Of a stretch of 64,000 nt of DNA, positions 1-64,000 are shown one piece after another. The position numbers and the translations under genes are program-made. The notes under the pieces are model-generated. The model saw nothing but the letters and a program-made list of their open reading frames with translations. It did not search any database and had not been told where the DNA came from. The DNA comes from Deltaproteobacteria bacterium (GTDB lineage: Bacteria; Myxococcota_A; Polyangia; Polyangiales; Houyiibacteriaceae), in the NCBI GenBank assembly GCA_034670305.1, contig JAXMNT010000017.1:32001-96000 (forward strand), given 5' to 3'. Within the stretch, counting starts at the first letter, position 1. Every line of letters begins with the position of its first letter.

Positions 1-161
1 TCAGGGTCGCGATCGTGGAGTGGAAACCCGTAGTCCACCCGCAAGAGCCGGACCGCGGAGCGCCAGACCTGCTCGTACCGATAGGCGTGGGTGTCGCTTC
101 GGCGCGCAGCCGCCGGAAGCGAGAGGGTGAGTACGAGCGCGAGCGCGATGAGGTACCGCAT
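1..161 (-). CDS. Exported hypothetical protein, 5' part only (runs off window edge)
   Basis: Read manually on the minus strand (not in ORF track): ATG at 161 with GGAGA upstream; MRYLIALALVLTLSLPAAA signal peptide, then RRSDTHAYRYEQVWRSAVRLLRVDYGF; open to position 1. Confidence 0.7.
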   Translation of the reverse strand, partial: MRYLIALALVLTLSLPAAARRSDTHAYRYEQVWRSAVRLLRVDYGFPLHDRDP

Positions 162-243
162 GTCTCCACCTGGCCCATGTCCCCGTCCCGAGTCCAGTTT
201 CTGGTGCACGCAACCTGGGGGCCGGATCGCCGAGGAGGGCTCC

Positions 244-690
244 ATGTCGGACCCGTTGCCTCGGAGCGCACCCATCCCCGTGCTCGCGCTGCTCGTCGCG
301 ACCATGGCCCTGGTGGCGCTGGGGCGAAGCCGGGTTCGGCCTCCGCCGGTCGTTCGATCGGTGCCGGTGCCGAGCCCGACGAAGGCCGCCGTGGCCCTGC
401 GGGAGGGCGGCACGATCGACCTCAACGCGTCGTCGGCCGAAGAACTCCAGCTCCTGCCTCGGATCGGACCGGCCCTTTCGGCGCGGATCGTCGCAGCCCG
501 ACCGTTCGCATCGCTGGAGGATCTGACCCGGGTTCGGGGCATCGGGGCGCGCACGTTGGAGCGGTTGCGGCCCCGTTTGTCGCCGATTGTGCCTTCTGAG
601 CCTCGTCCTGGGGTGCCGGGCGGGGAGGCGTCCAGGTTGCGCGAGGGCGGCCCCCCCGCTACCAAGATGCCGAGGCGCGAACCTCCGTGA
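244..690 (+). CDS. ComEA-family helix-hairpin-helix DNA-binding protein
   Basis: N-terminal hydrophobic anchor, then IDLNASSAEELQLLPRIGPALSARIV..RPFASLEDLTRVRGIGARTLERL; ATG at 244 after GAGGAGG. Confidence 0.85.
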   Translation: MSDPLPRSAPIPVLALLVATMALVALGRSRVRPPPVVRSVPVPSPTKAAVALREGGTIDLNASSAEELQLLPRIGPALSARIVAARPFASLEDLTRVRGIGARTLERLRPRLSPIVPSEPRPGVPGGEASRLREGGPPATKMPRREPP

Positions 691-715
691 AGGAGGCGTA
701 CCCGGAGGAGCGCAG

Positions 716-1975
716 ATGAAGCGATTGACTTGGATTTGTGCGTTGGCCTTGGCGGCCACCGCGTGTGGGGATGACGATGCGGGCGGCGTGGATGCGGGTG
801 GCGTGGACGCCCCCGGTGTCGATGCACCCGGAGCAGACACCCCCGAGCGGCCGGACACCGGCCCCTGCACCATGGTGGCGGACGAGGGCACCCCGGCCCT
901 CTGCGACGACGGCTGCGACAACGACGGCGACGGCTTCACCGACTGCATGGACTTTGGCTGCGACGGCGTGGGCGCGTGCGGCGTGATGACCTGTGAGACC
1001 GAAGGTCCCGAGGACACGATGGAAGCCTGCACCGACGGCTGCGACAACGACCGCAACGGCTTCGCCGACTGCGACGACTTCAGCTGCCAGGCGCTCGCGG
1101 TCTGCCCGAGCGAAGCGACCAACCGCACCTGCTCCGATGGCATCGACAACGACGACAACGGCTTCATCGACTGTGCGGACTTCAGCTGCCAGATGGACGA
1201 CGAAGGCCTCGCGGTCTGCGTGCGCGAGAACAGCAACGCGGCCTGCAGCGACGGCATCGACAACGATGGGGACGGCGACACCGACTGCGACGACGACGGC
1301 TGCAGCATGCGCGAGCACATCGTGGTCTGCGGCGAGGGCGCCGTGACGGATCCCTCCATGTGGGAAGCGGCCGTGCGTGAGCGCTGCAGCGACGGAATCA
1401 ACAACGACGGCGACGTCAGCGCGATGGACGTGCCCTTCACGGACTGTGGCGACTTCGACTGCACCGGTGCGTTCGAGAGCGACGTCTGCCTCGACCTGCC
1501 GCGCGAGACCGGCAACGGCCGCTGCAGCGACGGAATCGACAACGACATGGACGGCCTCATCGACTGCGACGACGGCAACTGCCAGGGCGAAGCCATGGTC
1601 GTGTGCGTCGACGGCGAGGCGGTGGAACTCACCGACGAAGAGATCACCGCCGCGGCGAACCCGCTTTGCAGCGATGAGATCAACAACGACATGTCCGACA
1701 GCGACACGCGCGCGGACTGCATGGACTTCGACTGCTCGCTCGACCCGCTCGTCACCGTCTGCATGGAAGAGACCGGCGACGAGGCGTGCAGCGACGGGAT
1801 CGACAACGACGACGACGGCTTCGTCGACTGCGCCGACTTCAGCTGCAACCGCAGCACCTTCGTCACTGTCTGTGAGACCACGTCGGCGCTCTGCGACGAC
1901 AACATCGACAACGACGGAAACGGCTTCAAGGACTGCAACGATCGCAACTGCGAGAACACCGCGGCCTGTCGCTGA
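716..1975 (+). CDS. Cys/Asp-rich repeat lipoprotein (about 8 C-x-D-G-I-D-N-D-x-D-G-x-x-D-C repeats, probably Ca2+-binding)
   Basis: GGAGGAG RBS; MKRLTWICALALAATAC lipobox; recurring CSDGIDNDxxGxxDCxDxxC units. Confidence 0.9.
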   Translation: MKRLTWICALALAATACGDDDAGGVDAGGVDAPGVDAPGADTPERPDTGPCTMVADEGTPALCDDGCDNDGDGFTDCMDFGCDGVGACGVMTCETEGPEDTMEACTDGCDNDRNGFADCDDFSCQALAVCPSEATNRTCSDGIDNDDNGFIDCADFSCQMDDEGLAVCVRENSNAACSDGIDNDGDGDTDCDDDGCSMREHIVVCGEGAVTDPSMWEAAVRERCSDGINNDGDVSAMDVPFTDCGDFDCTGAFESDVCLDLPRETGNGRCSDGIDNDMDGLIDCDDGNCQGEAMVVCVDGEAVELTDEEITAAANPLCSDEINNDMSDSDTRADCMDFDCSLDPLVTVCMEETGDEACSDGIDNDDDGFVDCADFSCNRSTFVTVCETTSALCDDNIDNDGNGFKDCNDRNCENTAACR

Positions 1976-2012
1976 ACGCTGATAGGGTTTGCGCATGACG
2001 CGAACCACCGAC

Positions 2013-2053
2013 GAGACGGCGCTTCCCCCTGAGGGCGGCGCCGTTTCTCGTTC
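2013..2053 (+). terminator. Possible intrinsic terminator after the Cys-rich lipoprotein
   Basis: GACGGCGC...GCGCCGTT stem followed by TCTCGTTCT. Confidence 0.4.
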
Positions 2054-2054
2054 T

Positions 2055-3416
2055 GTGGTGTCTGGGTGGTGTGGTCGCGCGATCTGGCTGTTCCTGCTGA
2101 CGGCGTCCGTAGCGTGTGGGGCCCGGACGCCTTTGAACGTCTCCAGCGCGCCCGTGCGCGATGCGGCGCCGGAAGACGGCCCGCTCGATGCGCCGACGCG
2201 ACCGGACGCGGGGACCGACGCGGGCCCCGCACTTCCGACGTGCCGCATGCGCCCCGAGCGGCCCGGCACCATCCGCTGGTCGACCCGCTCGGAGGAACTC
2301 CAGGGCCAAGGCGGCTTCACCGAGTCTGGCGACGTCGTGCTGCCTGTCGCTGGACGGGAGCCCGGTGCGATCGAACTGGCTGCGTTCGATCGATGCACGG
2401 GCGCGCACCTGTGGCAGACGCCGATGGTGCCCGCGTCTTCGGGACAAGCCCATCCCGTGGTGCGCCGCTTGGCCGGCGGGGAACTGCTCGTGACGAACGC
2501 GCTCGGGGCCATCGTGCGGTACGGCGTGTGGTCCTTCGAGCCGGACGGGACGGTGCGTCCGGCGCCGCTCGCGATGGAGCGGCTCTTCGGCTTCTATGGG
2601 ATCGCGGGTGGCGGCCGTGGCGGACCGGTGGTGCGGGTGGCGACCGACCCGGCGCGGCTCGAGCGCTACGACTCGGACTTCAACCTGGTCTCTGCCTTCG
2701 ACGACCCACCGCGCGCCGAGGAGTGTGCCATCGCCGTCGACCAGGTGGTCTGCTTCGACGGGGTGTTCGACCTCGAGACTGGCGCGCCGGTCTGGGCCAG
2801 TGACCGCACCGAGATCCTAGACGGCACGTTCCGACACGTGGTCGGCCCCGCGGTCGGGCGCGAGACCCTGTACGCGGCGATCTACGGCATCTCCACCTAC
2901 GACCTGGTCGCCCGCGATCTGACGACCGGACGTCAATTGTTCCGGGTCCCGCTCATGCGCACGAACCGTGGCCAGACCGACCTGCGGATCGGTGCCCCGG
3001 TGCTCGGCCCGGATGGCACCATTTACGTCTACGTGAATGGCCACCGCGAAGGGGTGGCGCACACGGGGGAGCTCGTGGCCTTCGCGCCGGATGGCGCCGA
3101 GCGCTGGCGCCATGTGCAGAACGCCACGCGACAGGAGTTCTTCCGGCACGCGACCCATCTGGTCGGGAACGCCGGTCTGGTCTACCTCGCGGTGGGCACC
3201 ACGGTGACGGCGCTCGACGCGGTCAGCGGCGAGATGCGCTGGCAATCGGCGGGCGGGGTGCAGAACACGCCAGGGTTGAGCATGAACCGCGCGGGCGAGC
3301 TGCTGCTTCGCACCGACGCGGGCGTCGGCCAGTTGATCGTCACCGAGTCGACCGGACTCGCAGCGAGCCCCTGGCCCTCGCGCTGGGGCGACCATCTCCA
3401 GCGCAACGCGCGCTAG
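2055..3416 (+). CDS. PQQ-like beta-propeller lipoprotein (start approximate)
   Basis: LFLLTASVAC lipobox; repeated AFDxxTGxxLW / ALDAVSGEMRW propeller motifs; C-terminal SPWP motif. Confidence 0.8.
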   Translation: MVSGWCGRAIWLFLLTASVACGARTPLNVSSAPVRDAAPEDGPLDAPTRPDAGTDAGPALPTCRMRPERPGTIRWSTRSEELQGQGGFTESGDVVLPVAGREPGAIELAAFDRCTGAHLWQTPMVPASSGQAHPVVRRLAGGELLVTNALGAIVRYGVWSFEPDGTVRPAPLAMERLFGFYGIAGGGRGGPVVRVATDPARLERYDSDFNLVSAFDDPPRAEECAIAVDQVVCFDGVFDLETGAPVWASDRTEILDGTFRHVVGPAVGRETLYAAIYGISTYDLVARDLTTGRQLFRVPLMRTNRGQTDLRIGAPVLGPDGTIYVYVNGHREGVAHTGELVAFAPDGAERWRHVQNATRQEFFRHATHLVGNAGLVYLAVGTTVTALDAVSGEMRWQSAGGVQNTPGLSMNRAGELLLRTDAGVGQLIVTESTGLAASPWPSRWGDHLQRNAR

Positions 3417-3985
3417 CGGTCGAAGACCAAACTCGCGCGCACCGTGACCGAGAGGTACACGGGGTCGATGCCGTTGGCAGCGAGTGAGAACGGCAGCACG
3501 TACGGCCGCACCGCGATGCCAAACGCCCAGTCGCGGTTCGGCAGCCAGTCGATCCCGAGCACCGCGTGCAGGCCGATGTCCGCGCCGAACGCCCCGTCCC
3601 GGATCGTCGCGATGCCGTCCACCCCGAGCCCGAAGAACGGGACGATCTCGAGGATGTCGAGCAGGTAGACGACCTCGACGCCAGCGATGCCGATGTGGAG
3701 GTTCGTGGTCCGGGCCGGGTGCAGCACGTAGGCCAGCCGCGGCCGGATCGACCACGCGTCGCCGACGCCGATGTCGACCACCACGCCAAGGTCGAACCCG
3801 TGGGCGGGGAGGGCGTCGTTTGCGAGCACCACCCCGTAGCCGGCTTCGACACCGACGGTGACCTGGTCTTCGTAGGCGTGGGCCTCCGAAGGCAGGGCGC
3901 CTTGGACCAGCAGGGCCAGCGCGGCCGCTGCCAGTGCGAGGCCCGCCCCCGGGATCGAGGACGCCGAGGGTGGAAGCCGCATCAC
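3413..3985 (-). CDS. Small outer-membrane beta-barrel protein
   Basis: Signal peptide ending AHA; alternating amphipathic strands; near-terminal Phe (SLVFDR). Confidence 0.7.
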   Translation of the reverse strand: MMRLPPSASSIPGAGLALAAAALALLVQGALPSEAHAYEDQVTVGVEAGYGVVLANDALPAHGFDLGVVVDIGVGDAWSIRPRLAYVLHPARTTNLHIGIAGVEVVYLLDILEIVPFFGLGVDGIATIRDGAFGADIGLHAVLGIDWLPNRDWAFGIAVRPYVLPFSLAANGIDPVYLSVTVRASLVFDR

Positions 3986-4122
3986 CCGATCGATGTAGCA
4001 GGCTGCCGAGAACCGGCCACGTCGTGGGTGCCTCGCCCTGCTTGCCCTTGCCCTTGCCCTCAGTGGTCGAGAGCGCTGTCAAGCGCCGAAGACCGTCAAG
4101 TGCACAGCACTTTGCGCGAAGC

Positions 4123-4224
4123 GAAGTTGGGGAGGAGGCCTGCGGGGCTGTGCCCCGCAGGCCGGAGGGGGATGCGCCCATCCCCCTCGGACAACAAACG
4201 TCCGAACTTGGCCCGCCGAACTTC
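4123..4224. other. Multi-hairpin palindromic element (REP-like or structured RNA)
   Basis: Perfect stems GGCCTGCGGGGC/GCCCCGCAGGCC (4137-4163), GAGGGGGATG/CATCCCCCTC (4165-4188), TCGGAC/GTCCGA (4187-4205). Confidence 0.65.
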
Positions 4225-4353
4225 CTCACGCGCCGGCGGGAACGTCGCCGGCCGGAGCGCGGCCGGCCGGAACGCGGCCGGGCCGGAACATCGGCGCCGC
4301 CACTGTGTCGGAGGTTCATGACCCCTGCGCCCGTCCTGTATGCTCGCCGCGTC

Positions 4354-5256
4354 ATGCCGCAATCCCCCGCTCCCCTCCGCACCACCCACTCGGCACCCCT
4401 GCTGGCACTCGTGCCGATGTGCGCCGCGATGCTGCTCTCGGCCGCGTGCGGTCCGGAGGGTGCGCCAGCGACGCAGCGGACCATCCTCCAAGAGGACATT
4501 CCCCGCATCAAGGAGATGCTCGAACAGGACCGCCACAAGCACCGCGCCGGCATTCGCGAAGCCGCCCGCATGTTGCGACGCGGCTTTCTCGTCGAAGACT
4601 CGGAGACCCGCGAGCGCCAGATGCGGGTCGCCCTCCGGCGCATCCAGCAACCTGCGGCGCGCGGCAGCGTCTCTCAGTTCATCTCGTCGCCGATGTCGTT
4701 CCTCGCGGCGATCGATACCGACGGCGTGGTCATCGCGCGCGACAGCGAGAACGACCAGATGCGCGGCCTCCCGTTCGGCGAACGGTACCCCACCGTCGCC
4801 GCCGCGCTGAGCGAGGGGACCGAAGGCCGCGAGATCGGCGAGTTCCCCTCGCTCGAAGAGGGCGAGCCGCCCTCGTATTCGATCCTCTTCACCGCCCCGG
4901 TCGTGAACCGCGGCGAGCGCGTCGGCGCGGTCGTGGCCGGCATCCCGCTCTGGCGCGAGGCGCAGCGGTTGAGCAACCAGATGCGGATCGACCACGCGAG
5001 CGAGATCCAGGACGGCCTCATCGTCTGGGTCTACGTCTACAAAGCCGACCGCGTCTTCTACGGCCCCGACACCCCGCCCGAGGTCAACGACATCGTCCCC
5101 GACCACGCCGCCCGCACCGCAGGCCTCGCCGCCAGCCCCGGCGGCTTCACCGGCGACCTCCAACTCCATGGCCGCTGGTACGGCTACGCCGTCGTCCCCG
5201 TCCCATCCCTCGGCGAAGACATCGGCGTCGTCATGATGCGCTCCGACCCTCAGTAG
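4354..5256 (+). CDS. Lipoprotein consisting of a stand-alone double-Cache-like sensor domain
   Basis: LLSAAC lipobox; long helix, then FLAAIDTDGVVIAR...VAAAL...FTAPVVNRGERVGAVVAG and a second PVPSLG..IGVV module; no cytoplasmic output domain. Confidence 0.65.
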   Translation: MPQSPAPLRTTHSAPLLALVPMCAAMLLSAACGPEGAPATQRTILQEDIPRIKEMLEQDRHKHRAGIREAARMLRRGFLVEDSETRERQMRVALRRIQQPAARGSVSQFISSPMSFLAAIDTDGVVIARDSENDQMRGLPFGERYPTVAAALSEGTEGREIGEFPSLEEGEPPSYSILFTAPVVNRGERVGAVVAGIPLWREAQRLSNQMRIDHASEIQDGLIVWVYVYKADRVFYGPDTPPEVNDIVPDHAARTAGLAASPGGFTGDLQLHGRWYGYAVVPVPSLGEDIGVVMMRSDPQ

Positions 5257-5269
5257 GCATCCGACGGGA

Positions 5270-5568
5270 CCGGCGTCGGATTCGGCATCGGGATCGGCTT
5301 CGGGATCGGGATCGGCTTCGGGATCGGATTCGGGGTCGGATTCGGGATCGGCTTCGGGGTCGGATTCGGCGTCGGCTTCGGGATCGGATTCGGGATCGGA
5401 TTCGGGATCGGATTCGGGATCGGATTCGGGATCGGGATCGGATTCGGGATCGGGATCGGGATCGGCTGATCCAAGGGCAAGGGCAGGGGCAAGGGCAGGG
5501 GCAAGGGCTGCACTCAAGGGCAGGGGCAAGGGCAAGGGCAAGGGAAGGTCTGCCCGCAAGGGCAAGGG
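5270..5568. repeat. Hexamer tract A: (NTCGGN)n 5270-5466 plus (GGGCAR)n arm 5472-5568
   Basis: Direct reading; lies between the stop at 5256 and the start at 5579. Confidence 0.95.
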
Positions 5569-5578
5569 CCGCTTCGCC

Positions 5579-6628
5579 GTGTCAGACTCGCGCATGCCCG
5601 CGGTGCCTCCCGGCTGCGATCCCGAATCGATCGTGCTCACGTTCTCCGTTGCGCGCGAGCACGCGGGGTTGCGGCTCGATCGGTTCCTGCAGATCAAGAT
5701 CCCCCGCCTCTCGCGGACCCGGGCGAACGCCATCGTGAAGGCGTGTGCGCACCACCCAGACGGGCGCCGCCGCCGTGCGAGCGAGCGGGTGCGGGCCGGG
5801 GAGACGGTGATGATCATCCGCCCGCCGATGGACGAACCGCCGACGCCGCAGTTCTACAAGGTGCTCTACGAGGACGAGGATGTGCTCGTCGTCGACAAGC
5901 CAAGCGGTTTGCCCATGCACCCGACGGCGACCTACCACCGCAACACGCTCTCGCACTTGCTGGCCGAGGACTTCGGCGATCATCCGCCGCAGTTCGCGCA
6001 TCGGCTGGACCGCGAGACGAGCGGCATCGTGGTGTGCGCCAAACACCGGGCGGGCGAGATCGAGATGAAAAAAGCGTTCGAGCGGCGCGAGGTCGGCAAG
6101 CGGTATCTGGCGATCGTGCGCGGAGATCTTCAGCCGAGCGAAGGCACCATCGACGCGCCGATGGCCTCCGCGGACGAAGGCCCGCACGTCTGTATGGCTG
6201 TGCACGAGGACGGGGTGCCGGCCGTGACCGAGTACCGGGTACTCGAACGCAAACCCGGCGCGGCGCTCATCGATCTGCATCCCGAGACCGGGCGGCAACA
6301 TCAACTCCGGGTGCATCTGGCCCACCGAGGCTGCCCGATCATCGGCGACAAACTCTACGGTCCGGACCGGCACCAGCCCTTCCTCGATCTCATCGAAGAG
6401 GGGTGGACCGACGCGACCTTGAAGCGGCTCGGGCACCCGCGGCATGCGCTGCACGCCGCGCATCTGGAGATCTTGCACCCCCGCACCGGCGCGCTGCTTT
6501 CGGTCGATGCGCCGCTGCCCTGGGACCTGCAGCAGTTGTGGGAGAACCCGGCCGCGGCCCTCGACGGCGCAGCGGTCTGCCAGCCCGAAGACCTCCTGGT
6601 GCACCCAGCCGTTCGCACGGAAGCATGA
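5579..6628 (+). CDS. RluA-family RNA pseudouridine synthase (RluC/RluD-like)
   Basis: S4-like RLDRFL; VDKPSGLPMHP; catalytic HRLDRETSG; TGRQHQLRVH; GDKLYG; LHA. Confidence 0.95.
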   Translation: MSDSRMPAVPPGCDPESIVLTFSVAREHAGLRLDRFLQIKIPRLSRTRANAIVKACAHHPDGRRRRASERVRAGETVMIIRPPMDEPPTPQFYKVLYEDEDVLVVDKPSGLPMHPTATYHRNTLSHLLAEDFGDHPPQFAHRLDRETSGIVVCAKHRAGEIEMKKAFERREVGKRYLAIVRGDLQPSEGTIDAPMASADEGPHVCMAVHEDGVPAVTEYRVLERKPGAALIDLHPETGRQHQLRVHLAHRGCPIIGDKLYGPDRHQPFLDLIEEGWTDATLKRLGHPRHALHAAHLEILHPRTGALLSVDAPLPWDLQQLWENPAAALDGAAVCQPEDLLVHPAVRTEA

Positions 6629-6682
6629 GCCCTGCGGAAGCCGGGCGGACACCGTGGGGGAGTGCTGCTACAACGCGCGTCG

Positions 6683-7267
6683 ATGCGTTCGATTGGAAGT
6701 TGTCTCCTCGTCCTCTGTCTCTTTCACTGCGGTGGGAGCGCCCCTGCCGAGGTCGTCGGCTCGCCGCTGACCGCAGAGGACATCCAGTACTTCGAGGACG
6801 GGATCGATCTCGTCGAAGACCCTGAATCGCTCGAAGGGGAGTGGCGCCGACAGTGGTCGACCGAGCTCGACCAGCGGGTCCAGCGCGCCGACGTGGTCGC
6901 GTACGTGCGGGTGCGGACCGTGCGCACGGACACCGACCTCGACCGCCGGACCACCTATCGGATCCTGGTCGAGAGCGAGCGCGATCTGGTCGGTGAGTTG
7001 CCCGAGGAGGGTGTCGAGCTGCGTTCGCGCGAAGGCGAGGTGGGCTTTGGCACCATCGACGGGAACGAACAGCGCATTCTCGAGAAGCCATTCGTCCTGT
7101 TCCTCAAATGGGACCGCCCCACCGGCGCGGCCACCGCGACCCCACGCTTTCATCTCTCGCCGCACGTCGAGCAGGTCACCACCCGAACCGAGTACCTCCT
7201 GGAACGCCGCCGCGACGTGCACACCCGCCCACAGGGCACGGTGATCGTCCACACCCAGAGCGACTGA
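6683..7267 (+). CDS. Hypothetical exported protein / lipoprotein
   Basis: MRSIGSCLLVLCLFHCGG signal; coding-like composition. Confidence 0.7.
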   Translation: MRSIGSCLLVLCLFHCGGSAPAEVVGSPLTAEDIQYFEDGIDLVEDPESLEGEWRRQWSTELDQRVQRADVVAYVRVRTVRTDTDLDRRTTYRILVESERDLVGELPEEGVELRSREGEVGFGTIDGNEQRILEKPFVLFLKWDRPTGAATATPRFHLSPHVEQVTTRTEYLLERRRDVHTRPQGTVIVHTQSD

Positions 7268-7377
7268 ACGGCTTGCCAGGACGGGCCTGCGCCGCTGGGT
7301 GTGCGTGGCCTTGAGGGGGTTCTCCCTCTGATAAGAAGTTTGAAACTTGGGGCGCGGACGGGCATCTTGGCTACCAG

Positions 7378-8490
7378 TTGCAAGATCTGGCTCCAGAGCG
7401 TCGGACGCGGCGAATCGGGCGGTACCACCTCACCGATCGCATCGCCTTCGGAGGCATGGCGGAGGTGTTCCGCGGGTTCACGTTCTCCGACGATGGGTTC
7501 CGGACCGACGTCGCGATCAAGAAGCTCCTCTCGCACTACGTGGAGGACAAGAACTTCGTGACGATGCTGACCGACGAGTACCGGCTCGTCAGTCGGATGG
7601 AGCATGCGAACGTCGCGGAGGTCTACGAACTCGTCAGCATCGAGGACACGATCCTCATCGCGATGGAGTTCGTCGACGGCAAGGACCTGCGCACCACCGT
7701 CGAGAAGGGCCGACGCTCGGAAGACCGGCTCGGCTACTCCGACGTCGCGTACATCATGGCGTGCGCGCTCGATGGGCTGCACCACGCGCACGAAGCGGTG
7801 GACGAACGGGGCGAGGGGCTGGCGGTCGTACACCGGGACTTCTCGCCTTCGAACGTGCTGATCGCGTACGACGGCGCGGTGAAGATGTGCGACTTCGGCA
7901 TCGCCAAAGCGCGGCACAACCGCATCCAGACCAAGACCGGCATCATCAAGGGCAAGGTCAAGTACATGTCGCCGGAGCAAGCCTTCGGTCACAAACTCGA
8001 CCGCCGCAGCGACGTGTTCAGTGCGGGCAGCGTGCTCTACGAACTGTGCACCGGGCGGCAGCCGTTCCGGGCGAAGACCGAGATCGATCTCATCTTCGAG
8101 GTGCGCGACGCCAATCCGATCCCCGCACACGATGTGAACCCGGATCTGCCGCCGCTCTTGGCCGAGATCATCAACCGCTCGATGGCCCGCTCACGCAAAG
8201 CGCGTTTTCAGACCTCGCTCGAGTTCCGCGACGCGCTCGTTCGGTTTCTGAAGAGCTACGCCCCGGACTATCGGCGCACCCGTCTGGCCCGCTACATGAA
8301 GCGGGTCTGGGCGACCGAGATCGAAGAAGAGCTGCGCACCCTCGAAGAGTGGGCGATCGACCTCGAAGCGGTCGAACAAGAGATCGACCTCGGCCAGAAC
8401 CTGCTCGCGGCCGAACTCGGGCCCGACGCGCAGTACGCCAAGTTCTCCCCCCGCCCGACCCGCATCACCCGCCAACTCCAAAAAGAGTAG
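7378..8490 (+). CDS. Cytoplasmic Hanks-type Ser/Thr protein kinase
   Basis: GGMAEVF, VAIKK, HRDFSPSN, DFGIAK, YMSPEQ; no TM segment. Confidence 0.95.
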   Translation: MQDLAPERRTRRIGRYHLTDRIAFGGMAEVFRGFTFSDDGFRTDVAIKKLLSHYVEDKNFVTMLTDEYRLVSRMEHANVAEVYELVSIEDTILIAMEFVDGKDLRTTVEKGRRSEDRLGYSDVAYIMACALDGLHHAHEAVDERGEGLAVVHRDFSPSNVLIAYDGAVKMCDFGIAKARHNRIQTKTGIIKGKVKYMSPEQAFGHKLDRRSDVFSAGSVLYELCTGRQPFRAKTEIDLIFEVRDANPIPAHDVNPDLPPLLAEIINRSMARSRKARFQTSLEFRDALVRFLKSYAPDYRRTRLARYMKRVWATEIEEELRTLEEWAIDLEAVEQEIDLGQNLLAAELGPDAQYAKFSPRPTRITRQLQKE

Positions 8491-8642
8491 CGGGCGCCAG
8501 CAGACTGTTTGCACAGGCTGCAGCGGTTGTGAGCCCCCGGCAGTGCAACGGCAGCGTGGCGGACAACCTGTGGAAGATCGCGACGCGGGCAACGAACCCA
8601 AACCGACTGACCGGCCCAACGCGCCTCCCACGTGGCGCGCTT

Positions 8643-9320
8643 CTACCTCGAGCGGACGTCGAGGTAGGGGTGGGTGTGTTCGTCGAGCGCGAGGGGTGAG
8701 CTGACGAGCAACGGCTGGTCCGGCCCGCCGGCGCCAAGGCCCACGTAGACCACCTCGCCGCGGTGGTCGCGCAACAGAGGGGTCAGGTCGATGCGGACCG
8801 GATCACCCGCGCGTGGCATCACACGGCGGGCGTGGCCTCGCGCTCGAACCCGAGGCGCCGTCTGTCGGTCCAGTTCGGCGCCCGCGAAGGCCGCGGACCG
8901 AAAGGGCAACAGCCGCGTGTGCACCGAGGGTGGCTCGCCGGCCGCGAACATGGTGAGCACCGCTTCGACGAGATCGCGATCCGGCAACCGAAACGCGAGG
9001 TGAACGCGGCCCTTCACCGAGCCGCCGAGCAACCACCGATCGACGTCGCGCAATGAAGCACCGCGTGCGTCGGCGCGGGTGGCGCCCCAGTCGACCGGTG
9101 GCAGCCGGTCCGCCTGCGCGAAGCGGAAACCGTCGCGCTCTGCGAGCGGTCCACACACGCCGCTCAAGCTGCATCGGCTGCCGGTGGGGCAGGCGCCTTC
9201 CGCGCACCCTTCGGGTCCCGTGCAACCGGCGGATGCCCCGAGGATCACGGCGCATGCGGCCCAGTGGGCGAGGCTTTGGCCGCGTGCGAGGGTGGGGCGA
9301 TGTTCGTGTGTTCTCGTCAT
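8643..9320 (-). CDS. Lipoprotein with Cys-rich N-terminus and DNRLRE/CBM-like beta-sandwich
   Basis: ILGASAGC lipobox; C-x4-C-x5-C-x5-C; HLAFRLP..EAVLTMF..RIDLTPLL..PYLDV; real gene is the 3' part of ORF 8643..10316. Confidence 0.6.
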   Translation of the reverse strand: MTRTHEHRPTLARGQSLAHWAACAVILGASAGCTGPEGCAEGACPTGSRCSLSGVCGPLAERDGFRFAQADRLPPVDWGATRADARGASLRDVDRWLLGGSVKGRVHLAFRLPDRDLVEAVLTMFAAGEPPSVHTRLLPFRSAAFAGAELDRQTAPRVRARGHARRVMPRAGDPVRIDLTPLLRDHRGEVVYVGLGAGGPDQPLLVSSPLALDEHTHPYLDVRSR

Positions 9321-9401
9321 GGATGAGACGGGACAACCTGCGCGCAAAGCATACACTATGCTTGGCCAGCAGATGTTCGATGAACCTGGAGTGTGGTGGT
9401 G

Positions 9402-9950
9402 ATGCGATTCGTTGCGAGTGCGTGTGTGCTGTGTCTCTTCGGAGCGTGCGGGGATGCGCGAACGGCCACCCAGGCCGGCGAGCGCGCCGGGGCGTTGATC
9501 GCGGAGGCGGCCGAAGCTGCAGAAGCCGTGGAGGTGCCCGAGCAAGAGCCATCGGTGGATCCCGAGCCAAGCACGGAAGCCGACGTGCCCTCCGGTCCAA
9601 GCGCCCGTGACGAGACGTACGTCGCGCACGCCATCCCCGTCGAAGCCGGCTACGCGGCGGGCTCGCTCTCGACCTTCGCGGTCTCGATCGAGTCGCAGGG
9701 CGAGTGGCACCTCAACGAACTCTTCCCGTTCTCGCTCGCGGTGGAAGGCGAGGGACTGAACTTCCCGAAGGACACGCTCGCCCAGACGGATGCAGCCGAG
9801 TGGTCGGAGGAGTCGGCGCGGTTCGACGTGCCCTTCACGCCTGTCGCGGGAGAACACGAAGTGCGGGCGACCGTGCGCTTTGCCATGTGCAACCCGACCT
9901 CCTGCGTCCCGAAGACCGCCGAGCTGGCGCTGAACCTCGCGGCGCGCTGA
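9402..9950 (+). CDS. Lipoprotein with DsbD-N-like Ig domain and C-terminal CxxxxC
   Basis: LFGAC lipobox; WHLNxxFP and VRFAMCNPTSC motifs. Confidence 0.7.
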   Translation: MRFVASACVLCLFGACGDARTATQAGERAGALIAEAAEAAEAVEVPEQEPSVDPEPSTEADVPSGPSARDETYVAHAIPVEAGYAAGSLSTFAVSIESQGEWHLNELFPFSLAVEGEGLNFPKDTLAQTDAAEWSEESARFDVPFTPVAGEHEVRATVRFAMCNPTSCVPKTAELALNLAAR

Positions 9951-9953
9951 ACG

Positions 9954-12191
9954 GTGGACATCGACGCCGAACTGGAGAAAGCACGGGCCGCGGTCCGGGA
10001 ACGTTTCGTCGCCGAGAAACGGGTGCTCTCGTTCCGCGAGTTCCTCGAACTCGTCTCCGCGGCACCGGCGCGGCACACCCGCGATGCGTCGCGCTACCTG
10101 CTGGACTGTTTCGAGCACTACGGCTCGTACGAAGTCGCGCGTCCATGGGGCAAGGTGCGTCGCTGGAAACTCTTCGACCTGGCGTTCGACCCCGAACACG
10201 CGGCGCCGAACCGCAGCGACCAACTCATCGGCCAGGAGATCCTGCAGAACGCGGTGTACCGGGCGCTGCAGGGGTTTCGGCGGGAGGGCCGGAGCGACAA
10301 GTTGCTCCTGCTGCACGGACCGAACGGCAGCGCGAAGTCGACGTTCGCCGCGTGTTTGATGCGCGGGCTCGAGGCGTACTCGAGCACCGAAGACGGAGCG
10401 CGCTACCGCTTCTCGTGGATCTTCCCGCGTGGTTCAGACGGCAAGGGCATCGGGTTCAGCACCAAAGGGGACGGCCCGGCACCGGGCGACACCTACGCGC
10501 ATCTCCCTGAGGAGCGCATCGACGCGAAGCTCACCAGCGAGATCCGAGAACATCCACTCTTGCTTCTCCCTCTCGGCGAACGGCGCGCGCTGCTCGATCG
10601 CATGTACGGCGAGCGCGGCATCGATCTCTCGCCGCCGGATTGCCTCTACGACGGGGAACTCGGACACAAGAACCGGCTCATTCTCGACGCGTTGCTGACG
10701 GCCTACCGCGGCGACCTCGGCCGGGTGCTGACGCACGTGCAGGTGGAACGTTGGTACGTCTCCCGCCGCTATCGCGCGGGCGCGGTGACCATCGGTCCGG
10801 AGATGGCCGTCGATGCGCGCGAACGCCAGATCACCGCGGACCGTTCTCTCAGTTCCCTCCCGGCCTCGCTTTCGGCGGTGACGCTCTTCGAGTCGTTCGG
10901 GGAACTCGTCGACGCGCAGGGTGGCCTGGTCGAATACAGCGATCTGCTCAAACGCCCGCTCGATGCGTGGCGGTATCTTCTGCTCGCGATCGAGACCGGC
11001 GAGTTGATGCTGCCGATGAGCAACCTGCCGATCGACTCGGTGCTGCTCGCGAGCTCGAACGAGCTTCATCTGCGCGCGTTTCAAGAACATCCGGAGTACC
11101 AATCCTTCCGCGGCCGTCTGATGCCTCTGCGCGTCGCGTACCTGCGGGACTACGTGCAGGAACAAGGCATCTACGACGCGCAGATCGTGCCGCAGGTGCG
11201 AAGCCATGTGGCGCCGCACACGACGTATGTGGCGGGCCTCTGGGCGATCCTCACGCGGCTGCGGCGTGCTCGGCCCGAGCGGTTCGAGCAGGTCGAACTC
11301 GGTCGGCTGGCAGGAGACCTGACGCCGCTCGAGAAGGCGGATCTCTACGCCACGGCGAAGGTGCCTCGCCGATTCGACGAAGAAGAAGCCAAGGTGCTCG
11401 CGGGCGGCATCCGCGACATCTTCGACGAACCCTCGGGCACGCTCGACTACGAAGGGTTGATCGGCGCCTCGCCGCGCGAGATGCGCATGCTGCTGCTCGA
11501 AGCCGCCTCGGACCCGGGCGAAGCATGTCTCTCGCCAGCGTCCTTGCTCGACCGGATCGAGATCTTCTGCGAACGCGACGACTACGCGTTTCTGCGCACC
11601 GAGACCGACCGCGGCTACCACGACGCGCGCGCGTTCGCTCGCATCGCGCGGGAACGCTGGTTGGATCTGGTGGACGACGAACTGCGCACCGCCACGGGGC
11701 TCGTGGATCAGAACCAGTACCGCGAGCTCTTCGATCGCTACGTGACCCATGTGTCGCACGCGCTCGAGAAGGAGCAGGTGCTCAGCCCCATCACCGGCAA
11801 ACACGTCGACCCGGATGAGGATCTGATGGAGAGCGTGGAGTCGATGCTGGGCGCCAAGGACGCAGATACGTTCCGGCGCGAGTTGATGAGCCGCGTGGCG
11901 GCGTGGGCGATCGACCACCCGGACCAGTCGGTCGACTACGAGCTCCTGTTCCCGCGCTTCATCGAGCGGCTCGAAGAGGCCTACTACAATGAACACGCGA
12001 AGCGGATCGCGGAGCTCGGCCGCGATGTGTTGCGTCTGCTGGAAGGCGAGACCCTGCCGATCGCAGACAACGAAGCCGCGGCCGCGACCCGGGCCCGACT
12101 CGAGTCGTTGGGCTACATGGAAGCGAGCCTGCGTGTGGCGCTCGGTGCATTGCTCAAGGCGCGGTACCCGCAGGGGCAGGTGGGCCGATGA
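9954..12191 (+). CDS. prkA: PrkA/YeaG-family AAA+ serine protein kinase
   Basis: LLLLHGPNGSAKST Walker A; IREHPLLLLP; GLVEYSDLLKRP; GASPREMR. Confidence 0.9.
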   Translation: MDIDAELEKARAAVRERFVAEKRVLSFREFLELVSAAPARHTRDASRYLLDCFEHYGSYEVARPWGKVRRWKLFDLAFDPEHAAPNRSDQLIGQEILQNAVYRALQGFRREGRSDKLLLLHGPNGSAKSTFAACLMRGLEAYSSTEDGARYRFSWIFPRGSDGKGIGFSTKGDGPAPGDTYAHLPEERIDAKLTSEIREHPLLLLPLGERRALLDRMYGERGIDLSPPDCLYDGELGHKNRLILDALLTAYRGDLGRVLTHVQVERWYVSRRYRAGAVTIGPEMAVDARERQITADRSLSSLPASLSAVTLFESFGELVDAQGGLVEYSDLLKRPLDAWRYLLLAIETGELMLPMSNLPIDSVLLASSNELHLRAFQEHPEYQSFRGRLMPLRVAYLRDYVQEQGIYDAQIVPQVRSHVAPHTTYVAGLWAILTRLRRARPERFEQVELGRLAGDLTPLEKADLYATAKVPRRFDEEEAKVLAGGIRDIFDEPSGTLDYEGLIGASPREMRMLLLEAASDPGEACLSPASLLDRIEIFCERDDYAFLRTETDRGYHDARAFARIARERWLDLVDDELRTATGLVDQNQYRELFDRYVTHVSHALEKEQVLSPITGKHVDPDEDLMESVESMLGAKDADTFRRELMSRVAAWAIDHPDQSVDYELLFPRFIERLEEAYYNEHAKRIAELGRDVLRLLEGETLPIADNEAAAATRARLESLGYMEASLRVALGALLKARYPQGQVGR

Positions 12192-12204
12192 CGCGGAGCC
12201 ACCG

Positions 12205-12522
12205 ATGAGGGCGGACCTCGCGCAGGCGACGTTCCGACAGGTCGAGCACCAGCGGCGGGAAGCGGACGCACCCCATCAGATCTGGGAGTGCGTCGCACCG
12301 CTCGGCCACGTGTTCGGCAAGGTGGAGATCTGGACGGGCGAGACGCAGTGGGGCGTGCGCCTCATCGACAGCGCGCCGGACCTGACCGAACCGGAGCTGC
12401 TCACGGTGGTGTCGAACTTCCTCGTCTGGACGCTGAAGTGCCCCGCCGAGACCGTCGAAGTGGTGCTCGCCCGCAGCTACACCAAACACCTGCTCATCCG
12501 CACCGGCCCCGAGTACGTGTAG
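12205..12522 (+). CDS. Small hypothetical protein
   Basis: ATG at 12205 after GGAG, 13 bp after the prkA stop; globular composition. Confidence 0.65.
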   Translation: MRADLAQATFRQVEHQRREADAPHQIWECVAPLGHVFGKVEIWTGETQWGVRLIDSAPDLTEPELLTVVSNFLVWTLKCPAETVEVVLARSYTKHLLIRTGPEYV

Positions 12523-12583
12523 AGAGCGCCAGCTGCGCTGACGCTTTGAGGGGAAGCGGCGGCCGACGCTGTGGCAGGCGGCC

Positions 12584-12770
12584 GCCGGTGCCGAAGCCGA
12601 TGCCGGTGCCGGTGCCGAAGCCGGTGCCGGTGCCGAAGCCGGTGCCGGTGCCGAAGCCGTAGCCGAAGCCGAAGCCGTAGCCGATGCCGATGCCGAAGCC
12701 GATGCCGAAGCCGATGCCGAAGCCGAAGCCGGTGCCGATGCCGATGCCGAAGCCGATGCCGGTACCGATG
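12584..12770. repeat. Hexamer tract B: (GCCGAA/GCCGAT/GCCGGT)n
   Basis: Direct reading; between convergent stops 12522 and 12784. Confidence 0.95.
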
Positions 12771-12783
12771 GCTCAGGTTCCGT

Positions 12784-14256
12784 TCAGGAGTCCTTCCACG
12801 CAGTGTGGAGCCGGAACGGGAGGTGGTTCGGCATCGCGCACCGCGCGCGGGTCTCCAGGGTGCGGGCGTCGGTCACGGCGACGAAGGTCTCGTGGGTGCG
12901 CGCGTCGTAGACGTGGGTGAGCAGCCAGCCGGCGTCTTCGTCCGTGCCGAGGGCGGCGTCGGGGACGAACGTCGGCTGGCCGAGGAAGGTGTCGCGCCCG
13001 AAGTCGACCATCGACGATTGGTTGCGCTCTACGTCGTACTTGGCGAGGCGGTCCTGCATGCCGCGGGTCGTCGCTTCGATGTCTTGGTGCGCGGCGAGGT
13101 AGACGTATCGGTGAGACGCGCCAGCGACGGCGGGATGGATCTCCGGGAAGTCGCAGGGGTGGTTCCAGAGCGTCTCGAACGCGACCTCTCCGGCTTGAAT
13201 CGTCGCCCGGGTGAGCGCACCCCAGCACTCGAAGAGCGGCTCGCCGGTGTAGACGCGCCGAAGCCACTCGTTGCTGCCGAAGTTCGGGTAGCGGCAGAAG
13301 TCGATCACGATCTGGCCCCCGTGCTCGAACGCGTTCGCGAAGTGCCACTGGTAGAACGGCTCACACCGGAAACGGGTCTGGCGCTCGGGGGCGTCGATCG
13401 GGACGATGACGACTTCGGTCCCGCGCTCGGGTTCCCACGCCAGGCTCTCGTCGAACCCGGACAGACCGAGCAGCGCCGGGAGCAGCCGCAAGCGCAGCGG
13501 TGAGATGAAGAAGATCAGGTGGTCTTGGGTCGCGGCGAAGTCGTGCACCATGCCGAGCGGAGAGACCGGCACGCCGCCGAAACGGCGGGGCGGCAGGGCG
13601 GGGTCGTCCGGGAGTTCGAACAGATCGAGCACGCTCTTCGGTCCCGGGCAGATGCCAAAATTGTAGGCGGCCTTTCGTGCGGGCACGTGGTGCGGGTGGG
13701 CGGAGAACCCCATGCGCACGACGTCGTCGAAGGCGCCGGTCCCGATCGTCTCGAGCGTGACCGGATCGATCTCGGTGGGCAGGCCCGCTTCCCACAACGC
13801 GAACAGTCGGCCGCCCCGGACCATCATCGCCGTGTTCGCCACGTTCTTGCCGCGCTTGCCCGGCGCCCGGAAGAACAGGGACGCATCGAACCGGCGCCGG
13901 TACCCGCCGTAGATCATCCGTCCTGCGGTTTGTTCCGCGCGCAGCCCAGCGCTCTGCACCAGCCGCACGGCCCCATGCGCGGCTCCGTCTCCGAAGTGGA
14001 CGGCGCTGACCGCGCCATCCCCGTCGAACCAGTGCGCGTACGACTCTCCGAACAAGCGGGTCTTGCTCGGGCCTGTCGCGTAGAGCGCGCCCCGCAAGCT
14101 GGGCGGCACCGAACCTTCGATGCGCAGGGGCAGCGGCCCGTGTTCGACCTCGAGGGACTCGAAGGCGCGCCGACAGCGGAGGCGCTGCGGCGCGTGCCGG
14201 TCTGCGGACGCCCCGAGGACGCGCGCAATGCTGCTCGAGCTGGTCGACCCATCCAT
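12784..14256 (-). CDS. Carotenoid oxygenase (RPE65/CCD/lignostilbene dioxygenase family)
   Basis: HWFDGDG; NVANT; ALWEAG; four Fe-ligand His motifs FSAHP, MVHDF, WHFANAFE, LH near the C-terminus. Confidence 0.93.
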   Translation of the reverse strand: MDGSTSSSSIARVLGASADRHAPQRLRCRRAFESLEVEHGPLPLRIEGSVPPSLRGALYATGPSKTRLFGESYAHWFDGDGAVSAVHFGDGAAHGAVRLVQSAGLRAEQTAGRMIYGGYRRRFDASLFFRAPGKRGKNVANTAMMVRGGRLFALWEAGLPTEIDPVTLETIGTGAFDDVVRMGFSAHPHHVPARKAAYNFGICPGPKSVLDLFELPDDPALPPRRFGGVPVSPLGMVHDFAATQDHLIFFISPLRLRLLPALLGLSGFDESLAWEPERGTEVVIVPIDAPERQTRFRCEPFYQWHFANAFEHGGQIVIDFCRYPNFGSNEWLRRVYTGEPLFECWGALTRATIQAGEVAFETLWNHPCDFPEIHPAVAGASHRYVYLAAHQDIEATTRGMQDRLAKYDVERNQSSMVDFGRDTFLGQPTFVPDAALGTDEDAGWLLTHVYDARTHETFVAVTDARTLETRARCAMPNHLPFRLHTAWKDS

Positions 14257-14384
14257 GTGCCGAGGGTGCCAGACGTCGGGGTTCGGATCGATGGCTCGGA
14301 AGGTCCGGCCTCGAATCCGGTGGAACAAGCGCCGGATCGACCGCGCTCGGATCGACGCCGCCGGGTTTTGCGGTAGTCCACTGG

Positions 14385-15116
14385 ATGCCCGTCGAACTGC
14401 ACGTCAACGTCGATCACGTCGCAACCCTGCGCCAGGCCCGCGGGACCAAGTACCCCGATCCAGTGCACGCGGCGATTCAGTGCGAGCTGGCGGGCGCGCA
14501 CGGCATCACCGTGCACCTGCGCGAGGACCGTCGGCACATTCAGGACCGCGACGTGCGGGTGTTGCGCGAAGTCGTCACCACGCGACTCAACCTCGAGATG
14601 GCCGCGACCGAGGAGATGCTGCGCATCGCTCTCGAGACCGCGCCGGATCTCGTCACGCTCGTGCCCGAGAAACGTGAAGAGCAGACGACCGAAGGTGGAC
14701 TCGACGTCGTGGCACACCAGAAGTCCCTGAAGCCGCTCATCGCAGCGCTCCTCGAAGCCAACATTCCGACCAGCTTGTTCGTCGATCCGGACGCGCGGCA
14801 GATCGACGCCGCGGTGGCGCTCGGCGCCGCCACGGTGGAGCTGCACACGGGCGACTACGCGAACGCCCAAGGCGGCGCGCTCGAGAAGGAGCTGCAGCGG
14901 CTGGCCGACGCCGCCGAACATGCGGAGGGGCACCCGCTCATCGTGGCGGCCGGACACGGGTTGACCGTTCGCAACCTCGCGGACCTGTTGGTCGAAGCGC
15001 CGCCGATCGCGGAACTCAACATTGGGCACGCGCTGGTGTCCGACGCGGTGTTCTACGGCCTCGAGGGTGCGGTGCAGCGGTTTCTCGACGCCATCGCCGA
15101 CGGGGAAGCGGAGTAG
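14385..15116 (+). CDS. pdxJ: Pyridoxine 5'-phosphate synthase
   Basis: VNVDHVATLRQAR; ITVHLREDRRHI; TTEGGLD; ELHTG; AGHGL; ELNIGH. Confidence 0.98.
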   Translation: MPVELHVNVDHVATLRQARGTKYPDPVHAAIQCELAGAHGITVHLREDRRHIQDRDVRVLREVVTTRLNLEMAATEEMLRIALETAPDLVTLVPEKREEQTTEGGLDVVAHQKSLKPLIAALLEANIPTSLFVDPDARQIDAAVALGAATVELHTGDYANAQGGALEKELQRLADAAEHAEGHPLIVAAGHGLTVRNLADLLVEAPPIAELNIGHALVSDAVFYGLEGAVQRFLDAIADGEAE

Positions 15117-15120
15117 AACG

Positions 15121-16653
15121 ATGACGTTGCCGCTTTGCACCCGCGCTCAGTCGACCGCCTTCGACGCCGCCGCGATCGACGCCGGCGTGCCCGGCATCGT
15201 GTTGATGGAGAACGCCGGCCGGGGCGCCGCGGAAGTGGTGCGCGCGGAGCTCGATCGGTTGCCGGCGGGCAGACACGAAGTCGTGTGCATCGGTGGCACC
15301 GGCAACAACGGCGGCGACGCGTGGGTGGTGGCGCGGCATCTGGTGCGGCAGCAACTGAAGGTGCGGGCGATCCTCGTTGGTTCGAGCTCGGCGCTCACCG
15401 GCGATGCGTCGATCGCGTTCGAGGCCCTGCGTGCGGTCGGCGTCGAGGTGCGCGAAGTGGCGCCTGGTCCCATCCCACTCGACGGCGCGTCGCTGATCGT
15501 CGACGGCCTCTTCGGCACCGGCCTCTCGCGTCCGATCGAAGGCGGCTTCGCGGAGGTGGTGGAGTCGATCGTCCGGGCGGCTGGAGACGGGACGCACGTC
15601 GTGGCGCTGGATCTCCCGAGCGGCGTCGACGCCGACACCGGTCAGGTGCTCGGGGTCGCCGTGCGCGCCGACTGCACCGTGACCTTCGCGGCGCGCAAAC
15701 GTGGCCTCACCCAATACCCGGGACGCGCGCTCGCCGGCCGCGTGGTCGTGGCCGACATCGGTGTGCCCGCGCCCATCGTCGACCAAGCCTCGATCATCGA
15801 GGACAGCGATCTGATGCGCTGGGTCCCGGCGCGTGCCGCCGACGCCCACAAAGGCATCGCGGGTCGGGTGCTCGTCGCGGGGGGCAGCCCAGGCAAAACC
15901 GGTGCGGGCATCCTGGCGGGGTGGGGTGCGCTTCGCGGCGGGGCCGGCCTCGTGACCATCGCGACCAAAGCGCAGGCCGCCATCGACGCGAAGGTCGTCG
16001 AGCTCATGACCCGTCCGCTCGGAAGCGCCGAAGAGCTGCTCGAGCAGATCGACCAACACGACGCCGCGGTGATCGGACCGGGTCTCGGGCTCAGCGCGAA
16101 CAGCGCCGACCGGGTGCGCGAAGCACTGACGAGTGAGACCCCATTGGTCTTGGACGCCGACGCCCTGACCCACATCGCCAAACTCGGGGAGGGCGGCTTC
16201 GCGCTCCTCAAGAACGCCACTGCGATTCGTGTACTGACGCCGCATCCGGGAGAAGCGGCACGGCTGCTCGGCACGACGTCGGCGGAAGTGCAGGCGGACC
16301 GATTCGGCGCGGCCGAGACACTGGCGCAGAAGTGCGGTCAGGTGGTGTTGCTCAAGGGCGCGGGCAGCATCGTCGTCGATCCGCGATCGGACCATTGCCG
16401 GGTCTGCGTGGCCGGCACGCCCGCGCTTGCGGTCGGAGGCACCGGCGACGTGCTCGCCGGGCTGGTGGGCGCGCTGCTCGCGTGTGGCGTGTCTGCGTAC
16501 GATGCGGCGAGCGCTGCCGCGCAGCTGTGTGCGCGCGCCGGGGAACTCGCCGCGGTGGGGGATCGGGGTGTGCGGGCGCGCGAAGTCGCCGACCGGATCC
16601 CGCACGTGCTCGCCGCGGTGTTGTCTCGGGGATCTCAGGCGGCGGCGACGTAG
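15121..16653 (+). CDS. nnr: Bifunctional NAD(P)H-hydrate epimerase/dehydratase
   Basis: LMENAG, GNNGGD, DGLFGTG, DLPSG (YjeF-N); HKG, LDADAL, LTPHPGE, GGTGDVLAG (NnrD). Confidence 0.95.
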   Translation: MTLPLCTRAQSTAFDAAAIDAGVPGIVLMENAGRGAAEVVRAELDRLPAGRHEVVCIGGTGNNGGDAWVVARHLVRQQLKVRAILVGSSSALTGDASIAFEALRAVGVEVREVAPGPIPLDGASLIVDGLFGTGLSRPIEGGFAEVVESIVRAAGDGTHVVALDLPSGVDADTGQVLGVAVRADCTVTFAARKRGLTQYPGRALAGRVVVADIGVPAPIVDQASIIEDSDLMRWVPARAADAHKGIAGRVLVAGGSPGKTGAGILAGWGALRGGAGLVTIATKAQAAIDAKVVELMTRPLGSAEELLEQIDQHDAAVIGPGLGLSANSADRVREALTSETPLVLDADALTHIAKLGEGGFALLKNATAIRVLTPHPGEAARLLGTTSAEVQADRFGAAETLAQKCGQVVLLKGAGSIVVDPRSDHCRVCVAGTPALAVGGTGDVLAGLVGALLACGVSAYDAASAAAQLCARAGELAAVGDRGVRAREVADRIPHVLAAVLSRGSQAAAT

Positions 16654-17270
16654 CCTTCCTGCTCGGCGTAGTCGCGGAGCTTGGCGGAGAGCGCGCGGCG
16701 CCCGCGGTGCAGCCGGGACATCACGGTGCCCACCGGACAGCCAATGGCGTCCGCGGCTTCTTTGTAGGAGCGGCCCTGGAGGTCGACCATCACGACGACC
16801 TGGCGGAAGGCATCCGGCAGGTCTTCCAGCGCGCATTTGACCTCGTCCCCGACCAGGGCGAGCGCCGGACGTTTGGCTTCGAGGCTGGCCTCTCCGCGGG
16901 ACCAGTGCGGATCGCGGACGGTTTCGACCCGGACCTGGGCGAGGATCTCGCGTTCGCGCTTCTTGCGGCGGTAGCCGTTGACGAAGGTGTTGAAGAGGAT
17001 CCGGTGCATCCAAGCGCGGGCGTTGGTGCCTTCTTCGAAGCGGTCCCAGAAGGCCCAGGCGCGGGTCATGGCTTCTTGGAGGACGTCGTCGGCGTCCGAG
17101 CGACTGCGCGTGAGCCGCACCGCGGCGCCGTAGAGTTCGTCGAGGTAGGGGCTCACCGCCGCCTGGAACTCGGCGCGGGTGCGCTCGGCGGAGCGGGGGG
17201 TGTCGGTCTGGGGGCGCTGGGTCTGGGGGCGCTGGGTGCGCGCTTGGGGTGACTGGCTCGAATCGGTCAT
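16635..17270 (-). CDS. ECF sigma-70 factor
   Basis: DADDVLQE, FEEGTNARAWMHRILFN, SYKEAADAIGCPVGTVMSRLHRGR; 3' end overlaps the nnr 3' end. Confidence 0.93.
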   Translation of the reverse strand: MTDSSQSPQARTQRPQTQRPQTDTPRSAERTRAEFQAAVSPYLDELYGAAVRLTRSRSDADDVLQEAMTRAWAFWDRFEEGTNARAWMHRILFNTFVNGYRRKKREREILAQVRVETVRDPHWSRGEASLEAKRPALALVGDEVKCALEDLPDAFRQVVVMVDLQGRSYKEAADAIGCPVGTVMSRLHRGRRALSAKLRDYAEQEGYVAAA

Positions 17271-17556
17271 TGGAAGTCCTCCGGAGGACAACAGAGCAAG
17301 TCGGGTGCCAGGCCATGAACCTCCGAAAATACCGGAGTTTTCGTGTCCACGACCGCCTCGACCCGCCACGCTGTCCTCTCTCGTCCACATCGTCGTGTCA
17401 GGGTGTCAGCGCCGGCCCTCGGGTCCACGAAGCGGCGTTCGGAGCCGAACTGCGTGGGTGGGTGCGCCATGGAAGAGACAGTCGCAGCGAGATGTGGCGG
17501 AAATGCGGCGGCGGGGCGGAGAGGGGGAGGAGGTTGCGGAGCTGCGCAAGCAGCTC

Positions 17557-17750
17557 CCCTTGCCCGTGCCCTTGCCCGTGCCCTTGTCCTTGGTTCTCGT
17601 GCGGGGCCGGTTTCCCGAAGCCGAAGCCGATGCCGATGCCGATGCCGAAGCCGATGCCGATGCCGAAGCCCAAAGCCGAAGCCCGAAGCCCGAAGCCGAA
17701 GACGAAGCCAGGACGGCGGGCAAGGGCACGGGCACGGGCACGGGCAAGGG
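17557..17750. repeat. Composite tract C: (CCCKTG)5 arm, (GCCGAW)n core, (CAMGGG)5 arm forming 30-bp inverted repeats
   Basis: 17557-17586 is the reverse complement of 17721-17750 at 29 of 30 positions. Confidence 0.93.
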
Positions 17751-17793
17751 TCCTACCAGGGGCCTCTTCGTGGTCCCTGGTAGGATGCGCGGC

Positions 17794-18765
17794 ATGTACC
17801 GCGAGAACGCTGGGCCTTCGGAGAACGTTTGGACCGTAGATGCCGCGCGCGTGGAGGCGGCGGTGGCGGTGGTGCGCAAACACCTGCTCGTGACGCCCCT
17901 GGTGCCGGCGCCGAGTGTGCATCCGCGGGTGTGGCTCAAACTCGAGACCAAGCAGCTCACCGGCTCGTTCAAAGTGCGCGGTGCGCTCGTACGGCTCTCG
18001 TTGATCCCGGCGGACCAGCGTGCGGCGGGCATCGTCACCGCGTCGGCCGGCAACCATGGGCTCGGCATCGCGTTCGCCGGGCGGGTGCTCGGGGTGCGGG
18101 CGCGGGTGTTCGTTCCGAAACACACTCCGGCGATCAAACGCAACGGCATCGCCGCGAGCGGGGCCGAGGTGATCGTCACCGAGTGCGCCGGCTACGACGA
18201 GACCGAGATGCTCGCGCGCACGGTCGCGGAGGAGGAAGGTGTGCCCTTCGTCTCGCCCTACGACGACCCGGACGTGGCCGCGGGCAACGGAGGCACGGTG
18301 GGGCGTGAGATCTTCGATGCGGTCACCGGCGTCGACGCGCTCGTCTGTCCGGTCGGCGGCGGCGGTCTCATCGCAGGTCTCGCCGCAGCACGGGATGCGT
18401 GGTCGCCGAAGACGGCGCTCATCGGGGTCAATGCGGAAGCCTCGCCTGGCATGCTGCGCAGCGTCCAAGAGGGACGGGCGCTCGACAGCCTCGAACCGGT
18501 GGAGACCCTCGCCGAGGGACTCGAGGGCGGGGTGTGTCCGTCCACCTTCGCTGCGGTCCTCGCGGCGAAGGTGGAGATGAAAGCCGTCGACGAAGCGTCG
18601 ATCGCCGACGCGATGCGTTTCGCGAAGACCATGCTCGGCGAGGTCGTGGAAGGCAGCGGCGCGGTCGGCATCGCCTGGGCGCGCGCCCACGCGGACTCGG
18701 TGCCAGGCACCGGCAACATCGTCGTGGTCGCCACCGGCCGCAACGTCGACCGCATACCCGACTGA
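17794..18765 (+). CDS. PLP-dependent threonine/serine dehydratase-family protein
   Basis: LKLETKQLTGSFKVRG; ASAGNHG; PVGGGGL; VEGSGA. Confidence 0.92.
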   Translation: MYRENAGPSENVWTVDAARVEAAVAVVRKHLLVTPLVPAPSVHPRVWLKLETKQLTGSFKVRGALVRLSLIPADQRAAGIVTASAGNHGLGIAFAGRVLGVRARVFVPKHTPAIKRNGIAASGAEVIVTECAGYDETEMLARTVAEEEGVPFVSPYDDPDVAAGNGGTVGREIFDAVTGVDALVCPVGGGGLIAGLAAARDAWSPKTALIGVNAEASPGMLRSVQEGRALDSLEPVETLAEGLEGGVCPSTFAAVLAAKVEMKAVDEASIADAMRFAKTMLGEVVEGSGAVGIAWARAHADSVPGTGNIVVVATGRNVDRIPD

Positions 18766-18828
18766 TTAACTCGTCAAACTTCTGTGAGTCACGCTGCGCG
18801 CAGCCTCACGACCGAACCAGCAACCGAC

Positions 18829-18856
18829 TTGACCCCTGATATTTCAGGGCCATAGT
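18829..18856 (+). promoter_or_regulatory. Candidate sigma-70 promoter of moeB with a palindromic operator in the spacer
   Basis: TTGACC-16 bp-CATAGT; CCCTGA-TATT-TCAGGG palindrome at 18834-18849. Confidence 0.5.
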
Positions 18857-18894
18857 TCAATCCCCGGTTTTCCGACCGAATAGGAGCGACAAAG

Positions 18895-20070
18895 ATGGCG
18901 AAGACATACGCCGACCTTCTCAAAGACGTCAAAGGCGCGATCCGTCAGGTCTCGCTGGACGACCTCCATGCCCGCATCGAAGCCGGCGAAGAGATCACCC
19001 TCGTCGACGTGCGCGAGAAGGACGAGTGGCGCCAGGGGCACATCCCTGGTGCCGTCCACCTGCCGCGCGGGTTCCTCGAGATGCAGGCGGAGAAGCGCCT
19101 GACCGACAAGCAAGCGACGATCGTCACCTACTGCGCGGGCGGCATTCGATCGGCGTTCGCGGCGAAGATCCTCTCCGAGCTCGGCTTCGAAAAAGTCGAG
19201 AGCGCGAACCCGGGGTTCAACGACTGGAAGGACAAGGGCTACCCGACCGACCGTCCCTTCGCGTTCACCGAAGCGCAGCTCAGCCGGTACAGCCGACACC
19301 TGCTCTTGCCGGAAGTCGGCGAGAAGGGGCAGGCCAAACTGCTCCAGAGCCGGGTGCTCCTGCTCGGCGCCGGCGGTCTTGGATCTCCGGCGGCGCTGTA
19401 CCTCGCGGCCGCGGGCGTCGGTACACTCGGCGTCATCGATGGCGACGTCGTCGACGCGTCGAACCTGCAGCGCCAGGTCATCCATGGCCTCGACAGCGTC
19501 GACCAGTCCAAGGTCGCGAGCGCGGCGGCGCGCATCGCCAACTTGAACCCGGACGTCCAGGTCATCCCCTTCGACGAGCGGCTCGACAGCTCGAACATCG
19601 ACCGGATCTTCGACCAGGGCTGGGACGTCATCGTGGACGGCCTCGACAACTTCCCGACCCGGTACCTCGTGAACGACGCGAGTGTCTGGAAAGACATCCC
19701 GGTCGTGCACGGGTCGATCTTCCGCTTCGACGGACAGGTCACGACGTTCTGGGCCGGTGAAGGTGCGGGACGTGGCCCCTGCTACCGCTGCTTGTACCCG
19801 GAGCCGCCCCCCGCCCACCTCGCGCCGAGCTGCGCCGAAGCGGGCGTGCTCGGCGTCTTGCCCGGCGTCATCGGCACCTTGCAGGCCACCGAAGCGATCA
19901 AGATCCTGCTCGGCCAGGGCGAGCCGCTCGTCGGCCGCTTGCTCCAGTACGACTCCATGGCGATGAGCTTCCGCAACTTCAAGTTGCCGAAGGATCCGGA
20001 CTGCGTGGTCTGCGGCAAGAGCCCCAGCATCACCGAGTACATCGACTACCAGGGTTTCTGCGCCGCGTAG
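18895..20070 (+). CDS. moeB: Rhodanese-MoeB (MoeZ-type) sulfur-carrier adenylyltransferase
   Basis: N-terminal rhodanese (DVRE, GHIPGA, YCAGGIRS); RYSRH, GAGGLGSP, SNLQRQ, CYRC, CVVC. Confidence 0.95.
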   Translation: MAKTYADLLKDVKGAIRQVSLDDLHARIEAGEEITLVDVREKDEWRQGHIPGAVHLPRGFLEMQAEKRLTDKQATIVTYCAGGIRSAFAAKILSELGFEKVESANPGFNDWKDKGYPTDRPFAFTEAQLSRYSRHLLLPEVGEKGQAKLLQSRVLLLGAGGLGSPAALYLAAAGVGTLGVIDGDVVDASNLQRQVIHGLDSVDQSKVASAAARIANLNPDVQVIPFDERLDSSNIDRIFDQGWDVIVDGLDNFPTRYLVNDASVWKDIPVVHGSIFRFDGQVTTFWAGEGAGRGPCYRCLYPEPPPAHLAPSCAEAGVLGVLPGVIGTLQATEAIKILLGQGEPLVGRLLQYDSMAMSFRNFKLPKDPDCVVCGKSPSITEYIDYQGFCAA

Positions 20071-20141
20071 AGTGGGCGGGTCACACCGCGCCCAGGTGGA
20101 ATGGCTGGCTTTGATGGGCGTTCGTTGCTAACGACACGCCA

Positions 20142-20837
20142 ATGGGCCTGTTCACGAAAAAAGAAGAGCTGCCTCCGATGCCGGCTGGACCGCCTCGCGC
20201 GGCCAAGTGGATCGGGGTCTGCCTCGCGGCGACGGCGCTCCTCACGGTCGCGGATCTGTGGAGCAAGGATTGGGCGCTCGAGACCCTGTCGGCCGAACGC
20301 ACGGCCGAGCCGCCGCCCGTCTGCGAGGCGAACGAACAGGGCTACATCGTCCACCAGCGGCGCCAGACCGAGGTGGTCGAGCTCGTCGAAGGCTCCCTCG
20401 AGTTCCGGTACCAGGAGAACTGCGGCGCGGCGTTCGGACTCTTCCGCAACCAGCCCGCGTGGGTGCGCAACTCGGTGTTCGGTCTCGCGGCCGTGCTGGC
20501 GAGCTTGGCGCTTCTGTGGATGTTCGCCAAGGGACGCGGGGGCCGCTTCTTCGCGATGAGCGTGCCCTTCGTCGTGAGCGGCGCGATCGGCAACCTCGTC
20601 GACCGGCTCCGGCTTGGTTACGTGGTGGACTTCATCCGTTTCTATTGGGATGGAGAACTCTTCGGCTTACGCGAGTGGCCGACCTTCAACGTCGCGGACG
20701 TGACGATCACCATCGGCGTGATCTTCCTGATCATCGACGGCTACCTCGAGGGCAAGCGACACAAGGCCTGGGCGGCGGAGCAGGGCGGCGTGCCAGCGCC
20801 CGGCGCGGTCGGCGACAAGAAGGCCAAAGCCGTCTAG
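20142..20837 (+). CDS. lspA: Lipoprotein signal peptidase II
   Basis: DLWSK, NCGAAFG, GAIGNLVDR, VVDFI, WPTFNVAD. Confidence 0.95.
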   Translation: MGLFTKKEELPPMPAGPPRAAKWIGVCLAATALLTVADLWSKDWALETLSAERTAEPPPVCEANEQGYIVHQRRQTEVVELVEGSLEFRYQENCGAAFGLFRNQPAWVRNSVFGLAAVLASLALLWMFAKGRGGRFFAMSVPFVVSGAIGNLVDRLRLGYVVDFIRFYWDGELFGLREWPTFNVADVTITIGVIFLIIDGYLEGKRHKAWAAEQGGVPAPGAVGDKKAKAV

Positions 20838-20861
20838 CCGCGGCGCCGTAGCCCCGCCGCC

Positions 20862-21833
20862 ATGTACCCCAACCTCCTCGAAGCGTTCGCCGAGCGTCTT
20901 CCGGAGTGGTTCCAGGAGCTGCCCGCGTACTTCGCCATGTTGATGGTGGGGTTCGGTCTCGCGATCTACCTGGCGCAGCGGCAGACGCGGCGCATGGATC
21001 TCGATCACGACACGATGATCGACCTCGGCCTCTTCGCGCTGATCTGGGGCATCGTCGGCTCCCGCCTGCTGCACGTGATCGCGGACGGGTACTTCTGGGA
21101 CTACGTGCACCTCTGTACCGATCCCAGCCTGGTCGAGTGGCAGATCACCGAAGCCCGGTGCGCGCGTGCCGAAGGGATCTGGGACCAAGCGGCGGGGGTC
21201 TGCCGGCCGGCGGGGCGCGACTGCTTTGCGTGGGCGGCGTTTTGGCGGGGTGGGCTCGCGTACTACGGCGGACTCATCGCCGCCGCGATCTACGGGATCC
21301 ACTTCCTCCGCAAAGAGAAGTTCCCGGTGATGAAGGGCGTGGATCTGGTCGGCATGGTGATGCCGATCGGACTGTTCTTCGGACGGCTCGGATGTTTCCT
21401 CGGCGGGTGCTGTTTCGGCACCGTGACCGACGCCGGCCACTGGTCCGCGGTGCGCTTTCCGGCATGGAGCGCGGCGAGCGAGTCGCAGTGGAAGCGCGGC
21501 CTGCTCGAGTGGCCGCACGTCGAGTCGCTCCCGGTCTACCCAGCCCAGCTCTTCGAGTCGATCGGCTGCTTGGCCATCGCGGCGTTCTGCATGCTCTGGG
21601 TGCATCCGAGAAAACGTTTCGACGGCCAGGTGATGTTCACGTTCCTGGGCGCCTACGCGGTGCTTCGGTTCGCGCTCGAGTACATCCGGGACGACGACCG
21701 CGGGGCGTTGCTCGGGCTGTCCACCTCGCAGTTGATCGGGGTCGGCGTGCTGGCGTTGATCGCGTACCTGTGGGTGACGATGCAGCGGAAGGCGCGGGCG
21801 GGGCTGGCGGCGCAGGAAGCGCCGAAGCCGTAG
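20862..21833 (+). CDS. lgt: Prolipoprotein diacylglyceryl transferase
   Basis: [47 protein letters not shown]. Confidence 0.93.
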
Positions 21834-21873
21834 TCGGCGCTGGAGGCTGGAGCCGGCTGAGGCTGGCGCTGGT

Positions 21874-22071
21874 GCCGAAGCCGAAGCCGAAGCCGAAGCC
21901 GACGCCGAAGCCGAAGCCGAAGCCGAAGCCGAATCCGAATCCGAAGCCGAATCCGAATCCGAATCCGAATCCGAAGCCGAATCCGAAGCCGAAGCCGAAT
22001 CCGAAGCCGAAGCCGAATCCGAAGCCGAAGCCGAATGCGAATCCGAAGCCCGAAGCCGAGCCGAAGCCGAC
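21874..22071. repeat. Hexamer tract D: (GCCGAA/TCCGAA)n
   Basis: Direct reading; just downstream of lgt. Confidence 0.95.
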
Positions 22072-22134
22072 TGCCCGACCCCGGCCGGAGGGGGTTGGGT
22101 TGCCGTGGGGACGGGGGGGGCTTATCCCTCCAGG

Positions 22135-22605
22135 GTGAGCGACGACGATTCGGCCGAAGAGAGAGAGCCCACTCGACAGGAGCGGCGGAGCCGGCTCGAG
22201 GGGCTGTTTCGCGAAGCGTTTCGGAAAGCGATCGAGAAGGGGGTCGAAGCGGGCGTCGGCACGCTGAGCAAGGCCGACAAAGCCGTGCGCGACGTCGTCG
22301 ACGATGTGCCGCTCCCGAAGGAGCTCCTCGGGTACGTGTTCAGCCAGGTGGACGACACCAAGAACGCGCTCGTGCGGGTCGTCGCCGGGGAGGTGCGCGA
22401 GTTCTTGGACGCGACCGATGTCGCCGGCGAACTGCAGCGCGCGCTCACGAGTCTGTCGTTCGAGATCAAGACCGAGGTTCGGTTCATCCCGAACGACGCC
22501 GGCGGTGTGAAGCCCCAGGTGAAGGTCGCCGCTGTGCCCAAGGTCAAGAAGAGTGACCGCACCGACCGCAAGTCCGAGCGTCCGCCGAAGGCCGAAGAAG
22601 AGTAA
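22135..22605 (+). CDS. Hypothetical helical protein
   Basis: GTG start; coding-like composition; 6 bp before the next gene. Confidence 0.75.
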
Positions 22606-22611
22606 GCCACC

Positions 22612-23730
22612 GTGCCCTCGGTCCTGTTCGTTTCGAAGCCCGTCGAGCCCCCGTGGAACGACAGCAGCAAGAACCTCGTGCGCGACCTCGTCGGGGCGCT
22701 GCGCGGGTTCGAGCCGACCGTCATGGTCCGGCAGGGGTCGCGTGCACCGGGGCGTGCCCGCGCCTCGGGGGTGTACGGCGCCAAGTCGGGCGGCTTCTCG
22801 CCGGCGCTGGTCGACAACGCGCGGGTGCTGGGGCGCTTGGCGGCTGGTCCGTCGGCGGACATCTGGCACTTCTTCTTTGCGCCCAACCCGAGGACTGCGA
22901 AGGCGGCCCGCGCGGTTTCCCGCCTGCGCCGGGTGCCGACGGTGCACACCATCTGTTCGGCGCCCCGCGAAGACCTGCCGCTCGCCCCGAGCCTCTTCGC
23001 CGACCGCATCGTCGTGCTCAGCGCCCACACCCAGCGCCGGTTCGCGCGCGAGGGCATCGCGTCGACCCGCATCGCTCCAGCGATCACCCCGCTCGATGTG
23101 CCGACCGAGAAGGAGCGGCGCGCCGCACGGGCGCGGCTACAACTCCCGATGGACGGCGCGCTCATCGTGTACCCAGGCGACCTCGAGTTCGGCCACGGCG
23201 CGCGCACGACCATCGAAGCGTTTGCGCGATTGCCCGACGCGCACTTGGTGATGGCGTGCCGGCGCAAGACGCCCGAGGCGCGCGTGAAAGAAGACGAACT
23301 GCGTCGGCTGGCACGGCGCCGTGCCCCGGGTCGCGTGCACTGGATCGGCGAGACCCCGCACGTCCACGCGTTGCTCGGGGCGGCGGACGTGATCGCGCTT
23401 CCGACCGACACGCTCTTCGCGAAGATGGACTACCCACTCGTGCTCTTGGAGGCGATGTCGCAGGAGCGGGCCGTCGTCGTGGCCGAACACACGCCGGCGG
23501 CCGAGCTCGCGGTGCCCGCGCCGGAAGACGGGGCGGATGGGCAGGAACACGCGGCGGCCGCGGTGCCGCCCGACGTGGACGCATTGGAGGCGACCCTTCG
23601 GCGCTTGCTCGAGAACGACGACGAGCGGGCGCGGATCGGGGCGGCCGGCCGGCGCGCGGTGCTGCAGCGTTTCTCCCCCGGTCCGATGGCGCGCGCGTAC
23701 GAAGCACTCTACGAGGAGTTGCACACGTGA
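22612..23730 (+). CDS. Glycosyltransferase family 4 (GT-B)
   Basis: ADVIALP..YPLVLLEAM; RARIGAAGRRAVLQRFS..MARAYEALY. Confidence 0.88.
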   Translation: MPSVLFVSKPVEPPWNDSSKNLVRDLVGALRGFEPTVMVRQGSRAPGRARASGVYGAKSGGFSPALVDNARVLGRLAAGPSADIWHFFFAPNPRTAKAARAVSRLRRVPTVHTICSAPREDLPLAPSLFADRIVVLSAHTQRRFAREGIASTRIAPAITPLDVPTEKERRAARARLQLPMDGALIVYPGDLEFGHGARTTIEAFARLPDAHLVMACRRKTPEARVKEDELRRLARRRAPGRVHWIGETPHVHALLGAADVIALPTDTLFAKMDYPLVLLEAMSQERAVVVAEHTPAAELAVPAPEDGADGQEHAAAAVPPDVDALEATLRRLLENDDERARIGAAGRRAVLQRFSPGPMARAYEALYEELHT

Positions 23731-23764
23731 GGCGCCCACGCGCCGACCTTCCCCAAGACGCATC

Positions 23765-24475
23765 ATGAACTCCGACAACCAGGCCTATTACGACGACTTC
23801 GCGAGCGGCTACGAAGACGAGCGCGGCCGCGGCTACCACCAGCTGATCGACGACCTCGAACTCGACGTGCTGCGCCCGCTCGTTCAGCATCGAGAGGTGC
23901 TCGAGCTGGGCTGTGGCACCGGCCTCATTCTTCAACACGTCAAGCCACTGGCCAGGCGCGCACACGGCATCGATCTCTCACCGGGCATGATCGCGACGGC
24001 GCGCACCCGCGGTCTCGACGTCTCGGTGGCGAGTGTGTACGAGCTGCCGTTCGCGGACGGCGCGTTCGATCTTCTCTACAGCTTCAAGGTGCTCGCGCAC
24101 ATTCCCGACTTGCCGCGCGCGCTCGCCGAAGCCGCACGGGTCACGAAGCCAGGCGGCAAGGTCGTCATCGAACTCTACAACCCGATGAGCCTTCGCTACC
24201 TCGCGAAGCGGATTGCCGGTCCGCAGCCGATCAGTGACGGTCGCACGGAAGCCGACGTGTTCACGCAATGGCATGCGCCGTGGCAGGTTCAGGAGAATCT
24301 TCCGGACACGCTGAAGGTGTCTCAGGTCGCCGGGGTACGCGTGTTGACGCCGGCCGCATTCTTCCATCGGCTGCCCGTGGTGGCGCCCATTCTTCGTGCC
24401 GGCGAACGCGCGGCATTGCGATCGCCGCTCCGGTGGTTCGGCGGTTTTCTGGTCGTCGTACTCGACCGGGTCTGA
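23765..24475 (+). CDS. Class I SAM-dependent methyltransferase
   Basis: VLELGCGTG, GIDLS, LPFADGAFD, RVTKPGG. Confidence 0.92.
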   Translation: MNSDNQAYYDDFASGYEDERGRGYHQLIDDLELDVLRPLVQHREVLELGCGTGLILQHVKPLARRAHGIDLSPGMIATARTRGLDVSVASVYELPFADGAFDLLYSFKVLAHIPDLPRALAEAARVTKPGGKVVIELYNPMSLRYLAKRIAGPQPISDGRTEADVFTQWHAPWQVQENLPDTLKVSQVAGVRVLTPAAFFHRLPVVAPILRAGERAALRSPLRWFGGFLVVVLDRV

Positions 24476-24542
24476 GCTCGCGAACCGGTCGGCGGAGACT
24501 CGGTGTTGCGGGCCCGGTTGGGACTCGTTATACGAGCGACTG

Positions 24543-25475
24543 ATGGTCGGACCAGGAGAGAGCGCGGTGGGACGTTTGCGGCGTCGTGCCGAAGACGCGC
24601 TGGAGGGGCGACGCCACACCGAGGCGGAGACGCTCCTCGATCGTCTGCTGGAAATGGCGGAGGGCGAAGACGCGCTCTTCGCGCACCGTCAGTTGGCTCA
24701 GCTTCGACTCGAACGGCACCCGTGGCGCGCGGCGCTGCATCTGCGCCACGTGCTCAAGTACACCCAGCACGACGACGTGCCGCACGCGATGATGGGGTTG
24801 TGCCAGGCGCTGCTCGGCAACTACCGCGCGGCGGTCTCCTCGTACCGGCGCGCGCTGCAGGAGGCGCCCGGCACGCCGTGGTACCTGCACAACCTCGGGC
24901 ACCTGCTCGACGTCGCCCTCGACCAACCCAAGGTCGCGCTGGCGCCCCTCGAAGAAGCCTTCCGGCTGGAACCGACCCACGACGAAATCGCCGCGAGCCT
25001 CGGTCACTGCGTCGCGCGGCTCGGCGACCTCGAACGCGCGCTGCAACTCGCGAAGCAGGCCACCGACTACGCGCCGCAGAACCGCGACCACCGCCGACTC
25101 CTGAAGTGGGTCCAGAACGGCGCGCCCCCGGAAGGAATGAGCGACCCGGCGGAGCCCACCGCGGGTCTCGACACCAAAGTCCGCGAGTCGTTCGAGAAGC
25201 ACATGGCCTCGGCCGGCTTCACGCACGCCCAGGTGGATCATGCGAGAGACCTCTGGCGCGACTTCACCGAGCGGCGCGTGGTCCGCACCCGCAAGCCGGC
25301 CGTGCTGGCGGCCGCCATCGAATACGCCATCGCGGTGATTCACCGTCGGCGCGGCGTCACCCAAGCCAAGATCGCGCGACGCTACGGCGTGGCCGCCGGC
25401 TCGCTCTCGTCCCGCTACGGCGAGATCCGAGACGCGCTCGCGCTTCGTCCCAACGATCCGCGCTACGCCGGCTGA
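24543..25475 (+). CDS. TPR protein with C-terminal TFIIB/cyclin-like helical HTH domain
   Basis: TPR motifs (LGNYRAAVSSYRRAL, YLHNLG, SLGHC); tail RKPAVLAAAIEY...TQAKIARRYGV...LSSRYGEI; alternative GTG start at 24567. Confidence 0.8.
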   Translation: MVGPGESAVGRLRRRAEDALEGRRHTEAETLLDRLLEMAEGEDALFAHRQLAQLRLERHPWRAALHLRHVLKYTQHDDVPHAMMGLCQALLGNYRAAVSSYRRALQEAPGTPWYLHNLGHLLDVALDQPKVALAPLEEAFRLEPTHDEIAASLGHCVARLGDLERALQLAKQATDYAPQNRDHRRLLKWVQNGAPPEGMSDPAEPTAGLDTKVRESFEKHMASAGFTHAQVDHARDLWRDFTERRVVRTRKPAVLAAAIEYAIAVIHRRRGVTQAKIARRYGVAAGSLSSRYGEIRDALALRPNDPRYAG

Positions 25476-25523
25476 GTGCCGAAAACTTGGGCGCGGCGTT
25501 CGGTGCGCGGTACCCCGAGGGAG

Positions 25524-26450
25524 ATGGATCCCAACGTCCCCACCGCGAGCAGTCTGGGCCGCGCGCTGCTGCGGTTGTCGCACGCCCGTGCCACCGGCAC
25601 GCTCGAGGTACGCGGTGGGCGGTTTCGTCGTGGGGGGCGTCGAGCCCGCTTCGTGCTGCACTCCGGACGTGCGGTCGCGGTGGACCTACCGGGCGTCGCG
25701 CCGCTCCATGAGTTCGTGGACATGGATCTCGACGCGCACCGGTCGATGCTTCCTGAACTCGAGGGGCGGGCGGGTCCCATCGGGCAGCGGCTCGTACGCG
25801 GTGGACTCTTGCCTGCGGCTGGGCTCACCCACGCACTGCGGCGGCAGATGCGTGCGCGGACGATCGAAGTGTTCTCTTGGCCGGTCGCCGAGTTCGCCTT
25901 TGCGCCGATCGCCGCGGCGGTGCCCACCATCGATCGGCCGATGTCGATCGGCGACCTGGTCGCGTTCGCTTGTCGCGGATCTCTGCGGGTGCCCAGCGTG
26001 GTGCGCCGTCGACTCGAGCGGGCCACGTTTGGACTGACCGACCGGGGACGGCACGCGCTCGCGGAGTCGGCGCTCTACCCAGAAGAGATGGCCATGCACC
26101 AGGTGCTCACCGCGCAACCGATGTTGGGCGAGTCCCTGCTCTCGGTGGGCGGCGGCGCGCAGCGTGCGGAGACCGCCCTCTACGGATGGAGTCTCGTCGG
26201 CATCGTGCGCGAGCGGTCGGTCGAGACGAGCAGCCACCGGACGCTCCTGCGCAAGCGCCGCCAACTCGGCCAGGCGGACGCACGCGGCCTGCTGGAGCTG
26301 GATCAGACGACCGGACGCAGCGCCCGCCAGAACCTCACCCGCCTCCTCTGCGACGTACACCCCGACAAGTTCGGCCCCGACCTCCAGCGCAGCTCCGGCG
26401 AGGTCGTCCAGGCGCTTCTGCGCGCCGAACGAGACCTGCGAGAGAAGTAG
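25524..26450 (+). CDS. DUF4388-like domain protein with degenerate J-domain (HPD)
   Basis: [14 protein letters not shown] pattern; [12 protein letters not shown]-terminal LLEL..VHPDKF. Confidence 0.7.
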
Positions 26451-26469
26451 CGCGCCGCGCTTCGGGCGG

Positions 26470-26747
26470 GTTCGGCCTCGCTCGGCTTCGGCTTCGCTCG
26501 GCTTCGGCTTCGCTCGGCTTCGGCCCCGAACCACGGGCACGGGCACGGGCACGGGAACCGCGCAGCCTCTCCTTCGGATTCGGCTTCGGATTCGGCTTGG
26601 GGCTCGGCTTCGGCTTCGGGATCGGGATCGGGATCGGCTTCGGGATCGGCTTCGGGATCGCCTTCGGGATCGGCATCGGGATCGGCATCGGGATCGGCCT
26701 CGGGATCGGCTCCGGGATCGGCCTCGGCTTCGGCTTCGGCTTCGGCG
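26470..26747. repeat. Hexamer tract E: (TTCGGC/ATCGGG)n with internal (CACGGG)4 at 26532-26555
   Basis: Direct reading; between convergent stops 26450 and 26832. Confidence 0.95.
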
Positions 26748-26763
26748 GCAACAGACCGCCAAG

Positions 26764-26796
26764 AGAAAACCCCCGAGCCAAACCGGCGCGGGGGTT
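26764..26796 (-). terminator. Intrinsic terminator of the minus-strand operon
   Basis: Minus strand AACCCCCG...CGGGGGTT followed by TTCT. Confidence 0.7.
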
Positions 26797-26831
26797 CACT
26801 TCGCTTTGGGGGCGCAGAGGCGCCACCGACG

Positions 26832-29423
26832 TCACTCTTCGGGCAACCACCAGGGCACGCCGCCTTCTTGGCCGGCGCCGCCTTCTTGGCCGCCGCCTTC
26901 CTGGCCGCCGCCGCCTTCCTGGCCGCCGCCGCCTTCCTGGCCGCCGCCACCTTCCTGGCCGCCGCCGCCTTCCTGGCCGCCGCCGCCTTCCTGGCCGCCG
27001 CCTTCGCCACGCATCCACCACGGCTGATCCGGGTCACCGCCCTGGTTGCCCTGGCCCTGGTTGCCTTGGCCCTGGTTGCCTTGGCCCTGGTTGCCTTGGC
27101 CCTGGTTCGGGTTCGTGGTGCGTGCGGCCTGGCGCACTTCCCACCACGGCCGACCGATGGTGCCGTTGCTCGCCAGTCGTTCGGCGCGGGACCACCAGAA
27201 TCGGTCCGTCGGCGCAGCCCGAGGAGCGGTCGGTTGGGCACCGGGGCGCAGGTTCACCGTGAAGGTCGCGCGCATCCGGCGCTGCCGGAACGGCGGGAAC
27301 TCGATGGCGGCGACCACGGGGTTGATGCACGCCGCGAACTCGGGCGTGTTCGGTGCGAATCGGAAGTCCCGCGGGGATCCGTCTTGTTCGAGAATGAACA
27401 CGACGCGCATCTGTCCGAGCCGCGGGTTGCGTTCCAGTTCGTTCTCGACACAGCCGCGCATGCCCTCGGTCTGGGTCGCGAAGGCGTCGTTGATCTGCCG
27501 CTGACTCAAACGCATCGGCCGGCCGGCGCGCTCCTGCCGAGCTGCTTCCGCAGCCGCTGCGGCGGCCGCTTCCGTCTCCGCCAGCGCGGCGGCTTCGGCG
27601 TCTTGCACTTCGCGTTCGAAGAGTCCGTTGATGGCGAGGGTGAGGGGCGCGAGCGTGCCGGCCTTGGCCATCAGTTCGCGCAGCAGTGTTCGTCCTTCGT
27701 CCCCGCCGTGGCGGAAGATGCCCTCGGCCGCGACCGCGATCGACTGCGGCGCCTCCGCGAAGGTGGAGTCCGCGTGGTAGAGGATCAGGAACGAGCGAAG
27801 CGCCGGAACGACGCTCTCGTCGCCGAGCTCCACGATCCCGCGAATCACCAGCGGCAGTTCAGCGGCCGGGGTCTCGTGGTCGAGCATGTGTCGAACGAGG
27901 CCGGTGACGGCGTCCTTCTTCTCCTGCTGAAGCAGGGCCGGCACGATGAGCGAGAGCGGCGGCGCCGGCGTCTCCTCGAGGTAGTCGTAGCGGGTCTCGA
28001 GCGCAGTCACGAGGTGCTCCGTGCCGACGGTGCGCTCGCGCAGCACGTTGCCGATGGTCTCGCGGAGGGCACCGGGCACATGGCGTTGCGCGTAGAGGTC
28101 GAGCAAGACGCGCGTGATCTCTGGGTCCTGCATCGCCGCCAGCTGTTCGATCGCGAACGAGCGTGCAGGCACGAGGCGGTTGTCCGGGTCGCCTGCGATC
28201 TCGGTCAACGACGTGAGCAGGTCCACCGGTTCGCCGGCTTCACCACCCGGGTCGAACCCGAGCACGTCGATGCCCGCCGACGCGAGCTCCATCTCGGACC
28301 CACCGGTCCAGCGGTCGTTGCCAGTGGCCGGGTGCAGCACCCGCATCGCGCCCTGTTCGCCCACGGTGAAGAGCCCGCTCTCGAGCACGGTCGCGTTGAT
28401 GACGTCCTGGTCGAGCTTGCGGCTCCACACGAGCACGTTGTCGGTGTCGAACGCGAAGACGTAGCGGTAGTAGACGAAGTAGAACCGGTCGCCGAGGACG
28501 GGCACCGTCTCGGGATCCGTGCTGGTGGCGGGTGCGAAGTAGATTCGGATCCGGCCGCGCGCGCTGCGGGTGCCCGGAAGTGGGTAGAAGCTGTCGTCTT
28601 CGACCAGCGGCTCCCGCGGCGCGAACGGAATCGGCGGCTCGCGGTAGGTGCTCTCTGCTTTGGTGCCGGCGAACGACCGCTCGTTGAGCTGGTAGATGCC
28701 TTGGGCGCCGTAGAAGAGTCCAGCCGGTTCCGCGCGCACCCAGGCGAGCACGTCGTCCGTGGAGCGCAGCCGGGCCTTTTCGAGGCCGGTGGCCAAATCG
28801 AGGATCGCAATGTTCTGCCGGTCCCACGGGACGAACGCGTAGTTGCCGTAGGCCACGGGGCGGCCGAGCACGCCGGCGATCTCGTGGTCCCAGATTCCGC
28901 GCCCCGTACGCGCGTCCACCGCGCGCAGATGTCCGACCCGGGTGGCGCCGCCCGCGACACCCACGCTGACGACGTAGAGCACGGTGTTGCCGGTGCGGCT
29001 GGCGCCGACGTACGCGAGGCTCTCGAGCGGACCGGTCCAGAGTTCGTTTCCGGTACGAAGGTCGAGCGCCACGACGGCGTCGCGCCGGCTCGTGAGGATG
29101 ACGTCGCCGAGGATCTCGGGCCGCGTGCGGGCATCGAACGCTTTGCGCCAAAGCGGCACGCCATCGAGGCCGAGCGCGATCAGTTCGGGCGTCTCGCCGT
29201 GGGTGGTCGCGACCACCATCGGTTGGCCGCTCGCGTTGTTGGGCGCGGCAGGCCGTACGCCGGGGAGGGAGGCGAGCACCGGCTCCATGTCGGCCTGCTC
29301 GTTGTCTGCGAAGTGGTGGCTGAACGCGTCCGTGTAGCCGGTGTAGCTCACGCAGCCCGAGGCGAACGCCAGGATGCCCACCAAGAGGAACTTCGGAACG
29401 TGGTTGGTCGAAACGCAGGTCAT
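26832..29423 (-). CDS. Multidomain lipoprotein: PQQ-like beta-propeller, HEAT repeats, AgmX/PglI(TonB-C)-like domain, Gln/Gly tail
   Basis: LAFASGC lipobox; [11 protein letters not shown]-type blades; [20 protein letters not shown]-like helices; MRGC..GQMRVVF..FAACI...IEFPPF; (QGQGN)n and (QEGGGG)n. Confidence 0.85.
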
Positions 29424-30367
29424 TGCGCTGCTCCTTCGGCGGCTGCCGGCGCAGCGGGTGCCGCCGGTGCCGCGGGTGCCGCGCCACCGACGCGGGTTCC
29501 AGCGGCTTCTTCAGGGATGCGTCGAATGGTCTCTTCGAGCAGGGTCTTGAGTTCGATGATGCCGCGGTTGCGGGTGCGCTCCGGCAAGGTGCGGAGGTAG
29601 TCCTCGAGGAAACGTCGAACCATCACACCGGCGACTTCACCGAGGCGTTCGATCATCTCCTTCTTCTTGCCGAGCGCGATGTCGTCGCGGCGCAGGAACT
29701 GGCTGTACCCCGAGAGCATGACGCCGAGCGGTTCCCGACCGAGGAACCCGTTGTAGCGTTCGATGGATGCCGCCGGTGCGATCTTGCCAATCGCGATCGC
29801 GGCTTCGACCACGTTGCGTTCAAACGCTCGGAACAGAAGGTCGAGCGACTGTCGGGCGCCGGTCTCTCCCAGCGCGAGGGCGGCCGCGCCGCGAACCGTG
29901 CGATCGCTGTCGCGGAGGCCGCGCTCGAGCAGTCCTCGAACCCGCCCGTCTTCGATCACCGCGAGCGCCTGGTAGGCCCGGCGTCGGGCGGCTACCCGGC
30001 GGTGGTTCGTGAACTCGGTGAGAACTTCGATCGAACTCGGGTGGGCCAGGCCGCGAAGCGCGACGAGCGCCCGGTTCGTCAGGTGGTCTGGAGGGCCGGA
30101 GCGCAAGAACGCGGCGAGGTGCGGCACGACCTCGGGACGGTCGATGATCACGAGCAGGTCGATCGCTTCCTGGACTTCATCCGGGTTCGCGCTCAGCAGC
30201 CGCGGTGCGACCGTGTCGAGATCGGCGATGGTCACCTGGGGCCGGCTCGGCGTGTCGTTGGCCGCACGTCTGCCACGTCGTTGGGCCTCGGCCGGTACGG
30301 ACGCGAACAACACGAACAGCGCGAGGGCGCACACGAATTTGCGGGGCATCTTGGGGATGCGAGACAT
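29420..30367 (-). CDS. Exported HEAT-repeat protein
   Basis: Signal peptide ending AEA; LRDSDRTVRGAAALALG repeats; ATGA overlap with the downstream gene. Confidence 0.85.
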   Translation of the reverse strand: MSRIPKMPRKFVCALALFVLFASVPAEAQRRGRRAANDTPSRPQVTIADLDTVAPRLLSANPDEVQEAIDLLVIIDRPEVVPHLAAFLRSGPPDHLTNRALVALRGLAHPSSIEVLTEFTNHRRVAARRRAYQALAVIEDGRVRGLLERGLRDSDRTVRGAAALALGETGARQSLDLLFRAFERNVVEAAIAIGKIAPAASIERYNGFLGREPLGVMLSGYSQFLRRDDIALGKKKEMIERLGEVAGVMVRRFLEDYLRTLPERTRNRGIIELKTLLEETIRRIPEEAAGTRVGGAAPAAPAAPAAPAAAEGAAQ

Positions 30368-30603
30368 CTCAACCTCTCTGCGGCTGCGCCAGGTGGTCCC
30401 CCCCAAACTGGCGGCCCGACGCGATTCCACGAGCCCCATAGCAGAAACCCCAGACCGTCCCAACGGACGATGTCGCGCACAACGGTCGATCGATCGCACA
30501 GGCGTACGAGGTCTGCGCAGCCCCAACCCTTGGATCGAATCGCGCACCGTGCCGAAGGATCGACTCGCGCCCACTGTGGAGATGCGCTTTAGTCCGAGCC
30601 TCG

Positions 30604-33282
30604 ATGTCTCGGATTCGAACCATGCTCCGGTCCCGTCGCAGGCTGATCGCCGCCGCCGCCCTCGTGTCGCTGGGCTTGGTTGCGCTTCGGTGGGGGGCGT
30701 ACGCATCCGCGGGCGACTCGGCGGCATCGCTGGCCATGGCGCTTCAAGACGAGGTGCTCGTCGACACCGAGAGCGTGTTGTTCTTCGGACCGGCCGGCGG
30801 TGCGATCCAGGCGCGGGCCGCACTCTTTTGCGGACAGGTCGAAGAGAACGCCCCTGCGGACCTCTACTATGTCGAAGCCCGCCTTGGTTCCGACGGCGAA
30901 GTGCTCGGCGTGCGGGGGCTCTCCAATCTGACGCGCACGAGTTCGGGCGACGAGACCACGCCGACGTTGGTTGGCGAACACCACGCGGTCTACCTCACGC
31001 GGGTCGGTGGCCAGTTCAACGCCTTCACGGTGCTCGATCTGCGCGGGGAACCAGAGACCATCACTGCCGATTGGCCGGGACGCGCGCGGCTACAGAACGC
31101 GATCACGAACCTCCACGACGCAGGCCGAACCGAAGGTTTCGGCAGGATCCGCTACGCACTGCGACCCGCGGCGGACGACGTGCAGGTCGAGCTCGAGGAC
31201 GAACTCATCGCGGTGACGGCCGACGGTGCGCGCGTCGAAGTGCGGGTCGACACCGCCACCCCGATCGCGGGTGCGGACCGGGTCGAAGTCCAGCCGCTCG
31301 AGAAGGGCATGCCCGGCACGATCACGTGGGTGGTCGACACCGTGCGCAACCTGAGTTTCGTCGGACCCGAACCGATCGCCTGGCTCGAGTCCCGCGTCTT
31401 CGCGGTGAAAGACTGGGTGCAGCGCCGCTGGTACAGCGTGGCCGGGTCCGAAACCGACACCGCCGCGGAGGTCGCCGCAGAGACCGGCGTGACCGCCGAA
31501 GAAGCACGGCGCCGTCTGGAGCTCACCACGCCGCGGCCCGAACTCGGTTGGCCGCCGCCCGCGCTCGAGCCGATCGTTCGGCGGCCGGCAGAGGGAGAGG
31601 GCGCGTGGATCCCGATCGTCGACGACCCGATGGTGCGGCAGTACCCGAACGCGCCTCCGCATTTCTACAGCACGTTTCTCCAGGTCGATCCGGAGCGTCC
31701 GTTCACCCGCGTCTACATCGTGCTGTGGGATCCTCGCGCACTCCAGCTGCGCATCATGAGCGGCACGCGCGAACCCGAGAGTGCGACCGGCGAGACCGCG
31801 CCGGGCATGGTGCCGCGGGATCCAGAAACGCTGTCGCGGGTGGTCGCTGGGTTCAACGGAGGCTTTCAATCGTTGCACGGCGAGTTCGGCATGATGTCCG
31901 GCGGGCGCGTGTACCTGCCGCCCAAACCGTGGTCGGCCACCGTCGCGGTCTACGACGACGGGCGCGTCGCGATGGGAAGCTGGCTCGACCCGCCCGAAGG
32001 TCGACGCCACTACACCGAACACTGGGCCACCGAACAGATCCCGGACGGCATGGTGGAGTTCCGCCAGAACCTGACCAGCGTCGTCGAAGGCGATCAGTGG
32101 AACCCGTGGCGTCGCTGGTACTGGGGCGCCGCACCGCAGGGGGACGAGGAGCAGGTCTTCATCGATCGCAGCGGCATGTGCCTGACGTCGGAAGGATTGA
32201 TGGCGTACTTCTGGGGCAAGTCGATGGGTGCCGAGGAACTCGGCAAAGCGATGCTCGCGACCCGATGCGTGCGCGGCCTGCATCTGGACATGAACCAGAG
32301 ACACACCGCGTTCGAACTCTACAACGCGTTCCCCCGCGAGGAAGCGCCGCCGCTCGACCGCCGGCTCCGCTCCGAGCTCGAGTTCGAGATCAACGTCCCG
32401 TACGCGCGCGGCTGGCGGGTGCGTGGGCGAAAGCTCGTGCAGAGCATGACGCCGATGACTTTCCCGCGGTACATCCGCCGAGACCCGCGCGACTTCTTCT
32501 ACCTGACGCTTCGGCCTACGTTGCCCGGCCCGGATCTCCCACTCGCCGAGGGCCCGCTGACACTTCAGACGGAAGGTCTGCCCCATGCCGGATGGCCGTA
32601 CGCGTTTGCCCGGGCGGGGCTGCCTCTCGGCGACGAAGCGCCGGCCGTGTCGCGGCGCACCTGGGTCGTGCGGATCGATCCGAGGCGCGCCACGCCCTCG
32701 CTGGACCAGGAGGGGGCGGGACGCACCCTCGCGCTCCTTCCGCGCTTGTTCCCAGGCCGGCCCACGGCGCCGGGGCCGCTCGCGCTATTTGCGCAAGGAG
32801 AACTCATCGGCCGCCGCTACGTCGTGGCGGATGAGGTTCCGGACGGTGCCGAGGTCATTCTGCGCGGCGAAGCCGTCTCGTCGTCCACGCTGGTCGCGCT
32901 GGGTGTCGATGCCGACGGGTTCTTGGTCTACGTCGAGCGCCCCGCCGATGGGGTGGGTCCGACGATCTTGGAAGCGCTCGCGCTCGCCGGGGTCGAGCAG
33001 GCCATCGCGCTTCCGGACGAAGGACGGCTCGCGTTCGCCCTCGAGGCTGGCTACGCGGGTCCAGATGCCTACGAGCGAGAGGTCGATTCCGGGGCGCCGC
33101 TCCGCTTCGTCGCCAATGAATCGCCCGCGTCCGAGGTCTTGTTTCCAGACGTGGCACCTCGTCCCTACATGTACTGGGGTCCAATGCAGGACACCCGAGT
33201 GCGGTACTTGCGCGATGGCGGTCCCGGCCGTTTTCAACCGCCGGAGACAGCCGAGGAAGAAGACGAGGAAGACGCGGAGTGA
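30604..33282 (+). CDS. Large exported protein with phosphodiester-glycosidase (NAGPA/DUF2233)-like domain
   Basis: N-terminal TM; VAGFNGGF...FRQN...RSGMCL..G.MAY...ELGKAM....GLHLDMN; second degenerate ALGVDADGFLVY module. Confidence 0.7.
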   Translation: MSRIRTMLRSRRRLIAAAALVSLGLVALRWGAYASAGDSAASLAMALQDEVLVDTESVLFFGPAGGAIQARAALFCGQVEENAPADLYYVEARLGSDGEVLGVRGLSNLTRTSSGDETTPTLVGEHHAVYLTRVGGQFNAFTVLDLRGEPETITADWPGRARLQNAITNLHDAGRTEGFGRIRYALRPAADDVQVELEDELIAVTADGARVEVRVDTATPIAGADRVEVQPLEKGMPGTITWVVDTVRNLSFVGPEPIAWLESRVFAVKDWVQRRWYSVAGSETDTAAEVAAETGVTAEEARRRLELTTPRPELGWPPPALEPIVRRPAEGEGAWIPIVDDPMVRQYPNAPPHFYSTFLQVDPERPFTRVYIVLWDPRALQLRIMSGTREPESATGETAPGMVPRDPETLSRVVAGFNGGFQSLHGEFGMMSGGRVYLPPKPWSATVAVYDDGRVAMGSWLDPPEGRRHYTEHWATEQIPDGMVEFRQNLTSVVEGDQWNPWRRWYWGAAPQGDEEQVFIDRSGMCLTSEGLMAYFWGKSMGAEELGKAMLATRCVRGLHLDMNQRHTAFELYNAFPREEAPPLDRRLRSELEFEINVPYARGWRVRGRKLVQSMTPMTFPRYIRRDPRDFFYLTLRPTLPGPDLPLAEGPLTLQTEGLPHAGWPYAFARAGLPLGDEAPAVSRRTWVVRIDPRRATPSLDQEGAGRTLALLPRLFPGRPTAPGPLALFAQGELIGRRYVVADEVPDGAEVILRGEAVSSSTLVALGVDADGFLVYVERPADGVGPTILEALALAGVEQAIALPDEGRLAFALEAGYAGPDAYEREVDSGAPLRFVANESPASEVLFPDVAPRPYMYWGPMQDTRVRYLRDGGPGRFQPPETAEEEDEEDAE

Positions 33283-33408
33283 CTGCGAGCAATTCGCGTT
33301 CTGTCCCACCGTCGGTCAAACTTCTCTCAGGCCTTGCCCACCCATGATGCGTGAACAAACTCACGGAAACGATGGCGATTCCGTCCCCCGATCCCCACCG
33401 GTGCACCC

Positions 33409-33438
33409 TTGACCGCACTTGTGCACGCTGGGTACAGT
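33409..33438 (+). promoter_or_regulatory. Candidate sigma-70 promoter of the PEGA kinase
   Basis: TTGACC-18 bp-TACAGT, 38 bp upstream of the GTG. Confidence 0.4.
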
Positions 33439-33476
33439 GCCGCCGCGAATCCGCTTTCGGGCGGGCGTGAGGCCTT

Positions 33477-36122
33477 GTGAAGAAGCCCATCCCATTCGGC
33501 AAATACTTGCTGCTCGAACGCGTGAACGTCGGCGGCATGGCGGAGGTCTTCAAAGCGAAGGCATTCGGGGTGGAGGGCTTCGAGCGCCTGGTCGCTGTTA
33601 AGCGGATTCTCCCGTCGATTGCGGAGGATCAAGAGTTCATCGAGATGTTCGTCGACGAAGCGAAAATCGCCGTCGAGCTCACGCACGCGAACATCGCGCA
33701 CATCTTCGACCTCGGAAAAGTCGCCGACAGCTACTACATCGCGATGGAGTTCGTGCGTGGCAAAGACACCCGCGCGATCTTCGACCGGGTGCGCAAACGG
33801 GGCGAGACGATCCCCGTTCCGATGGCTTGCTACACCATCATGAAGGTCTGCGAGGGCCTCGACTACGCGCACAACAAGAAGGGCAGCAGTGGCCGGCACC
33901 TGAACCTCGTGCACCGCGATGTCTCCCCGCAGAACCTGCTCATCTCGTACGACGGCGAGATCAAGCTCATCGACTTCGGAATCGCCAAGGCGGCGAACAA
34001 AGCGAGCAAGACGCAGGCGGGCATCCTCAAAGGCAAGTTCGGCTACATGTCGCCGGAGCAGGTGCGCGGTCTGCCGCTCGATCGCCGCAGCGACGTGTTC
34101 GCAGTGGGCATCTGCCTCTACGAGCTGTTGACCGGCGAGCGTCTCTTCGTTGGGGAGAGCGACTTCTCCACTTTGGAGAAGGTACGCAACGTCGAGATCA
34201 TGCCCCCGAGCACCTACAACCGGAAGATCCCGGAAGAGCTCGAGCAGATCGTTCTGAAGGCGCTCGCGAAGGACGTCGACGACCGGTACCAGACCGCGAT
34301 GGACCTGCACGACGACCTGCAGTCCTTCATGTACACGAGCGGCAACTTCTTCGCCCGCAAGGACCTTGCGGCGTACATGCGCAAGGCCTTCCAGGACGAG
34401 ATCACCCGCGAAGAAGCGCGCGACGAGCAGTACGCGAAGATCAAAGCGCGGGACCCCGTCTCAGGACTCGACGCGTTCAGCGACATTCCCTCGCGGCGCG
34501 AGGCCAAGGGCGCCGCACCACCGCCGCCCCCACCGGCGGGCAACGTCTCGAAAGCGCCGCCGCCTCCCCCGAAGCCGCGACCGAAGGCGACCCTCATGGG
34601 CATCGGTCAGCAAGGCCTCGGCAGTCTTCCGCCCGTGCCGCCTCCCCGCGCGAGCCTCGGCCCTTCGGTCCCCCCGCCGCCTCCGCGCGTGAGCGCACCC
34701 GCCGCGACCCCGCCGCCTGGCCCCGAACTCGACATGGACTGGGACGACGACGAACTCGCCACCCAGATCTACGACAGCCCACCGATCACGGCCGCGGAGC
34801 CCGCGGTTCACGCACCGCTGAGTGCAGTGGCGACCCAGGTGCCCACGCCCGCGCCGGTCGGCGCGCCGAGTCCCTTCGACCCCCAACCCGCGCAGCCGGA
34901 TCCATTCGGGCCGGGCCCTGCCGCGCCCCTTGGGGTGCCGAGCGGTGCGCCGAGTCCCTTCGACGACCTCGGCGGTCCCAAAGCGCCCGTCGTGCCGGAG
35001 CCGACCTCGGTCACGTCACGCCCTTCGCGGGAAGGTGGCTCGAACATCGGGCTGCTCGTGACCATCGGGGTCGTGTTGTTGCTGGCACTCGGCGGAGGCG
35101 CCTGGCTTCTGCTTCGTCCAGCGGACCCCGGCACGATTCAGTTCACCACGAGCCCAACCGATCCCGTCGTCATCTTCGACGAACAACCGGTGCAGGCCAC
35201 CTCGAGCCCGTTCGTCATTCCGAACGTCTCGCCCGGCGAGATTCACCTCATCGAGGTCCGCAAGACCGGCTTCCGCACCTGGTCGACCCAGGTCACCTTG
35301 CAGCCGGGGCAGGCGCTCCAACTCGCGCGGGTCGAGCTCGTACCCGAAGAGGGCACGCCCGCCGTCGGCACCGGCGGCTTCGTCGTGAGCAGCGTTCCCC
35401 CAGGGGCACGGGTCACCGTCGACGGCCAGCCGCGCGGCACCACACCGGTCACCGTCGATGGTCTGCCGCCCGGTCCGCATCAGCTCCGGGTCGAAGCGGA
35501 TGGACGCGCGGCCAACGAGCAGACCGTGCAGGTCGTCGCGGGCGCCGCGACACCGCTTCCGCCGATCGCCCTTGGTGCGAGCAACGTGACGGTGCGCTTC
35601 ACCTCCGATCCTTCGGGTGCGCGTGTGAGCCTCGTGCGGGGTTCAGAAGTGCGCCGGGTGGGGACCACCCCGACCGTGTTCGATGTCGACCAGTCGGGCG
35701 GCGCCTGGACCGTCGAGATGACGCGCAATGGGTACGACACCTGGGAAGAGCCGCTGAGCATTCCTGCGGGCCAGGCCGTGCACAGCGTCGAAGCCGAACT
35801 CGAGCGCACCGAAGTCGCCAGCAACGGCGGTGGCGGGACCCGCGTGATGCGCATGGTCGTGCGCATGGACCCCGTGATGATGGAAGAGGCCATGGGCGGC
35901 GGCGGCGGCTTCGGCACGCTGCGCCTCAACTCGCGTCCCTGGTCGGAAGTCAGCATCGATGGCCGGAGCGTGGGCAACACGCCGCAGATGAACCTCCGCC
36001 TCAGCGCCGGTTCGCACCGCGTGACGCTCGTGAACCCGGAGTTCAACATCCGGCACAACATCACCGTGAACATCACGGCGAACGAGACGACCACCCGCAT
36101 CGTCACGCTCCCGACCAACTAG
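33477..36122 (+). CDS. Membrane Ser/Thr protein kinase with extracytoplasmic PEGA domains
   Basis: GGMAEVF, HRDVSPQN, DFGIAK, YMSPEQ; Pro-rich linker; TM; SSVPPGARVTVDG..GTTP PEGA repeats. Confidence 0.96.
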   Translation: MKKPIPFGKYLLLERVNVGGMAEVFKAKAFGVEGFERLVAVKRILPSIAEDQEFIEMFVDEAKIAVELTHANIAHIFDLGKVADSYYIAMEFVRGKDTRAIFDRVRKRGETIPVPMACYTIMKVCEGLDYAHNKKGSSGRHLNLVHRDVSPQNLLISYDGEIKLIDFGIAKAANKASKTQAGILKGKFGYMSPEQVRGLPLDRRSDVFAVGICLYELLTGERLFVGESDFSTLEKVRNVEIMPPSTYNRKIPEELEQIVLKALAKDVDDRYQTAMDLHDDLQSFMYTSGNFFARKDLAAYMRKAFQDEITREEARDEQYAKIKARDPVSGLDAFSDIPSRREAKGAAPPPPPPAGNVSKAPPPPPKPRPKATLMGIGQQGLGSLPPVPPPRASLGPSVPPPPPRVSAPAATPPPGPELDMDWDDDELATQIYDSPPITAAEPAVHAPLSAVATQVPTPAPVGAPSPFDPQPAQPDPFGPGPAAPLGVPSGAPSPFDDLGGPKAPVVPEPTSVTSRPSREGGSNIGLLVTIGVVLLLALGGGAWLLLRPADPGTIQFTTSPTDPVVIFDEQPVQATSSPFVIPNVSPGEIHLIEVRKTGFRTWSTQVTLQPGQALQLARVELVPEEGTPAVGTGGFVVSSVPPGARVTVDGQPRGTTPVTVDGLPPGPHQLRVEADGRAANEQTVQVVAGAATPLPPIALGASNVTVRFTSDPSGARVSLVRGSEVRRVGTTPTVFDVDQSGGAWTVEMTRNGYDTWEEPLSIPAGQAVHSVEAELERTEVASNGGGGTRVMRMVVRMDPVMMEEAMGGGGGFGTLRLNSRPWSEVSIDGRSVGNTPQMNLRLSAGSHRVTLVNPEFNIRHNITVNITANETTTRIVTLPTN

Positions 36123-36170
36123 CCCGCCAACGCCTTGCGGAGTCCGGGCTTGGCTCACACGTTACCGCCC

Positions 36171-36698
36171 GTGCACGGCCGAAGAATCCACGAGCGCGGC
36201 GTGACGCTGGTCGAAGCGGCGATCGTGATCTCTCTGGTCGGGATCCTCCTCGCGGTGTTCTTGCCCACCTTCGTGCGCAATCTGCGCGCGAGCAAGATCG
36301 GGGAAGCGCCGGCCCACCTGCAGAGCCTGGTGGAGGGGTTCGCGCGCTACTACCCCGAGAACGAGTGCGTGCCTGCGGCGGCGGCCACCCCCGACGCGCC
36401 GTCGGACGAACCGAACCCGATCGTCTTCCAGGATCCCGAGACACCAGGATTCGAGACCTGGGCCGCGCTGGGCTTCGAACCGGACCGGCCGGTTCGCTAC
36501 CGCTACGAGGTCATTCCGCACATCGAAGGCTGCGGGGTGCGGGTGCCGCCCGGCCAGGTGCTCATCACGTTTCGCGCGGTGGGCGACCTGGACGCGGATG
36601 GCCATCAATCGGCGTTCGAGCGTGAGCTGACCCTGGACGAAGCGACCGGTCGGGTGATCGACCGAGGCCTGCTCTACGTGCGCGACCGCGTCGAATAG
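36171..36698 (+). CDS. Type IV pilin-like protein (minor pilin)
   Basis: RG/VTLVE prepilin site with hydrophobic helix; SKIGEA; GDLDADG motif. Confidence 0.85.
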   Translation: MHGRRIHERGVTLVEAAIVISLVGILLAVFLPTFVRNLRASKIGEAPAHLQSLVEGFARYYPENECVPAAAATPDAPSDEPNPIVFQDPETPGFETWAALGFEPDRPVRYRYEVIPHIEGCGVRVPPGQVLITFRAVGDLDADGHQSAFERELTLDEATGRVIDRGLLYVRDRVE

Positions 36699-36753
36699 AT
36701 CCGCGGGCACGGCTCGAGTTGTAGACGTTCGAGTCGCGATCCCTCGAGCCGCG

Positions 36754-37623
36754 TCAGTCGAGCCAGCGCGCCTTGCGCGTGGCTTGCACATCGACCGGCG
36801 GTCGTTCGCCCAGGTGCACGTAGAACTCCTGCGGCACCCACGGGAAGTCGCGCTGCCAATGTTCCACGAACGTACGCTGGGCCCGCTCGATGCGCTGCGA
36901 CTCGGACCGGCTGCGAAGCTCTGCGATCTCCTCCGCGATGCGCAGCCGGGCGTCTTCGTCGTCGACGACCGCGTACATCTCTTCCAAGTGGCGCGCCGCT
37001 TGTTCGAGATGCCCGAGCCGGCGCAGTTCGCTGGCGGCATTGAGGACGAGCCAATCCGGCCCCGCGCCGAGCCGGTTCGCGGTCACCAGATGGTCGGTTG
37101 CGCGTTGTCGGAGCGCTTCGCGTTCGGTCTCGTCTTCGACCCGCGGCAGAATCTCGTACAGCAGCGTCGCGCCGAGTTCGTAGGCCATCTCTCCGTCGTC
37201 GGGGAAGCGGCGGACGCCTTCTTCGAGGATGTCGACCGCCGGCCACATCTGTTCCAGCTCGATCTCTTGCGGGCGGTAGAGCCCGACGACCGCCACCCAG
37301 GGGTAGACGTCGCGGAACTCGGGGTCGAGGTGGAGGATCGCGCGGGCGTACGGATAGATGTTCTCGACATCGCCGCGGTCCTTGAACTCGTTGCCGATGT
37401 AGACGAGCGCCTTCATCCAGACGAGGTCCGCGGCGGCTTCTCGGTGTCCGAGCGAGAACACCGCCAGCCACTCCGGCGGCGGCAGGTAGTAGACGTCTTC
37501 GTAGCTCTGCGCGTCGACGAAACGCGTCATGGCTCCATCGCGCAACACCGCGCCGGCGGCGAGGAGCGCGCACACGGTGAGGAGCTGGAGGGAGCGAATC
37601 AGCACGAGGCGCGAGCATAGCAA
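36754..37623 (-). CDS. PilG-like (myxobacterial pil cluster) TPR-type membrane-anchored protein
   Basis: SLGHREAAADLVWMKALVYIG and LDPEF..VY motifs; downstream of pilA, as pilG is in Myxococcus. Confidence 0.65.
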   Translation of the reverse strand: MLCSRLVLIRSLQLLTVCALLAAGAVLRDGAMTRFVDAQSYEDVYYLPPPEWLAVFSLGHREAAADLVWMKALVYIGNEFKDRGDVENIYPYARAILHLDPEFRDVYPWVAVVGLYRPQEIELEQMWPAVDILEEGVRRFPDDGEMAYELGATLLYEILPRVEDETEREALRQRATDHLVTANRLGAGPDWLVLNAASELRRLGHLEQAARHLEEMYAVVDDEDARLRIAEEIAELRSRSESQRIERAQRTFVEHWQRDFPWVPQEFYVHLGERPPVDVQATRKARWLD

Positions 37624-37659
37624 ACGGGCGGCGCCAAATCCGAAGCGCCGAAGCCGCCC

Positions 37660-39381
37660 TCAATCGTTCTGGAGGACGGCTTCGAGTTCGGGGCGGGTGT
37701 TGAGGAGGCGGCGGAGGGCGGCGCGGTTTTCGGCGCGGTCGGGGGCGGTGCGGAGGAGGGTGCGGAGGCCGGCGGCGCAGTCGGGGCGGCCGGGCCAGAC
37801 CTCGAGGCAGCGGACGAGGTGGCCGACGGCGAGGCCGGGGGAGCGTGTCTGCATCGCGCCGACGGCGGTCATGTGGAAGACCGCTTCTTCTGGGCCGCCG
37901 GCGAATCGTTCGATGCCTTCGGTGGCGGTGGCGGTGGCGCCGGCGCGGTCGCCGCTCTCGAGCAGCGCGATGCCGGCCTTCGCCAGATAGCGGTGCGTCG
38001 ATGGGTCGAGCTCGGACGCTTCGAGCAGGAGCGGCGCGGCCCGCGTGGGCTCGCCGTGGTTGAGCAAGCTCATGCCCCAGAACCCGCGCGCCATCGCGCT
38101 GTCCGGGTCGATCTCGACCGCCGCGCCATAAAGCGTGTCGGTGCTCTGGAAGTCGCGGGTGAACGAGAAGGCGAGCACCCCGAGCAGCCCCACGTGCACG
38201 CACGCGAGCGCGGCGAGCAGGCGCCGGCTGGACGACGGCCGGGCGAGCACGCAGCGGGCGAGATCGGCGACCACCCACGCGAAGCCTGCCGCGGGCAGGT
38301 AGAGGTACCGCCCGAAGCCGGGCCACAAGACCGTGGTGATCACCGCCACCGGCACGAGCGGCAGCGCGATGAAGAAGAGGCCGAAGAGGGTGGTGGGTGC
38401 TTGGCGTCGGAACCGCCACGCGAGACCGAGCAGTGCCAAGAGCAACACGCCCGCCACGAGCGCGTGCGGCAGAGCGATGTCGAGGTAGTCGTCGCGCATG
38501 CTGCGCAAGTGCGGCGCGGTGGGTGCGAGCAGCTCTCGCGCGGCGTCGAGGAGCAGCACCGGACCGCGGACCGCGGCGTCGGCGACCATCGATCCATCCC
38601 GGTGGGTCTGGACGCCGCCGAGCACCGAGGTCCGAACGACGAGGTAGACCACCGCTGCGGGAAGCAACGCCACGGCGCGTCGCCACACGAGCGCGCGTTG
38701 CGGCCAGACCGTCGTGCCGTCCTTCTCGGAGGGCAGAAGCGGCAAGGCGACGAGCGGAAGGAGCGCGGTCTCCTTGGAGAGAAGCGAGAGCATCGCGACC
38801 GCGAACGCGAGTGCGCGCCAACGGAGACGCCGCCATTGGTGATCGACCCGTTCCGCCCGCAGCATCGCGAGCGCGGCGGCCAGCAAGCACAGCAGGGCGG
38901 CTGGATCGCTGCGCCCGTTGATCCACACGTGGGCTTCGACGCTCCAGGGGTGCACCGCGAAGACCGCCGCCCCGTAGAGGACAGGCAACCGGTGGCGCGC
39001 ACCGAGCAGACGCAGACCCAGGACGAACACCAACCACGTGCATCCGAGATGCAGCAGCAGGTTCGTGAGGTGGTAGCTCCAGGGCGCGTGTCCCGAGACC
39101 CAGGCGTCCCACATGAACAAAGTGATGGGCACCGGACGGTAGGTGTCGACGGACGCCACCACCCCATCGTCGGCACTGGACGCGAACATCGTTCGAGAGG
39201 TCCACACGGCGCCGAGTTGCGACGGGTCGTGAATGACCGTGCCGTCCTCGATCACATGTTCGTCGTCGTAGACGAAGCCGTTGTCGAAGCGGGCCCCGGT
39301 GGTGGCCACCACCAAGAGCGCCAACGCGGCGAAGGGCCACCACCGCCGGCCCGCGTGCGATGCAGAGGACTCCGCACTCAC
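37660..39381 (-). CDS. TMTC-like GT-C protein O-glycosyltransferase with C-terminal TPRs
   Basis: FVYDD, YRP, YHLTNLLLH, FAVHP..VEA..WINGRSD, LSKETA, RYLYLP; many TM helices; TPR tail. Confidence 0.85.
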   Translation of the reverse strand: MSAESSASHAGRRWWPFAALALLVVATTGARFDNGFVYDDEHVIEDGTVIHDPSQLGAVWTSRTMFASSADDGVVASVDTYRPVPITLFMWDAWVSGHAPWSYHLTNLLLHLGCTWLVFVLGLRLLGARHRLPVLYGAAVFAVHPWSVEAHVWINGRSDPAALLCLLAAALAMLRAERVDHQWRRLRWRALAFAVAMLSLLSKETALLPLVALPLLPSEKDGTTVWPQRALVWRRAVALLPAAVVYLVVRTSVLGGVQTHRDGSMVADAAVRGPVLLLDAARELLAPTAPHLRSMRDDYLDIALPHALVAGVLLLALLGLAWRFRRQAPTTLFGLFFIALPLVPVAVITTVLWPGFGRYLYLPAAGFAWVVADLARCVLARPSSSRRLLAALACVHVGLLGVLAFSFTRDFQSTDTLYGAAVEIDPDSAMARGFWGMSLLNHGEPTRAAPLLLEASELDPSTHRYLAKAGIALLESGDRAGATATATEGIERFAGGPEEAVFHMTAVGAMQTRSPGLAVGHLVRCLEVWPGRPDCAAGLRTLLRTAPDRAENRAALRRLLNTRPELEAVLQND

Positions 39382-39469
39382 GGGCGAACGACTCCATCAA
39401 TCATCGGTCGCACCATCGCACACTCGAACGGCATCGCTGACGTCTCCCTTGTTCCATTGGACGGAAACG

Positions 39470-39501
39470 AAAAAAGGCAGCGCGACCGAGGTCGCGCTGC
39501 C
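39470..39501 (-). terminator. Intrinsic terminator of pilA
   Basis: Minus strand GGCAGCGCGACC-TC-GGTCGCGCTGCC-TTTTTT. Confidence 0.9.
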
Positions 39502-39523
39502 ATGGATTCGGAAGGGTCTCGGA

Positions 39524-40099
39524 CTATTCGAGTTCGGCTTCAACGTAGATGGCGCCGTTTCGGTAGAGGGTGTTGCCCTCATCGACACCAACCGAGAGTT
39601 CGTAGAGGCTGGACACGTCGTCGCCATCGAGGTCGCCGTTGGCCCGCATCTGGTAGAGGCGGGTACCGACGGCCGTCGTGTCACCGCATCCTGCAGTGCC
39701 GGTCGTCACGACTTCGTAGTTGAAGTACACCGGGTCGGAGACCTGGAACTGGAACGACTCGAAGGTCGAGGTGGCCGCGTTGATGGTGGCCCAGTTGAGG
39801 ACGCTCTTCTGGTCGTCGGCGGCGTTGGCGGTGGTCGCCGATGCGGCCTTGCAGCGCGTGACGGTCACGACGCCGGCACCACGAGCGGGGAGGGCGGCCG
39901 GGCCACGCTCCGAGGTGTAGTAGGAGGCCGCGCCGGTGAACATCGCCTTCAGGTTGGCCGGTGCTTCCGAGGTCTTCGAGCGCTTGACGTAGTTGATGAA
40001 CGCCGGGATCGCGATGGCCGCGAGTACGCCGATGATGGCGACGACGATCATGAGCTCGATGAGCGTGAAACCCGACTGATTCTTCCTGAACTTGCGCAT
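39524..40099 (-). CDS. pilA: Type IV major pilin
   Basis: [39 protein letters not shown]; own sigma-54 promoter, AAGGAG RBS and strong terminator. Confidence 0.93.
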
Positions 40100-40151
40100 T
40101 TTGAGAGACTCCTTCCGGCGGTTCCGCCGTGACGTTGGTGACGGGTACAAG

Positions 40152-40167
40152 AGCAAGTCGTGTGCCA
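40152..40167 (-). promoter_or_regulatory. Sigma-54 (-24/-12) promoter of pilA
   Basis: Minus strand TGGCACACGACTTGCT (GG-N10-GC). Confidence 0.9.
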
Positions 40168-40227
40168 CCGGATTCCGTCCGCCCTGACTGCAGAATCGGC
40201 TCGTCTCCACAGGGAAAATCAGGAATC

Positions 40228-40275
40228 CGACGATAATTGTCACCCGCGGGTGGGCGGGGGTGACGATTTTTGTCA
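40228..40275. promoter_or_regulatory. Tandem palindromic upstream activator sites (probable PilR binding)
   Basis: CGAC-GATAATT-GTCA (40228-40242) and TGAC-GATTTTT-GTCA (40261-40275), 33 bp apart, upstream of the -24 element. Confidence 0.7.
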
Positions 40276-40301
40276 GTCCGAAAACCGAAAGGCCACCAAC
40301 G

Positions 40302-40333
40302 AAAACGCCCCCGCACAGAGAGTGCGAGGGCGT
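40302..40333 (-). terminator. Intrinsic terminator of the second pilin
   Basis: Minus strand ACGCCCTCGCAC-TCTCT-GTGCGGGGGCGT-TTT. Confidence 0.7.
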
Positions 40334-40353
40334 CCAACGGTCTACGGTGAAGG

Positions 40354-40935
40354 CTACTCCCAGCCACCTGCGGCACTGGTCCAGATGGACTGCCGATGAG
40401 ACGTGATCTCAAACGTCACCGTCACTCCGTCCCCGTCCAGATCTCCGACGCCATGTGCGATGTGCCAGAACTCGTCCGCCCGTACCACGTTCGCCACTGG
40501 AGGCGCGGTGTTGGGAAGGCCGCCCACCGCAGCGTATTGGAAGCGGACCGCTGCGCTGTCGGGGATGGCGCCGAGCTGCCGCCATCCGGCCTGCTCTTCC
40601 CAGGCGACCAGGTTGCCGTCCGTCGGTAGAATCGTGGGGTTGAACGTCGTCAGTGCACCGCCGCTCGGGTTGGCGTAGATCCCGAACTCAGCGCGGTAGG
40701 CCTCTTGCCGCTGGTGGATCTCACCGAGGAACGTGGTGGCTTCACTCGTCCGTGCCTTGTGGACGTAGTTGATGAAGGTCGGGATGGCGATGGCCGCCAG
40801 CACCCCGATGATCACCACCACGATCATGAGCTCGAGCAGGGTGAACCCCGCGTGACGGAGAGTGCGGCGCCGTCGGCGAGGACCGCAGGGCAATCGTTTC
40901 GTGACGCGGGGTCGGTCGCTGCGTGCGGGGGACAT
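40354..40935 (-). CDS. Second type IV pilin
   Basis: [39 protein letters not shown]; start approximate. Confidence 0.9.
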
Positions 40936-41232
40936 GGGGCTCCTAGATTCGGACAGCAGTGCGTTTGGAAGGGCCCGCACTGGGTTGCAACCACGGTATC
41001 GCGTGGAGGTGGCGTGGACAACGGCTGCAAGAACGAGGCCGGCAGGCTGTGTTGCAGAGCCGTTTCCGAGGGGCCTCCGGCGGCCCGTTCGAACACGGTG
41101 GTTCAAAGCGGTGCAGCATGGACAATTGGCAACAAGCCCCGCATCCGTGCCGCCTGGTCTCAACGGCTCCCTGGAAGTCCCCAGCCGGAACCCGGCCCAG
41201 CCAGCCCCGCCTTCGCAGACGCGCACAGTCGA

Positions 41233-42648
41233 TCAGTCGTCGTCGGTGAGTTTGGCGAGTCGGTAGCGAAACGACCGGAAGGTCATGCCCACGAGCTCAG
41301 CGGCTTTGGTGCGGTTGCCGTTGGCGACGTCCAGCGCCTCCAGCAGCAGCCGCTTCTCGATCGCCGCGAGGTGCGCGTCGAGGTCGATGCCCTTCGAGAG
41401 ATCGAGTCCAGGGTCGGTCGGGAACATGGAGGGCGGCCGCGAGGGGGTGCCGCCGAGGTCTTCCACCGAGAGGACGGGCCCCCGCCCGAGCGCGACCGCC
41501 CGCTCGACCACGTTCTCGAGTTCGCGGACGTTGCCGGGAAACGAGCGGTGCGAGAGCCACCGAAGGGCCTCCTCGGAGAGGCTCAACGTTCGGCGCTGAA
41601 GCGCGGCGTGTTTCTCGAGCAGGTGTTCGGCCAAAGGTCGGATGTCCTCCGGGCGCTCTCGAAGCGGTGGCAGCACGAGGCGGATCACGTTCAGCCGGTA
41701 GTAGAGATCCTCTCGAAAGTTGCCGGCCTCGATTTCGGCTTCGAGGTCTCGGTTGGTCGCAGCCACCACCCGCACGTCGACCGACGTCTCCGACTCGCTC
41801 CCGATCGGCCGGACTTTGCGCTCTTGGAGCACCCGCAGGAGTTTGACCTGCAGGGGCAACGGGAGTTCGCCGATCTCGTCCAGGAAGAGGGTGCCGCCGT
41901 CCGCAGCTCGGACGAGCCCTTCTTTGGCCGCCGATGCACCGGTGAACGATCCCCGCTCGTGTCCGAAGAGCTCGCTCTCCATCAGGTTCTCGGGCAACGC
42001 GCCGCAGTTCACGACGACGAACCCCGCCTCTCGGCGGTCGCTCTGTTCGTGAAGCGCGCGGGCGACGAGTTCTTTGCCGGTGCCACTCTCGCCGGTGATG
42101 AGCACGCTGGTTGGCGCTGCGGCCGCACGCGCGATCAGCTCCCGGAGCTGGGCGAGTTTGGCACTGACGCCCACGATGCCAGAGTCACCGCCGCGCACCT
42201 GTCGGCGAAGGGTGTGGTTCTCGCGCACGATCGACGTTTTCTCGAGGGCCTTCTCCAACGTCGCGAGGAGCACGTCGTTTTTGAAGGGCTTCTGGAGGAA
42301 GTCGTAGGCGCCGCCCCGCATCGCTTCGACGGCCCGTTCGGTCGTCGTGTAGGCCGTGATCACGATCACCTGGGTCTCGGGCGCGCGTGCGATCGCCGAC
42401 TCGAGCACGTCGAGTCCCGAACCATCCGGCATCAGCAGATCGGTGAGGATCGCGTCGAAGGGTTCGTCGGCGGTTTGAATGCGGCCGCGCGCGGCCACCA
42501 CGCCTTCCGCTTCCGTCACATCGTAGCCGGAGCGTTTGAGCAAGGTGTGGAGCATGCGACGCAGGTTCTGCTCGTCGTCGCACACGAGCACGCGCGCACC
42601 GGTCGTCGCCCGTCCGTCTCCGTCCATCACGCCGGCCCCATCCCGCAC
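41233..42648 (-). CDS. pilR: Sigma-54-dependent response regulator (REC-AAA-HTH), PilR-like
   Basis: VCDDE..TDLLMP receiver; [23 protein letters not shown]-terminal GMTFRSFRYRL; adjacent to pilins. Confidence 0.88.
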   Translation of the reverse strand: MRDGAGVMDGDGRATTGARVLVCDDEQNLRRMLHTLLKRSGYDVTEAEGVVAARGRIQTADEPFDAILTDLLMPDGSGLDVLESAIARAPETQVIVITAYTTTERAVEAMRGGAYDFLQKPFKNDVLLATLEKALEKTSIVRENHTLRRQVRGGDSGIVGVSAKLAQLRELIARAAAAPTSVLITGESGTGKELVARALHEQSDRREAGFVVVNCGALPENLMESELFGHERGSFTGASAAKEGLVRAADGGTLFLDEIGELPLPLQVKLLRVLQERKVRPIGSESETSVDVRVVAATNRDLEAEIEAGNFREDLYYRLNVIRLVLPPLRERPEDIRPLAEHLLEKHAALQRRTLSLSEEALRWLSHRSFPGNVRELENVVERAVALGRGPVLSVEDLGGTPSRPPSMFPTDPGLDLSKGIDLDAHLAAIEKRLLLEALDVANGNRTKAAELVGMTFRSFRYRLAKLTDDD

Positions 42649-42733
42649 ACGCCGAACGCAGCTTCGGCGAGGCCACTCGCTTGGATGCGGGGGAGCGCGC
42701 TCATACCGTCACTCTAGCAGGCCAGGAACAGGC

Positions 42734-43012
42734 TCAGGCGAATCCGGTCTTGCGCTCGCCCGGTGCGGTCGTGCCTTTGACTTCGACGACGTAGACCGCC
42801 GCGTAGGTCGCGAACACTTCCTTCTCTTTTTGTCCGAGCCGGACGTAGCCGTCTTCGAGCGTCACCGTGAGGACCTCCTGCACCGGCATCGCGCCAATGG
42901 CCTCCCCGAGGTAGAACGTCACCCGATGTCCCTCGGAAGTCGTGAAGGTCGACCCCTTCTTGGAGAAGCCGTTGGAGGATTCGAGAATTGCGCTGAGCGT
43001 CTTGGACTCCAT
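42734..43012 (-). CDS. Small hypothetical beta-rich protein
   Basis: 92-aa ORF with ATG and coding-like composition. Confidence 0.7.
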   Translation of the reverse strand: MESKTLSAILESSNGFSKKGSTFTTSEGHRVTFYLGEAIGAMPVQEVLTVTLEDGYVRLGQKEKEVFATYAAVYVVEVKGTTAPGERKTGFA

Positions 43013-43096
43013 CGATCCGATGGTTGGAACCCCAGGAGAGCCCTGTCAAGCGCCGCCACAGAACGACGTGCCCGTCGGCTCGCCGCGATCGGGTGC

Positions 43097-44107
43097 GTGC
43101 TGGGGCTGATGTGCGTGGCGTGTTCGCCCGCCGAGGTCCGTCGCGGCCGCCGATCCATGTCGGAAGGTCACTTCGAGGATGCGGCGCGACACTACGCACT
43201 GGCGGCCGCCGACGAACCGAACAACGCCGCCCGGTGGCGCGACCTGGCCCGCGCGGAACTCCTGGCCGAGCGTCCGATCCATGCACGCCGTGCGTTCCGC
43301 CGACTCGCCCGACTGCGCCCGAACGACCCGCGGCCGGTCGTGGAGATCGGGTTCACCCAAGAGCTCGAGCGCGACTACGACCAGGCGCTGGCCACGTACC
43401 TGGAAGCGGTCGTCGTCGATCCCGAAGACGCCTATCCGTACCGCGTGCTCGGAACGCGGCTGTTGCGCTGGGGCAAGGCGGACGAAGCGATCGAACCACT
43501 CGCGCGCTCGGTGGAGATCGATCCTTCCCACCCGGAGACCTGGAAAGCGCTTGGGCTGGCGCACCATGCGGCGGGCCAACCAGAGGCGAGTGAGTCCGCG
43601 TTCCGCGCCGGACTCGAACACCATCCATCGGACCTCGGACTCAACTTGAGTCTCGCGGCGTTGCTCATCAACGCGGGCCGGTTCGAGCCCGCGCTCGAGA
43701 TCTACGATCGGTTGATCGAAGGGCTGCCGCGGTTCGCTGCAGCGCACGTCGGTCGTTCGCTCATTCTCCACGAACTCGGACGAGAGAACGAAGCGGAGGC
43801 GGCGCTCATCCGTGCGGTGGCGGTGGCGGACGATCCGGCGCGCTACGAGCGGCGGCTCGAGGCGTACCGGGCGTTGAGGCGGCGGGGCGTTCGGGCGCGC
43901 CGGGTGGGGCGCGACGGGGGCGGAGCCGGTGCCGAAGCCGAAGCCGAAGCCGAAGCCGAAGCCGAAGCCGACGCCGATGCCGAAGCCGAGGCCGATGCCG
44001 AAGCCGAAGCCGAAGCCGATGCCGATGCCGAGGCCGATGCCGAAGCCGATGCCGAAGCCGATGCCGAAGCCGATGCGGAAGCCGGTGCCGAGGCCGACGG
44101 GACCTAG
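43097..44107 (+). CDS. TPR-repeat lipoprotein with in-frame (AE/AD)n tail (start uncertain, 43043-43109)
   Basis: LMCVAC lipobox; multiple TPRs ([16 protein letters not shown]). Confidence 0.8.
43925..44098. repeat. Hexamer tract F: (GCCGAN)n inside the 3' end of the TPR gene
   Basis: Direct reading; at a convergent junction. Confidence 0.95.
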
Positions 44108-44122
44108 GACTCCCAGTCGCGG

Positions 44123-44926
44123 TCAGTGGCCCTGGTACTTGGGCGCCCGCTTCTCGCGAAACGCGGCGAGGGCTTCCAGCCGGTCTTGGGAGTTGAGGGT
44201 CTGCTCGTAGCAGCGGCGTTCGTGCAGCAGGCCGGCGTCGAGGGTCATCTCGGTGGCGGCGTCGATCGCACTCAACGCGGCGCGCACGGCGATGGGGGCA
44301 GAGGTCGCGAGCTGCTGCGCCATCGAGGTCGCGAGGTCGCGCGCGCTCTGGCCGGGCTCAGAGACCCGGGTGACGATGCCGAGGGCGAGGGCTTCGTCGG
44401 CTTCGAGCCGACGTGCGAAGAGGATCAAGTCCTTCGCGATCGCCGGACCGACGAGGCGGGTCAGCCGCTGGGTGCCGCCAGCGCCAGGAATGATTGCGAG
44501 CGACACCTCCGTCAGACCGACCTTGGCTTTCGGCGACATGACCCGCAGGTCACACGCGAGCGCGAGCTCGAGTCCGCCGCCGTACGCCACCCCGTCGATG
44601 GCCGCGAGGATGGGTTGGGGCAGCCGGTCGATCGCGTCGAAGGTCGAGCGGTACAAACCGAGGAAGTCGCGCACGTCCTCCTGGGTCATGTCCTTGCGCT
44701 CTTTGAGATCGGCGCCCGCGCAGAACGCCCGCTCGCCTGCGCCTGCGAGCACCACCACCCGCACGCTGGCGTCCTCCGCGGTCTGGCGGGCGAGCGCGCC
44801 AAGCCGGCGCACGGTCGCGCGCGAGAGCGCGTTCATCCGGTCGGGTCGGTCCAGGGTCCAGAATTCGATCGCGCCTTCTCGGCGGACCCGAATGCCATCG
44901 AGCAACTGGTCGGTCGTCATGCCCAA
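44123..44926 (-). CDS. Enoyl-CoA hydratase (methylglutaconyl-CoA hydratase-like)
   Basis: [41 protein letters not shown]. Confidence 0.95.
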
Positions 44927-45000
44927 CCTTCTGCCCGCTCCATCAACACTCCGTCAAGCCAACGCGCTCCAGTCTCACGAAGCGCGCGAGGCCCGCGAGG

Positions 45001-45561
45001 TCAGGAGCAGTACGCGAGGAAGTCTCGGACGTCGCCGCGGAGGCGTCCCTCCACCTCCGACAGGCCGCGCGAGCCGGCGTGGTTGCGCTCTCGGTCCGGA
45101 TCGTACCGGTACGTCGCCTCGTCCAGCAGGAGGATCTCGATCTGAGCGTCGTCGCCCGCCCCCGGGAGAATGCGGAGTTGGCCTGGCACCGGGGCGGGGA
45201 GGGCATCCCCGAGTCGTTCGCGGTCCTGGGCCGAGACCCATTCGATCGCGAAGCGGGTGTCGTCGAGGCGCACGTCGACCTCCATGGGAGACGCTTCGCC
45301 GATGCTCACATCGAACGCTGCATTCGGCGCGCGACCGGCTTCTCGGACCACCTGCGCCACGATCTGAAGCGCTTGCGCTTCGGTGAGTGAGCGCAGCTCA
45401 TGCGCGGTGGGGGTGCGCGGCCCGGTGGGCGGGCCGCAGTGCAGGAGCAGAAGCGCAAGGGCCAACCCGCAGGACCACGTCGTCGTGTTCCTCACCGGTG
45501 GCGGGATTCGTTTCGGGTCGGAGGCTCGGGGAGGATCCGCTGGTGTCCGCAAAGAAGTCAC
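45001..45561 (-). CDS. Hypothetical lipoprotein
   Basis: LALALLLLHCG lipobox-like; GTGA overlap with the upstream gene. Confidence 0.7.
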   Translation of the reverse strand: MTSLRTPADPPRASDPKRIPPPVRNTTTWSCGLALALLLLHCGPPTGPRTPTAHELRSLTEAQALQIVAQVVREAGRAPNAAFDVSIGEASPMEVDVRLDDTRFAIEWVSAQDRERLGDALPAPVPGQLRILPGAGDDAQIEILLLDEATYRYDPDRERNHAGSRGLSEVEGRLRGDVRDFLAYCS

Positions 45562-46118
45562 TCGAGGGTGAGGGGGTAGTGCGCGATCATGTCGGGTCCA
45601 TCGAAACTCGGAAGCGACATCTGGCGCGCTGCGGTGCGCAGGCAGTCGCCCGCCTCGCCGCCAGTGACGGCGGACGGACCCCGAAGATTCACCCGGGTGA
45701 CCCGGCCGGAAGAAGCGATGCGGAGCCCGAACGTGATTCGCCCGCGCGACTCCCCTTCCACCAAGATGAGACAGCGGCGGATCCGGGGGAACACCTGGTC
45801 GAAGCCGCTCTCGATCTGGGCGTTGGTCAGCTGCTGCTCGCCCGCTCCACCGACGCCATCGATCTCACGGGGGTCGTTCTCACCCAAATCGTCGTCGCCT
45901 TGGAACATGCCTCCGCCGCTCATGCCCATGCCTCGCCGTCCACGACGGCCGCGTCGGCGCATTTTGGTTGGCGCCTCCTCGACTTCCTCTTCGAGCTCGA
46001 CCTCCATCGCGACCGGCTCGGGCTCGGCGTCGGCGAAGATCAGGCCTTCCGTGTAGGCGTAGCCGAAGCCGCCCCAGAGCACGCTCGCCAACCCGAATCC
46101 TGCGAAAAAGCGTCCCAC
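45558..46118 (-). CDS. Membrane-anchored AgmX/PglI C-terminal (TonB-C-like) domain protein
   Basis: N-terminal TM; IRRC...GRITFGLRIASSGRV...DCL....LPSF..YP. Confidence 0.75.
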   Translation of the reverse strand: MGRFFAGFGLASVLWGGFGYAYTEGLIFADAEPEPVAMEVELEEEVEEAPTKMRRRGRRGRRGMGMSGGGMFQGDDDLGENDPREIDGVGGAGEQQLTNAQIESGFDQVFPRIRRCLILVEGESRGRITFGLRIASSGRVTRVNLRGPSAVTGGEAGDCLRTAARQMSLPSFDGPDMIAHYPLTLE

Positions 46119-46209
46119 GGACGGGTGATAGCACGCGCGTCTGGAGCCGACAGTGCAACTCACACCCCTGTTTGACCACACTGTGGGCGGGGACTACCGT
46201 CCGGACGCT

Positions 46210-46908
46210 GTGAACCGAGCATTCTGCATTGTTTTTGGGCTGGTCCTTACCGTTGGGGCCTTCGCATCGCCCGGTCCGTGGGGCGGACCGTCGCGTGCGC
46301 TGGCACAAACCACTGGCGACGACGATCTCCCGCCCGCACTGCGGGAATCCACGCTCGACCCAGAGCTTCATGGACCGGCCGAGCCCGAGTCGGAGAGTCC
46401 TCCGCTTCGGATCGTCGCTGGGATCGGGGGGGGCGCGACCATCCGACTCGTCAAGCACCTCGACCTTCAGCAAGAGCGGTTCGCGCCGAGCTACCTCGAG
46501 GTCTTCGGCGGTGTCGTGTTGCCGGTGGGCGGACGAATTGGCCACCAGGTCACCCTGGCCGTCGCCACGAACCTGTCCGGCGACGGCTCGTACACCGCAG
46601 GCATCGATCCCCTCCAGCAGTGGACGCTGACGCCGGCGTACACCGCACGCATCTCCTTCCCAGAAGATCCCGTGCCCGACTGGATCCTGTTCGGCCGGTT
46701 CGGTGTGCCGCTGACCTTGTCCTCGGACTTCTCGTGGGGCCTCGGCCTCGACGTGGGCGCGGCCTACATGTTCACCGCCGGCATCGGGGTGTACGTGGAG
46801 ATCGACTACTCCATGTACTTCGGCGCCGACGACCGCAGTGGCAACGCCACGATTCACCCGCTCCTGAGCGGTGAGCTCGGCGTGCTCTTCGACATCGAGG
46901 TGCTCTGA
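46210..46908 (+). CDS. Outer-membrane beta-barrel protein
   Basis: Signal ending ALA; amphipathic strands; C-terminal GVLFDIEVL. Confidence 0.7.
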   Translation: MNRAFCIVFGLVLTVGAFASPGPWGGPSRALAQTTGDDDLPPALRESTLDPELHGPAEPESESPPLRIVAGIGGGATIRLVKHLDLQQERFAPSYLEVFGGVVLPVGGRIGHQVTLAVATNLSGDGSYTAGIDPLQQWTLTPAYTARISFPEDPVPDWILFGRFGVPLTLSSDFSWGLGLDVGAAYMFTAGIGVYVEIDYSMYFGADDRSGNATIHPLLSGELGVLFDIEVL

Positions 46909-47378
46909 TGAAACGTTCTCACTTGGGCGTACGACCCCCAAACTCCGCCCTGGTGACGCGCCTCGCTCGCTTCGCTCGGCGTCACCGCGTCGTCTTTCAG
47001 CTCCCGATGATGTTGGTGCTGCTCACCCTTGTGGTGGGACCCGCGCCTGGCGAAGTCGGCGGATGTGGCCAGGGCGACGTCGTCGCCGACGCGACCGATC
47101 ACTGCCGTCAGACCCGGTACTGGGATTGCCGCCGCCAAGAAGCCCGCATGGAGATCACGGCCGACGAGGTCCAGGGCTGCGTCGATGCCGTCGAAGCCAT
47201 GTGTGCTGGTCGCACTTGGCTCGCCAGTTGCGCACCGTTTCCGCTCCGCAGCCAGTCTCAGGCGTGCATCGATGCGTTGGCTCTTCCGGGCAATGTGTAC
47301 TTCGATCCCAATGGAGACGAGTCGTACGACATCAATGAGATCCCCGAGTGTCAGCTCTGCTCGGGCGGAGGTTCGTGA
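46908..47378 (+). CDS. Small Cys-rich exported protein
   Basis: Hydrophobic segment, GPAPGEVGGCG, 9 Cys; overlaps both neighbours. Confidence 0.7.
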   Translation: MKRSHLGVRPPNSALVTRLARFARRHRVVFQLPMMLVLLTLVVGPAPGEVGGCGQGDVVADATDHCRQTRYWDCRRQEARMEITADEVQGCVDAVEAMCAGRTWLASCAPFPLRSQSQACIDALALPGNVYFDPNGDESYDINEIPECQLCSGGGS

Positions 47379-48520
47379 TGATGCAGCGCAACGTACTCGT
47401 TTTCTCCCTGCTCACGGGCCTCGTGGGCTGCGCAATCGTGGCCGGCAAGTCGGACTACCGCGCCTACCGTCACGTCGAACTCGCGGACGACGACCAGTCT
47501 CGCCAGCGGGCGATGGCGCGCTACATCGAAGAACACCCGGAAGGCCGATGGGCGCCCGACATTCAGTCTGAGCGCGCGCGTCAGGAACCAGGTCTCTTCG
47601 AAGCCAGCAAGTCCACCGGCGCCGGCCTCCAGTACTACCTCGAGATCTACCCCTCCGGTCAGTTCACCGATCAGGCGCAGGCCCGCCTCGCCGCGCTTCG
47701 TTCGGTCAGCAAGAACCGCGAAGGCGAGTCCACCGCGCGTGCTGATGTGCAGCGCGAACGTCGTCAGGACACCCTGGAGGAGCGTCGTCAGTGGGCGACC
47801 AAAGCGGTCACCTACTGGAGCCGCATTCTTCTGAGCGTGGACAACTGGGGCAGCCCCATCGCCGAGGTCGCCGGTGGCAACGCCGAGTTCAACCGCGCGT
47901 TCGGTGCCCAGCCCGCGCCGCGCTGCAGCCGCGCCGAGTGCATCAAGTTCTACGAGCTCGGGTTCGCGATCCCGGTGCCGGGTCAGACCCGCATCGAACG
48001 TCGGCTGCGCCTTCTGCTTCGACTCAAACTCGAAGAGGGCAAACTCGTCCGCGCCGAGATGCTGATGCCCGACCGCGGCTTCTCCCGCTGGTACGAACTG
48101 CAGAACCAACAGTTCATCGCCGACGCTGATCCGGAAGCACGCCAGTTGGCGATCAACTGGGTGCTCGAGCAGGTCATCCCACTCATCCGCGAGATGTCGC
48201 CGACCGCTCAGGGCGTCGACGTCGTGCCCGAGCCGATCGATCCACCGACGGTGCGTGCGCCGAACCAGCCGGATCCAGGTGCCTCTCAGGTGCCGGGCGA
48301 AGCCGCCGCCGGCGACGCGCCCTCGGGTCCCGCTGCGCCTTCCGGACCCGCCGAAGAGGTGGCGCCGGTCAGCCCCGATTCGCTCGTGCTGCCGATGGCC
48401 CTCCAAGGGCTTCGCATCGGTGATCTTCGGGTGGTGGTCTTCGCGGCCGCAGACGACGACGAGGGTCCTGCCTACGACGGGATCTTCCTCGAGCACTCGA
48501 GCGCCACGCCCTCCGAGTGA
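47378..48520 (+). CDS. Hypothetical lipoprotein with YxxxxPxG helical repeats
   Basis: LVGC lipobox; YIEEHPEGRW and YLEIYPSGQF. Confidence 0.8.
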   Translation: MMQRNVLVFSLLTGLVGCAIVAGKSDYRAYRHVELADDDQSRQRAMARYIEEHPEGRWAPDIQSERARQEPGLFEASKSTGAGLQYYLEIYPSGQFTDQAQARLAALRSVSKNREGESTARADVQRERRQDTLEERRQWATKAVTYWSRILLSVDNWGSPIAEVAGGNAEFNRAFGAQPAPRCSRAECIKFYELGFAIPVPGQTRIERRLRLLLRLKLEEGKLVRAEMLMPDRGFSRWYELQNQQFIADADPEARQLAINWVLEQVIPLIREMSPTAQGVDVVPEPIDPPTVRAPNQPDPGASQVPGEAAAGDAPSGPAAPSGPAEEVAPVSPDSLVLPMALQGLRIGDLRVVVFAAADDDEGPAYDGIFLEHSSATPSE

Positions 48521-49938
48521 CGTCCCCGATGCGGCTGAGAAGCGCAGTGATTGTTGGCCTGCTCGCCTGTGTTGCGTGCGGCGACGACGACGCGATGGGT
48601 CCGCGCGATGGCGGACCACCCCCGCTTCCGTCCGCGTCCCTGGGCCACATCGTGGCGTTCGAGGGGCACCAGACGTTCGTCAACGATCTGGTCGTCGAGG
48701 ACGGTGGTTCGCTCCTGGGCGCGACCATCGTGCCGGAGCCCGGCACACCGATCGAGATCGTCGAGCAGCAGTGCGTCGCCGATCGATGCGGGTTCGTCGC
48801 GCGCGTGCTCGACACGCGGAACAACCGCGGGGTGGGGGTGCCTTCGCCCATCGACGCGCAGAACCACTTCTTGATCGTGCAGCGCGGGGGCGTGGACGCG
48901 TACCGTGCGCTCGTCACCGTCAACCCGGTCGATGAACTCACCGGGCGCGGCACCGAGCCGGCGCGGGTGGGACAGGCGATCTTCCTCGCGACCTCGGTCA
49001 CGTCCGATGTGGGGAGTCAGTTCATCGCAGCCACCGACGACCCGGTTCGCTGGGTCTCGTTCGGCGACGTCCGGTTGGAGGGCGACTTCCTTCTGAACGA
49101 TTCGCTCGGACTGGCCGGCGGCGGTCTCGGCGGCGACCCTCAGTCCGACGCGCCCGGTTCTTTCGGCGGCGGCGGTTCCACCGAGGGCGGCGGCGGAGGC
49201 GGCGGACACCTCGAGGTGGGCAGCCCGGGCCAGCTCGCGGGCGAACCCGACGCGGGCGGCTCCGGTGGTGCGGCCCGAACCGAAGCGCCGGGCGCGTGTC
49301 TCGCCGACTTCGCCCGAACCGACTGCGGTGGCGGCGGTGGTGGTGGTGGACGGGTCGGTGCGGGTGGCCGTGGCGCAGGTTCGATCCTCATCGCGTCGCT
49401 TGGCGACGTCGTGCTGTCCGGCAACATCCTTGGGGCTGGCGACGATGGTGTGGACGATGGTGGCGCGGGTGCGGGCGGCGCGGTGTTCCTCTCGGGGCGG
49501 ACCGTCGCGCTCAACACCCGGCCCACCCTCGCGGGCGGCACCGTGAGCGATGGACCGGTGCCGGGCGGCGTCGGCAGCCCGGGGGTGCTCCGACTCGACA
49601 GCCCCGAAGCGGTGACCGGTGTGTTCGCCGACCCGGCCTCGGTCCCGCGTCTGACCAGTGACGCGCGGGTCGAACTCTCCGGTCAGACCCTGCCGGACAC
49701 CATTGTGGAAATCGAACGAGACGGCGCGGTCGTGGGCTCTGCGACGAGCGACGGGACCGGCGCGTTCGCGGTGTCGGTCGACCTCGCGGCTGGACTCAAC
49801 CGCCTCGCGGTCTTCGCCAACACGGACGCGGGCCGGATTCGATCGTGGACGGGCACGAGCTTCGAGTTCTTGCGGGTGGGGGACGCGCGGCAGGCGCTTC
49901 CGGTCGGTGCGCTGACCGACGTCGTGTACCTGCCGTGA
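48517..49938 (+). CDS. Gly-rich lipoprotein with C-terminal Ig-like domain
   Basis: CVAC lipobox; GGGGGG..GAGGAV segments; LSGQT.P...ATSDGTGAF.V.V.L..G.N. Confidence 0.8.
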   Translation: MTSPMRLRSAVIVGLLACVACGDDDAMGPRDGGPPPLPSASLGHIVAFEGHQTFVNDLVVEDGGSLLGATIVPEPGTPIEIVEQQCVADRCGFVARVLDTRNNRGVGVPSPIDAQNHFLIVQRGGVDAYRALVTVNPVDELTGRGTEPARVGQAIFLATSVTSDVGSQFIAATDDPVRWVSFGDVRLEGDFLLNDSLGLAGGGLGGDPQSDAPGSFGGGGSTEGGGGGGGHLEVGSPGQLAGEPDAGGSGGAARTEAPGACLADFARTDCGGGGGGGGRVGAGGRGAGSILIASLGDVVLSGNILGAGDDGVDDGGAGAGGAVFLSGRTVALNTRPTLAGGTVSDGPVPGGVGSPGVLRLDSPEAVTGVFADPASVPRLTSDARVELSGQTLPDTIVEIERDGAVVGSATSDGTGAFAVSVDLAAGLNRLAVFANTDAGRIRSWTGTSFEFLRVGDARQALPVGALTDVVYLP

Positions 49939-50531
49939 CCAAGCCGCCCGAGGACCCTGGTTCCGAGCCATCGGGTTCCGATCCATCGGGCTCCGAGCTG
50001 TGGTCCAGCGAGTTGCTCGTCAGCGACTCCATGGGACGGCTGATTCAGTTCTGGGGCTTCAAGCGGAACATGGGCCGCGTGTGGGCGGTGCTCTACCTGA
50101 GCGACGAACCGCTCAGCGCCAAAGACTTGCAAGACCGCCTGCAGCTCTCGAGTGGCGCGGTGTCGATGACCGTCAACGAACTCGCGCGGTGGAGCGTGGT
50201 CAAGAAGGTCTGGAAGCAAGGCGACCGCCGCGACTACTTCGTCGCGGAGGGCAACTTCTGGAAGATGATCTCGCGGGTCTTCAACGAACGAGAACGCGTA
50301 GAGATCCTCGACACCATCGACGCGATGGAAGAGGCGCTCACGTACGCGAAGGCCAAGGCGAAAGAAGGACCGGAGGAGGAACGCGCCAAAGCCGAACTCC
50401 AGGTCGAACGCATTGGGCAACTGCTCGAACTCGCGCGGCTCGGCAACCAGCTCCTGATCGCGCTGCTCGCCAAAGCGACCGTCGATGCCCGGCCGTTGCT
50501 TGGCATCCTGCTCGGCCAACGCGACGAGTGA
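49935..50531 (+). CDS. GbsR/MarR-family transcriptional regulator
   Basis: WGFKRNMGRVWAVLYLSDEPLS..DL...LQLSSGAVSMTVNEL..W..V..V...GDRRDYF.AE.NFW. Confidence 0.88.
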   Translation: MTKPPEDPGSEPSGSDPSGSELWSSELLVSDSMGRLIQFWGFKRNMGRVWAVLYLSDEPLSAKDLQDRLQLSSGAVSMTVNELARWSVVKKVWKQGDRRDYFVAEGNFWKMISRVFNERERVEILDTIDAMEEALTYAKAKAKEGPEEERAKAELQVERIGQLLELARLGNQLLIALLAKATVDARPLLGILLGQRDE

Positions 50532-53170
50532 CCGACGCCAAGAAACGTCGACCGTCGCGCACCCCACGCCCGGTGGATCCGCCGAGTCGACCCGCGCGTC
50601 GAAAGCTTCGGCCACGCAGTCGTCCGACCCGCACGTCGCTCATCGGTGAGTTTCTCGAACACCGCACCGTTCGCTTGCTCGTGGCTTCGCTCATCGTCGT
50701 CTCGCTGCTTCCTTATCCGGAGCTCGAACGACTGCTCCGCCCATGGCTCTTGGTCGCGTTCGGCGCCGAGGTGGTGCTTCGATTCACCCGGCTGGCAATC
50801 GAGAAGGCCAAGGAGCGGAGCGACTGGCTCTACCTCTGCATCGACGTGCTCGCGTGGACGAGCTTCTTGCCGCTCGAGCATCTGCTCGGCGTCGACGCGA
50901 CCTGGGTCCGCGGGCTGCGCCTGGTCCGGCTGCTCGTGCTCATCCGGTTCACGCGGTACCTCGCGCAGGACGTCTGGCGCGTGCTCACTCGGCGCGAACA
51001 GCTCCAACAGCTCGGGCTCGTCACGACGTCCGTACTGGCGCTCTCGTTCTTCTCTGCGGTGGTGATGAACCACATCCTGCCCGACGACCCGACCGTGCAG
51101 GGCAGCTTCTGGGATCAGATGTGGTGGAGCTTTCGCCAAGTCGAGAGCCCGGACAACCTCATCGCCCACCTCGATGCGCATCCGCTCGTGGTCATCCTCT
51201 CGCTCGGTCTGACCATCACAGGCATCTTTGTCTTCTCGTACCTCATCGGTGTGGGCACGACCGTGGTGGAGCTCGTGCTGCGGGCCGAGCGTCGCCGGCC
51301 GGTGCCGTACCACGGGCACACGCTCGTCATCGGTCCGATGTACGAGAGCGAGCTGCTCGTCCGCGAGTTCGTGCGCATCCACGAGAAGAACCGCGCGCTG
51401 CGCCGCATCTCGCCGGCGGACCTGTGGCGCTGGCTCACCCACCGGCACCACCCGACCCCGCGGCGGCACGCGCTCCCGCAGATGGCGCTGCTCGGGCCCG
51501 AGGTGGAGCCGCCGCCGTATCTCTACGAACCCGAGATGCGCTGGGTCGTCTACCGGCAGGGCGACGGCGTCGAGGCCGAAAGTCTCGACCTCGTGGGCGC
51601 GACGGACAGCAAACGCGCCATCTTGCTGGCGCCACCCTCCAATGCGCACGACCCGGACGCGATCACACTCTCGCGGCTGAGCGCCATCCGCACCATCAAC
51701 CCCGATGCGCATGTCTTCGTCGAGGTCACCCGCAGCGAGAACGAAGGCGTCGTGCGGGCGGTCGGCGGCGTCGGCACGTTTCCGCTCGATGCGAGCCGGC
51801 TCGTCGGACTGTTCCTTTGCCACCACTTGCTCGTGCCGGGCGTCGACCGACTCTTCGAAGAACTGCTCAGTGCGCGCGGCCACGAGATCTACACCCACCT
51901 CTACGTCGACAGCTGGGAGCACCGCGCCCTGGATCTTCGCGCGTCCAAGGAAGGAACTGGGGGGACCGTCTCGTTCCAGGCGCTCCAGCGCTTCGCTCAG
52001 GAGCGACACCACGTCACCCTGCTCGGTGTGTTCCTCGGCGATCGCATCGACCGCAAGCAACGCGATCTCATCCCGGTCGACCTGCTCGACGCCTGGGTCA
52101 ACCCGCTCGCGGCAGCCGAGGCAGAGGGCGCGTCGGCCGCCGGTCGCATCCCGGTCGAGCGACTGCAGGGCATCTTCGGCATCGCCGACACCTACGTACC
52201 GCTGCGCGCGTCGGGCCGCGAGGTCCTCGAGTCCGACCTCGGTGCGCCCACTTCCGGTGACCTCCATGCTGCCAAAGCGGTGGTCGACTCGATCGATCGC
52301 GAAGTCGATCCACCGATGGAACGCATCGTGGTGGTTGGGTACGGACACGCGCTGCCCGCGTTGGTGGATGCGCTCGCGCACTTCGTCCCCGGGGTGTCGG
52401 TACACGTCGTGCTGTGTGGCGACTCGCCCGACGCGGCGCGCTGGCTCCGCAAGTGCGGCATCCCCAAAGCCGGCGGCCGCTGCGCGATCGAGGGCGGCGG
52501 CACGCTTGCGATCGAACGCTGTGAGCGTGACGAACTCTCCGAGGTCGCGGCCGAGCGGGCTGCCGTCGCAGACGCGGCGGTCTTTCTTGCAGATGCGGGT
52601 GCGACCGACAGCGACGCGACCGTCTCGATGCGGGTGCTGCGGTTCGCCAACGCGCTGCGCCGCGGTTCGGAGAAGACCACGGAGATCGAACTCTGGCCCG
52701 ACGACCGGGAGCGTGCGCAAGACCGCACTGCGATGCCGCTGCGACTGCTGGTCGAACTCGACTCCCGCCACCGCGGCGCGCAACTCGAAGGGCATCTCGG
52801 CGGGGGCATGTCCCAGGCGGAGACCGAGCTCGTCCTCGTCAGCACCGACCAGATCAAGAACTACTTCATGGTGCACAGCGCGTTCGTGCCCGGCGTCACG
52901 TCGATCTACGAACGGCTGCTGGGAAGCCGCGGTCAGGAAATCGTGCGCCTGCCCGTCGCCTGGCTGCCCGACTCCCACGAGTCGTTCACGTTCGGGGGAC
53001 TGCGCGCCGCGCTCGCCGGGCGTGGCTGCATCCCGATCGCGCTCTCTCTCGACGGCGAACTGCTTGTGAACCCACCGTGCGCCCGGCCGCTGAAACGCGC
53101 GGACCTCGAAGCCATCTACGCCGTCGCCGACATGGACTCCCTCGACGAGATCTTCCCCGCGCAGTCCTGA
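50528..53170 (+). CDS. 6-TM ion channel: voltage-sensor-like S1-S4, CASTOR/POLLUX-like pore, tandem RCK-like domains
   Basis: AEVVLRF (S2), CIDVL (S3), RGLRLVRLLVLIRFTR (S4), WWSFRQVESPDN pore, GHTLVIG and RIVVVGY RCK starts, FEELLSARGHEIY, LLVNPP. Confidence 0.8.
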   Translation: MTDAKKRRPSRTPRPVDPPSRPARRKLRPRSRPTRTSLIGEFLEHRTVRLLVASLIVVSLLPYPELERLLRPWLLVAFGAEVVLRFTRLAIEKAKERSDWLYLCIDVLAWTSFLPLEHLLGVDATWVRGLRLVRLLVLIRFTRYLAQDVWRVLTRREQLQQLGLVTTSVLALSFFSAVVMNHILPDDPTVQGSFWDQMWWSFRQVESPDNLIAHLDAHPLVVILSLGLTITGIFVFSYLIGVGTTVVELVLRAERRRPVPYHGHTLVIGPMYESELLVREFVRIHEKNRALRRISPADLWRWLTHRHHPTPRRHALPQMALLGPEVEPPPYLYEPEMRWVVYRQGDGVEAESLDLVGATDSKRAILLAPPSNAHDPDAITLSRLSAIRTINPDAHVFVEVTRSENEGVVRAVGGVGTFPLDASRLVGLFLCHHLLVPGVDRLFEELLSARGHEIYTHLYVDSWEHRALDLRASKEGTGGTVSFQALQRFAQERHHVTLLGVFLGDRIDRKQRDLIPVDLLDAWVNPLAAAEAEGASAAGRIPVERLQGIFGIADTYVPLRASGREVLESDLGAPTSGDLHAAKAVVDSIDREVDPPMERIVVVGYGHALPALVDALAHFVPGVSVHVVLCGDSPDAARWLRKCGIPKAGGRCAIEGGGTLAIERCERDELSEVAAERAAVADAAVFLADAGATDSDATVSMRVLRFANALRRGSEKTTEIELWPDDRERAQDRTAMPLRLLVELDSRHRGAQLEGHLGGGMSQAETELVLVSTDQIKNYFMVHSAFVPGVTSIYERLLGSRGQEIVRLPVAWLPDSHESFTFGGLRAALAGRGCIPIALSLDGELLVNPPCARPLKRADLEAIYAVADMDSLDEIFPAQS

Positions 53171-53254
53171 CTTCTGCTTCTGCTTCTGCTTCTGCTTCTG
53201 CTTCTGCTTCTGCTTCTGCTTCTGCTTCTGCTTCTGCTTCTGCTTCTGCTTCTG
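53171..53254. repeat. Hexamer tract G: perfect (CTTCTG)14
   Basis: Starts immediately after the TGA at 53170; convergent junction. Confidence 0.97.
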
Positions 53255-53264
53255 CGGGCCAGGG

Positions 53265-54917
53265 TCAGCGCCGGGGTCGCGTGCGCGGGCTTCGAGGGCT
53301 GCGGCGCACGGGCGGCACCGCCAGACTCAACGTCGCGACGTCGATCCGTTCGGTGCCGGCGGCGACTTGCAGCGCGACCTCCACCTGGGCCGGGACGTCG
53401 ATGCTGGTGCCGATGGTGACGCGGAACCGCCCGTCCGGGTGGCGGAGGATGGAGCCAACCGCGACGCCGGGCGGGGCCCGCGCGACGAGTCGGTCGGGGA
53501 GCCGGAGCGGGCTGCGGATGCGCAGGGTGAGCTCGCGCCTCCCGCCGCGGCGGAGCACCGGCCGACCGACGACGCGGGCTTGGGCGCGCATGACGAGCAC
53601 GTCGAAGCCAGGGATGTCGCGGTCGCTCGAGTCGATGCAGCGAATCGACTGACGCCCGAGGCCGCGCACGGTGGTGATGCCTTCGAGCGCCGCGTTCTCC
53701 CGGGACGAGACGCCGCAGCGCAGGCCGAGGGGAGAGACGAGCCAGGTGCCCGGCAACACCCGCACCGGTTCGTAGGGCCGGGTGGGATCGCCCGGATCGA
53801 ACGAGTCCGGCGGTGGGTCGCCGCCGCCGGGCGGCACGATGCGGGCTTCGCGGATCACCATCGCGCGGCGGGGGGAAGGGCGCCCTTCGAAGAAGGCACT
53901 GTCGATGGTGGACACCCGCACGTAGTAGGCGCCCGCTGGAAGGCGGGCGATCTCGAAGCCGGTCGCGTCGCCCGGCACCTCGATCGCCGCGACGAGCTCG
54001 GAGCCATCCGCTTCCGCCGACACCTCCACCCGATAGGCGCGCGCCCCCTCGACCGCATGCCACTGGCCGCGCAGCGTGCCGCCGCTGCCGGTCACGCCTA
54101 CGAACCGGCCGCTTCGGTCGTCCCGCCAGCGTGGCGCGCGGGGCAAGGGCCGCGGCGGCGTGGGACGCCGGCCCGCCGTGACGGTGGTGCCGCTGCCTTC
54201 GGGCAACTGCAACCGTCCGCGGTCGCCCGTCACGAAGAGCGAACCGCCGAGGTTGGCGACGCGGGTCGTGTCCTCGTCGACCTGGACGATCGCTTCACCG
54301 CCGACGTCGGCGCGCGCGGAGTCGGTCTGCACGGCGAGCCCACCCGCGAGTTCCCCGAGCCGGCCCCGCAGTGCGCCCCGTTGAAGTCGCGCGACGCGCC
54401 GGGGACGTGCGGACGACCCGCCGCCGCCGACCACGACCACGAGCGAGCGGTCGCGCATCTGGAGTCGCGACCCATCGCGGTACAGGAGCTCGGCCGCCGA
54501 GTGTTCGCCGGTGGCGACTTGGTTGCCTTCGTCGAGTCCATCGCCGCGCCGCGCGCGTCTCCAAGCGTCGGCGGCCGCGCGACGCAGTTCCACCTCGTGC
54601 ACCACCCGCGCCATCGACGCCTCGTGCGAGGCCCGTTCCCGCGAGGGCAACACGAGCGTCGTGCCTTCTTGCAGCCGATGGGGCGTCGGCCCGAGCCACC
54701 GGTTGTACGCGTGGATGACATCGATTCGGGCGCGGTCGCCGTACACTGCGCGCGCGATGCTTCGGCACGAGTCGCCCGGCTGCACGACGTAGCGCAGGTC
54801 CTCGTCCGCATGCGCGTTCGGAGCCCTCAGCACGCACAGCCAGCCCACCAGCATCCACCACCGCAGCTTCGTGCGTTGCCCGGCGCGAGGCGGCCGACGC
54901 GCGAACGCGCCCCTCAA
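53265..54917 (-). CDS. Exported LysM-FecR-FN3-like protein
   Basis: Signal ending AHA; YVVQPGDSCRSIARAVYG LysM; VATGEHSAAELLYRDGS FecR; WHAVEGARAYRVEVS FN3; TTG start overlaps the kinase stop. Confidence 0.85.
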   Translation of the reverse strand: MRGAFARRPPRAGQRTKLRWWMLVGWLCVLRAPNAHADEDLRYVVQPGDSCRSIARAVYGDRARIDVIHAYNRWLGPTPHRLQEGTTLVLPSRERASHEASMARVVHEVELRRAAADAWRRARRGDGLDEGNQVATGEHSAAELLYRDGSRLQMRDRSLVVVVGGGGSSARPRRVARLQRGALRGRLGELAGGLAVQTDSARADVGGEAIVQVDEDTTRVANLGGSLFVTGDRGRLQLPEGSGTTVTAGRRPTPPRPLPRAPRWRDDRSGRFVGVTGSGGTLRGQWHAVEGARAYRVEVSAEADGSELVAAIEVPGDATGFEIARLPAGAYYVRVSTIDSAFFEGRPSPRRAMVIREARIVPPGGGDPPPDSFDPGDPTRPYEPVRVLPGTWLVSPLGLRCGVSSRENAALEGITTVRGLGRQSIRCIDSSDRDIPGFDVLVMRAQARVVGRPVLRRGGRRELTLRIRSPLRLPDRLVARAPPGVAVGSILRHPDGRFRVTIGTSIDVPAQVEVALQVAAGTERIDVATLSLAVPPVRRSPRSPRTRPRR

Positions 54918-56227
54918 TGCGCGCCACCATTGCGCCGGATCGCACGGAGCAGTCGGCGTACGACTTCGCTGGCCTGTGCTGGGGAGGGCACGACGTCGCT
55001 CGCACCCGCACGGATGAGCGCGCGCAGTGCGGAGACGTCCGACGCGTTCGCCTCGCAGACCACGGGCGCCAGCGCGACGAGGGACCCGAGCCGCTCGGTC
55101 GCGTCCGAGGCGAGGAAGACGGCGGCGGGCTGTCCGACCTCTTCGCCCTCGCCAACGACGTAGGGGGTGAGGCCGGCTGCGCCGAGTGCGAGGAAGAGGT
55201 CGGGGTGAACCCCGCCGTACAGCGCCACCTCGCCCGGCGCGGCCGCCTCGGGGGCGCCCTCCGGTGGCGCGGGCACCATGCGCGCCGCGCGACCGAGCAC
55301 ATGGGCATCCTCGCGACTGCGCCCTCGGCCTTCCTGGCCGGTCGCGTCCGCAAGTTGTTCTCGGGCTTCGAGTGCGGTGGGCCGCGCGTCGGCGCGTTTG
55401 TCGAGCAGGCGCGCGACCAGCGCTTCGAGCGACGCCGGCAGAGGCGCGCCTTGGCTGCGAAGCGGTGGCGGCGGCGCGTACATGTGGCGGGTGAGCACTT
55501 CCGCATCGGCGCCGAGGAAAGGCGGTCGGCCGGAGATCATCTCGAAGAGCACACACCCGAGCGCGTAGACATCCGTCGCCCCATCCACCGCGCCACCGCG
55601 CGCTTGTTCCGGCGACGTGTACGCGGGTGTTCCGGCGACCACGCCCTCGGCCGTCATGCGCGAGGTGCCGGTGCCCCCGCTGAGAAACGCGAGGCCGAAG
55701 TCGACGAGCCGCACCTTGGCGTCCGCGGTCTCCAGCATGATGTTCTCGGGTTTGAGGTCGCGGTGCACGATGTCGGCCCGGTGCGCGGCCCACAGCACGT
55801 CGGCGATCTGCCAGGCGATCTCGAGCGACTCGTCCAGCGACAAGGGCGTGGCCGGCATGGTGGCCAAGGGCGCTGCGCCGCCACGCGAAGGGTGCGTCAC
55901 TCGGGTGCCTACTTCGAGCCGGGCGCGCAGCGGTGCGCCCCACACCCGCTCCATGGCGAGAAAGAGGCGGCCCTCGCATTCGCCGAGTTCGAACACTCGG
56001 ACCGCGCCCGGATGGTCGAGCGCACTGGCGACCCGCGCCTCCCGTTCGAAGCGCGCCCGGGCACGCGGATCATGCTCGAGCGACGCGCCGAGAATCTTGA
56101 GCGCGACGTCCCGTCCGAGGTCTTCTTGATGCGCGGCCCACACCACCCCCATGCCGCCGCGTCCGAGCTCGTGTTGCAGGCGGTAGCGCCCCGCGATGCA
56201 CATGTCCGCAGCGAGCGCAGACATCAC
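54914..56227 (-). CDS. Ser/Thr kinase with C-terminal degenerate receiver-like domain
   Basis: GRGGMGVVW, VALK, HRDLKPEN, DFG, SPEQ; tail ALIRAGASDVVPSP...VRRLLRAIRR. Confidence 0.92.
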   Translation of the reverse strand: MMSALAADMCIAGRYRLQHELGRGGMGVVWAAHQEDLGRDVALKILGASLEHDPRARARFEREARVASALDHPGAVRVFELGECEGRLFLAMERVWGAPLRARLEVGTRVTHPSRGGAAPLATMPATPLSLDESLEIAWQIADVLWAAHRADIVHRDLKPENIMLETADAKVRLVDFGLAFLSGGTGTSRMTAEGVVAGTPAYTSPEQARGGAVDGATDVYALGCVLFEMISGRPPFLGADAEVLTRHMYAPPPPLRSQGAPLPASLEALVARLLDKRADARPTALEAREQLADATGQEGRGRSREDAHVLGRAARMVPAPPEGAPEAAAPGEVALYGGVHPDLFLALGAAGLTPYVVGEGEEVGQPAAVFLASDATERLGSLVALAPVVCEANASDVSALRALIRAGASDVVPSPAQASEVVRRLLRAIRRNGGAH

Positions 56228-57939
56228 GTGCGCACCTCGAACAGCTCCATCGCAGCGGCGTGTCCGGCCAGGTGGTGTTCGCCGACCGAGACGAACTCGA
56301 AGCCGTCGCCTGCGGCGAGCCGGGTCGCGCCCGAGACGAGGATCTGGTGCGGTCGCGCCATCGACTCCAGCCGTGCCGCGAGGTTCACCGCTTCGCCGAT
56401 GGCGGTGTACTCCATGCGCACGTCGGAGCCGAGGTTGCCCACAACCGCCTCGCCGGTGTGCACGCCGATCGCCAGTTGGATCCGGACGCCGAAGCGCTTC
56501 TCCCAGCCGGTGTTGGCTGCTTCTACGAACGCGAGCATGTCCTCGGCTGCCCGCAGCGCGTCGGCCGCGTGCGCTTCGTTGGGCTCGGGCGCGCCGAAGA
56601 GCGCCATCACCGCGTCTCCGAGAAACTTGTCGACCGTGCCGGAGTGCCGGAAGACGACCTCCGTCAACAGCGTGAAGAGCTCGTTGAGGATCGCGACCAC
56701 CTCTTCCGGTGGGAGCCGCGAGGTCAGCGGGGTGAACGCGACGACGTCGGCGAAGAGCACCGTGATCGGCAGCCGTTGTCCACCGAGCTGCATGTCGTGT
56801 TCGCGAGACGCCACCCGGCGGGCGAGCTCGGCGGGTAGAAACCGTTCGAGGTCCGCGCGGATCGCTTCCTCCTCGCGCACCCGTGCTTCGCTCGACTCGA
56901 GCGTCTCCGCCGCGACCGACAGGTCCTCCGCGAGCGCCCCGAGTTCGTCGCGACTCGCGATGTGCACGCGCCGGTCGAACCGCCGGCCGGCGAGCTCGGA
57001 GGCGAACGCCGAGAGCGTCCGGATCGGCGCGGTCAGCAGCCGCGCGAAGACGGCCGCGAGCATGAGCGAGACCACGATGGCCACACCGATGCCGATGCCG
57101 ACGATGCGCCGCATGCGGCTGAGGCTCCGGAACGCGATGCGGCGCGGGACACTGACCACGGCGACCCCGAGCGAGGGCTCCGAGTCCCCGAGCGGCGCGA
57201 CGGTGGCGACTGCGTCCGCGATCTCCGACGAGACGGGGCTGCGGAGGGTGGCGGGGTCGAGGTCCCGGAGCGCTTCGTCCAGCGACATCGGCCGTCCGGC
57301 CTGCACTGCGATGTCGCCGTTCGCCCGCACCAGTGCGATCGTGCCTTCGAGCAGCGAGAGGTGGGCGCGGGCCAGACTCTCCGCGCGCCGTCTCACGGGG
57401 GCGAGCGGGAAGGGCGTCGCCACCTGTCCGGTCTGTTGTGCCCCGACTCGGATCGGCACCGAGAGCCAGTCGTCGGGCAGGCGGGTGAGCGTGGTCGCTG
57501 GAGGTACCTCTCCGCTCTCGCCGCCTCGCACGAACCCGTCGATCACGTGGCCTGCGGCATCGAAGACCTGAACTTCGTCGAGGCCACTCGAGTCGAAGAG
57601 CCGGCTGCAGGTCTCGAGGCGCACGTCGTCGCTGAGCTGGGGGTCGGCGAGGGTCTCGGCCATGGCGCGCAGGTCGTCTTGGGCGGACTGCACTTCGCGT
57701 TCGAGCGTCCGCCCGAGATCGTCCGCCAGCGCGATCTGGAGCTGGAGCGCGCTGCGCCGGACCGTCTCTTCGTTCACGTCGAGCAGCAGCCACCCGGCGA
57801 GCAAGAGCGGACAGGCCGCGAGCAGCCCGCCAAACAACGTCAACTTCAGGCGGAGCGGGAAAGACACGCTGCGTGCCCGGGGCGGGCTCGCATCCTTGGG
57901 GGGCGTCCTGACGTCCGCGGGCGTCTCGACGCAGGGCAC
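56224..57939 (-). CDS. Membrane class III adenylate cyclase (Cache-like sensor, HAMP, cyclase)
   Basis: Two TMs; SRDELGALA HAMP; TVLFAD, DKFLGD, EYTAIGEAVNLAARLE (Lys/Thr favour ATP); GTG at 57939 after AGGAG. Confidence 0.92.
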   Translation of the reverse strand: MPCVETPADVRTPPKDASPPRARSVSFPLRLKLTLFGGLLAACPLLLAGWLLLDVNEETVRRSALQLQIALADDLGRTLEREVQSAQDDLRAMAETLADPQLSDDVRLETCSRLFDSSGLDEVQVFDAAGHVIDGFVRGGESGEVPPATTLTRLPDDWLSVPIRVGAQQTGQVATPFPLAPVRRRAESLARAHLSLLEGTIALVRANGDIAVQAGRPMSLDEALRDLDPATLRSPVSSEIADAVATVAPLGDSEPSLGVAVVSVPRRIAFRSLSRMRRIVGIGIGVAIVVSLMLAAVFARLLTAPIRTLSAFASELAGRRFDRRVHIASRDELGALAEDLSVAAETLESSEARVREEEAIRADLERFLPAELARRVASREHDMQLGGQRLPITVLFADVVAFTPLTSRLPPEEVVAILNELFTLLTEVVFRHSGTVDKFLGDAVMALFGAPEPNEAHAADALRAAEDMLAFVEAANTGWEKRFGVRIQLAIGVHTGEAVVGNLGSDVRMEYTAIGEAVNLAARLESMARPHQILVSGATRLAAGDGFEFVSVGEHHLAGHAAAMELFEVRT

Positions 57940-57987
57940 GTCGCTCCTGGGGGCACTCGGCACGGTCCGCAGTGTAAGGTCTATCGC

Positions 57988-59280
57988 ATGCCAGCGACGA
58001 CGCAGCCTGCAGACGACCGCCGAGGCCTGCCGATCCGGAGCCTCGAGGTGGTGGTCGTCGAGGGCCCCGACAAAGGCACCGAGGCGAGCGCGTCCAGCGA
58101 GACCCTGACCGTAGGCACCGCCGAAGGAAACGATCTCAAGCTCAGCGACTCGACGGTGAGCGGGTTTCATCTGGAGCTCGTGCAGGCGGGGGACGTCATC
58201 CGCGTACAGGACCACGGCAGCCTCAACGGGACGATCTTTGCGGGCGCCCGGCTCGGCCACGCGGAGATTCCACCCGGCGCCACGCTCACCCTTGGCAACA
58301 CCAAGATCGAAGTGCGCGACGGGGCCCGGGTCACCGTCGAGATGCACGAACACGACGAGTACGGCGGCATCACGGGCCGCACGCCGGTGATGCGTCGGCT
58401 GATGGTGAAGATTCGACGCGCCGCGCGCAGCGACACCGCCGCGCTGCTCGTCGGCGAATCCGGGACAGGCAAAGAACTCATCGCGCGCGCCCTCCACGAT
58501 CAGGGCAAACGCGCCGGCGCGCCCTTCGTCACGGTCGACTGCGCCGCGCTCGCGCCTTCGCTCGTCGCGAGCGAACTCTTCGGTCACGAGAAGGGCGCAT
58601 TCACAGGCGCCGACCGGCGGCACGCCGGTGCGTTCGAACGCGCCCACGGCGGGACCCTCTTTCTGGACGAGATCGGAGAGCTCCCGCCCGCACTCCAGCC
58701 GGCGCTGCTCGGTGCGCTCGAGCGGCGACGGTTCCGGCGGGTTGGCGGCCGCGAAGAGATCGAGGTCGACGTGCGGGTCGTGTGCGCGACCCACCGCGAC
58801 CTTCGATCGGAAGTGAACGCGGGCCGATTTCGGCTCGACCTCTACTACCGGGTGGCGGTCGTCGTGCTCGCGGTGCCCGCCCTTCGCGAGCGCATGGAAG
58901 ACCTGCCGCTTCTGGTCGAACACTTCGTACGCGAGGCAGGCTGGGACGGACCGGTGGAAGAGGTGGTGCCGCCGGACACGATGGTCGCGCTCGCGGCGCA
59001 TCGGTGGCCCGGCAACGTGCGCGAGCTCCGCAACGTGGTCGAAGCGACGATCGCGATGGGCGAACCGCCCGCGCTGCATCCCGAGCTCGGAAGCACCGAC
59101 GAACGGTTCTTCGAGCTCGGCTACAAAGACGCGCGTGCGGCCATCCTGCACGACTTCGAATCGCGCTACCTGCGGCGCCTTGTCGAGCGGGCGGAGGGCA
59201 ACGTCTCCAAAGCCGCCCGCGACGCGCGGATGGACCGCACGTACCTGATCAAGTTGCTTCAGAAACACGGCCTGCGATGA
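57988..59280 (+). CDS. FHA-domain sigma-54 enhancer-binding protein
   Basis: [41 protein letters not shown], Fis-type HTH. Confidence 0.93.
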
Positions 59281-59522
59281 GCCGTCGCAAGATCGATTGG
59301 GGCAAGCACCCGGTGGCGTCGGTGGTGGTTTGGATCCTGACCGCGGCGTGTGTGATCGGCCTGCTGTACACCGCGACGCATCTGGACGAGTTGCCCACGC
59401 GACGTCCGGGGGGAGGGCGCGGCAAGAACCACCTTGCCGCGCTGATGTTCGTCTTCTGCCCGGTGGTGCTGGCGGTCACGTGGGGCATCTTCCTGCGCAA
59501 CTTCCGAGGTCCGCCCCGCTGA
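59277..59522 (+). CDS. Small two-TM membrane protein
   Basis: ATGA overlap with the activator stop; two hydrophobic segments in 81 aa. Confidence 0.65.
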
Positions 59523-59526
59523 GGAC

Positions 59527-59698
59527 TCCGACGCCGAAGCCGACGCCGAAGCCGACGCCGAAGCCGACGCCGAAGCCGACGCCGACGCCGAATCCGAAGC
59601 CGACTCCGACGCCGAAGCCGACGCCGAAGCCGACGCCGAAGCCGACGCCGAATCCGAAGCCGACTCCGAAGGCGACGCCGACGCCGACTCCGAAGCCG
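59527..59698. repeat. Hexamer tract H: (GCCGAA/GCCGAC/TCCGAA)n
   Basis: Direct reading; convergent junction. Confidence 0.95.
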
Positions 59699-59710
59699 GG
59701 GCCGTGTCCT

Positions 59711-61675
59711 TCACTCCGGGATGAGCTCCTGTCCGGCGGCGCAGGCGATCTCCACCCCGGTCGGGCCGGTGTCGGTGCGGAGGATCTTGACCTCCACGCG
59801 GCGGTTGGCCTCCCACGCGGTCGCGTTGTGGCGCGGGTCGGTTGGGCACCGCTCGCCGTAGCCTGCGCTGCGCAGCCGACCACCCGCGACGCCGCGCTGA
59901 ATGAGTGCTTCGCGGACCGCGGCGGCGCGGTCTCGGGTGAGCTGGATGTTGTACTCGTCGTCGCCACGCTCGTCGGCGTGTCCCTGGATCTCGACCAATT
60001 CCACTTCGGTGTGGCCGGTCATGGCCGCGGTGATCGCGTCGAGCACGGGGTAGCTCCGCTCCTGGATGCGGGCGCTGTCGGTGTCGAAGTAGATCTTCTC
60101 CAGCAAGATGAACCCGCCGGTCTCGTGCCGCAGCAGCCCCACATCCGGGCAGCCGTCTTCGTCCTCGAAGTTGTTGTACTCCTCGGGGTCGAGCGGGCAG
60201 TTGTCGTTCACGTCGAGGATGCGGTCGTTGTCGTTGTCCGGGTCTGGACAGCCGTCGTCGTCCTGGAAGTCGTCGGGGTCCTCGGGGTCGTTCGGGCACA
60301 TGTCGTCGCGGTCGAAGATGCCGTCGCGGTCGTTGTCGTCGTCCGGGCAGCCGTCCTCGTCCTGGAAGCCGTCGCGGTCTTCGGGGTCGTCCGGACACTC
60401 ATCGACTTCGTCGAGCAGCCCGTCGCCGTCGCGGTCGCCGGATTCGCCCTCCGGGCATCCGTCTTCGTCGGCGTCGCCGTCGCGGTCTTCGGGGACGAGT
60501 GGGCACTCGTCGTCGTCGTCGAGAATGCCGTCGCGGTCGTTGTCCGGATCGGGGCACCCATCGGGGTCGGCGAAGTTGTCGAAGTCCTCGGGTTCGTCTG
60601 GGCACTCGTCGACGTCGTCCTTGTAGCCGTCGCCGTCGCGGTCCCCGATCGACGGTTCGAAGACGAACCCGACGGTGCCGCGCCACTGCGCTGCCGAGAG
60701 CCCGTCGGTCAGCCCGAGGCCGCCGCCGATCTGCAGGAACGAAGAGTGCTGCACGAAGATCTTCAGTCCCACCAGCGCTTCCACCGAGAGCGCGCCTTCT
60801 TGTCCGAACGCGGTGACGATCTGCGTGCCGTAGCTCTCGAGCACGACCTCCAGCCCGTCCGTAGCGCGCACGCCGATGCCCGCGCCAAACGTCAGCTCGT
60901 CGTCGTAGGTGAGGTCTTCGCCCACGCCCGGAACGAACATGGCCGAAGTCGCGTTGGTGCCGGTGGGTTCGGTGCGTCCGCCGACGCGCACGGTGCTGCC
61001 TTCGCCGAGCACGGCCCGGTATCCGACGTTGCCCACGAGTCGCACGCGGCGGTGCGGGCGCCACTCGAGCACGATCTCAGGCCAGATGCCCACGCCCGGT
61101 GCGCCCGCGAAGTTGCGCTCCGCCCCGCTCGGCAACTGCAGCCGCACGATGGCCGCGAGCCCGATCGGATCCCGCTCCGGGCGGAGCAGCCGCACCTTGC
61201 CGTGCAGGACGAAGTCCCCGATGCCCTGTTGGCTGAGCCCGCCGACGTCTGGGCCGACGTTGTACTGACCGGGCACCTCCACCGCTGGGCCGCCCACCAC
61301 CGCGATGGGAAGTTGGGCACCGACGACCAGCCGGTTCGCGAGCCCGAGGTCCACGTGCAACGTGCCGGTGATCGAGTGATCGATCAGGTGCGAACGGCGC
61401 GACGCGTTGCCGGCCATCGCTCGGTCGTCGTTCGAGAACCCGTCGAACGGCACGATGCCGAAGCCGCCGTCCAAGACGAGGCCGAAGCTCACGTCGGTGT
61501 GGCCGAGGATGTCGGCGCCGTTGAGGGTGAGCAGGCCCTTCGAGTCCAGTGCCGGCCGGAACAGCCGCAGGTCCATGCCGCCGCCTTGCAGCTGGGCATC
61601 GGCGGAGGTGGGCCAGAAGAGGAGGGTCAGGGCCGCGCAGAGGAGACGAAAGCGTGGTTGCATGCCCTCGTGCAT
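59711..61675 (-). CDS. OmpA-family protein: beta-barrel, thrombospondin type-3 repeats, OmpA_C (TraB-like architecture)
   Basis: Signal peptide; DRDGDG..D.CP..PED.D.F.D.DGCPD repeats; IQGHAD, NRRVE. Confidence 0.93.
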
Positions 61676-61773
61676 CGCAACGGACGTGCCGCACAGAAAC
61701 CGGCGCGGCGTCCGCCCGGTCGTCGTGCCCGCACCACCGCCTGTCGTCTACAAGCGACAACACCCAGCGCGCA

Positions 61774-61993
61774 TCGGCTTCGGCGTCGGCGTCGGTTTCG
61801 CCCTCGGCTTCGGCTTCGGCTTCGGCTTCGGGATCGGCTTCAGCTTCAGCTTCAGCTTCGGCTTCGGCTTCGGCTTCGGCTTCGGGATCGGCTTCGGGAT
61901 CGGCTTCAGCTTCGGCTTCGGCTTCGGGATCGGCTTCAGCTTCGGCTTCGGCTTCGGATTCGGCGTCGGCGTCGGCCTCGCTTCGGCGTCGGC
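61774..61993. repeat. Hexamer tract I: (TTCGGC/TTCAGC/ATCGGC)n
   Basis: Direct reading; just downstream of apaG. Confidence 0.95.
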
Positions 61994-62019
61994 CACAAGA
62001 ACGGCCTCATCCTCGACGC

Positions 62020-62415
62020 TCAGTTGAGTGAGTGCGGCATCGCGAGCGCGAACGGCGCGATCTCTGCGTCGAACACTTCGCCGTCGTCGGTATGCATCTG
62101 GTAGCTGCCGCGCATCTCGCCGCGCGGCGTCGTCAGGATGGCGCCGCTGGTGTACTCGAACCCTTCGCCGGGTCGCAGCACCGGCTGTTCACCGACGACC
62201 CCGGGTCCGCGCACCTCTTCGACCTCGCCCAGCTGGTTCCGGATCACCCAGTGCCGCGTGCGGAGCTGGACGGGGGCCTCGTGGGTGAGGTTCTCGATGC
62301 GCACCCGATACGCGAACACGTAGCGGAGCGCCTGCGGGTTGCTCTGCGCTTCCACGTATTGACTCTGCACCACCACGCGGATGCCGTTGGTCGTGGCCGT
62401 TGACTGGATGTCCAT
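62020..62415 (-). CDS. apaG: ApaG protein
   Basis: [36 protein letters not shown]. Confidence 0.97.
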
Positions 62416-62431
62416 CGCGAAAAGGAAGGTG

Positions 62432-62941
62432 CTACGCCGCCGCGTTGGCGGCAGCGTCCCACGCGGACTTCACGGTCTTGAAGGTCTCGATGGCGGACGC
62501 CGCGAGGTTGAGCGCTTGCGCTTCGACCAGTTTTCCGTGGACCGCTTTCGGATCCTTGTCCCAGCCCTTCGGCAGGTCGAGGCGCACGTTGAGCGGAACG
62601 CCCCCGAGCAGTCCTTGCTCTTCGAGGGTCCACACCGCTTCCGCCGCGAGGAACTGTCCGGCGACTTTGCGCACTTCCGGGGTGAGGTGGCTTGCGAGCG
62701 GGAACAGGTCGTAGAGTGCGACCGTGCCCTTCGGAAGTTTCAGCGCTTTGCGCAACGCGGCGAATGCGGGCGCGGCGACGGAGAGTTCGACCAGGTCCAT
62801 GCCGGCGATCTGGTGGGCGCTGGAGGAGACGATCGCGCGCTCCATCGCGTCCCCGTGGCTGCGGGTGGTCGCGGCGGGTCGCGCGCCGGAATCGAGCAAC
62901 GCGGTGACGACGAGGAAGGGGGTAGGGCTGGGCTCTGCCAT
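62432..62941 (-). CDS. Hypothetical protein
   Basis: Coding-like ORF between the macrodomain gene and apaG. Confidence 0.75.
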   Translation of the reverse strand: MAEPSPTPFLVVTALLDSGARPAATTRSHGDAMERAIVSSSAHQIAGMDLVELSVAAPAFAALRKALKLPKGTVALYDLFPLASHLTPEVRKVAGQFLAAEAVWTLEEQGLLGGVPLNVRLDLPKGWDKDPKAVHGKLVEAQALNLAASAIETFKTVKSAWDAAANAAA

Positions 62942-63010
62942 GGCGGCGGAACATAGCCAATTCAGAGCGCGCACGACAGGGGAGAAGAGCCGAAGGCCTC
63001 GGCAGCAACT

Positions 63011-63922
63011 CTAGGGTCGGCCGAAGACGAGCTTCTTTTCGCTGCCGTCTTCGAAACCGCACAGCATCTGCCCGGGCGCGACCACCTGCAGCACCTTGCC
63101 GACCCCGAACTTCGGGTGGACGAAGTACTGTCCGGCTTCGTAGGTCGCCCGCATGCTGTAGCGCTCGGCGCTGCCACGCGCGGCGGCGACTTCGTCCGCG
63201 GTCAGGCGCTCCGCGGCGCGGGTGGTGCCTTTGGAGCTCTTCGACTTCGAACTGGACTTCGCGCTGCTCGACTTCGAACTCGAACCCGCGGTGCGGCGTC
63301 GTTTGGTGGGCGCGGCCTCTCTTGGCGGCGCGATGCGCTCGGCGGACTTCGCCAAGCCGCGCACCGAATACTGCGCTTTGCGAAAGTGACTCAGCAGCGC
63401 TTCGCAGACGAGCACCTCTTCCACGACCGGCGCACGCCCTGAGGCGAAACACTCTTCGTGGTACTCGTGCGCGGCCTTCACGATGAGCACGAGTCGTTCG
63501 GCGCGGTCGAGTTCGTTCGGACCCCCACCGAGCGCGGGGAACGCGACGCGCTCCACGTTGCGTTCGGCGGCGAAGCGCAGCACCTGCAGCACGCCCTCGC
63601 GAATGATCGCCGCGGTGGGGGCGTCCGATCGCGCGGTGCCGGGTTCGGGTTCGCGGCTCGCGATCCACGCGAGGAAGTTGCAGTGCAGGCGGCCGGGATG
63701 CACGCGGATCACCGACGGGATCTCGAGCTTGCGGCCCTCGACTTGGCGCAGTTCGTTGTCGAGCGCGCGCTGCAGCGTGTCGCCGTAGTGCTCGCGCAGT
63801 TCGCTGTCCGGTCCGGGCCCCGGCCACATCTGCATGTCGGCGGTGCCGTCGTAGGCGATGCATCCGACGCGCTGTTTGGACGGGAGGGAGAAGACCGAGA
63901 GATTGATCAGCGTGACTTCCAC
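63011..63922 (-). CDS. Divergent macrodomain fused to a C-terminal Tudor/SH3-like domain
   Basis: PGRL.C..L, VERVAFPALGGG macro motifs; basic Ser/Lys linker; YEAGQYFVHPKFGVGKV...F..G..K.L. Confidence 0.75.
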   Translation of the reverse strand: MEVTLINLSVFSLPSKQRVGCIAYDGTADMQMWPGPGPDSELREHYGDTLQRALDNELRQVEGRKLEIPSVIRVHPGRLHCNFLAWIASREPEPGTARSDAPTAAIIREGVLQVLRFAAERNVERVAFPALGGGPNELDRAERLVLIVKAAHEYHEECFASGRAPVVEEVLVCEALLSHFRKAQYSVRGLAKSAERIAPPREAAPTKRRRTAGSSSKSSSAKSSSKSKSSKGTTRAAERLTADEVAAARGSAERYSMRATYEAGQYFVHPKFGVGKVLQVVAPGQMLCGFEDGSEKKLVFGRP

Positions 63923-64000
63923 TAGGTCAGGCGCTTAGCACGCGAACCGCACGCGTCTCGTGCCGATCTCGGAAATCAGAACAAGCTGTCGATGGGGCCG

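Follow-up and report, generated by a model that had tools for sequence, protein, structure and literature searches.

A family of CCGA-core hexanucleotide tracts concentrated at gene 3' ends in a Polyangiales-like genome

Degenerate hexanucleotide tracts with a common CCGA core are dispersed over a 7.93-Mb Polyangiales-like genome (a MAG of 105 contigs), where they concentrate behind stop codons and between convergent genes. They probably represent a motif-biased bloom of hexanucleotide microsatellites, produced by replication slippage and filtered by selection. The window referred to below is the whole 64-kb stretch of this genome that was analyzed (64,000 nt).

Tracts in the window

All nine tracts described in an earlier note on this DNA were recovered in place by Tandem Repeats Finder, most of them with 0% indels, and the pattern (CCGANN)3CCGA occurs 134 times in the window, versus none in each of 100 dinucleotide-preserving shuffles. 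Judged from Pfam and crude gene calls (a codon-bias caller, whose 5' ends are unreliable), a gene 3' end adjoins eight of the nine, as had been claimed. The further claim that five occupy convergent junctions stood for the tracts at 26.5, 43.9, and 53.2 kb, which are clearly convergent; those at 12.6, 21.9, and 59.5 kb are possibly so, depending on unverified small ORFs.

At 26.5 kb, where Tandem Repeats Finder gives a single span of 26459–26746 (CTTCGG), a degenerate TCGG-type array (CGGCTT/CGCT, 26459–26524, minus strand) lies 9 nt past the stop of the gene at 25680–26450(+). It is followed by a (CACGGG)4 G-run array (26532–26555), which together with the conserved junction AACCGCGCAGCCTCTCCTTCGGATTCGG occupies 26532–26583 on the plus strand, the core being one of 25 copies in the genome. 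Then comes a CCGA-family tract (26572–26746, minus strand; CTTCGG/GATCGG in plus-strand letters) in the convergent gap, preceding the terminator-like hairpin (26766–26795) of the gene at 26832–29423(−). The 43.9-kb tract (43931–44097, plus strand) is inside the 3' end of a TPR gene (43157–44107, plus strand), where GCC-GAA/GAT encodes an (Ala-Glu/Asp)n tail, 25 nt from the stop of a convergent enoyl-CoA hydratase gene. At 53171–53255, a perfect (CTTCTG)14 array (14.2 copies, 100% matches), a one-base variant of CTTCGG, begins at the base that follows the TGA of the gene at 50675–53170(+) and stops 9 nt short of the stop of the convergent gene at 53265–54854(−).

The three possibly convergent tracts all read CCGA on the plus strand. 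The first (12584–12770; GCCGGT/GCCGAT/GCCGAA, with an 18-nt higher order) lies 14 nt from the stop of an RPE65-family gene (12784–14256, minus strand), the second (21874–22070; GCCGAA/TCCGAA) 41 nt past the lgt stop (21833), and the third (59528–59698), with the 12-nt higher order CCGACGCCGAAG, 13 nt from the stop of an OmpA-family gene (59711–61675, minus strand). The tracts at 5.3 and 61.8 kb occupy tandem junctions. The former (5276–5459, minus strand; TCGGAT/TCGGGA in plus-strand letters) is 20 nt past the stop of the gene at 4411–5256(+) and upstream of an RluA-type gene (5594–6628, plus strand); the latter (61774–61993, minus strand; TCGGCT/TCAGCT/GATCGG in plus-strand letters) is 27 nt past the apaG stop (62020, minus strand) and upstream of the OmpA-family gene. 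The exception, at 17615–17709 (plus strand), is made of CCGAAG with 7-nt units and 4% indels, and lies between divergent genes, for an ECF sigma factor (16635–17270, minus strand) and a PLP-dependent enzyme.

Three window tracts are also flanked by G-run hexamer arrays (CAAGGG/CACGGG), which the earlier note did not mention. Besides the (CACGGG)4 array, (CAAGGG)n at 5472–5548 (plus strand) lies 3' of the 5.3-kb TCGG array on the same strand. The 17.6-kb tract has on its 5' side a C-run array (17557–17592, minus strand; (CCCTTG/CCCGTG)n), the complement of a G-run array, and is followed by (CGGGCA)n at 17717–17750 (plus strand), inverted relative to the C-run array.

A genome-wide family with a fixed core

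In the whole genome, 791 merged period-6 arrays cover 128,588 bp (1.6%). The CCGA core is common to 527 of them, about two thirds (median length 173 bp, about 29 units), and the proposal of one tract family is thereby borne out; the other 264 have other units. Over 13,277 intergenic units, entropy is 0.61–0.78 bits at the C-C-G-A positions and rises to 1.21 and 1.72 bits at the pair of positions that flank them, a pattern that agrees with the earlier description of a fixed core with two variable positions. Unit identity falls from 0.30–0.33 at lags 1–2 to 0.22 at lag 10, the value of a within-tract shuffle, as compared with 0.154 between tracts, so that each tract indeed has its own mosaic. 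The best-scoring period is of higher order (12–48 nt) in 165 of the 527 tracts. Thus, the arrays are mosaics that grow by local duplication. A picture of diverse units at random positions does not hold for the genome-wide repeat scan.

We propose that arrays would arise and lengthen at their present sites, through slippage or small local duplications as the DNA is replicated, in a process that would strongly prefer N-CCGA-N units and be asymmetric between the two replication strands. Selection would then set where arrays persist, namely beyond stop codons and chiefly between convergent genes. Arrays would also be tolerated in protein linkers or tails reading small or acidic residues (Ala/Ser/Thr with Glu/Asp), and would be lost from promoters, operon interiors, and other reading frames. 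A loss of mismatch repair was looked for in the genome and not found. Plain slippage with neutral mutation does not predict a fixed CCGA core with variation at two positions.

Placement relative to genes

Convergent junctions, 22% of which hold a tract, have 0.95 tracts per kb of intergenic DNA, as compared with 0.49 for tandem and 0.23 for divergent ones; the concentration at gene 3' ends and convergent junctions thus extends to the whole genome. Tracts in tandem junctions lie a median of 37 nt from the upstream stop versus 129 nt from the next start; 173 of 221 are nearer the stop, and a quarter start at most 12 nt from it. Near-stop intergenic tracts show no phase preference with the upstream frame.

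The stop-proximal tandem tracts and the occupancy of convergent junctions are also predicted by a function. In this second reading, which we consider unlikely, the tracts are selected 3'-end elements, either transcribed spacers that end, insulate, or stabilize transcripts, or DNA sites for nucleoid proteins. For example, Rho could load on the GCCGAA strand, which is unstructured, or the paired UUCGGC strand could protect 3' ends; at the DNA level, a nucleoid protein could separate convergent transcription units in a REP/BIME-like manner. That density scales with how many gene 3' ends a junction has favors such elements, as do the conservation of the CCGA core within arrays and the finding of a hairpin with a T-run at only about 16% of 3' ends, which implies that other termination signals must exist. 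However, the presence of tracts brings no depletion of terminator-like sites (12–19% versus 16%), divergent genes flank 83 tracts, ORF calls contain 96, and both orientations occur behind genes (131 TCGG-sense versus 90 CCGA-sense). Moreover, the special RNA stability that had been suspected for serial C(UUCG)G motifs does not appear in predicted energies, (UUCGGC)n giving −42.9 kcal/mol versus −40.7 ± 4.9 for shuffles.

Tracts inside genes are filtered by reading frame. Among 61 ORF-embedded tracts, 41 read Ala-Glu/Asp, 10 Ala-Ser, and 5 Glu-Thr, and none reads Pro-Lys or Phe-Gly; 22 of the 23 robustly internal tracts are in one of the first three frames. They are in-frame insertions in real genes and align between conserved protein segments, as with residues 534–709 of a DEAD/DUF3516 helicase, lacking in the four orthologues found in five genomes searched. 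Their GAA codons greatly exceed GAG, contrary to the codon bias of the genome, and their unit spectrum is that of the intergenic tracts. A hexamer array occupies the same position of an orthologous TPR gene in four genomes, which would speak for a function, albeit this array is coding.

Orientation and replication strand

Tract orientation tracks replicore-scale GC skew, not gene direction. For 265 of 388 tracts (p = 4.5e-13; 25-kb windows, |skew| > 0.01), the CCGA strand is the one locally richer in G, a share that comes to 63–75% across all window sizes and thresholds tried. Across 32 contigs, orientation correlates with contig skew (Spearman rho 0.75, p = 9e-7), the value for gene-strand share being only 0.17. 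The bias is present at convergent (84/124), tandem (114/166), and divergent (30/38) junctions and is not seen in tracts embedded in ORFs (20/39). In 35 of 45 G-run arrays, the G-run strand is the C-rich one. GC skew therefore explains the two orientations behind genes better than transcription does, and this, with the undiminished terminator-like hairpins at tract-bearing 3' ends, argues against the termination role suggested earlier. A residual preference for TCGG on the sense strand once skew is allowed for (42/72 versus 72/94; Fisher p = 0.018) is in favor of a 3'-end function.

Assuming that the G-rich strand is the leading strand, the bloom may owe its asymmetry to the structure of the other strand. 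By predicted folding, (GCCGAA)n RNA reaches −9.5 kcal/mol versus −29.5 for shuffles, and the TCGG strand pairs. All 57 G-run arrays (GGGCAA/GGGCAC) have at least four G-runs and are of a quadruplex-capable type. Hairpins of the TCGG strand, with G-T/G-U pairs, and quadruplex-capable G-runs on the nascent lagging strand would thus define an expansion-prone orientation. This hairpin model fails to explain the fixed core, because the predicted pairs involve the variable positions.

Flanks and the copied junction

Adjacent TCGG and G-run arrays have the polarity 5'-(TCGGNN)n-(GGGCAM)m-3' in 26 of 29 pairs. Between (CACGGG)n and TCGG arrays, a conserved 26-nt junction, CCGCRCATCCTCTCCTTCGGATTCGG, is present in 25 copies at dispersed loci (at most two mismatches; 0 for a reversed-pattern control), which shows that some arrays are copies and did not originate on the spot. 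These observations favor a copying or mobile process dispersing a composite proto-element of short TCGG and G-run arrays, followed by local expansion, the common unit then reflecting common descent. Some BLAST similarity to another tract flank in 372 of 1,582 flanks, and dispersed elements of about 100–150 nt adjoining some tracts, point the same way. As a general origin, such dispersal is nevertheless improbable. The junction core represents at most about 5% of the CCGA tracts of this genome and was found in none of 40 relatives, the tract-rich G012, G017, and G032 included. Similarity over at least 80 nt concerns only 124 flanks, 92% being without long similarity; most tracts have no conserved flank, and no position-specific flank signal, flank consensus, or terminal repeats were found at them. 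Of 11 Y1-transposase genes, only one lies within 2 kb of a tract.

It is very improbable that a reverse transcriptase or telomerase-like enzyme adds the repeats by copying a short RNA template, an option raised in the earlier note. The strict 6-nt period, the common core, and three reverse transcriptase genes in the genome would suit it, but all three, the only ones found, best match PADLOC retron RT type XIII (504–517 bits), and retrons are common in myxobacteria. In addition, units vary within arrays that have higher-order periods, 264 arrays have other units, the arrays are internal to a bacterial chromosome and not at DNA ends, and no Rfam family matches the window. Equally hard to credit is an artefact of short-read metagenome assembly: Logan contigs from four runs stop at each tract edge examined and few tracts exceed about 300 bp, a limit that read length would set, yet unique flanks on both sides are identical in the four runs (one study, possibly the source of the assembly, hence not independent), contigs reach some 36–53 nt into the repeats, only 7 of the 210 contig ends reach a tract, and in-gene tracts keep frame between conserved protein segments. 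The junctions are thus real, and copy numbers are as assembled only.

Other genomes and known repeat systems

Among 241 Myxococcota genomes surveyed, most have no tracts, and the tract-rich lineages belong to several families and classes (CCGA-core hits: 7,894 in G178, 2,108 in G151, 1,480 in G032, 1,219 in G192, and 1,094 in G012). Intergenic sites are not conserved among relatives, which disfavors a 3'-end function: a (CCGANN)4 array was found at none of 80 related lgt loci (498 kb), and downstream of apaG only 24-nt arrays were seen, in two of five relatives. Recurrence of the same core in distant lineages would favor a function. Blooming of the same core in scattered lineages calls for a common bias; together with the fixed core and the strict G-run polarity, this recurrence lies outside what a slippage bloom explains. 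The contention that a common unit requires a dedicated generator or a selected function is not supported.

REP/BIME elements of enterobacteria and pseudomonads resemble the tracts in their great abundance, in their placement at 3' ends and between convergent genes, and in occurring in both orientations; their roles are debated or multiple. However, REPs are imperfect palindromes of about 35 nt mobilized by RAYT transposases, whereas the tracts consist of hexamers in tandem that lack dyad symmetry, and Y1-transposase genes do not adjoin them. In E. coli and yeast, CNG triplets expand preferentially if the strand that forms hairpins is synthesized as the lagging strand. The strands of the tracts are similarly asymmetric, only the TCGG and G-run strands being able to fold, and their orientation is linked to replication direction; unlike in CNG triplets, the unit is 6 nt, the predicted hairpin is weak, with G-T/G-U pairs, and the leading/lagging link derives from GC skew alone. 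In Calothrix, as here, one short tandem unit occupies well over 100 intergenic sites in a single lineage. The same applies to marine Beggiatoaceae, with abundant intergenic TAACTGA heptamer direct repeats (PMC4679880), although units, period, and lineages differ in both cases; the Calothrix tandem heptanucleotides are named in PMC4692102.

The closest parallels are the heptamer repeats of Xanthomonas and Nostoc (GGGAATC type), described in PMC4692102 as G-rich long-unit simple sequence repeats that are 89–93% intergenic in Xanthomonas. There, the average distance of an array is 28 nt to the upstream ORF versus 160 nt to the next, some arrays overlap the stop, and divergent gene pairs and coding strands have fewer arrays than expected (PMC4692102). 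The authors identified no role in gene regulation for repeats placed like the tracts, which weighs against a 3'-end function. Both systems consist of head-to-tail 6–7-nt units dispersed over the chromosome, and the G-run arrays are of the same quadruplex-capable type. In contrast, the CCGA-core unit is a hexamer that does not form G4 structures, the median array is about 29 units long where those repeats prefer four, about 790 arrays occupy 1.6% of the genome as compared with 117–183 loci, and orientation follows GC skew, whereas that paper reports no leading/lagging preference (PMC4692102). The arrays also persist in genes as dipeptide repeats, because their period is a multiple of three. Among the long-unit simple sequence repeats known from prokaryotes, the bloom is best read as an extreme variant.

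Hexamer Arrays in the Window and Across the Genome

All nine CCGA tracts that an earlier note had located in the window (tandem arrays of the unit N-CCGA-N, read as TCGG on the complement) are recovered by Tandem Repeats Finder (TRF). The 6-nt period, the CCGA (TCGG) core and the two variable positions are visible on reading the sequence. With period 6, 73-100% matches and mostly 0% indels (TRF), the tracts consist of a short unit iterated head to tail. The pattern (CCGANN)3CCGA occurs 134 times in the window, vs 0 times in 100 dinucleotide-preserving shuffles. According to Pfam and crude gene calls, eight of the nine tracts adjoin a gene 3' end, as the same note held; the exception, near 17.6 kb, lies between divergent genes. 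The tract near 43.9 kb lies within the open frame of a TPR gene. Three window tracts are joined to hexamer arrays of the CAAGGG or CACGGG type (G-run arrays), placed at 5472-5548, at 17557-17592 together with 17717-17750, and at 26532-26555.

Other features of the window can be mentioned. The PQQ/BamB-like gene 26832-29423 (minus strand) carries at its 3' end 18-nt and 15-nt coding repeats (26858-27107) that do not belong to the hexamer family, and a candidate intrinsic terminator for this gene, a GC-rich hairpin followed by a T-run (26766-26795, minus strand), lies between its stop and the hexamer tract. An OmpA-family gene (59711-61675, minus strand) contains coding repeats of 99-nt period (60144-60619), whose Asp-rich pattern presumably resembles thrombospondin type 3 repeats. 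No Rfam family reaches the gathering score in the window, and six tract-rich loci gave sub-threshold chance hits only.

The source genome (GCA_034670305.1, hereafter G000) is an assembly of 7.93 Mb in 105 contigs, with 68% G+C. The closest genes to its lgt come from MAGs under the labels Polyangiales, Polyangiaceae, Sandaracinaceae or Myxococcota, and the best identity is 75%. Whole-genome TRF yields 857 period-6 arrays of at least 48 bp, with AAGCCG (= GCCGAA) as canonical unit in 419, followed by AAGCGG (78), ATCGGC (72), ACGCCG (58), AGCGGC (31), AAGGGC (30) and ACGGGC (20). Once merged, they form 791 arrays totaling 128,588 bp, or 1.6% of G000. CCGA-core arrays, defined by CCGA in at least 60% of units, number 527, with median and maximum lengths, as assembled, of 173 and 490 bp. 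Among the 13,277 intergenic units, GCCGAA accounts for 33%, GCCGAC for 16%, GCCGAT for 13%, TCCGAA for 5% and CCCGAA for 4%; the four core sites have per-position entropies of 0.61-0.78 bits, vs 1.21 and 1.72 bits for the two flanking ones. The earlier note would have given up its idea in the face of diverse units at random positions. Since 527 of the 791 arrays are of the CCGA-core type and since entropy is low at the core, this is not what the genome holds. A CRISPR array is ruled out by contiguous 6-nt units, vs 25-40-nt repeats with unique spacers.

This DNA is contained in four runs that belong to a single study, labelled plastic metagenome, and that may be the source of the assembly; no RNA run was among those listed. 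An assembly artefact was considered: in their k=31 contigs, the tract flanks are recovered without change and contigs extend into the repeats; none spans a tract, all of them breaking there, and copy numbers are those of the assembly. Contig ends of relatives are also located inside arrays. Tracts of this kind break short-read assemblies of Myxococcota MAGs.

Placement Relative to Genes

Genes were called with a crude codon-bias caller built for the purpose, in which tract codons scored zero; 21 window ORFs were checked against Pfam. Tracts occur at 200 of 901 convergent junctions (22.2%; 0.95 arrays per kb of non-tract intergenic DNA), at 282 of 3,533 tandem junctions (8.0%; 0.49 arrays per kb) and at 71 of 940 divergent junctions (7.6%; 0.23 arrays per kb). 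The density ratio of about 4:2:1 parallels how many gene 3' ends each type of junction has. Long microsatellites are usually scarce in bacterial genomes; here, one hexamer family makes up 8.7% of all intergenic DNA of G000.

At tandem junctions, CCGA tracts begin at a median of 37 nt after the upstream stop (10% within 4 nt, a quarter within 12 nt) and end at a median of 129 nt before the next start, 173 being nearer the stop vs 48 nearer the start. An origin of near-stop tracts as former C-terminal tails can be set aside. In intergenic tracts at most 60 nt from a stop (n = 132), the three phases with respect to the upstream frame are used about equally (Pro-type in about 53, Arg/Ser-type in 38 and Ala-Glu/Asp-type in 41, labels grouped by hand), and these tracts are therefore not truncated protein tails. 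For the heptamers of Xanthomonas, the mean distance is 28 nt to the upstream ORF and 160 nt to the following one, and the repeats are rare between divergent genes (PMC4692102). The G000 tracts share this placement near the upstream ORF, which is not new for bacterial long-unit repeats (PMC4692102). As a separate observation, ten tracts come after the 3' end and a GC hairpin of members of one family of small paralogous genes, the DNA being 82-96% identical across 150 nt (for instance at C1:195967, C31:71240, C46:58330, C68:35541 and C8:37523; C-numbers are G000 contigs).

Among its options, the earlier note had listed termination or RNA-stability elements. Termination finds no backing in a simple hairpin-plus-T-run scan. 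Candidates are present at 16% of tract-free 3' ends, vs 12% of tract-bearing ones at convergent and 19% at tandem junctions, and the best candidate falls inside the tract at only 6 of 95 tract-bearing 3' ends. The tracts themselves have no T-run, and were rejected as intrinsic (Rho-independent) terminators. As for the serial UUCG tetraloops also proposed, the sequence does contain the motifs; in stability, however, (UUCGGC)n does not exceed its shuffles.

Tracts Inside Genes

Ninety-six arrays lie within ORF calls, 61 of them with a CCGA core. A tract is open in all six frames, yet none of these 61 uses a Pro-Lys or Phe-Gly frame. Ala-Glu or Ala-Asp is read in 41, Ala-Ser in 10, Glu-Thr in five, Leu-Arg in two and other pairs in three. 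In a strict set (coding score of at least 10 and at least 150 nt on both sides), 22 of 23 embedded tracts have a small or acidic frame. Pfam shows that the tract-bearing genes are real, with domains flanking the tract or split by it. They include a DEAD/DUF3516 helicase, a PlsB-type acyltransferase, a RecD-like helicase, a CcoN-CcoO fusion, a MacB-type permease, a TonB-Plug protein and a PUFA-synthase-like protein. Of five related genomes searched, four yielded an orthologue of the DEAD/DUF3516 helicase. Each of these matches residues 3-534 and 706-1018, the two stretches being encoded by adjacent DNA. The middle segment of 176 residues, a chain of (Ala-Thr), (Ala-Glu/Asp) and (Ser-Asp) repeats, is thus an insertion in G000. 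Moreover, ORF-embedded and intergenic tracts have an identical unit spectrum, with GAA far above GAG, contrary to the codon bias of the genome, which argues that a DNA process writes the peptide and not the reverse.

The TPR gene of the window (43157-44107, plus strand) ends with (Ala-Glu/Asp)n in G000, its orthologues with (Thr-Glu)n in G012 and (Ser-Glu)n in G013 and G024 (G-numbers other than G000 being Myxococcota genomes compared). Thus, acidic tails occur in four genomes of three genera, and the encoding hexamers differ: GCCGAA, ACTGAG and TCGGAG (loci L101, L102 and L103). The hexamer family writes dipeptide-repeat linkers into conserved enzymes, and its six-phase open frames can mislead gene callers.

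Growth in Place and Copied Composites

Within tracts, units at lags 1 and 2 match at 0.30 and 0.33, respectively, and units at lag 10 at 0.22, the last value being that of a within-tract shuffle; between different tracts, unit identity is 0.154. The best-scoring period is 12-48 nt in 165 of the 527 CCGA tracts. No conserved position exists in the 40 nt on either side of 524 tracts, and 1,458 of 1,582 flanks are without similarity of at least 80 nt to another tract flank, vs 124 with such similarity. Lag decay, higher-order periods and unique flanks are marks of growth in place. The missing conserved ends in the 40-nt flanks of the 524 tracts also led us to reject a MITE or non-autonomous transposon. 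Only one of 11 Y1_Tnp (PF01797) genes lies within 2 kb of a tract. These eleven G000 genes have open frames of about 233-249 aa and weak PF01797 matches of 36-40 bits (for instance at C20:45721-46002 and C31:83470-83760).

A minority of arrays were copied as composites, since one 26-nt junction, in the arrangement (CACGGG)n - AACCGCGCATCCTCTCCTTCGGATTCGG - TCGG array, is found in 25 copies in G000 with at most 2 mismatches (reversed control, 0), including window 26532-26583, C3:84221-84246 and C66:11418-11443. It was found in none of 40 relatives. Its complement contains the SD-like AAGGAGAGGATG, resembling a ribosome-binding site plus ATG; the frames that follow, read by eye, vary among copies, (Arg-Ala)n vs (Pro-Cys)n. 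In 26 of 29 adjacent CCGA/G-run pairs, the polarity is 5'-(TCGGNN)n-(GGGCAM)m-3'. Dispersed elements of about 100-150 nt adjoin some tracts (C18:54424-54573, C22:9963-10112 and C25:65503-65652; loci L125-L127), each with 16-26 BLAST hits in G000 and none with an Rfam match.

Templated repeat addition, a generator put forward in the earlier note, gains nothing from the gene content: only three RVT_1 genes were found in G000, all best matching retron RT type XIII (PADLOC) (C23:86418-87011, C10:168437-169069 and C67:18832-19467; loci L093-L095). One of them has a CCGA array just past its stop.

Loss of mismatch repair as the cause was considered and dropped, no clean link of repair genes to tract load being found. 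MutS_V is present in 41/41 relatives. The MutL_C domain is weak in G000 (43 bits) and in tract-rich G012, G017 and G005, while G013 and G024 lack it; it is also weak in tract-poor G004, G006, G014 and G023, and strong (137 bits) in tract-rich G032. On alignment, the MutL C-terminal endonuclease motifs are lost in G000 (gene at C57:38881-40866, minus strand; L081:1382-3367) and in six of 11 aligned relatives, the other five keeping them; MutL_C scores are 31-47 bits in these seven motif-less genomes vs about 135 bits. A MutH-domain gene is carried by G000, as by 35 of 41 genomes from the order, and NucS was not found. The motif-less MutL and the MutH-domain gene (locus of this observation, C53:35354-35647) may indicate MutH-type mismatch repair outside Gammaproteobacteria.

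Orientation and Replication

In 265 of 388 tracts, the CCGA strand coincides with the strand that is locally G-rich (p = 4.5e-13; 25-kb windows, tracts masked, |skew| > 0.01), and the share remains 63-75% across all window sizes and thresholds tried. Over the 32 contigs with at least four intergenic tracts each, tract orientation correlates with contig skew (rho = 0.75, p = 9e-7) and not with gene-strand share (rho = 0.17). The bias is present at convergent, tandem and divergent junctions. It is gone in ORF-embedded tracts (20/39), because there the reading frame dictates the strand. At tandem junctions, orientation follows skew for either gene direction (42/72 and 72/94), and the gap between these two shares amounts to a modest residual bias toward TCGG in the sense strand (Fisher p = 0.018). 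In G-run arrays, the G-run strand is the C-rich strand in 35 of 45 cases.

The two strands of a tract differ in folding. The predicted energy of (GCCGAA)n RNA is -9.5 kcal/mol per 120 nt vs -29.5 for shuffles, and the TCGG strand pairs via G-U. REP/BIME elements, which are imperfect palindromes associated with a RAYT (Y1) transposase, were rejected, the units being direct repeats, the CCGA strand folding far less than shuffles and the 11 Y1_Tnp genes not being associated with tracts. The leading strand is usually G-rich, as assumed here for G000, and TCGG and G-run strands would therefore both be the nascent lagging strand. In model systems, structure-prone repeats expand when the structure-prone strand is the nascent lagging strand. 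TCGG and G-run arrays would then both be placed in the expansion-prone orientation.

Distribution Among Relatives

Tract load was counted as pattern hits in 40 relatives of the same order, none from another species of the G000 genus, and in 200 further Myxococcota genomes, sampled evenly. G000 has 9,647 hits vs 359 for the reversed control. Within the order, G032, of another family, has 1,480, G012 1,094 and G017 623, the pattern being absent or rare in most. In the wider sample, heavy loads are found in scattered families (G178, 7,894; G151, 2,108; G192, 1,219; G166, 651), and 109 of 201 genomes in this survey have none. In low-load genomes, several among the matches listed are (CCGAGC)n, which presumably would encode Pro-Glu repeats.

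No (CCGANN)4 array is present at 80 lgt loci of relatives (498 kb). Synteny downstream of lgt is conserved in none of these 80 loci, so that no true empty site can be aligned. In five tract-rich relatives, the RPE65-gene junction has a tract in 0 of 2 cases and the apaG junction shows two 24-nt arrays among the five. The ECH/TPR junction has arrays in all five; they extend the TPR frame as a tail in G012, G013 (where a contig starts inside the array) and G024, and are 24-nt arrays only in G017 and G032. This is the one junction retaining an array across genera, and the array there is coding.

Nature and Significance of the Arrays

In the literature searched, with subscription journals outside its coverage, no description of CCGA-core hexamer arrays in Myxococcota was found; 'Myxococc' has zero occurrences in PMC12699852. 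In long-unit prokaryotic SSRs, the iterated unit is 1 to about 11 nt long; the arrays share with them the iteration, the in-place growth and, except for the 25-copy junction, the unique flanks. G-quadruplex SSRs, as in Xanthomonas and Nostoc, are defined by at least four tandem units with a run of at least three G, a G-run which the CCGA units lack and which is present only in the 57 accompanying G-run arrays. Moreover, the Xanthomonas study reports no replication-strand preference, unlike the GC-skew-linked orientation in G000 (PMC4692102).

The preferred reading takes the arrays for a microsatellite bloom that is extreme, biased toward one motif, linked to replication and filtered by selection. 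It does not account for the constraint on the CCGA core, the recurrence in distant lineages, the strict G-run polarity and the 26-nt junction. A role at gene 3' ends is a less likely alternative. It is conceivable, if rather improbable, that CCGA arrays and their polar G-run partners are maintained chromosome-organization modules that manage transcription-replication encounters and were recruited repeatedly across Myxococcota. Such modules would act as strand-asymmetric, structure-forming spacers behind genes, above all between convergent genes, where they might halt RNA polymerase, unload it or serve as sites for a nucleoid protein. The direction of replication would fix their orientation, and the separate blooms in Myxococcota would be one sequence solution recruited again, not mutational accidents.

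The lineage provides a natural experiment on the replication-strand dependence of repeat expansion in bacteria. It provides others on the sorting of insertions by selection according to reading frame and on the origin of low-complexity protein segments from DNA slippage. Should a function as 3'-end or insulator elements be established for the arrays, they would represent a new class of bacterial regulatory DNA.
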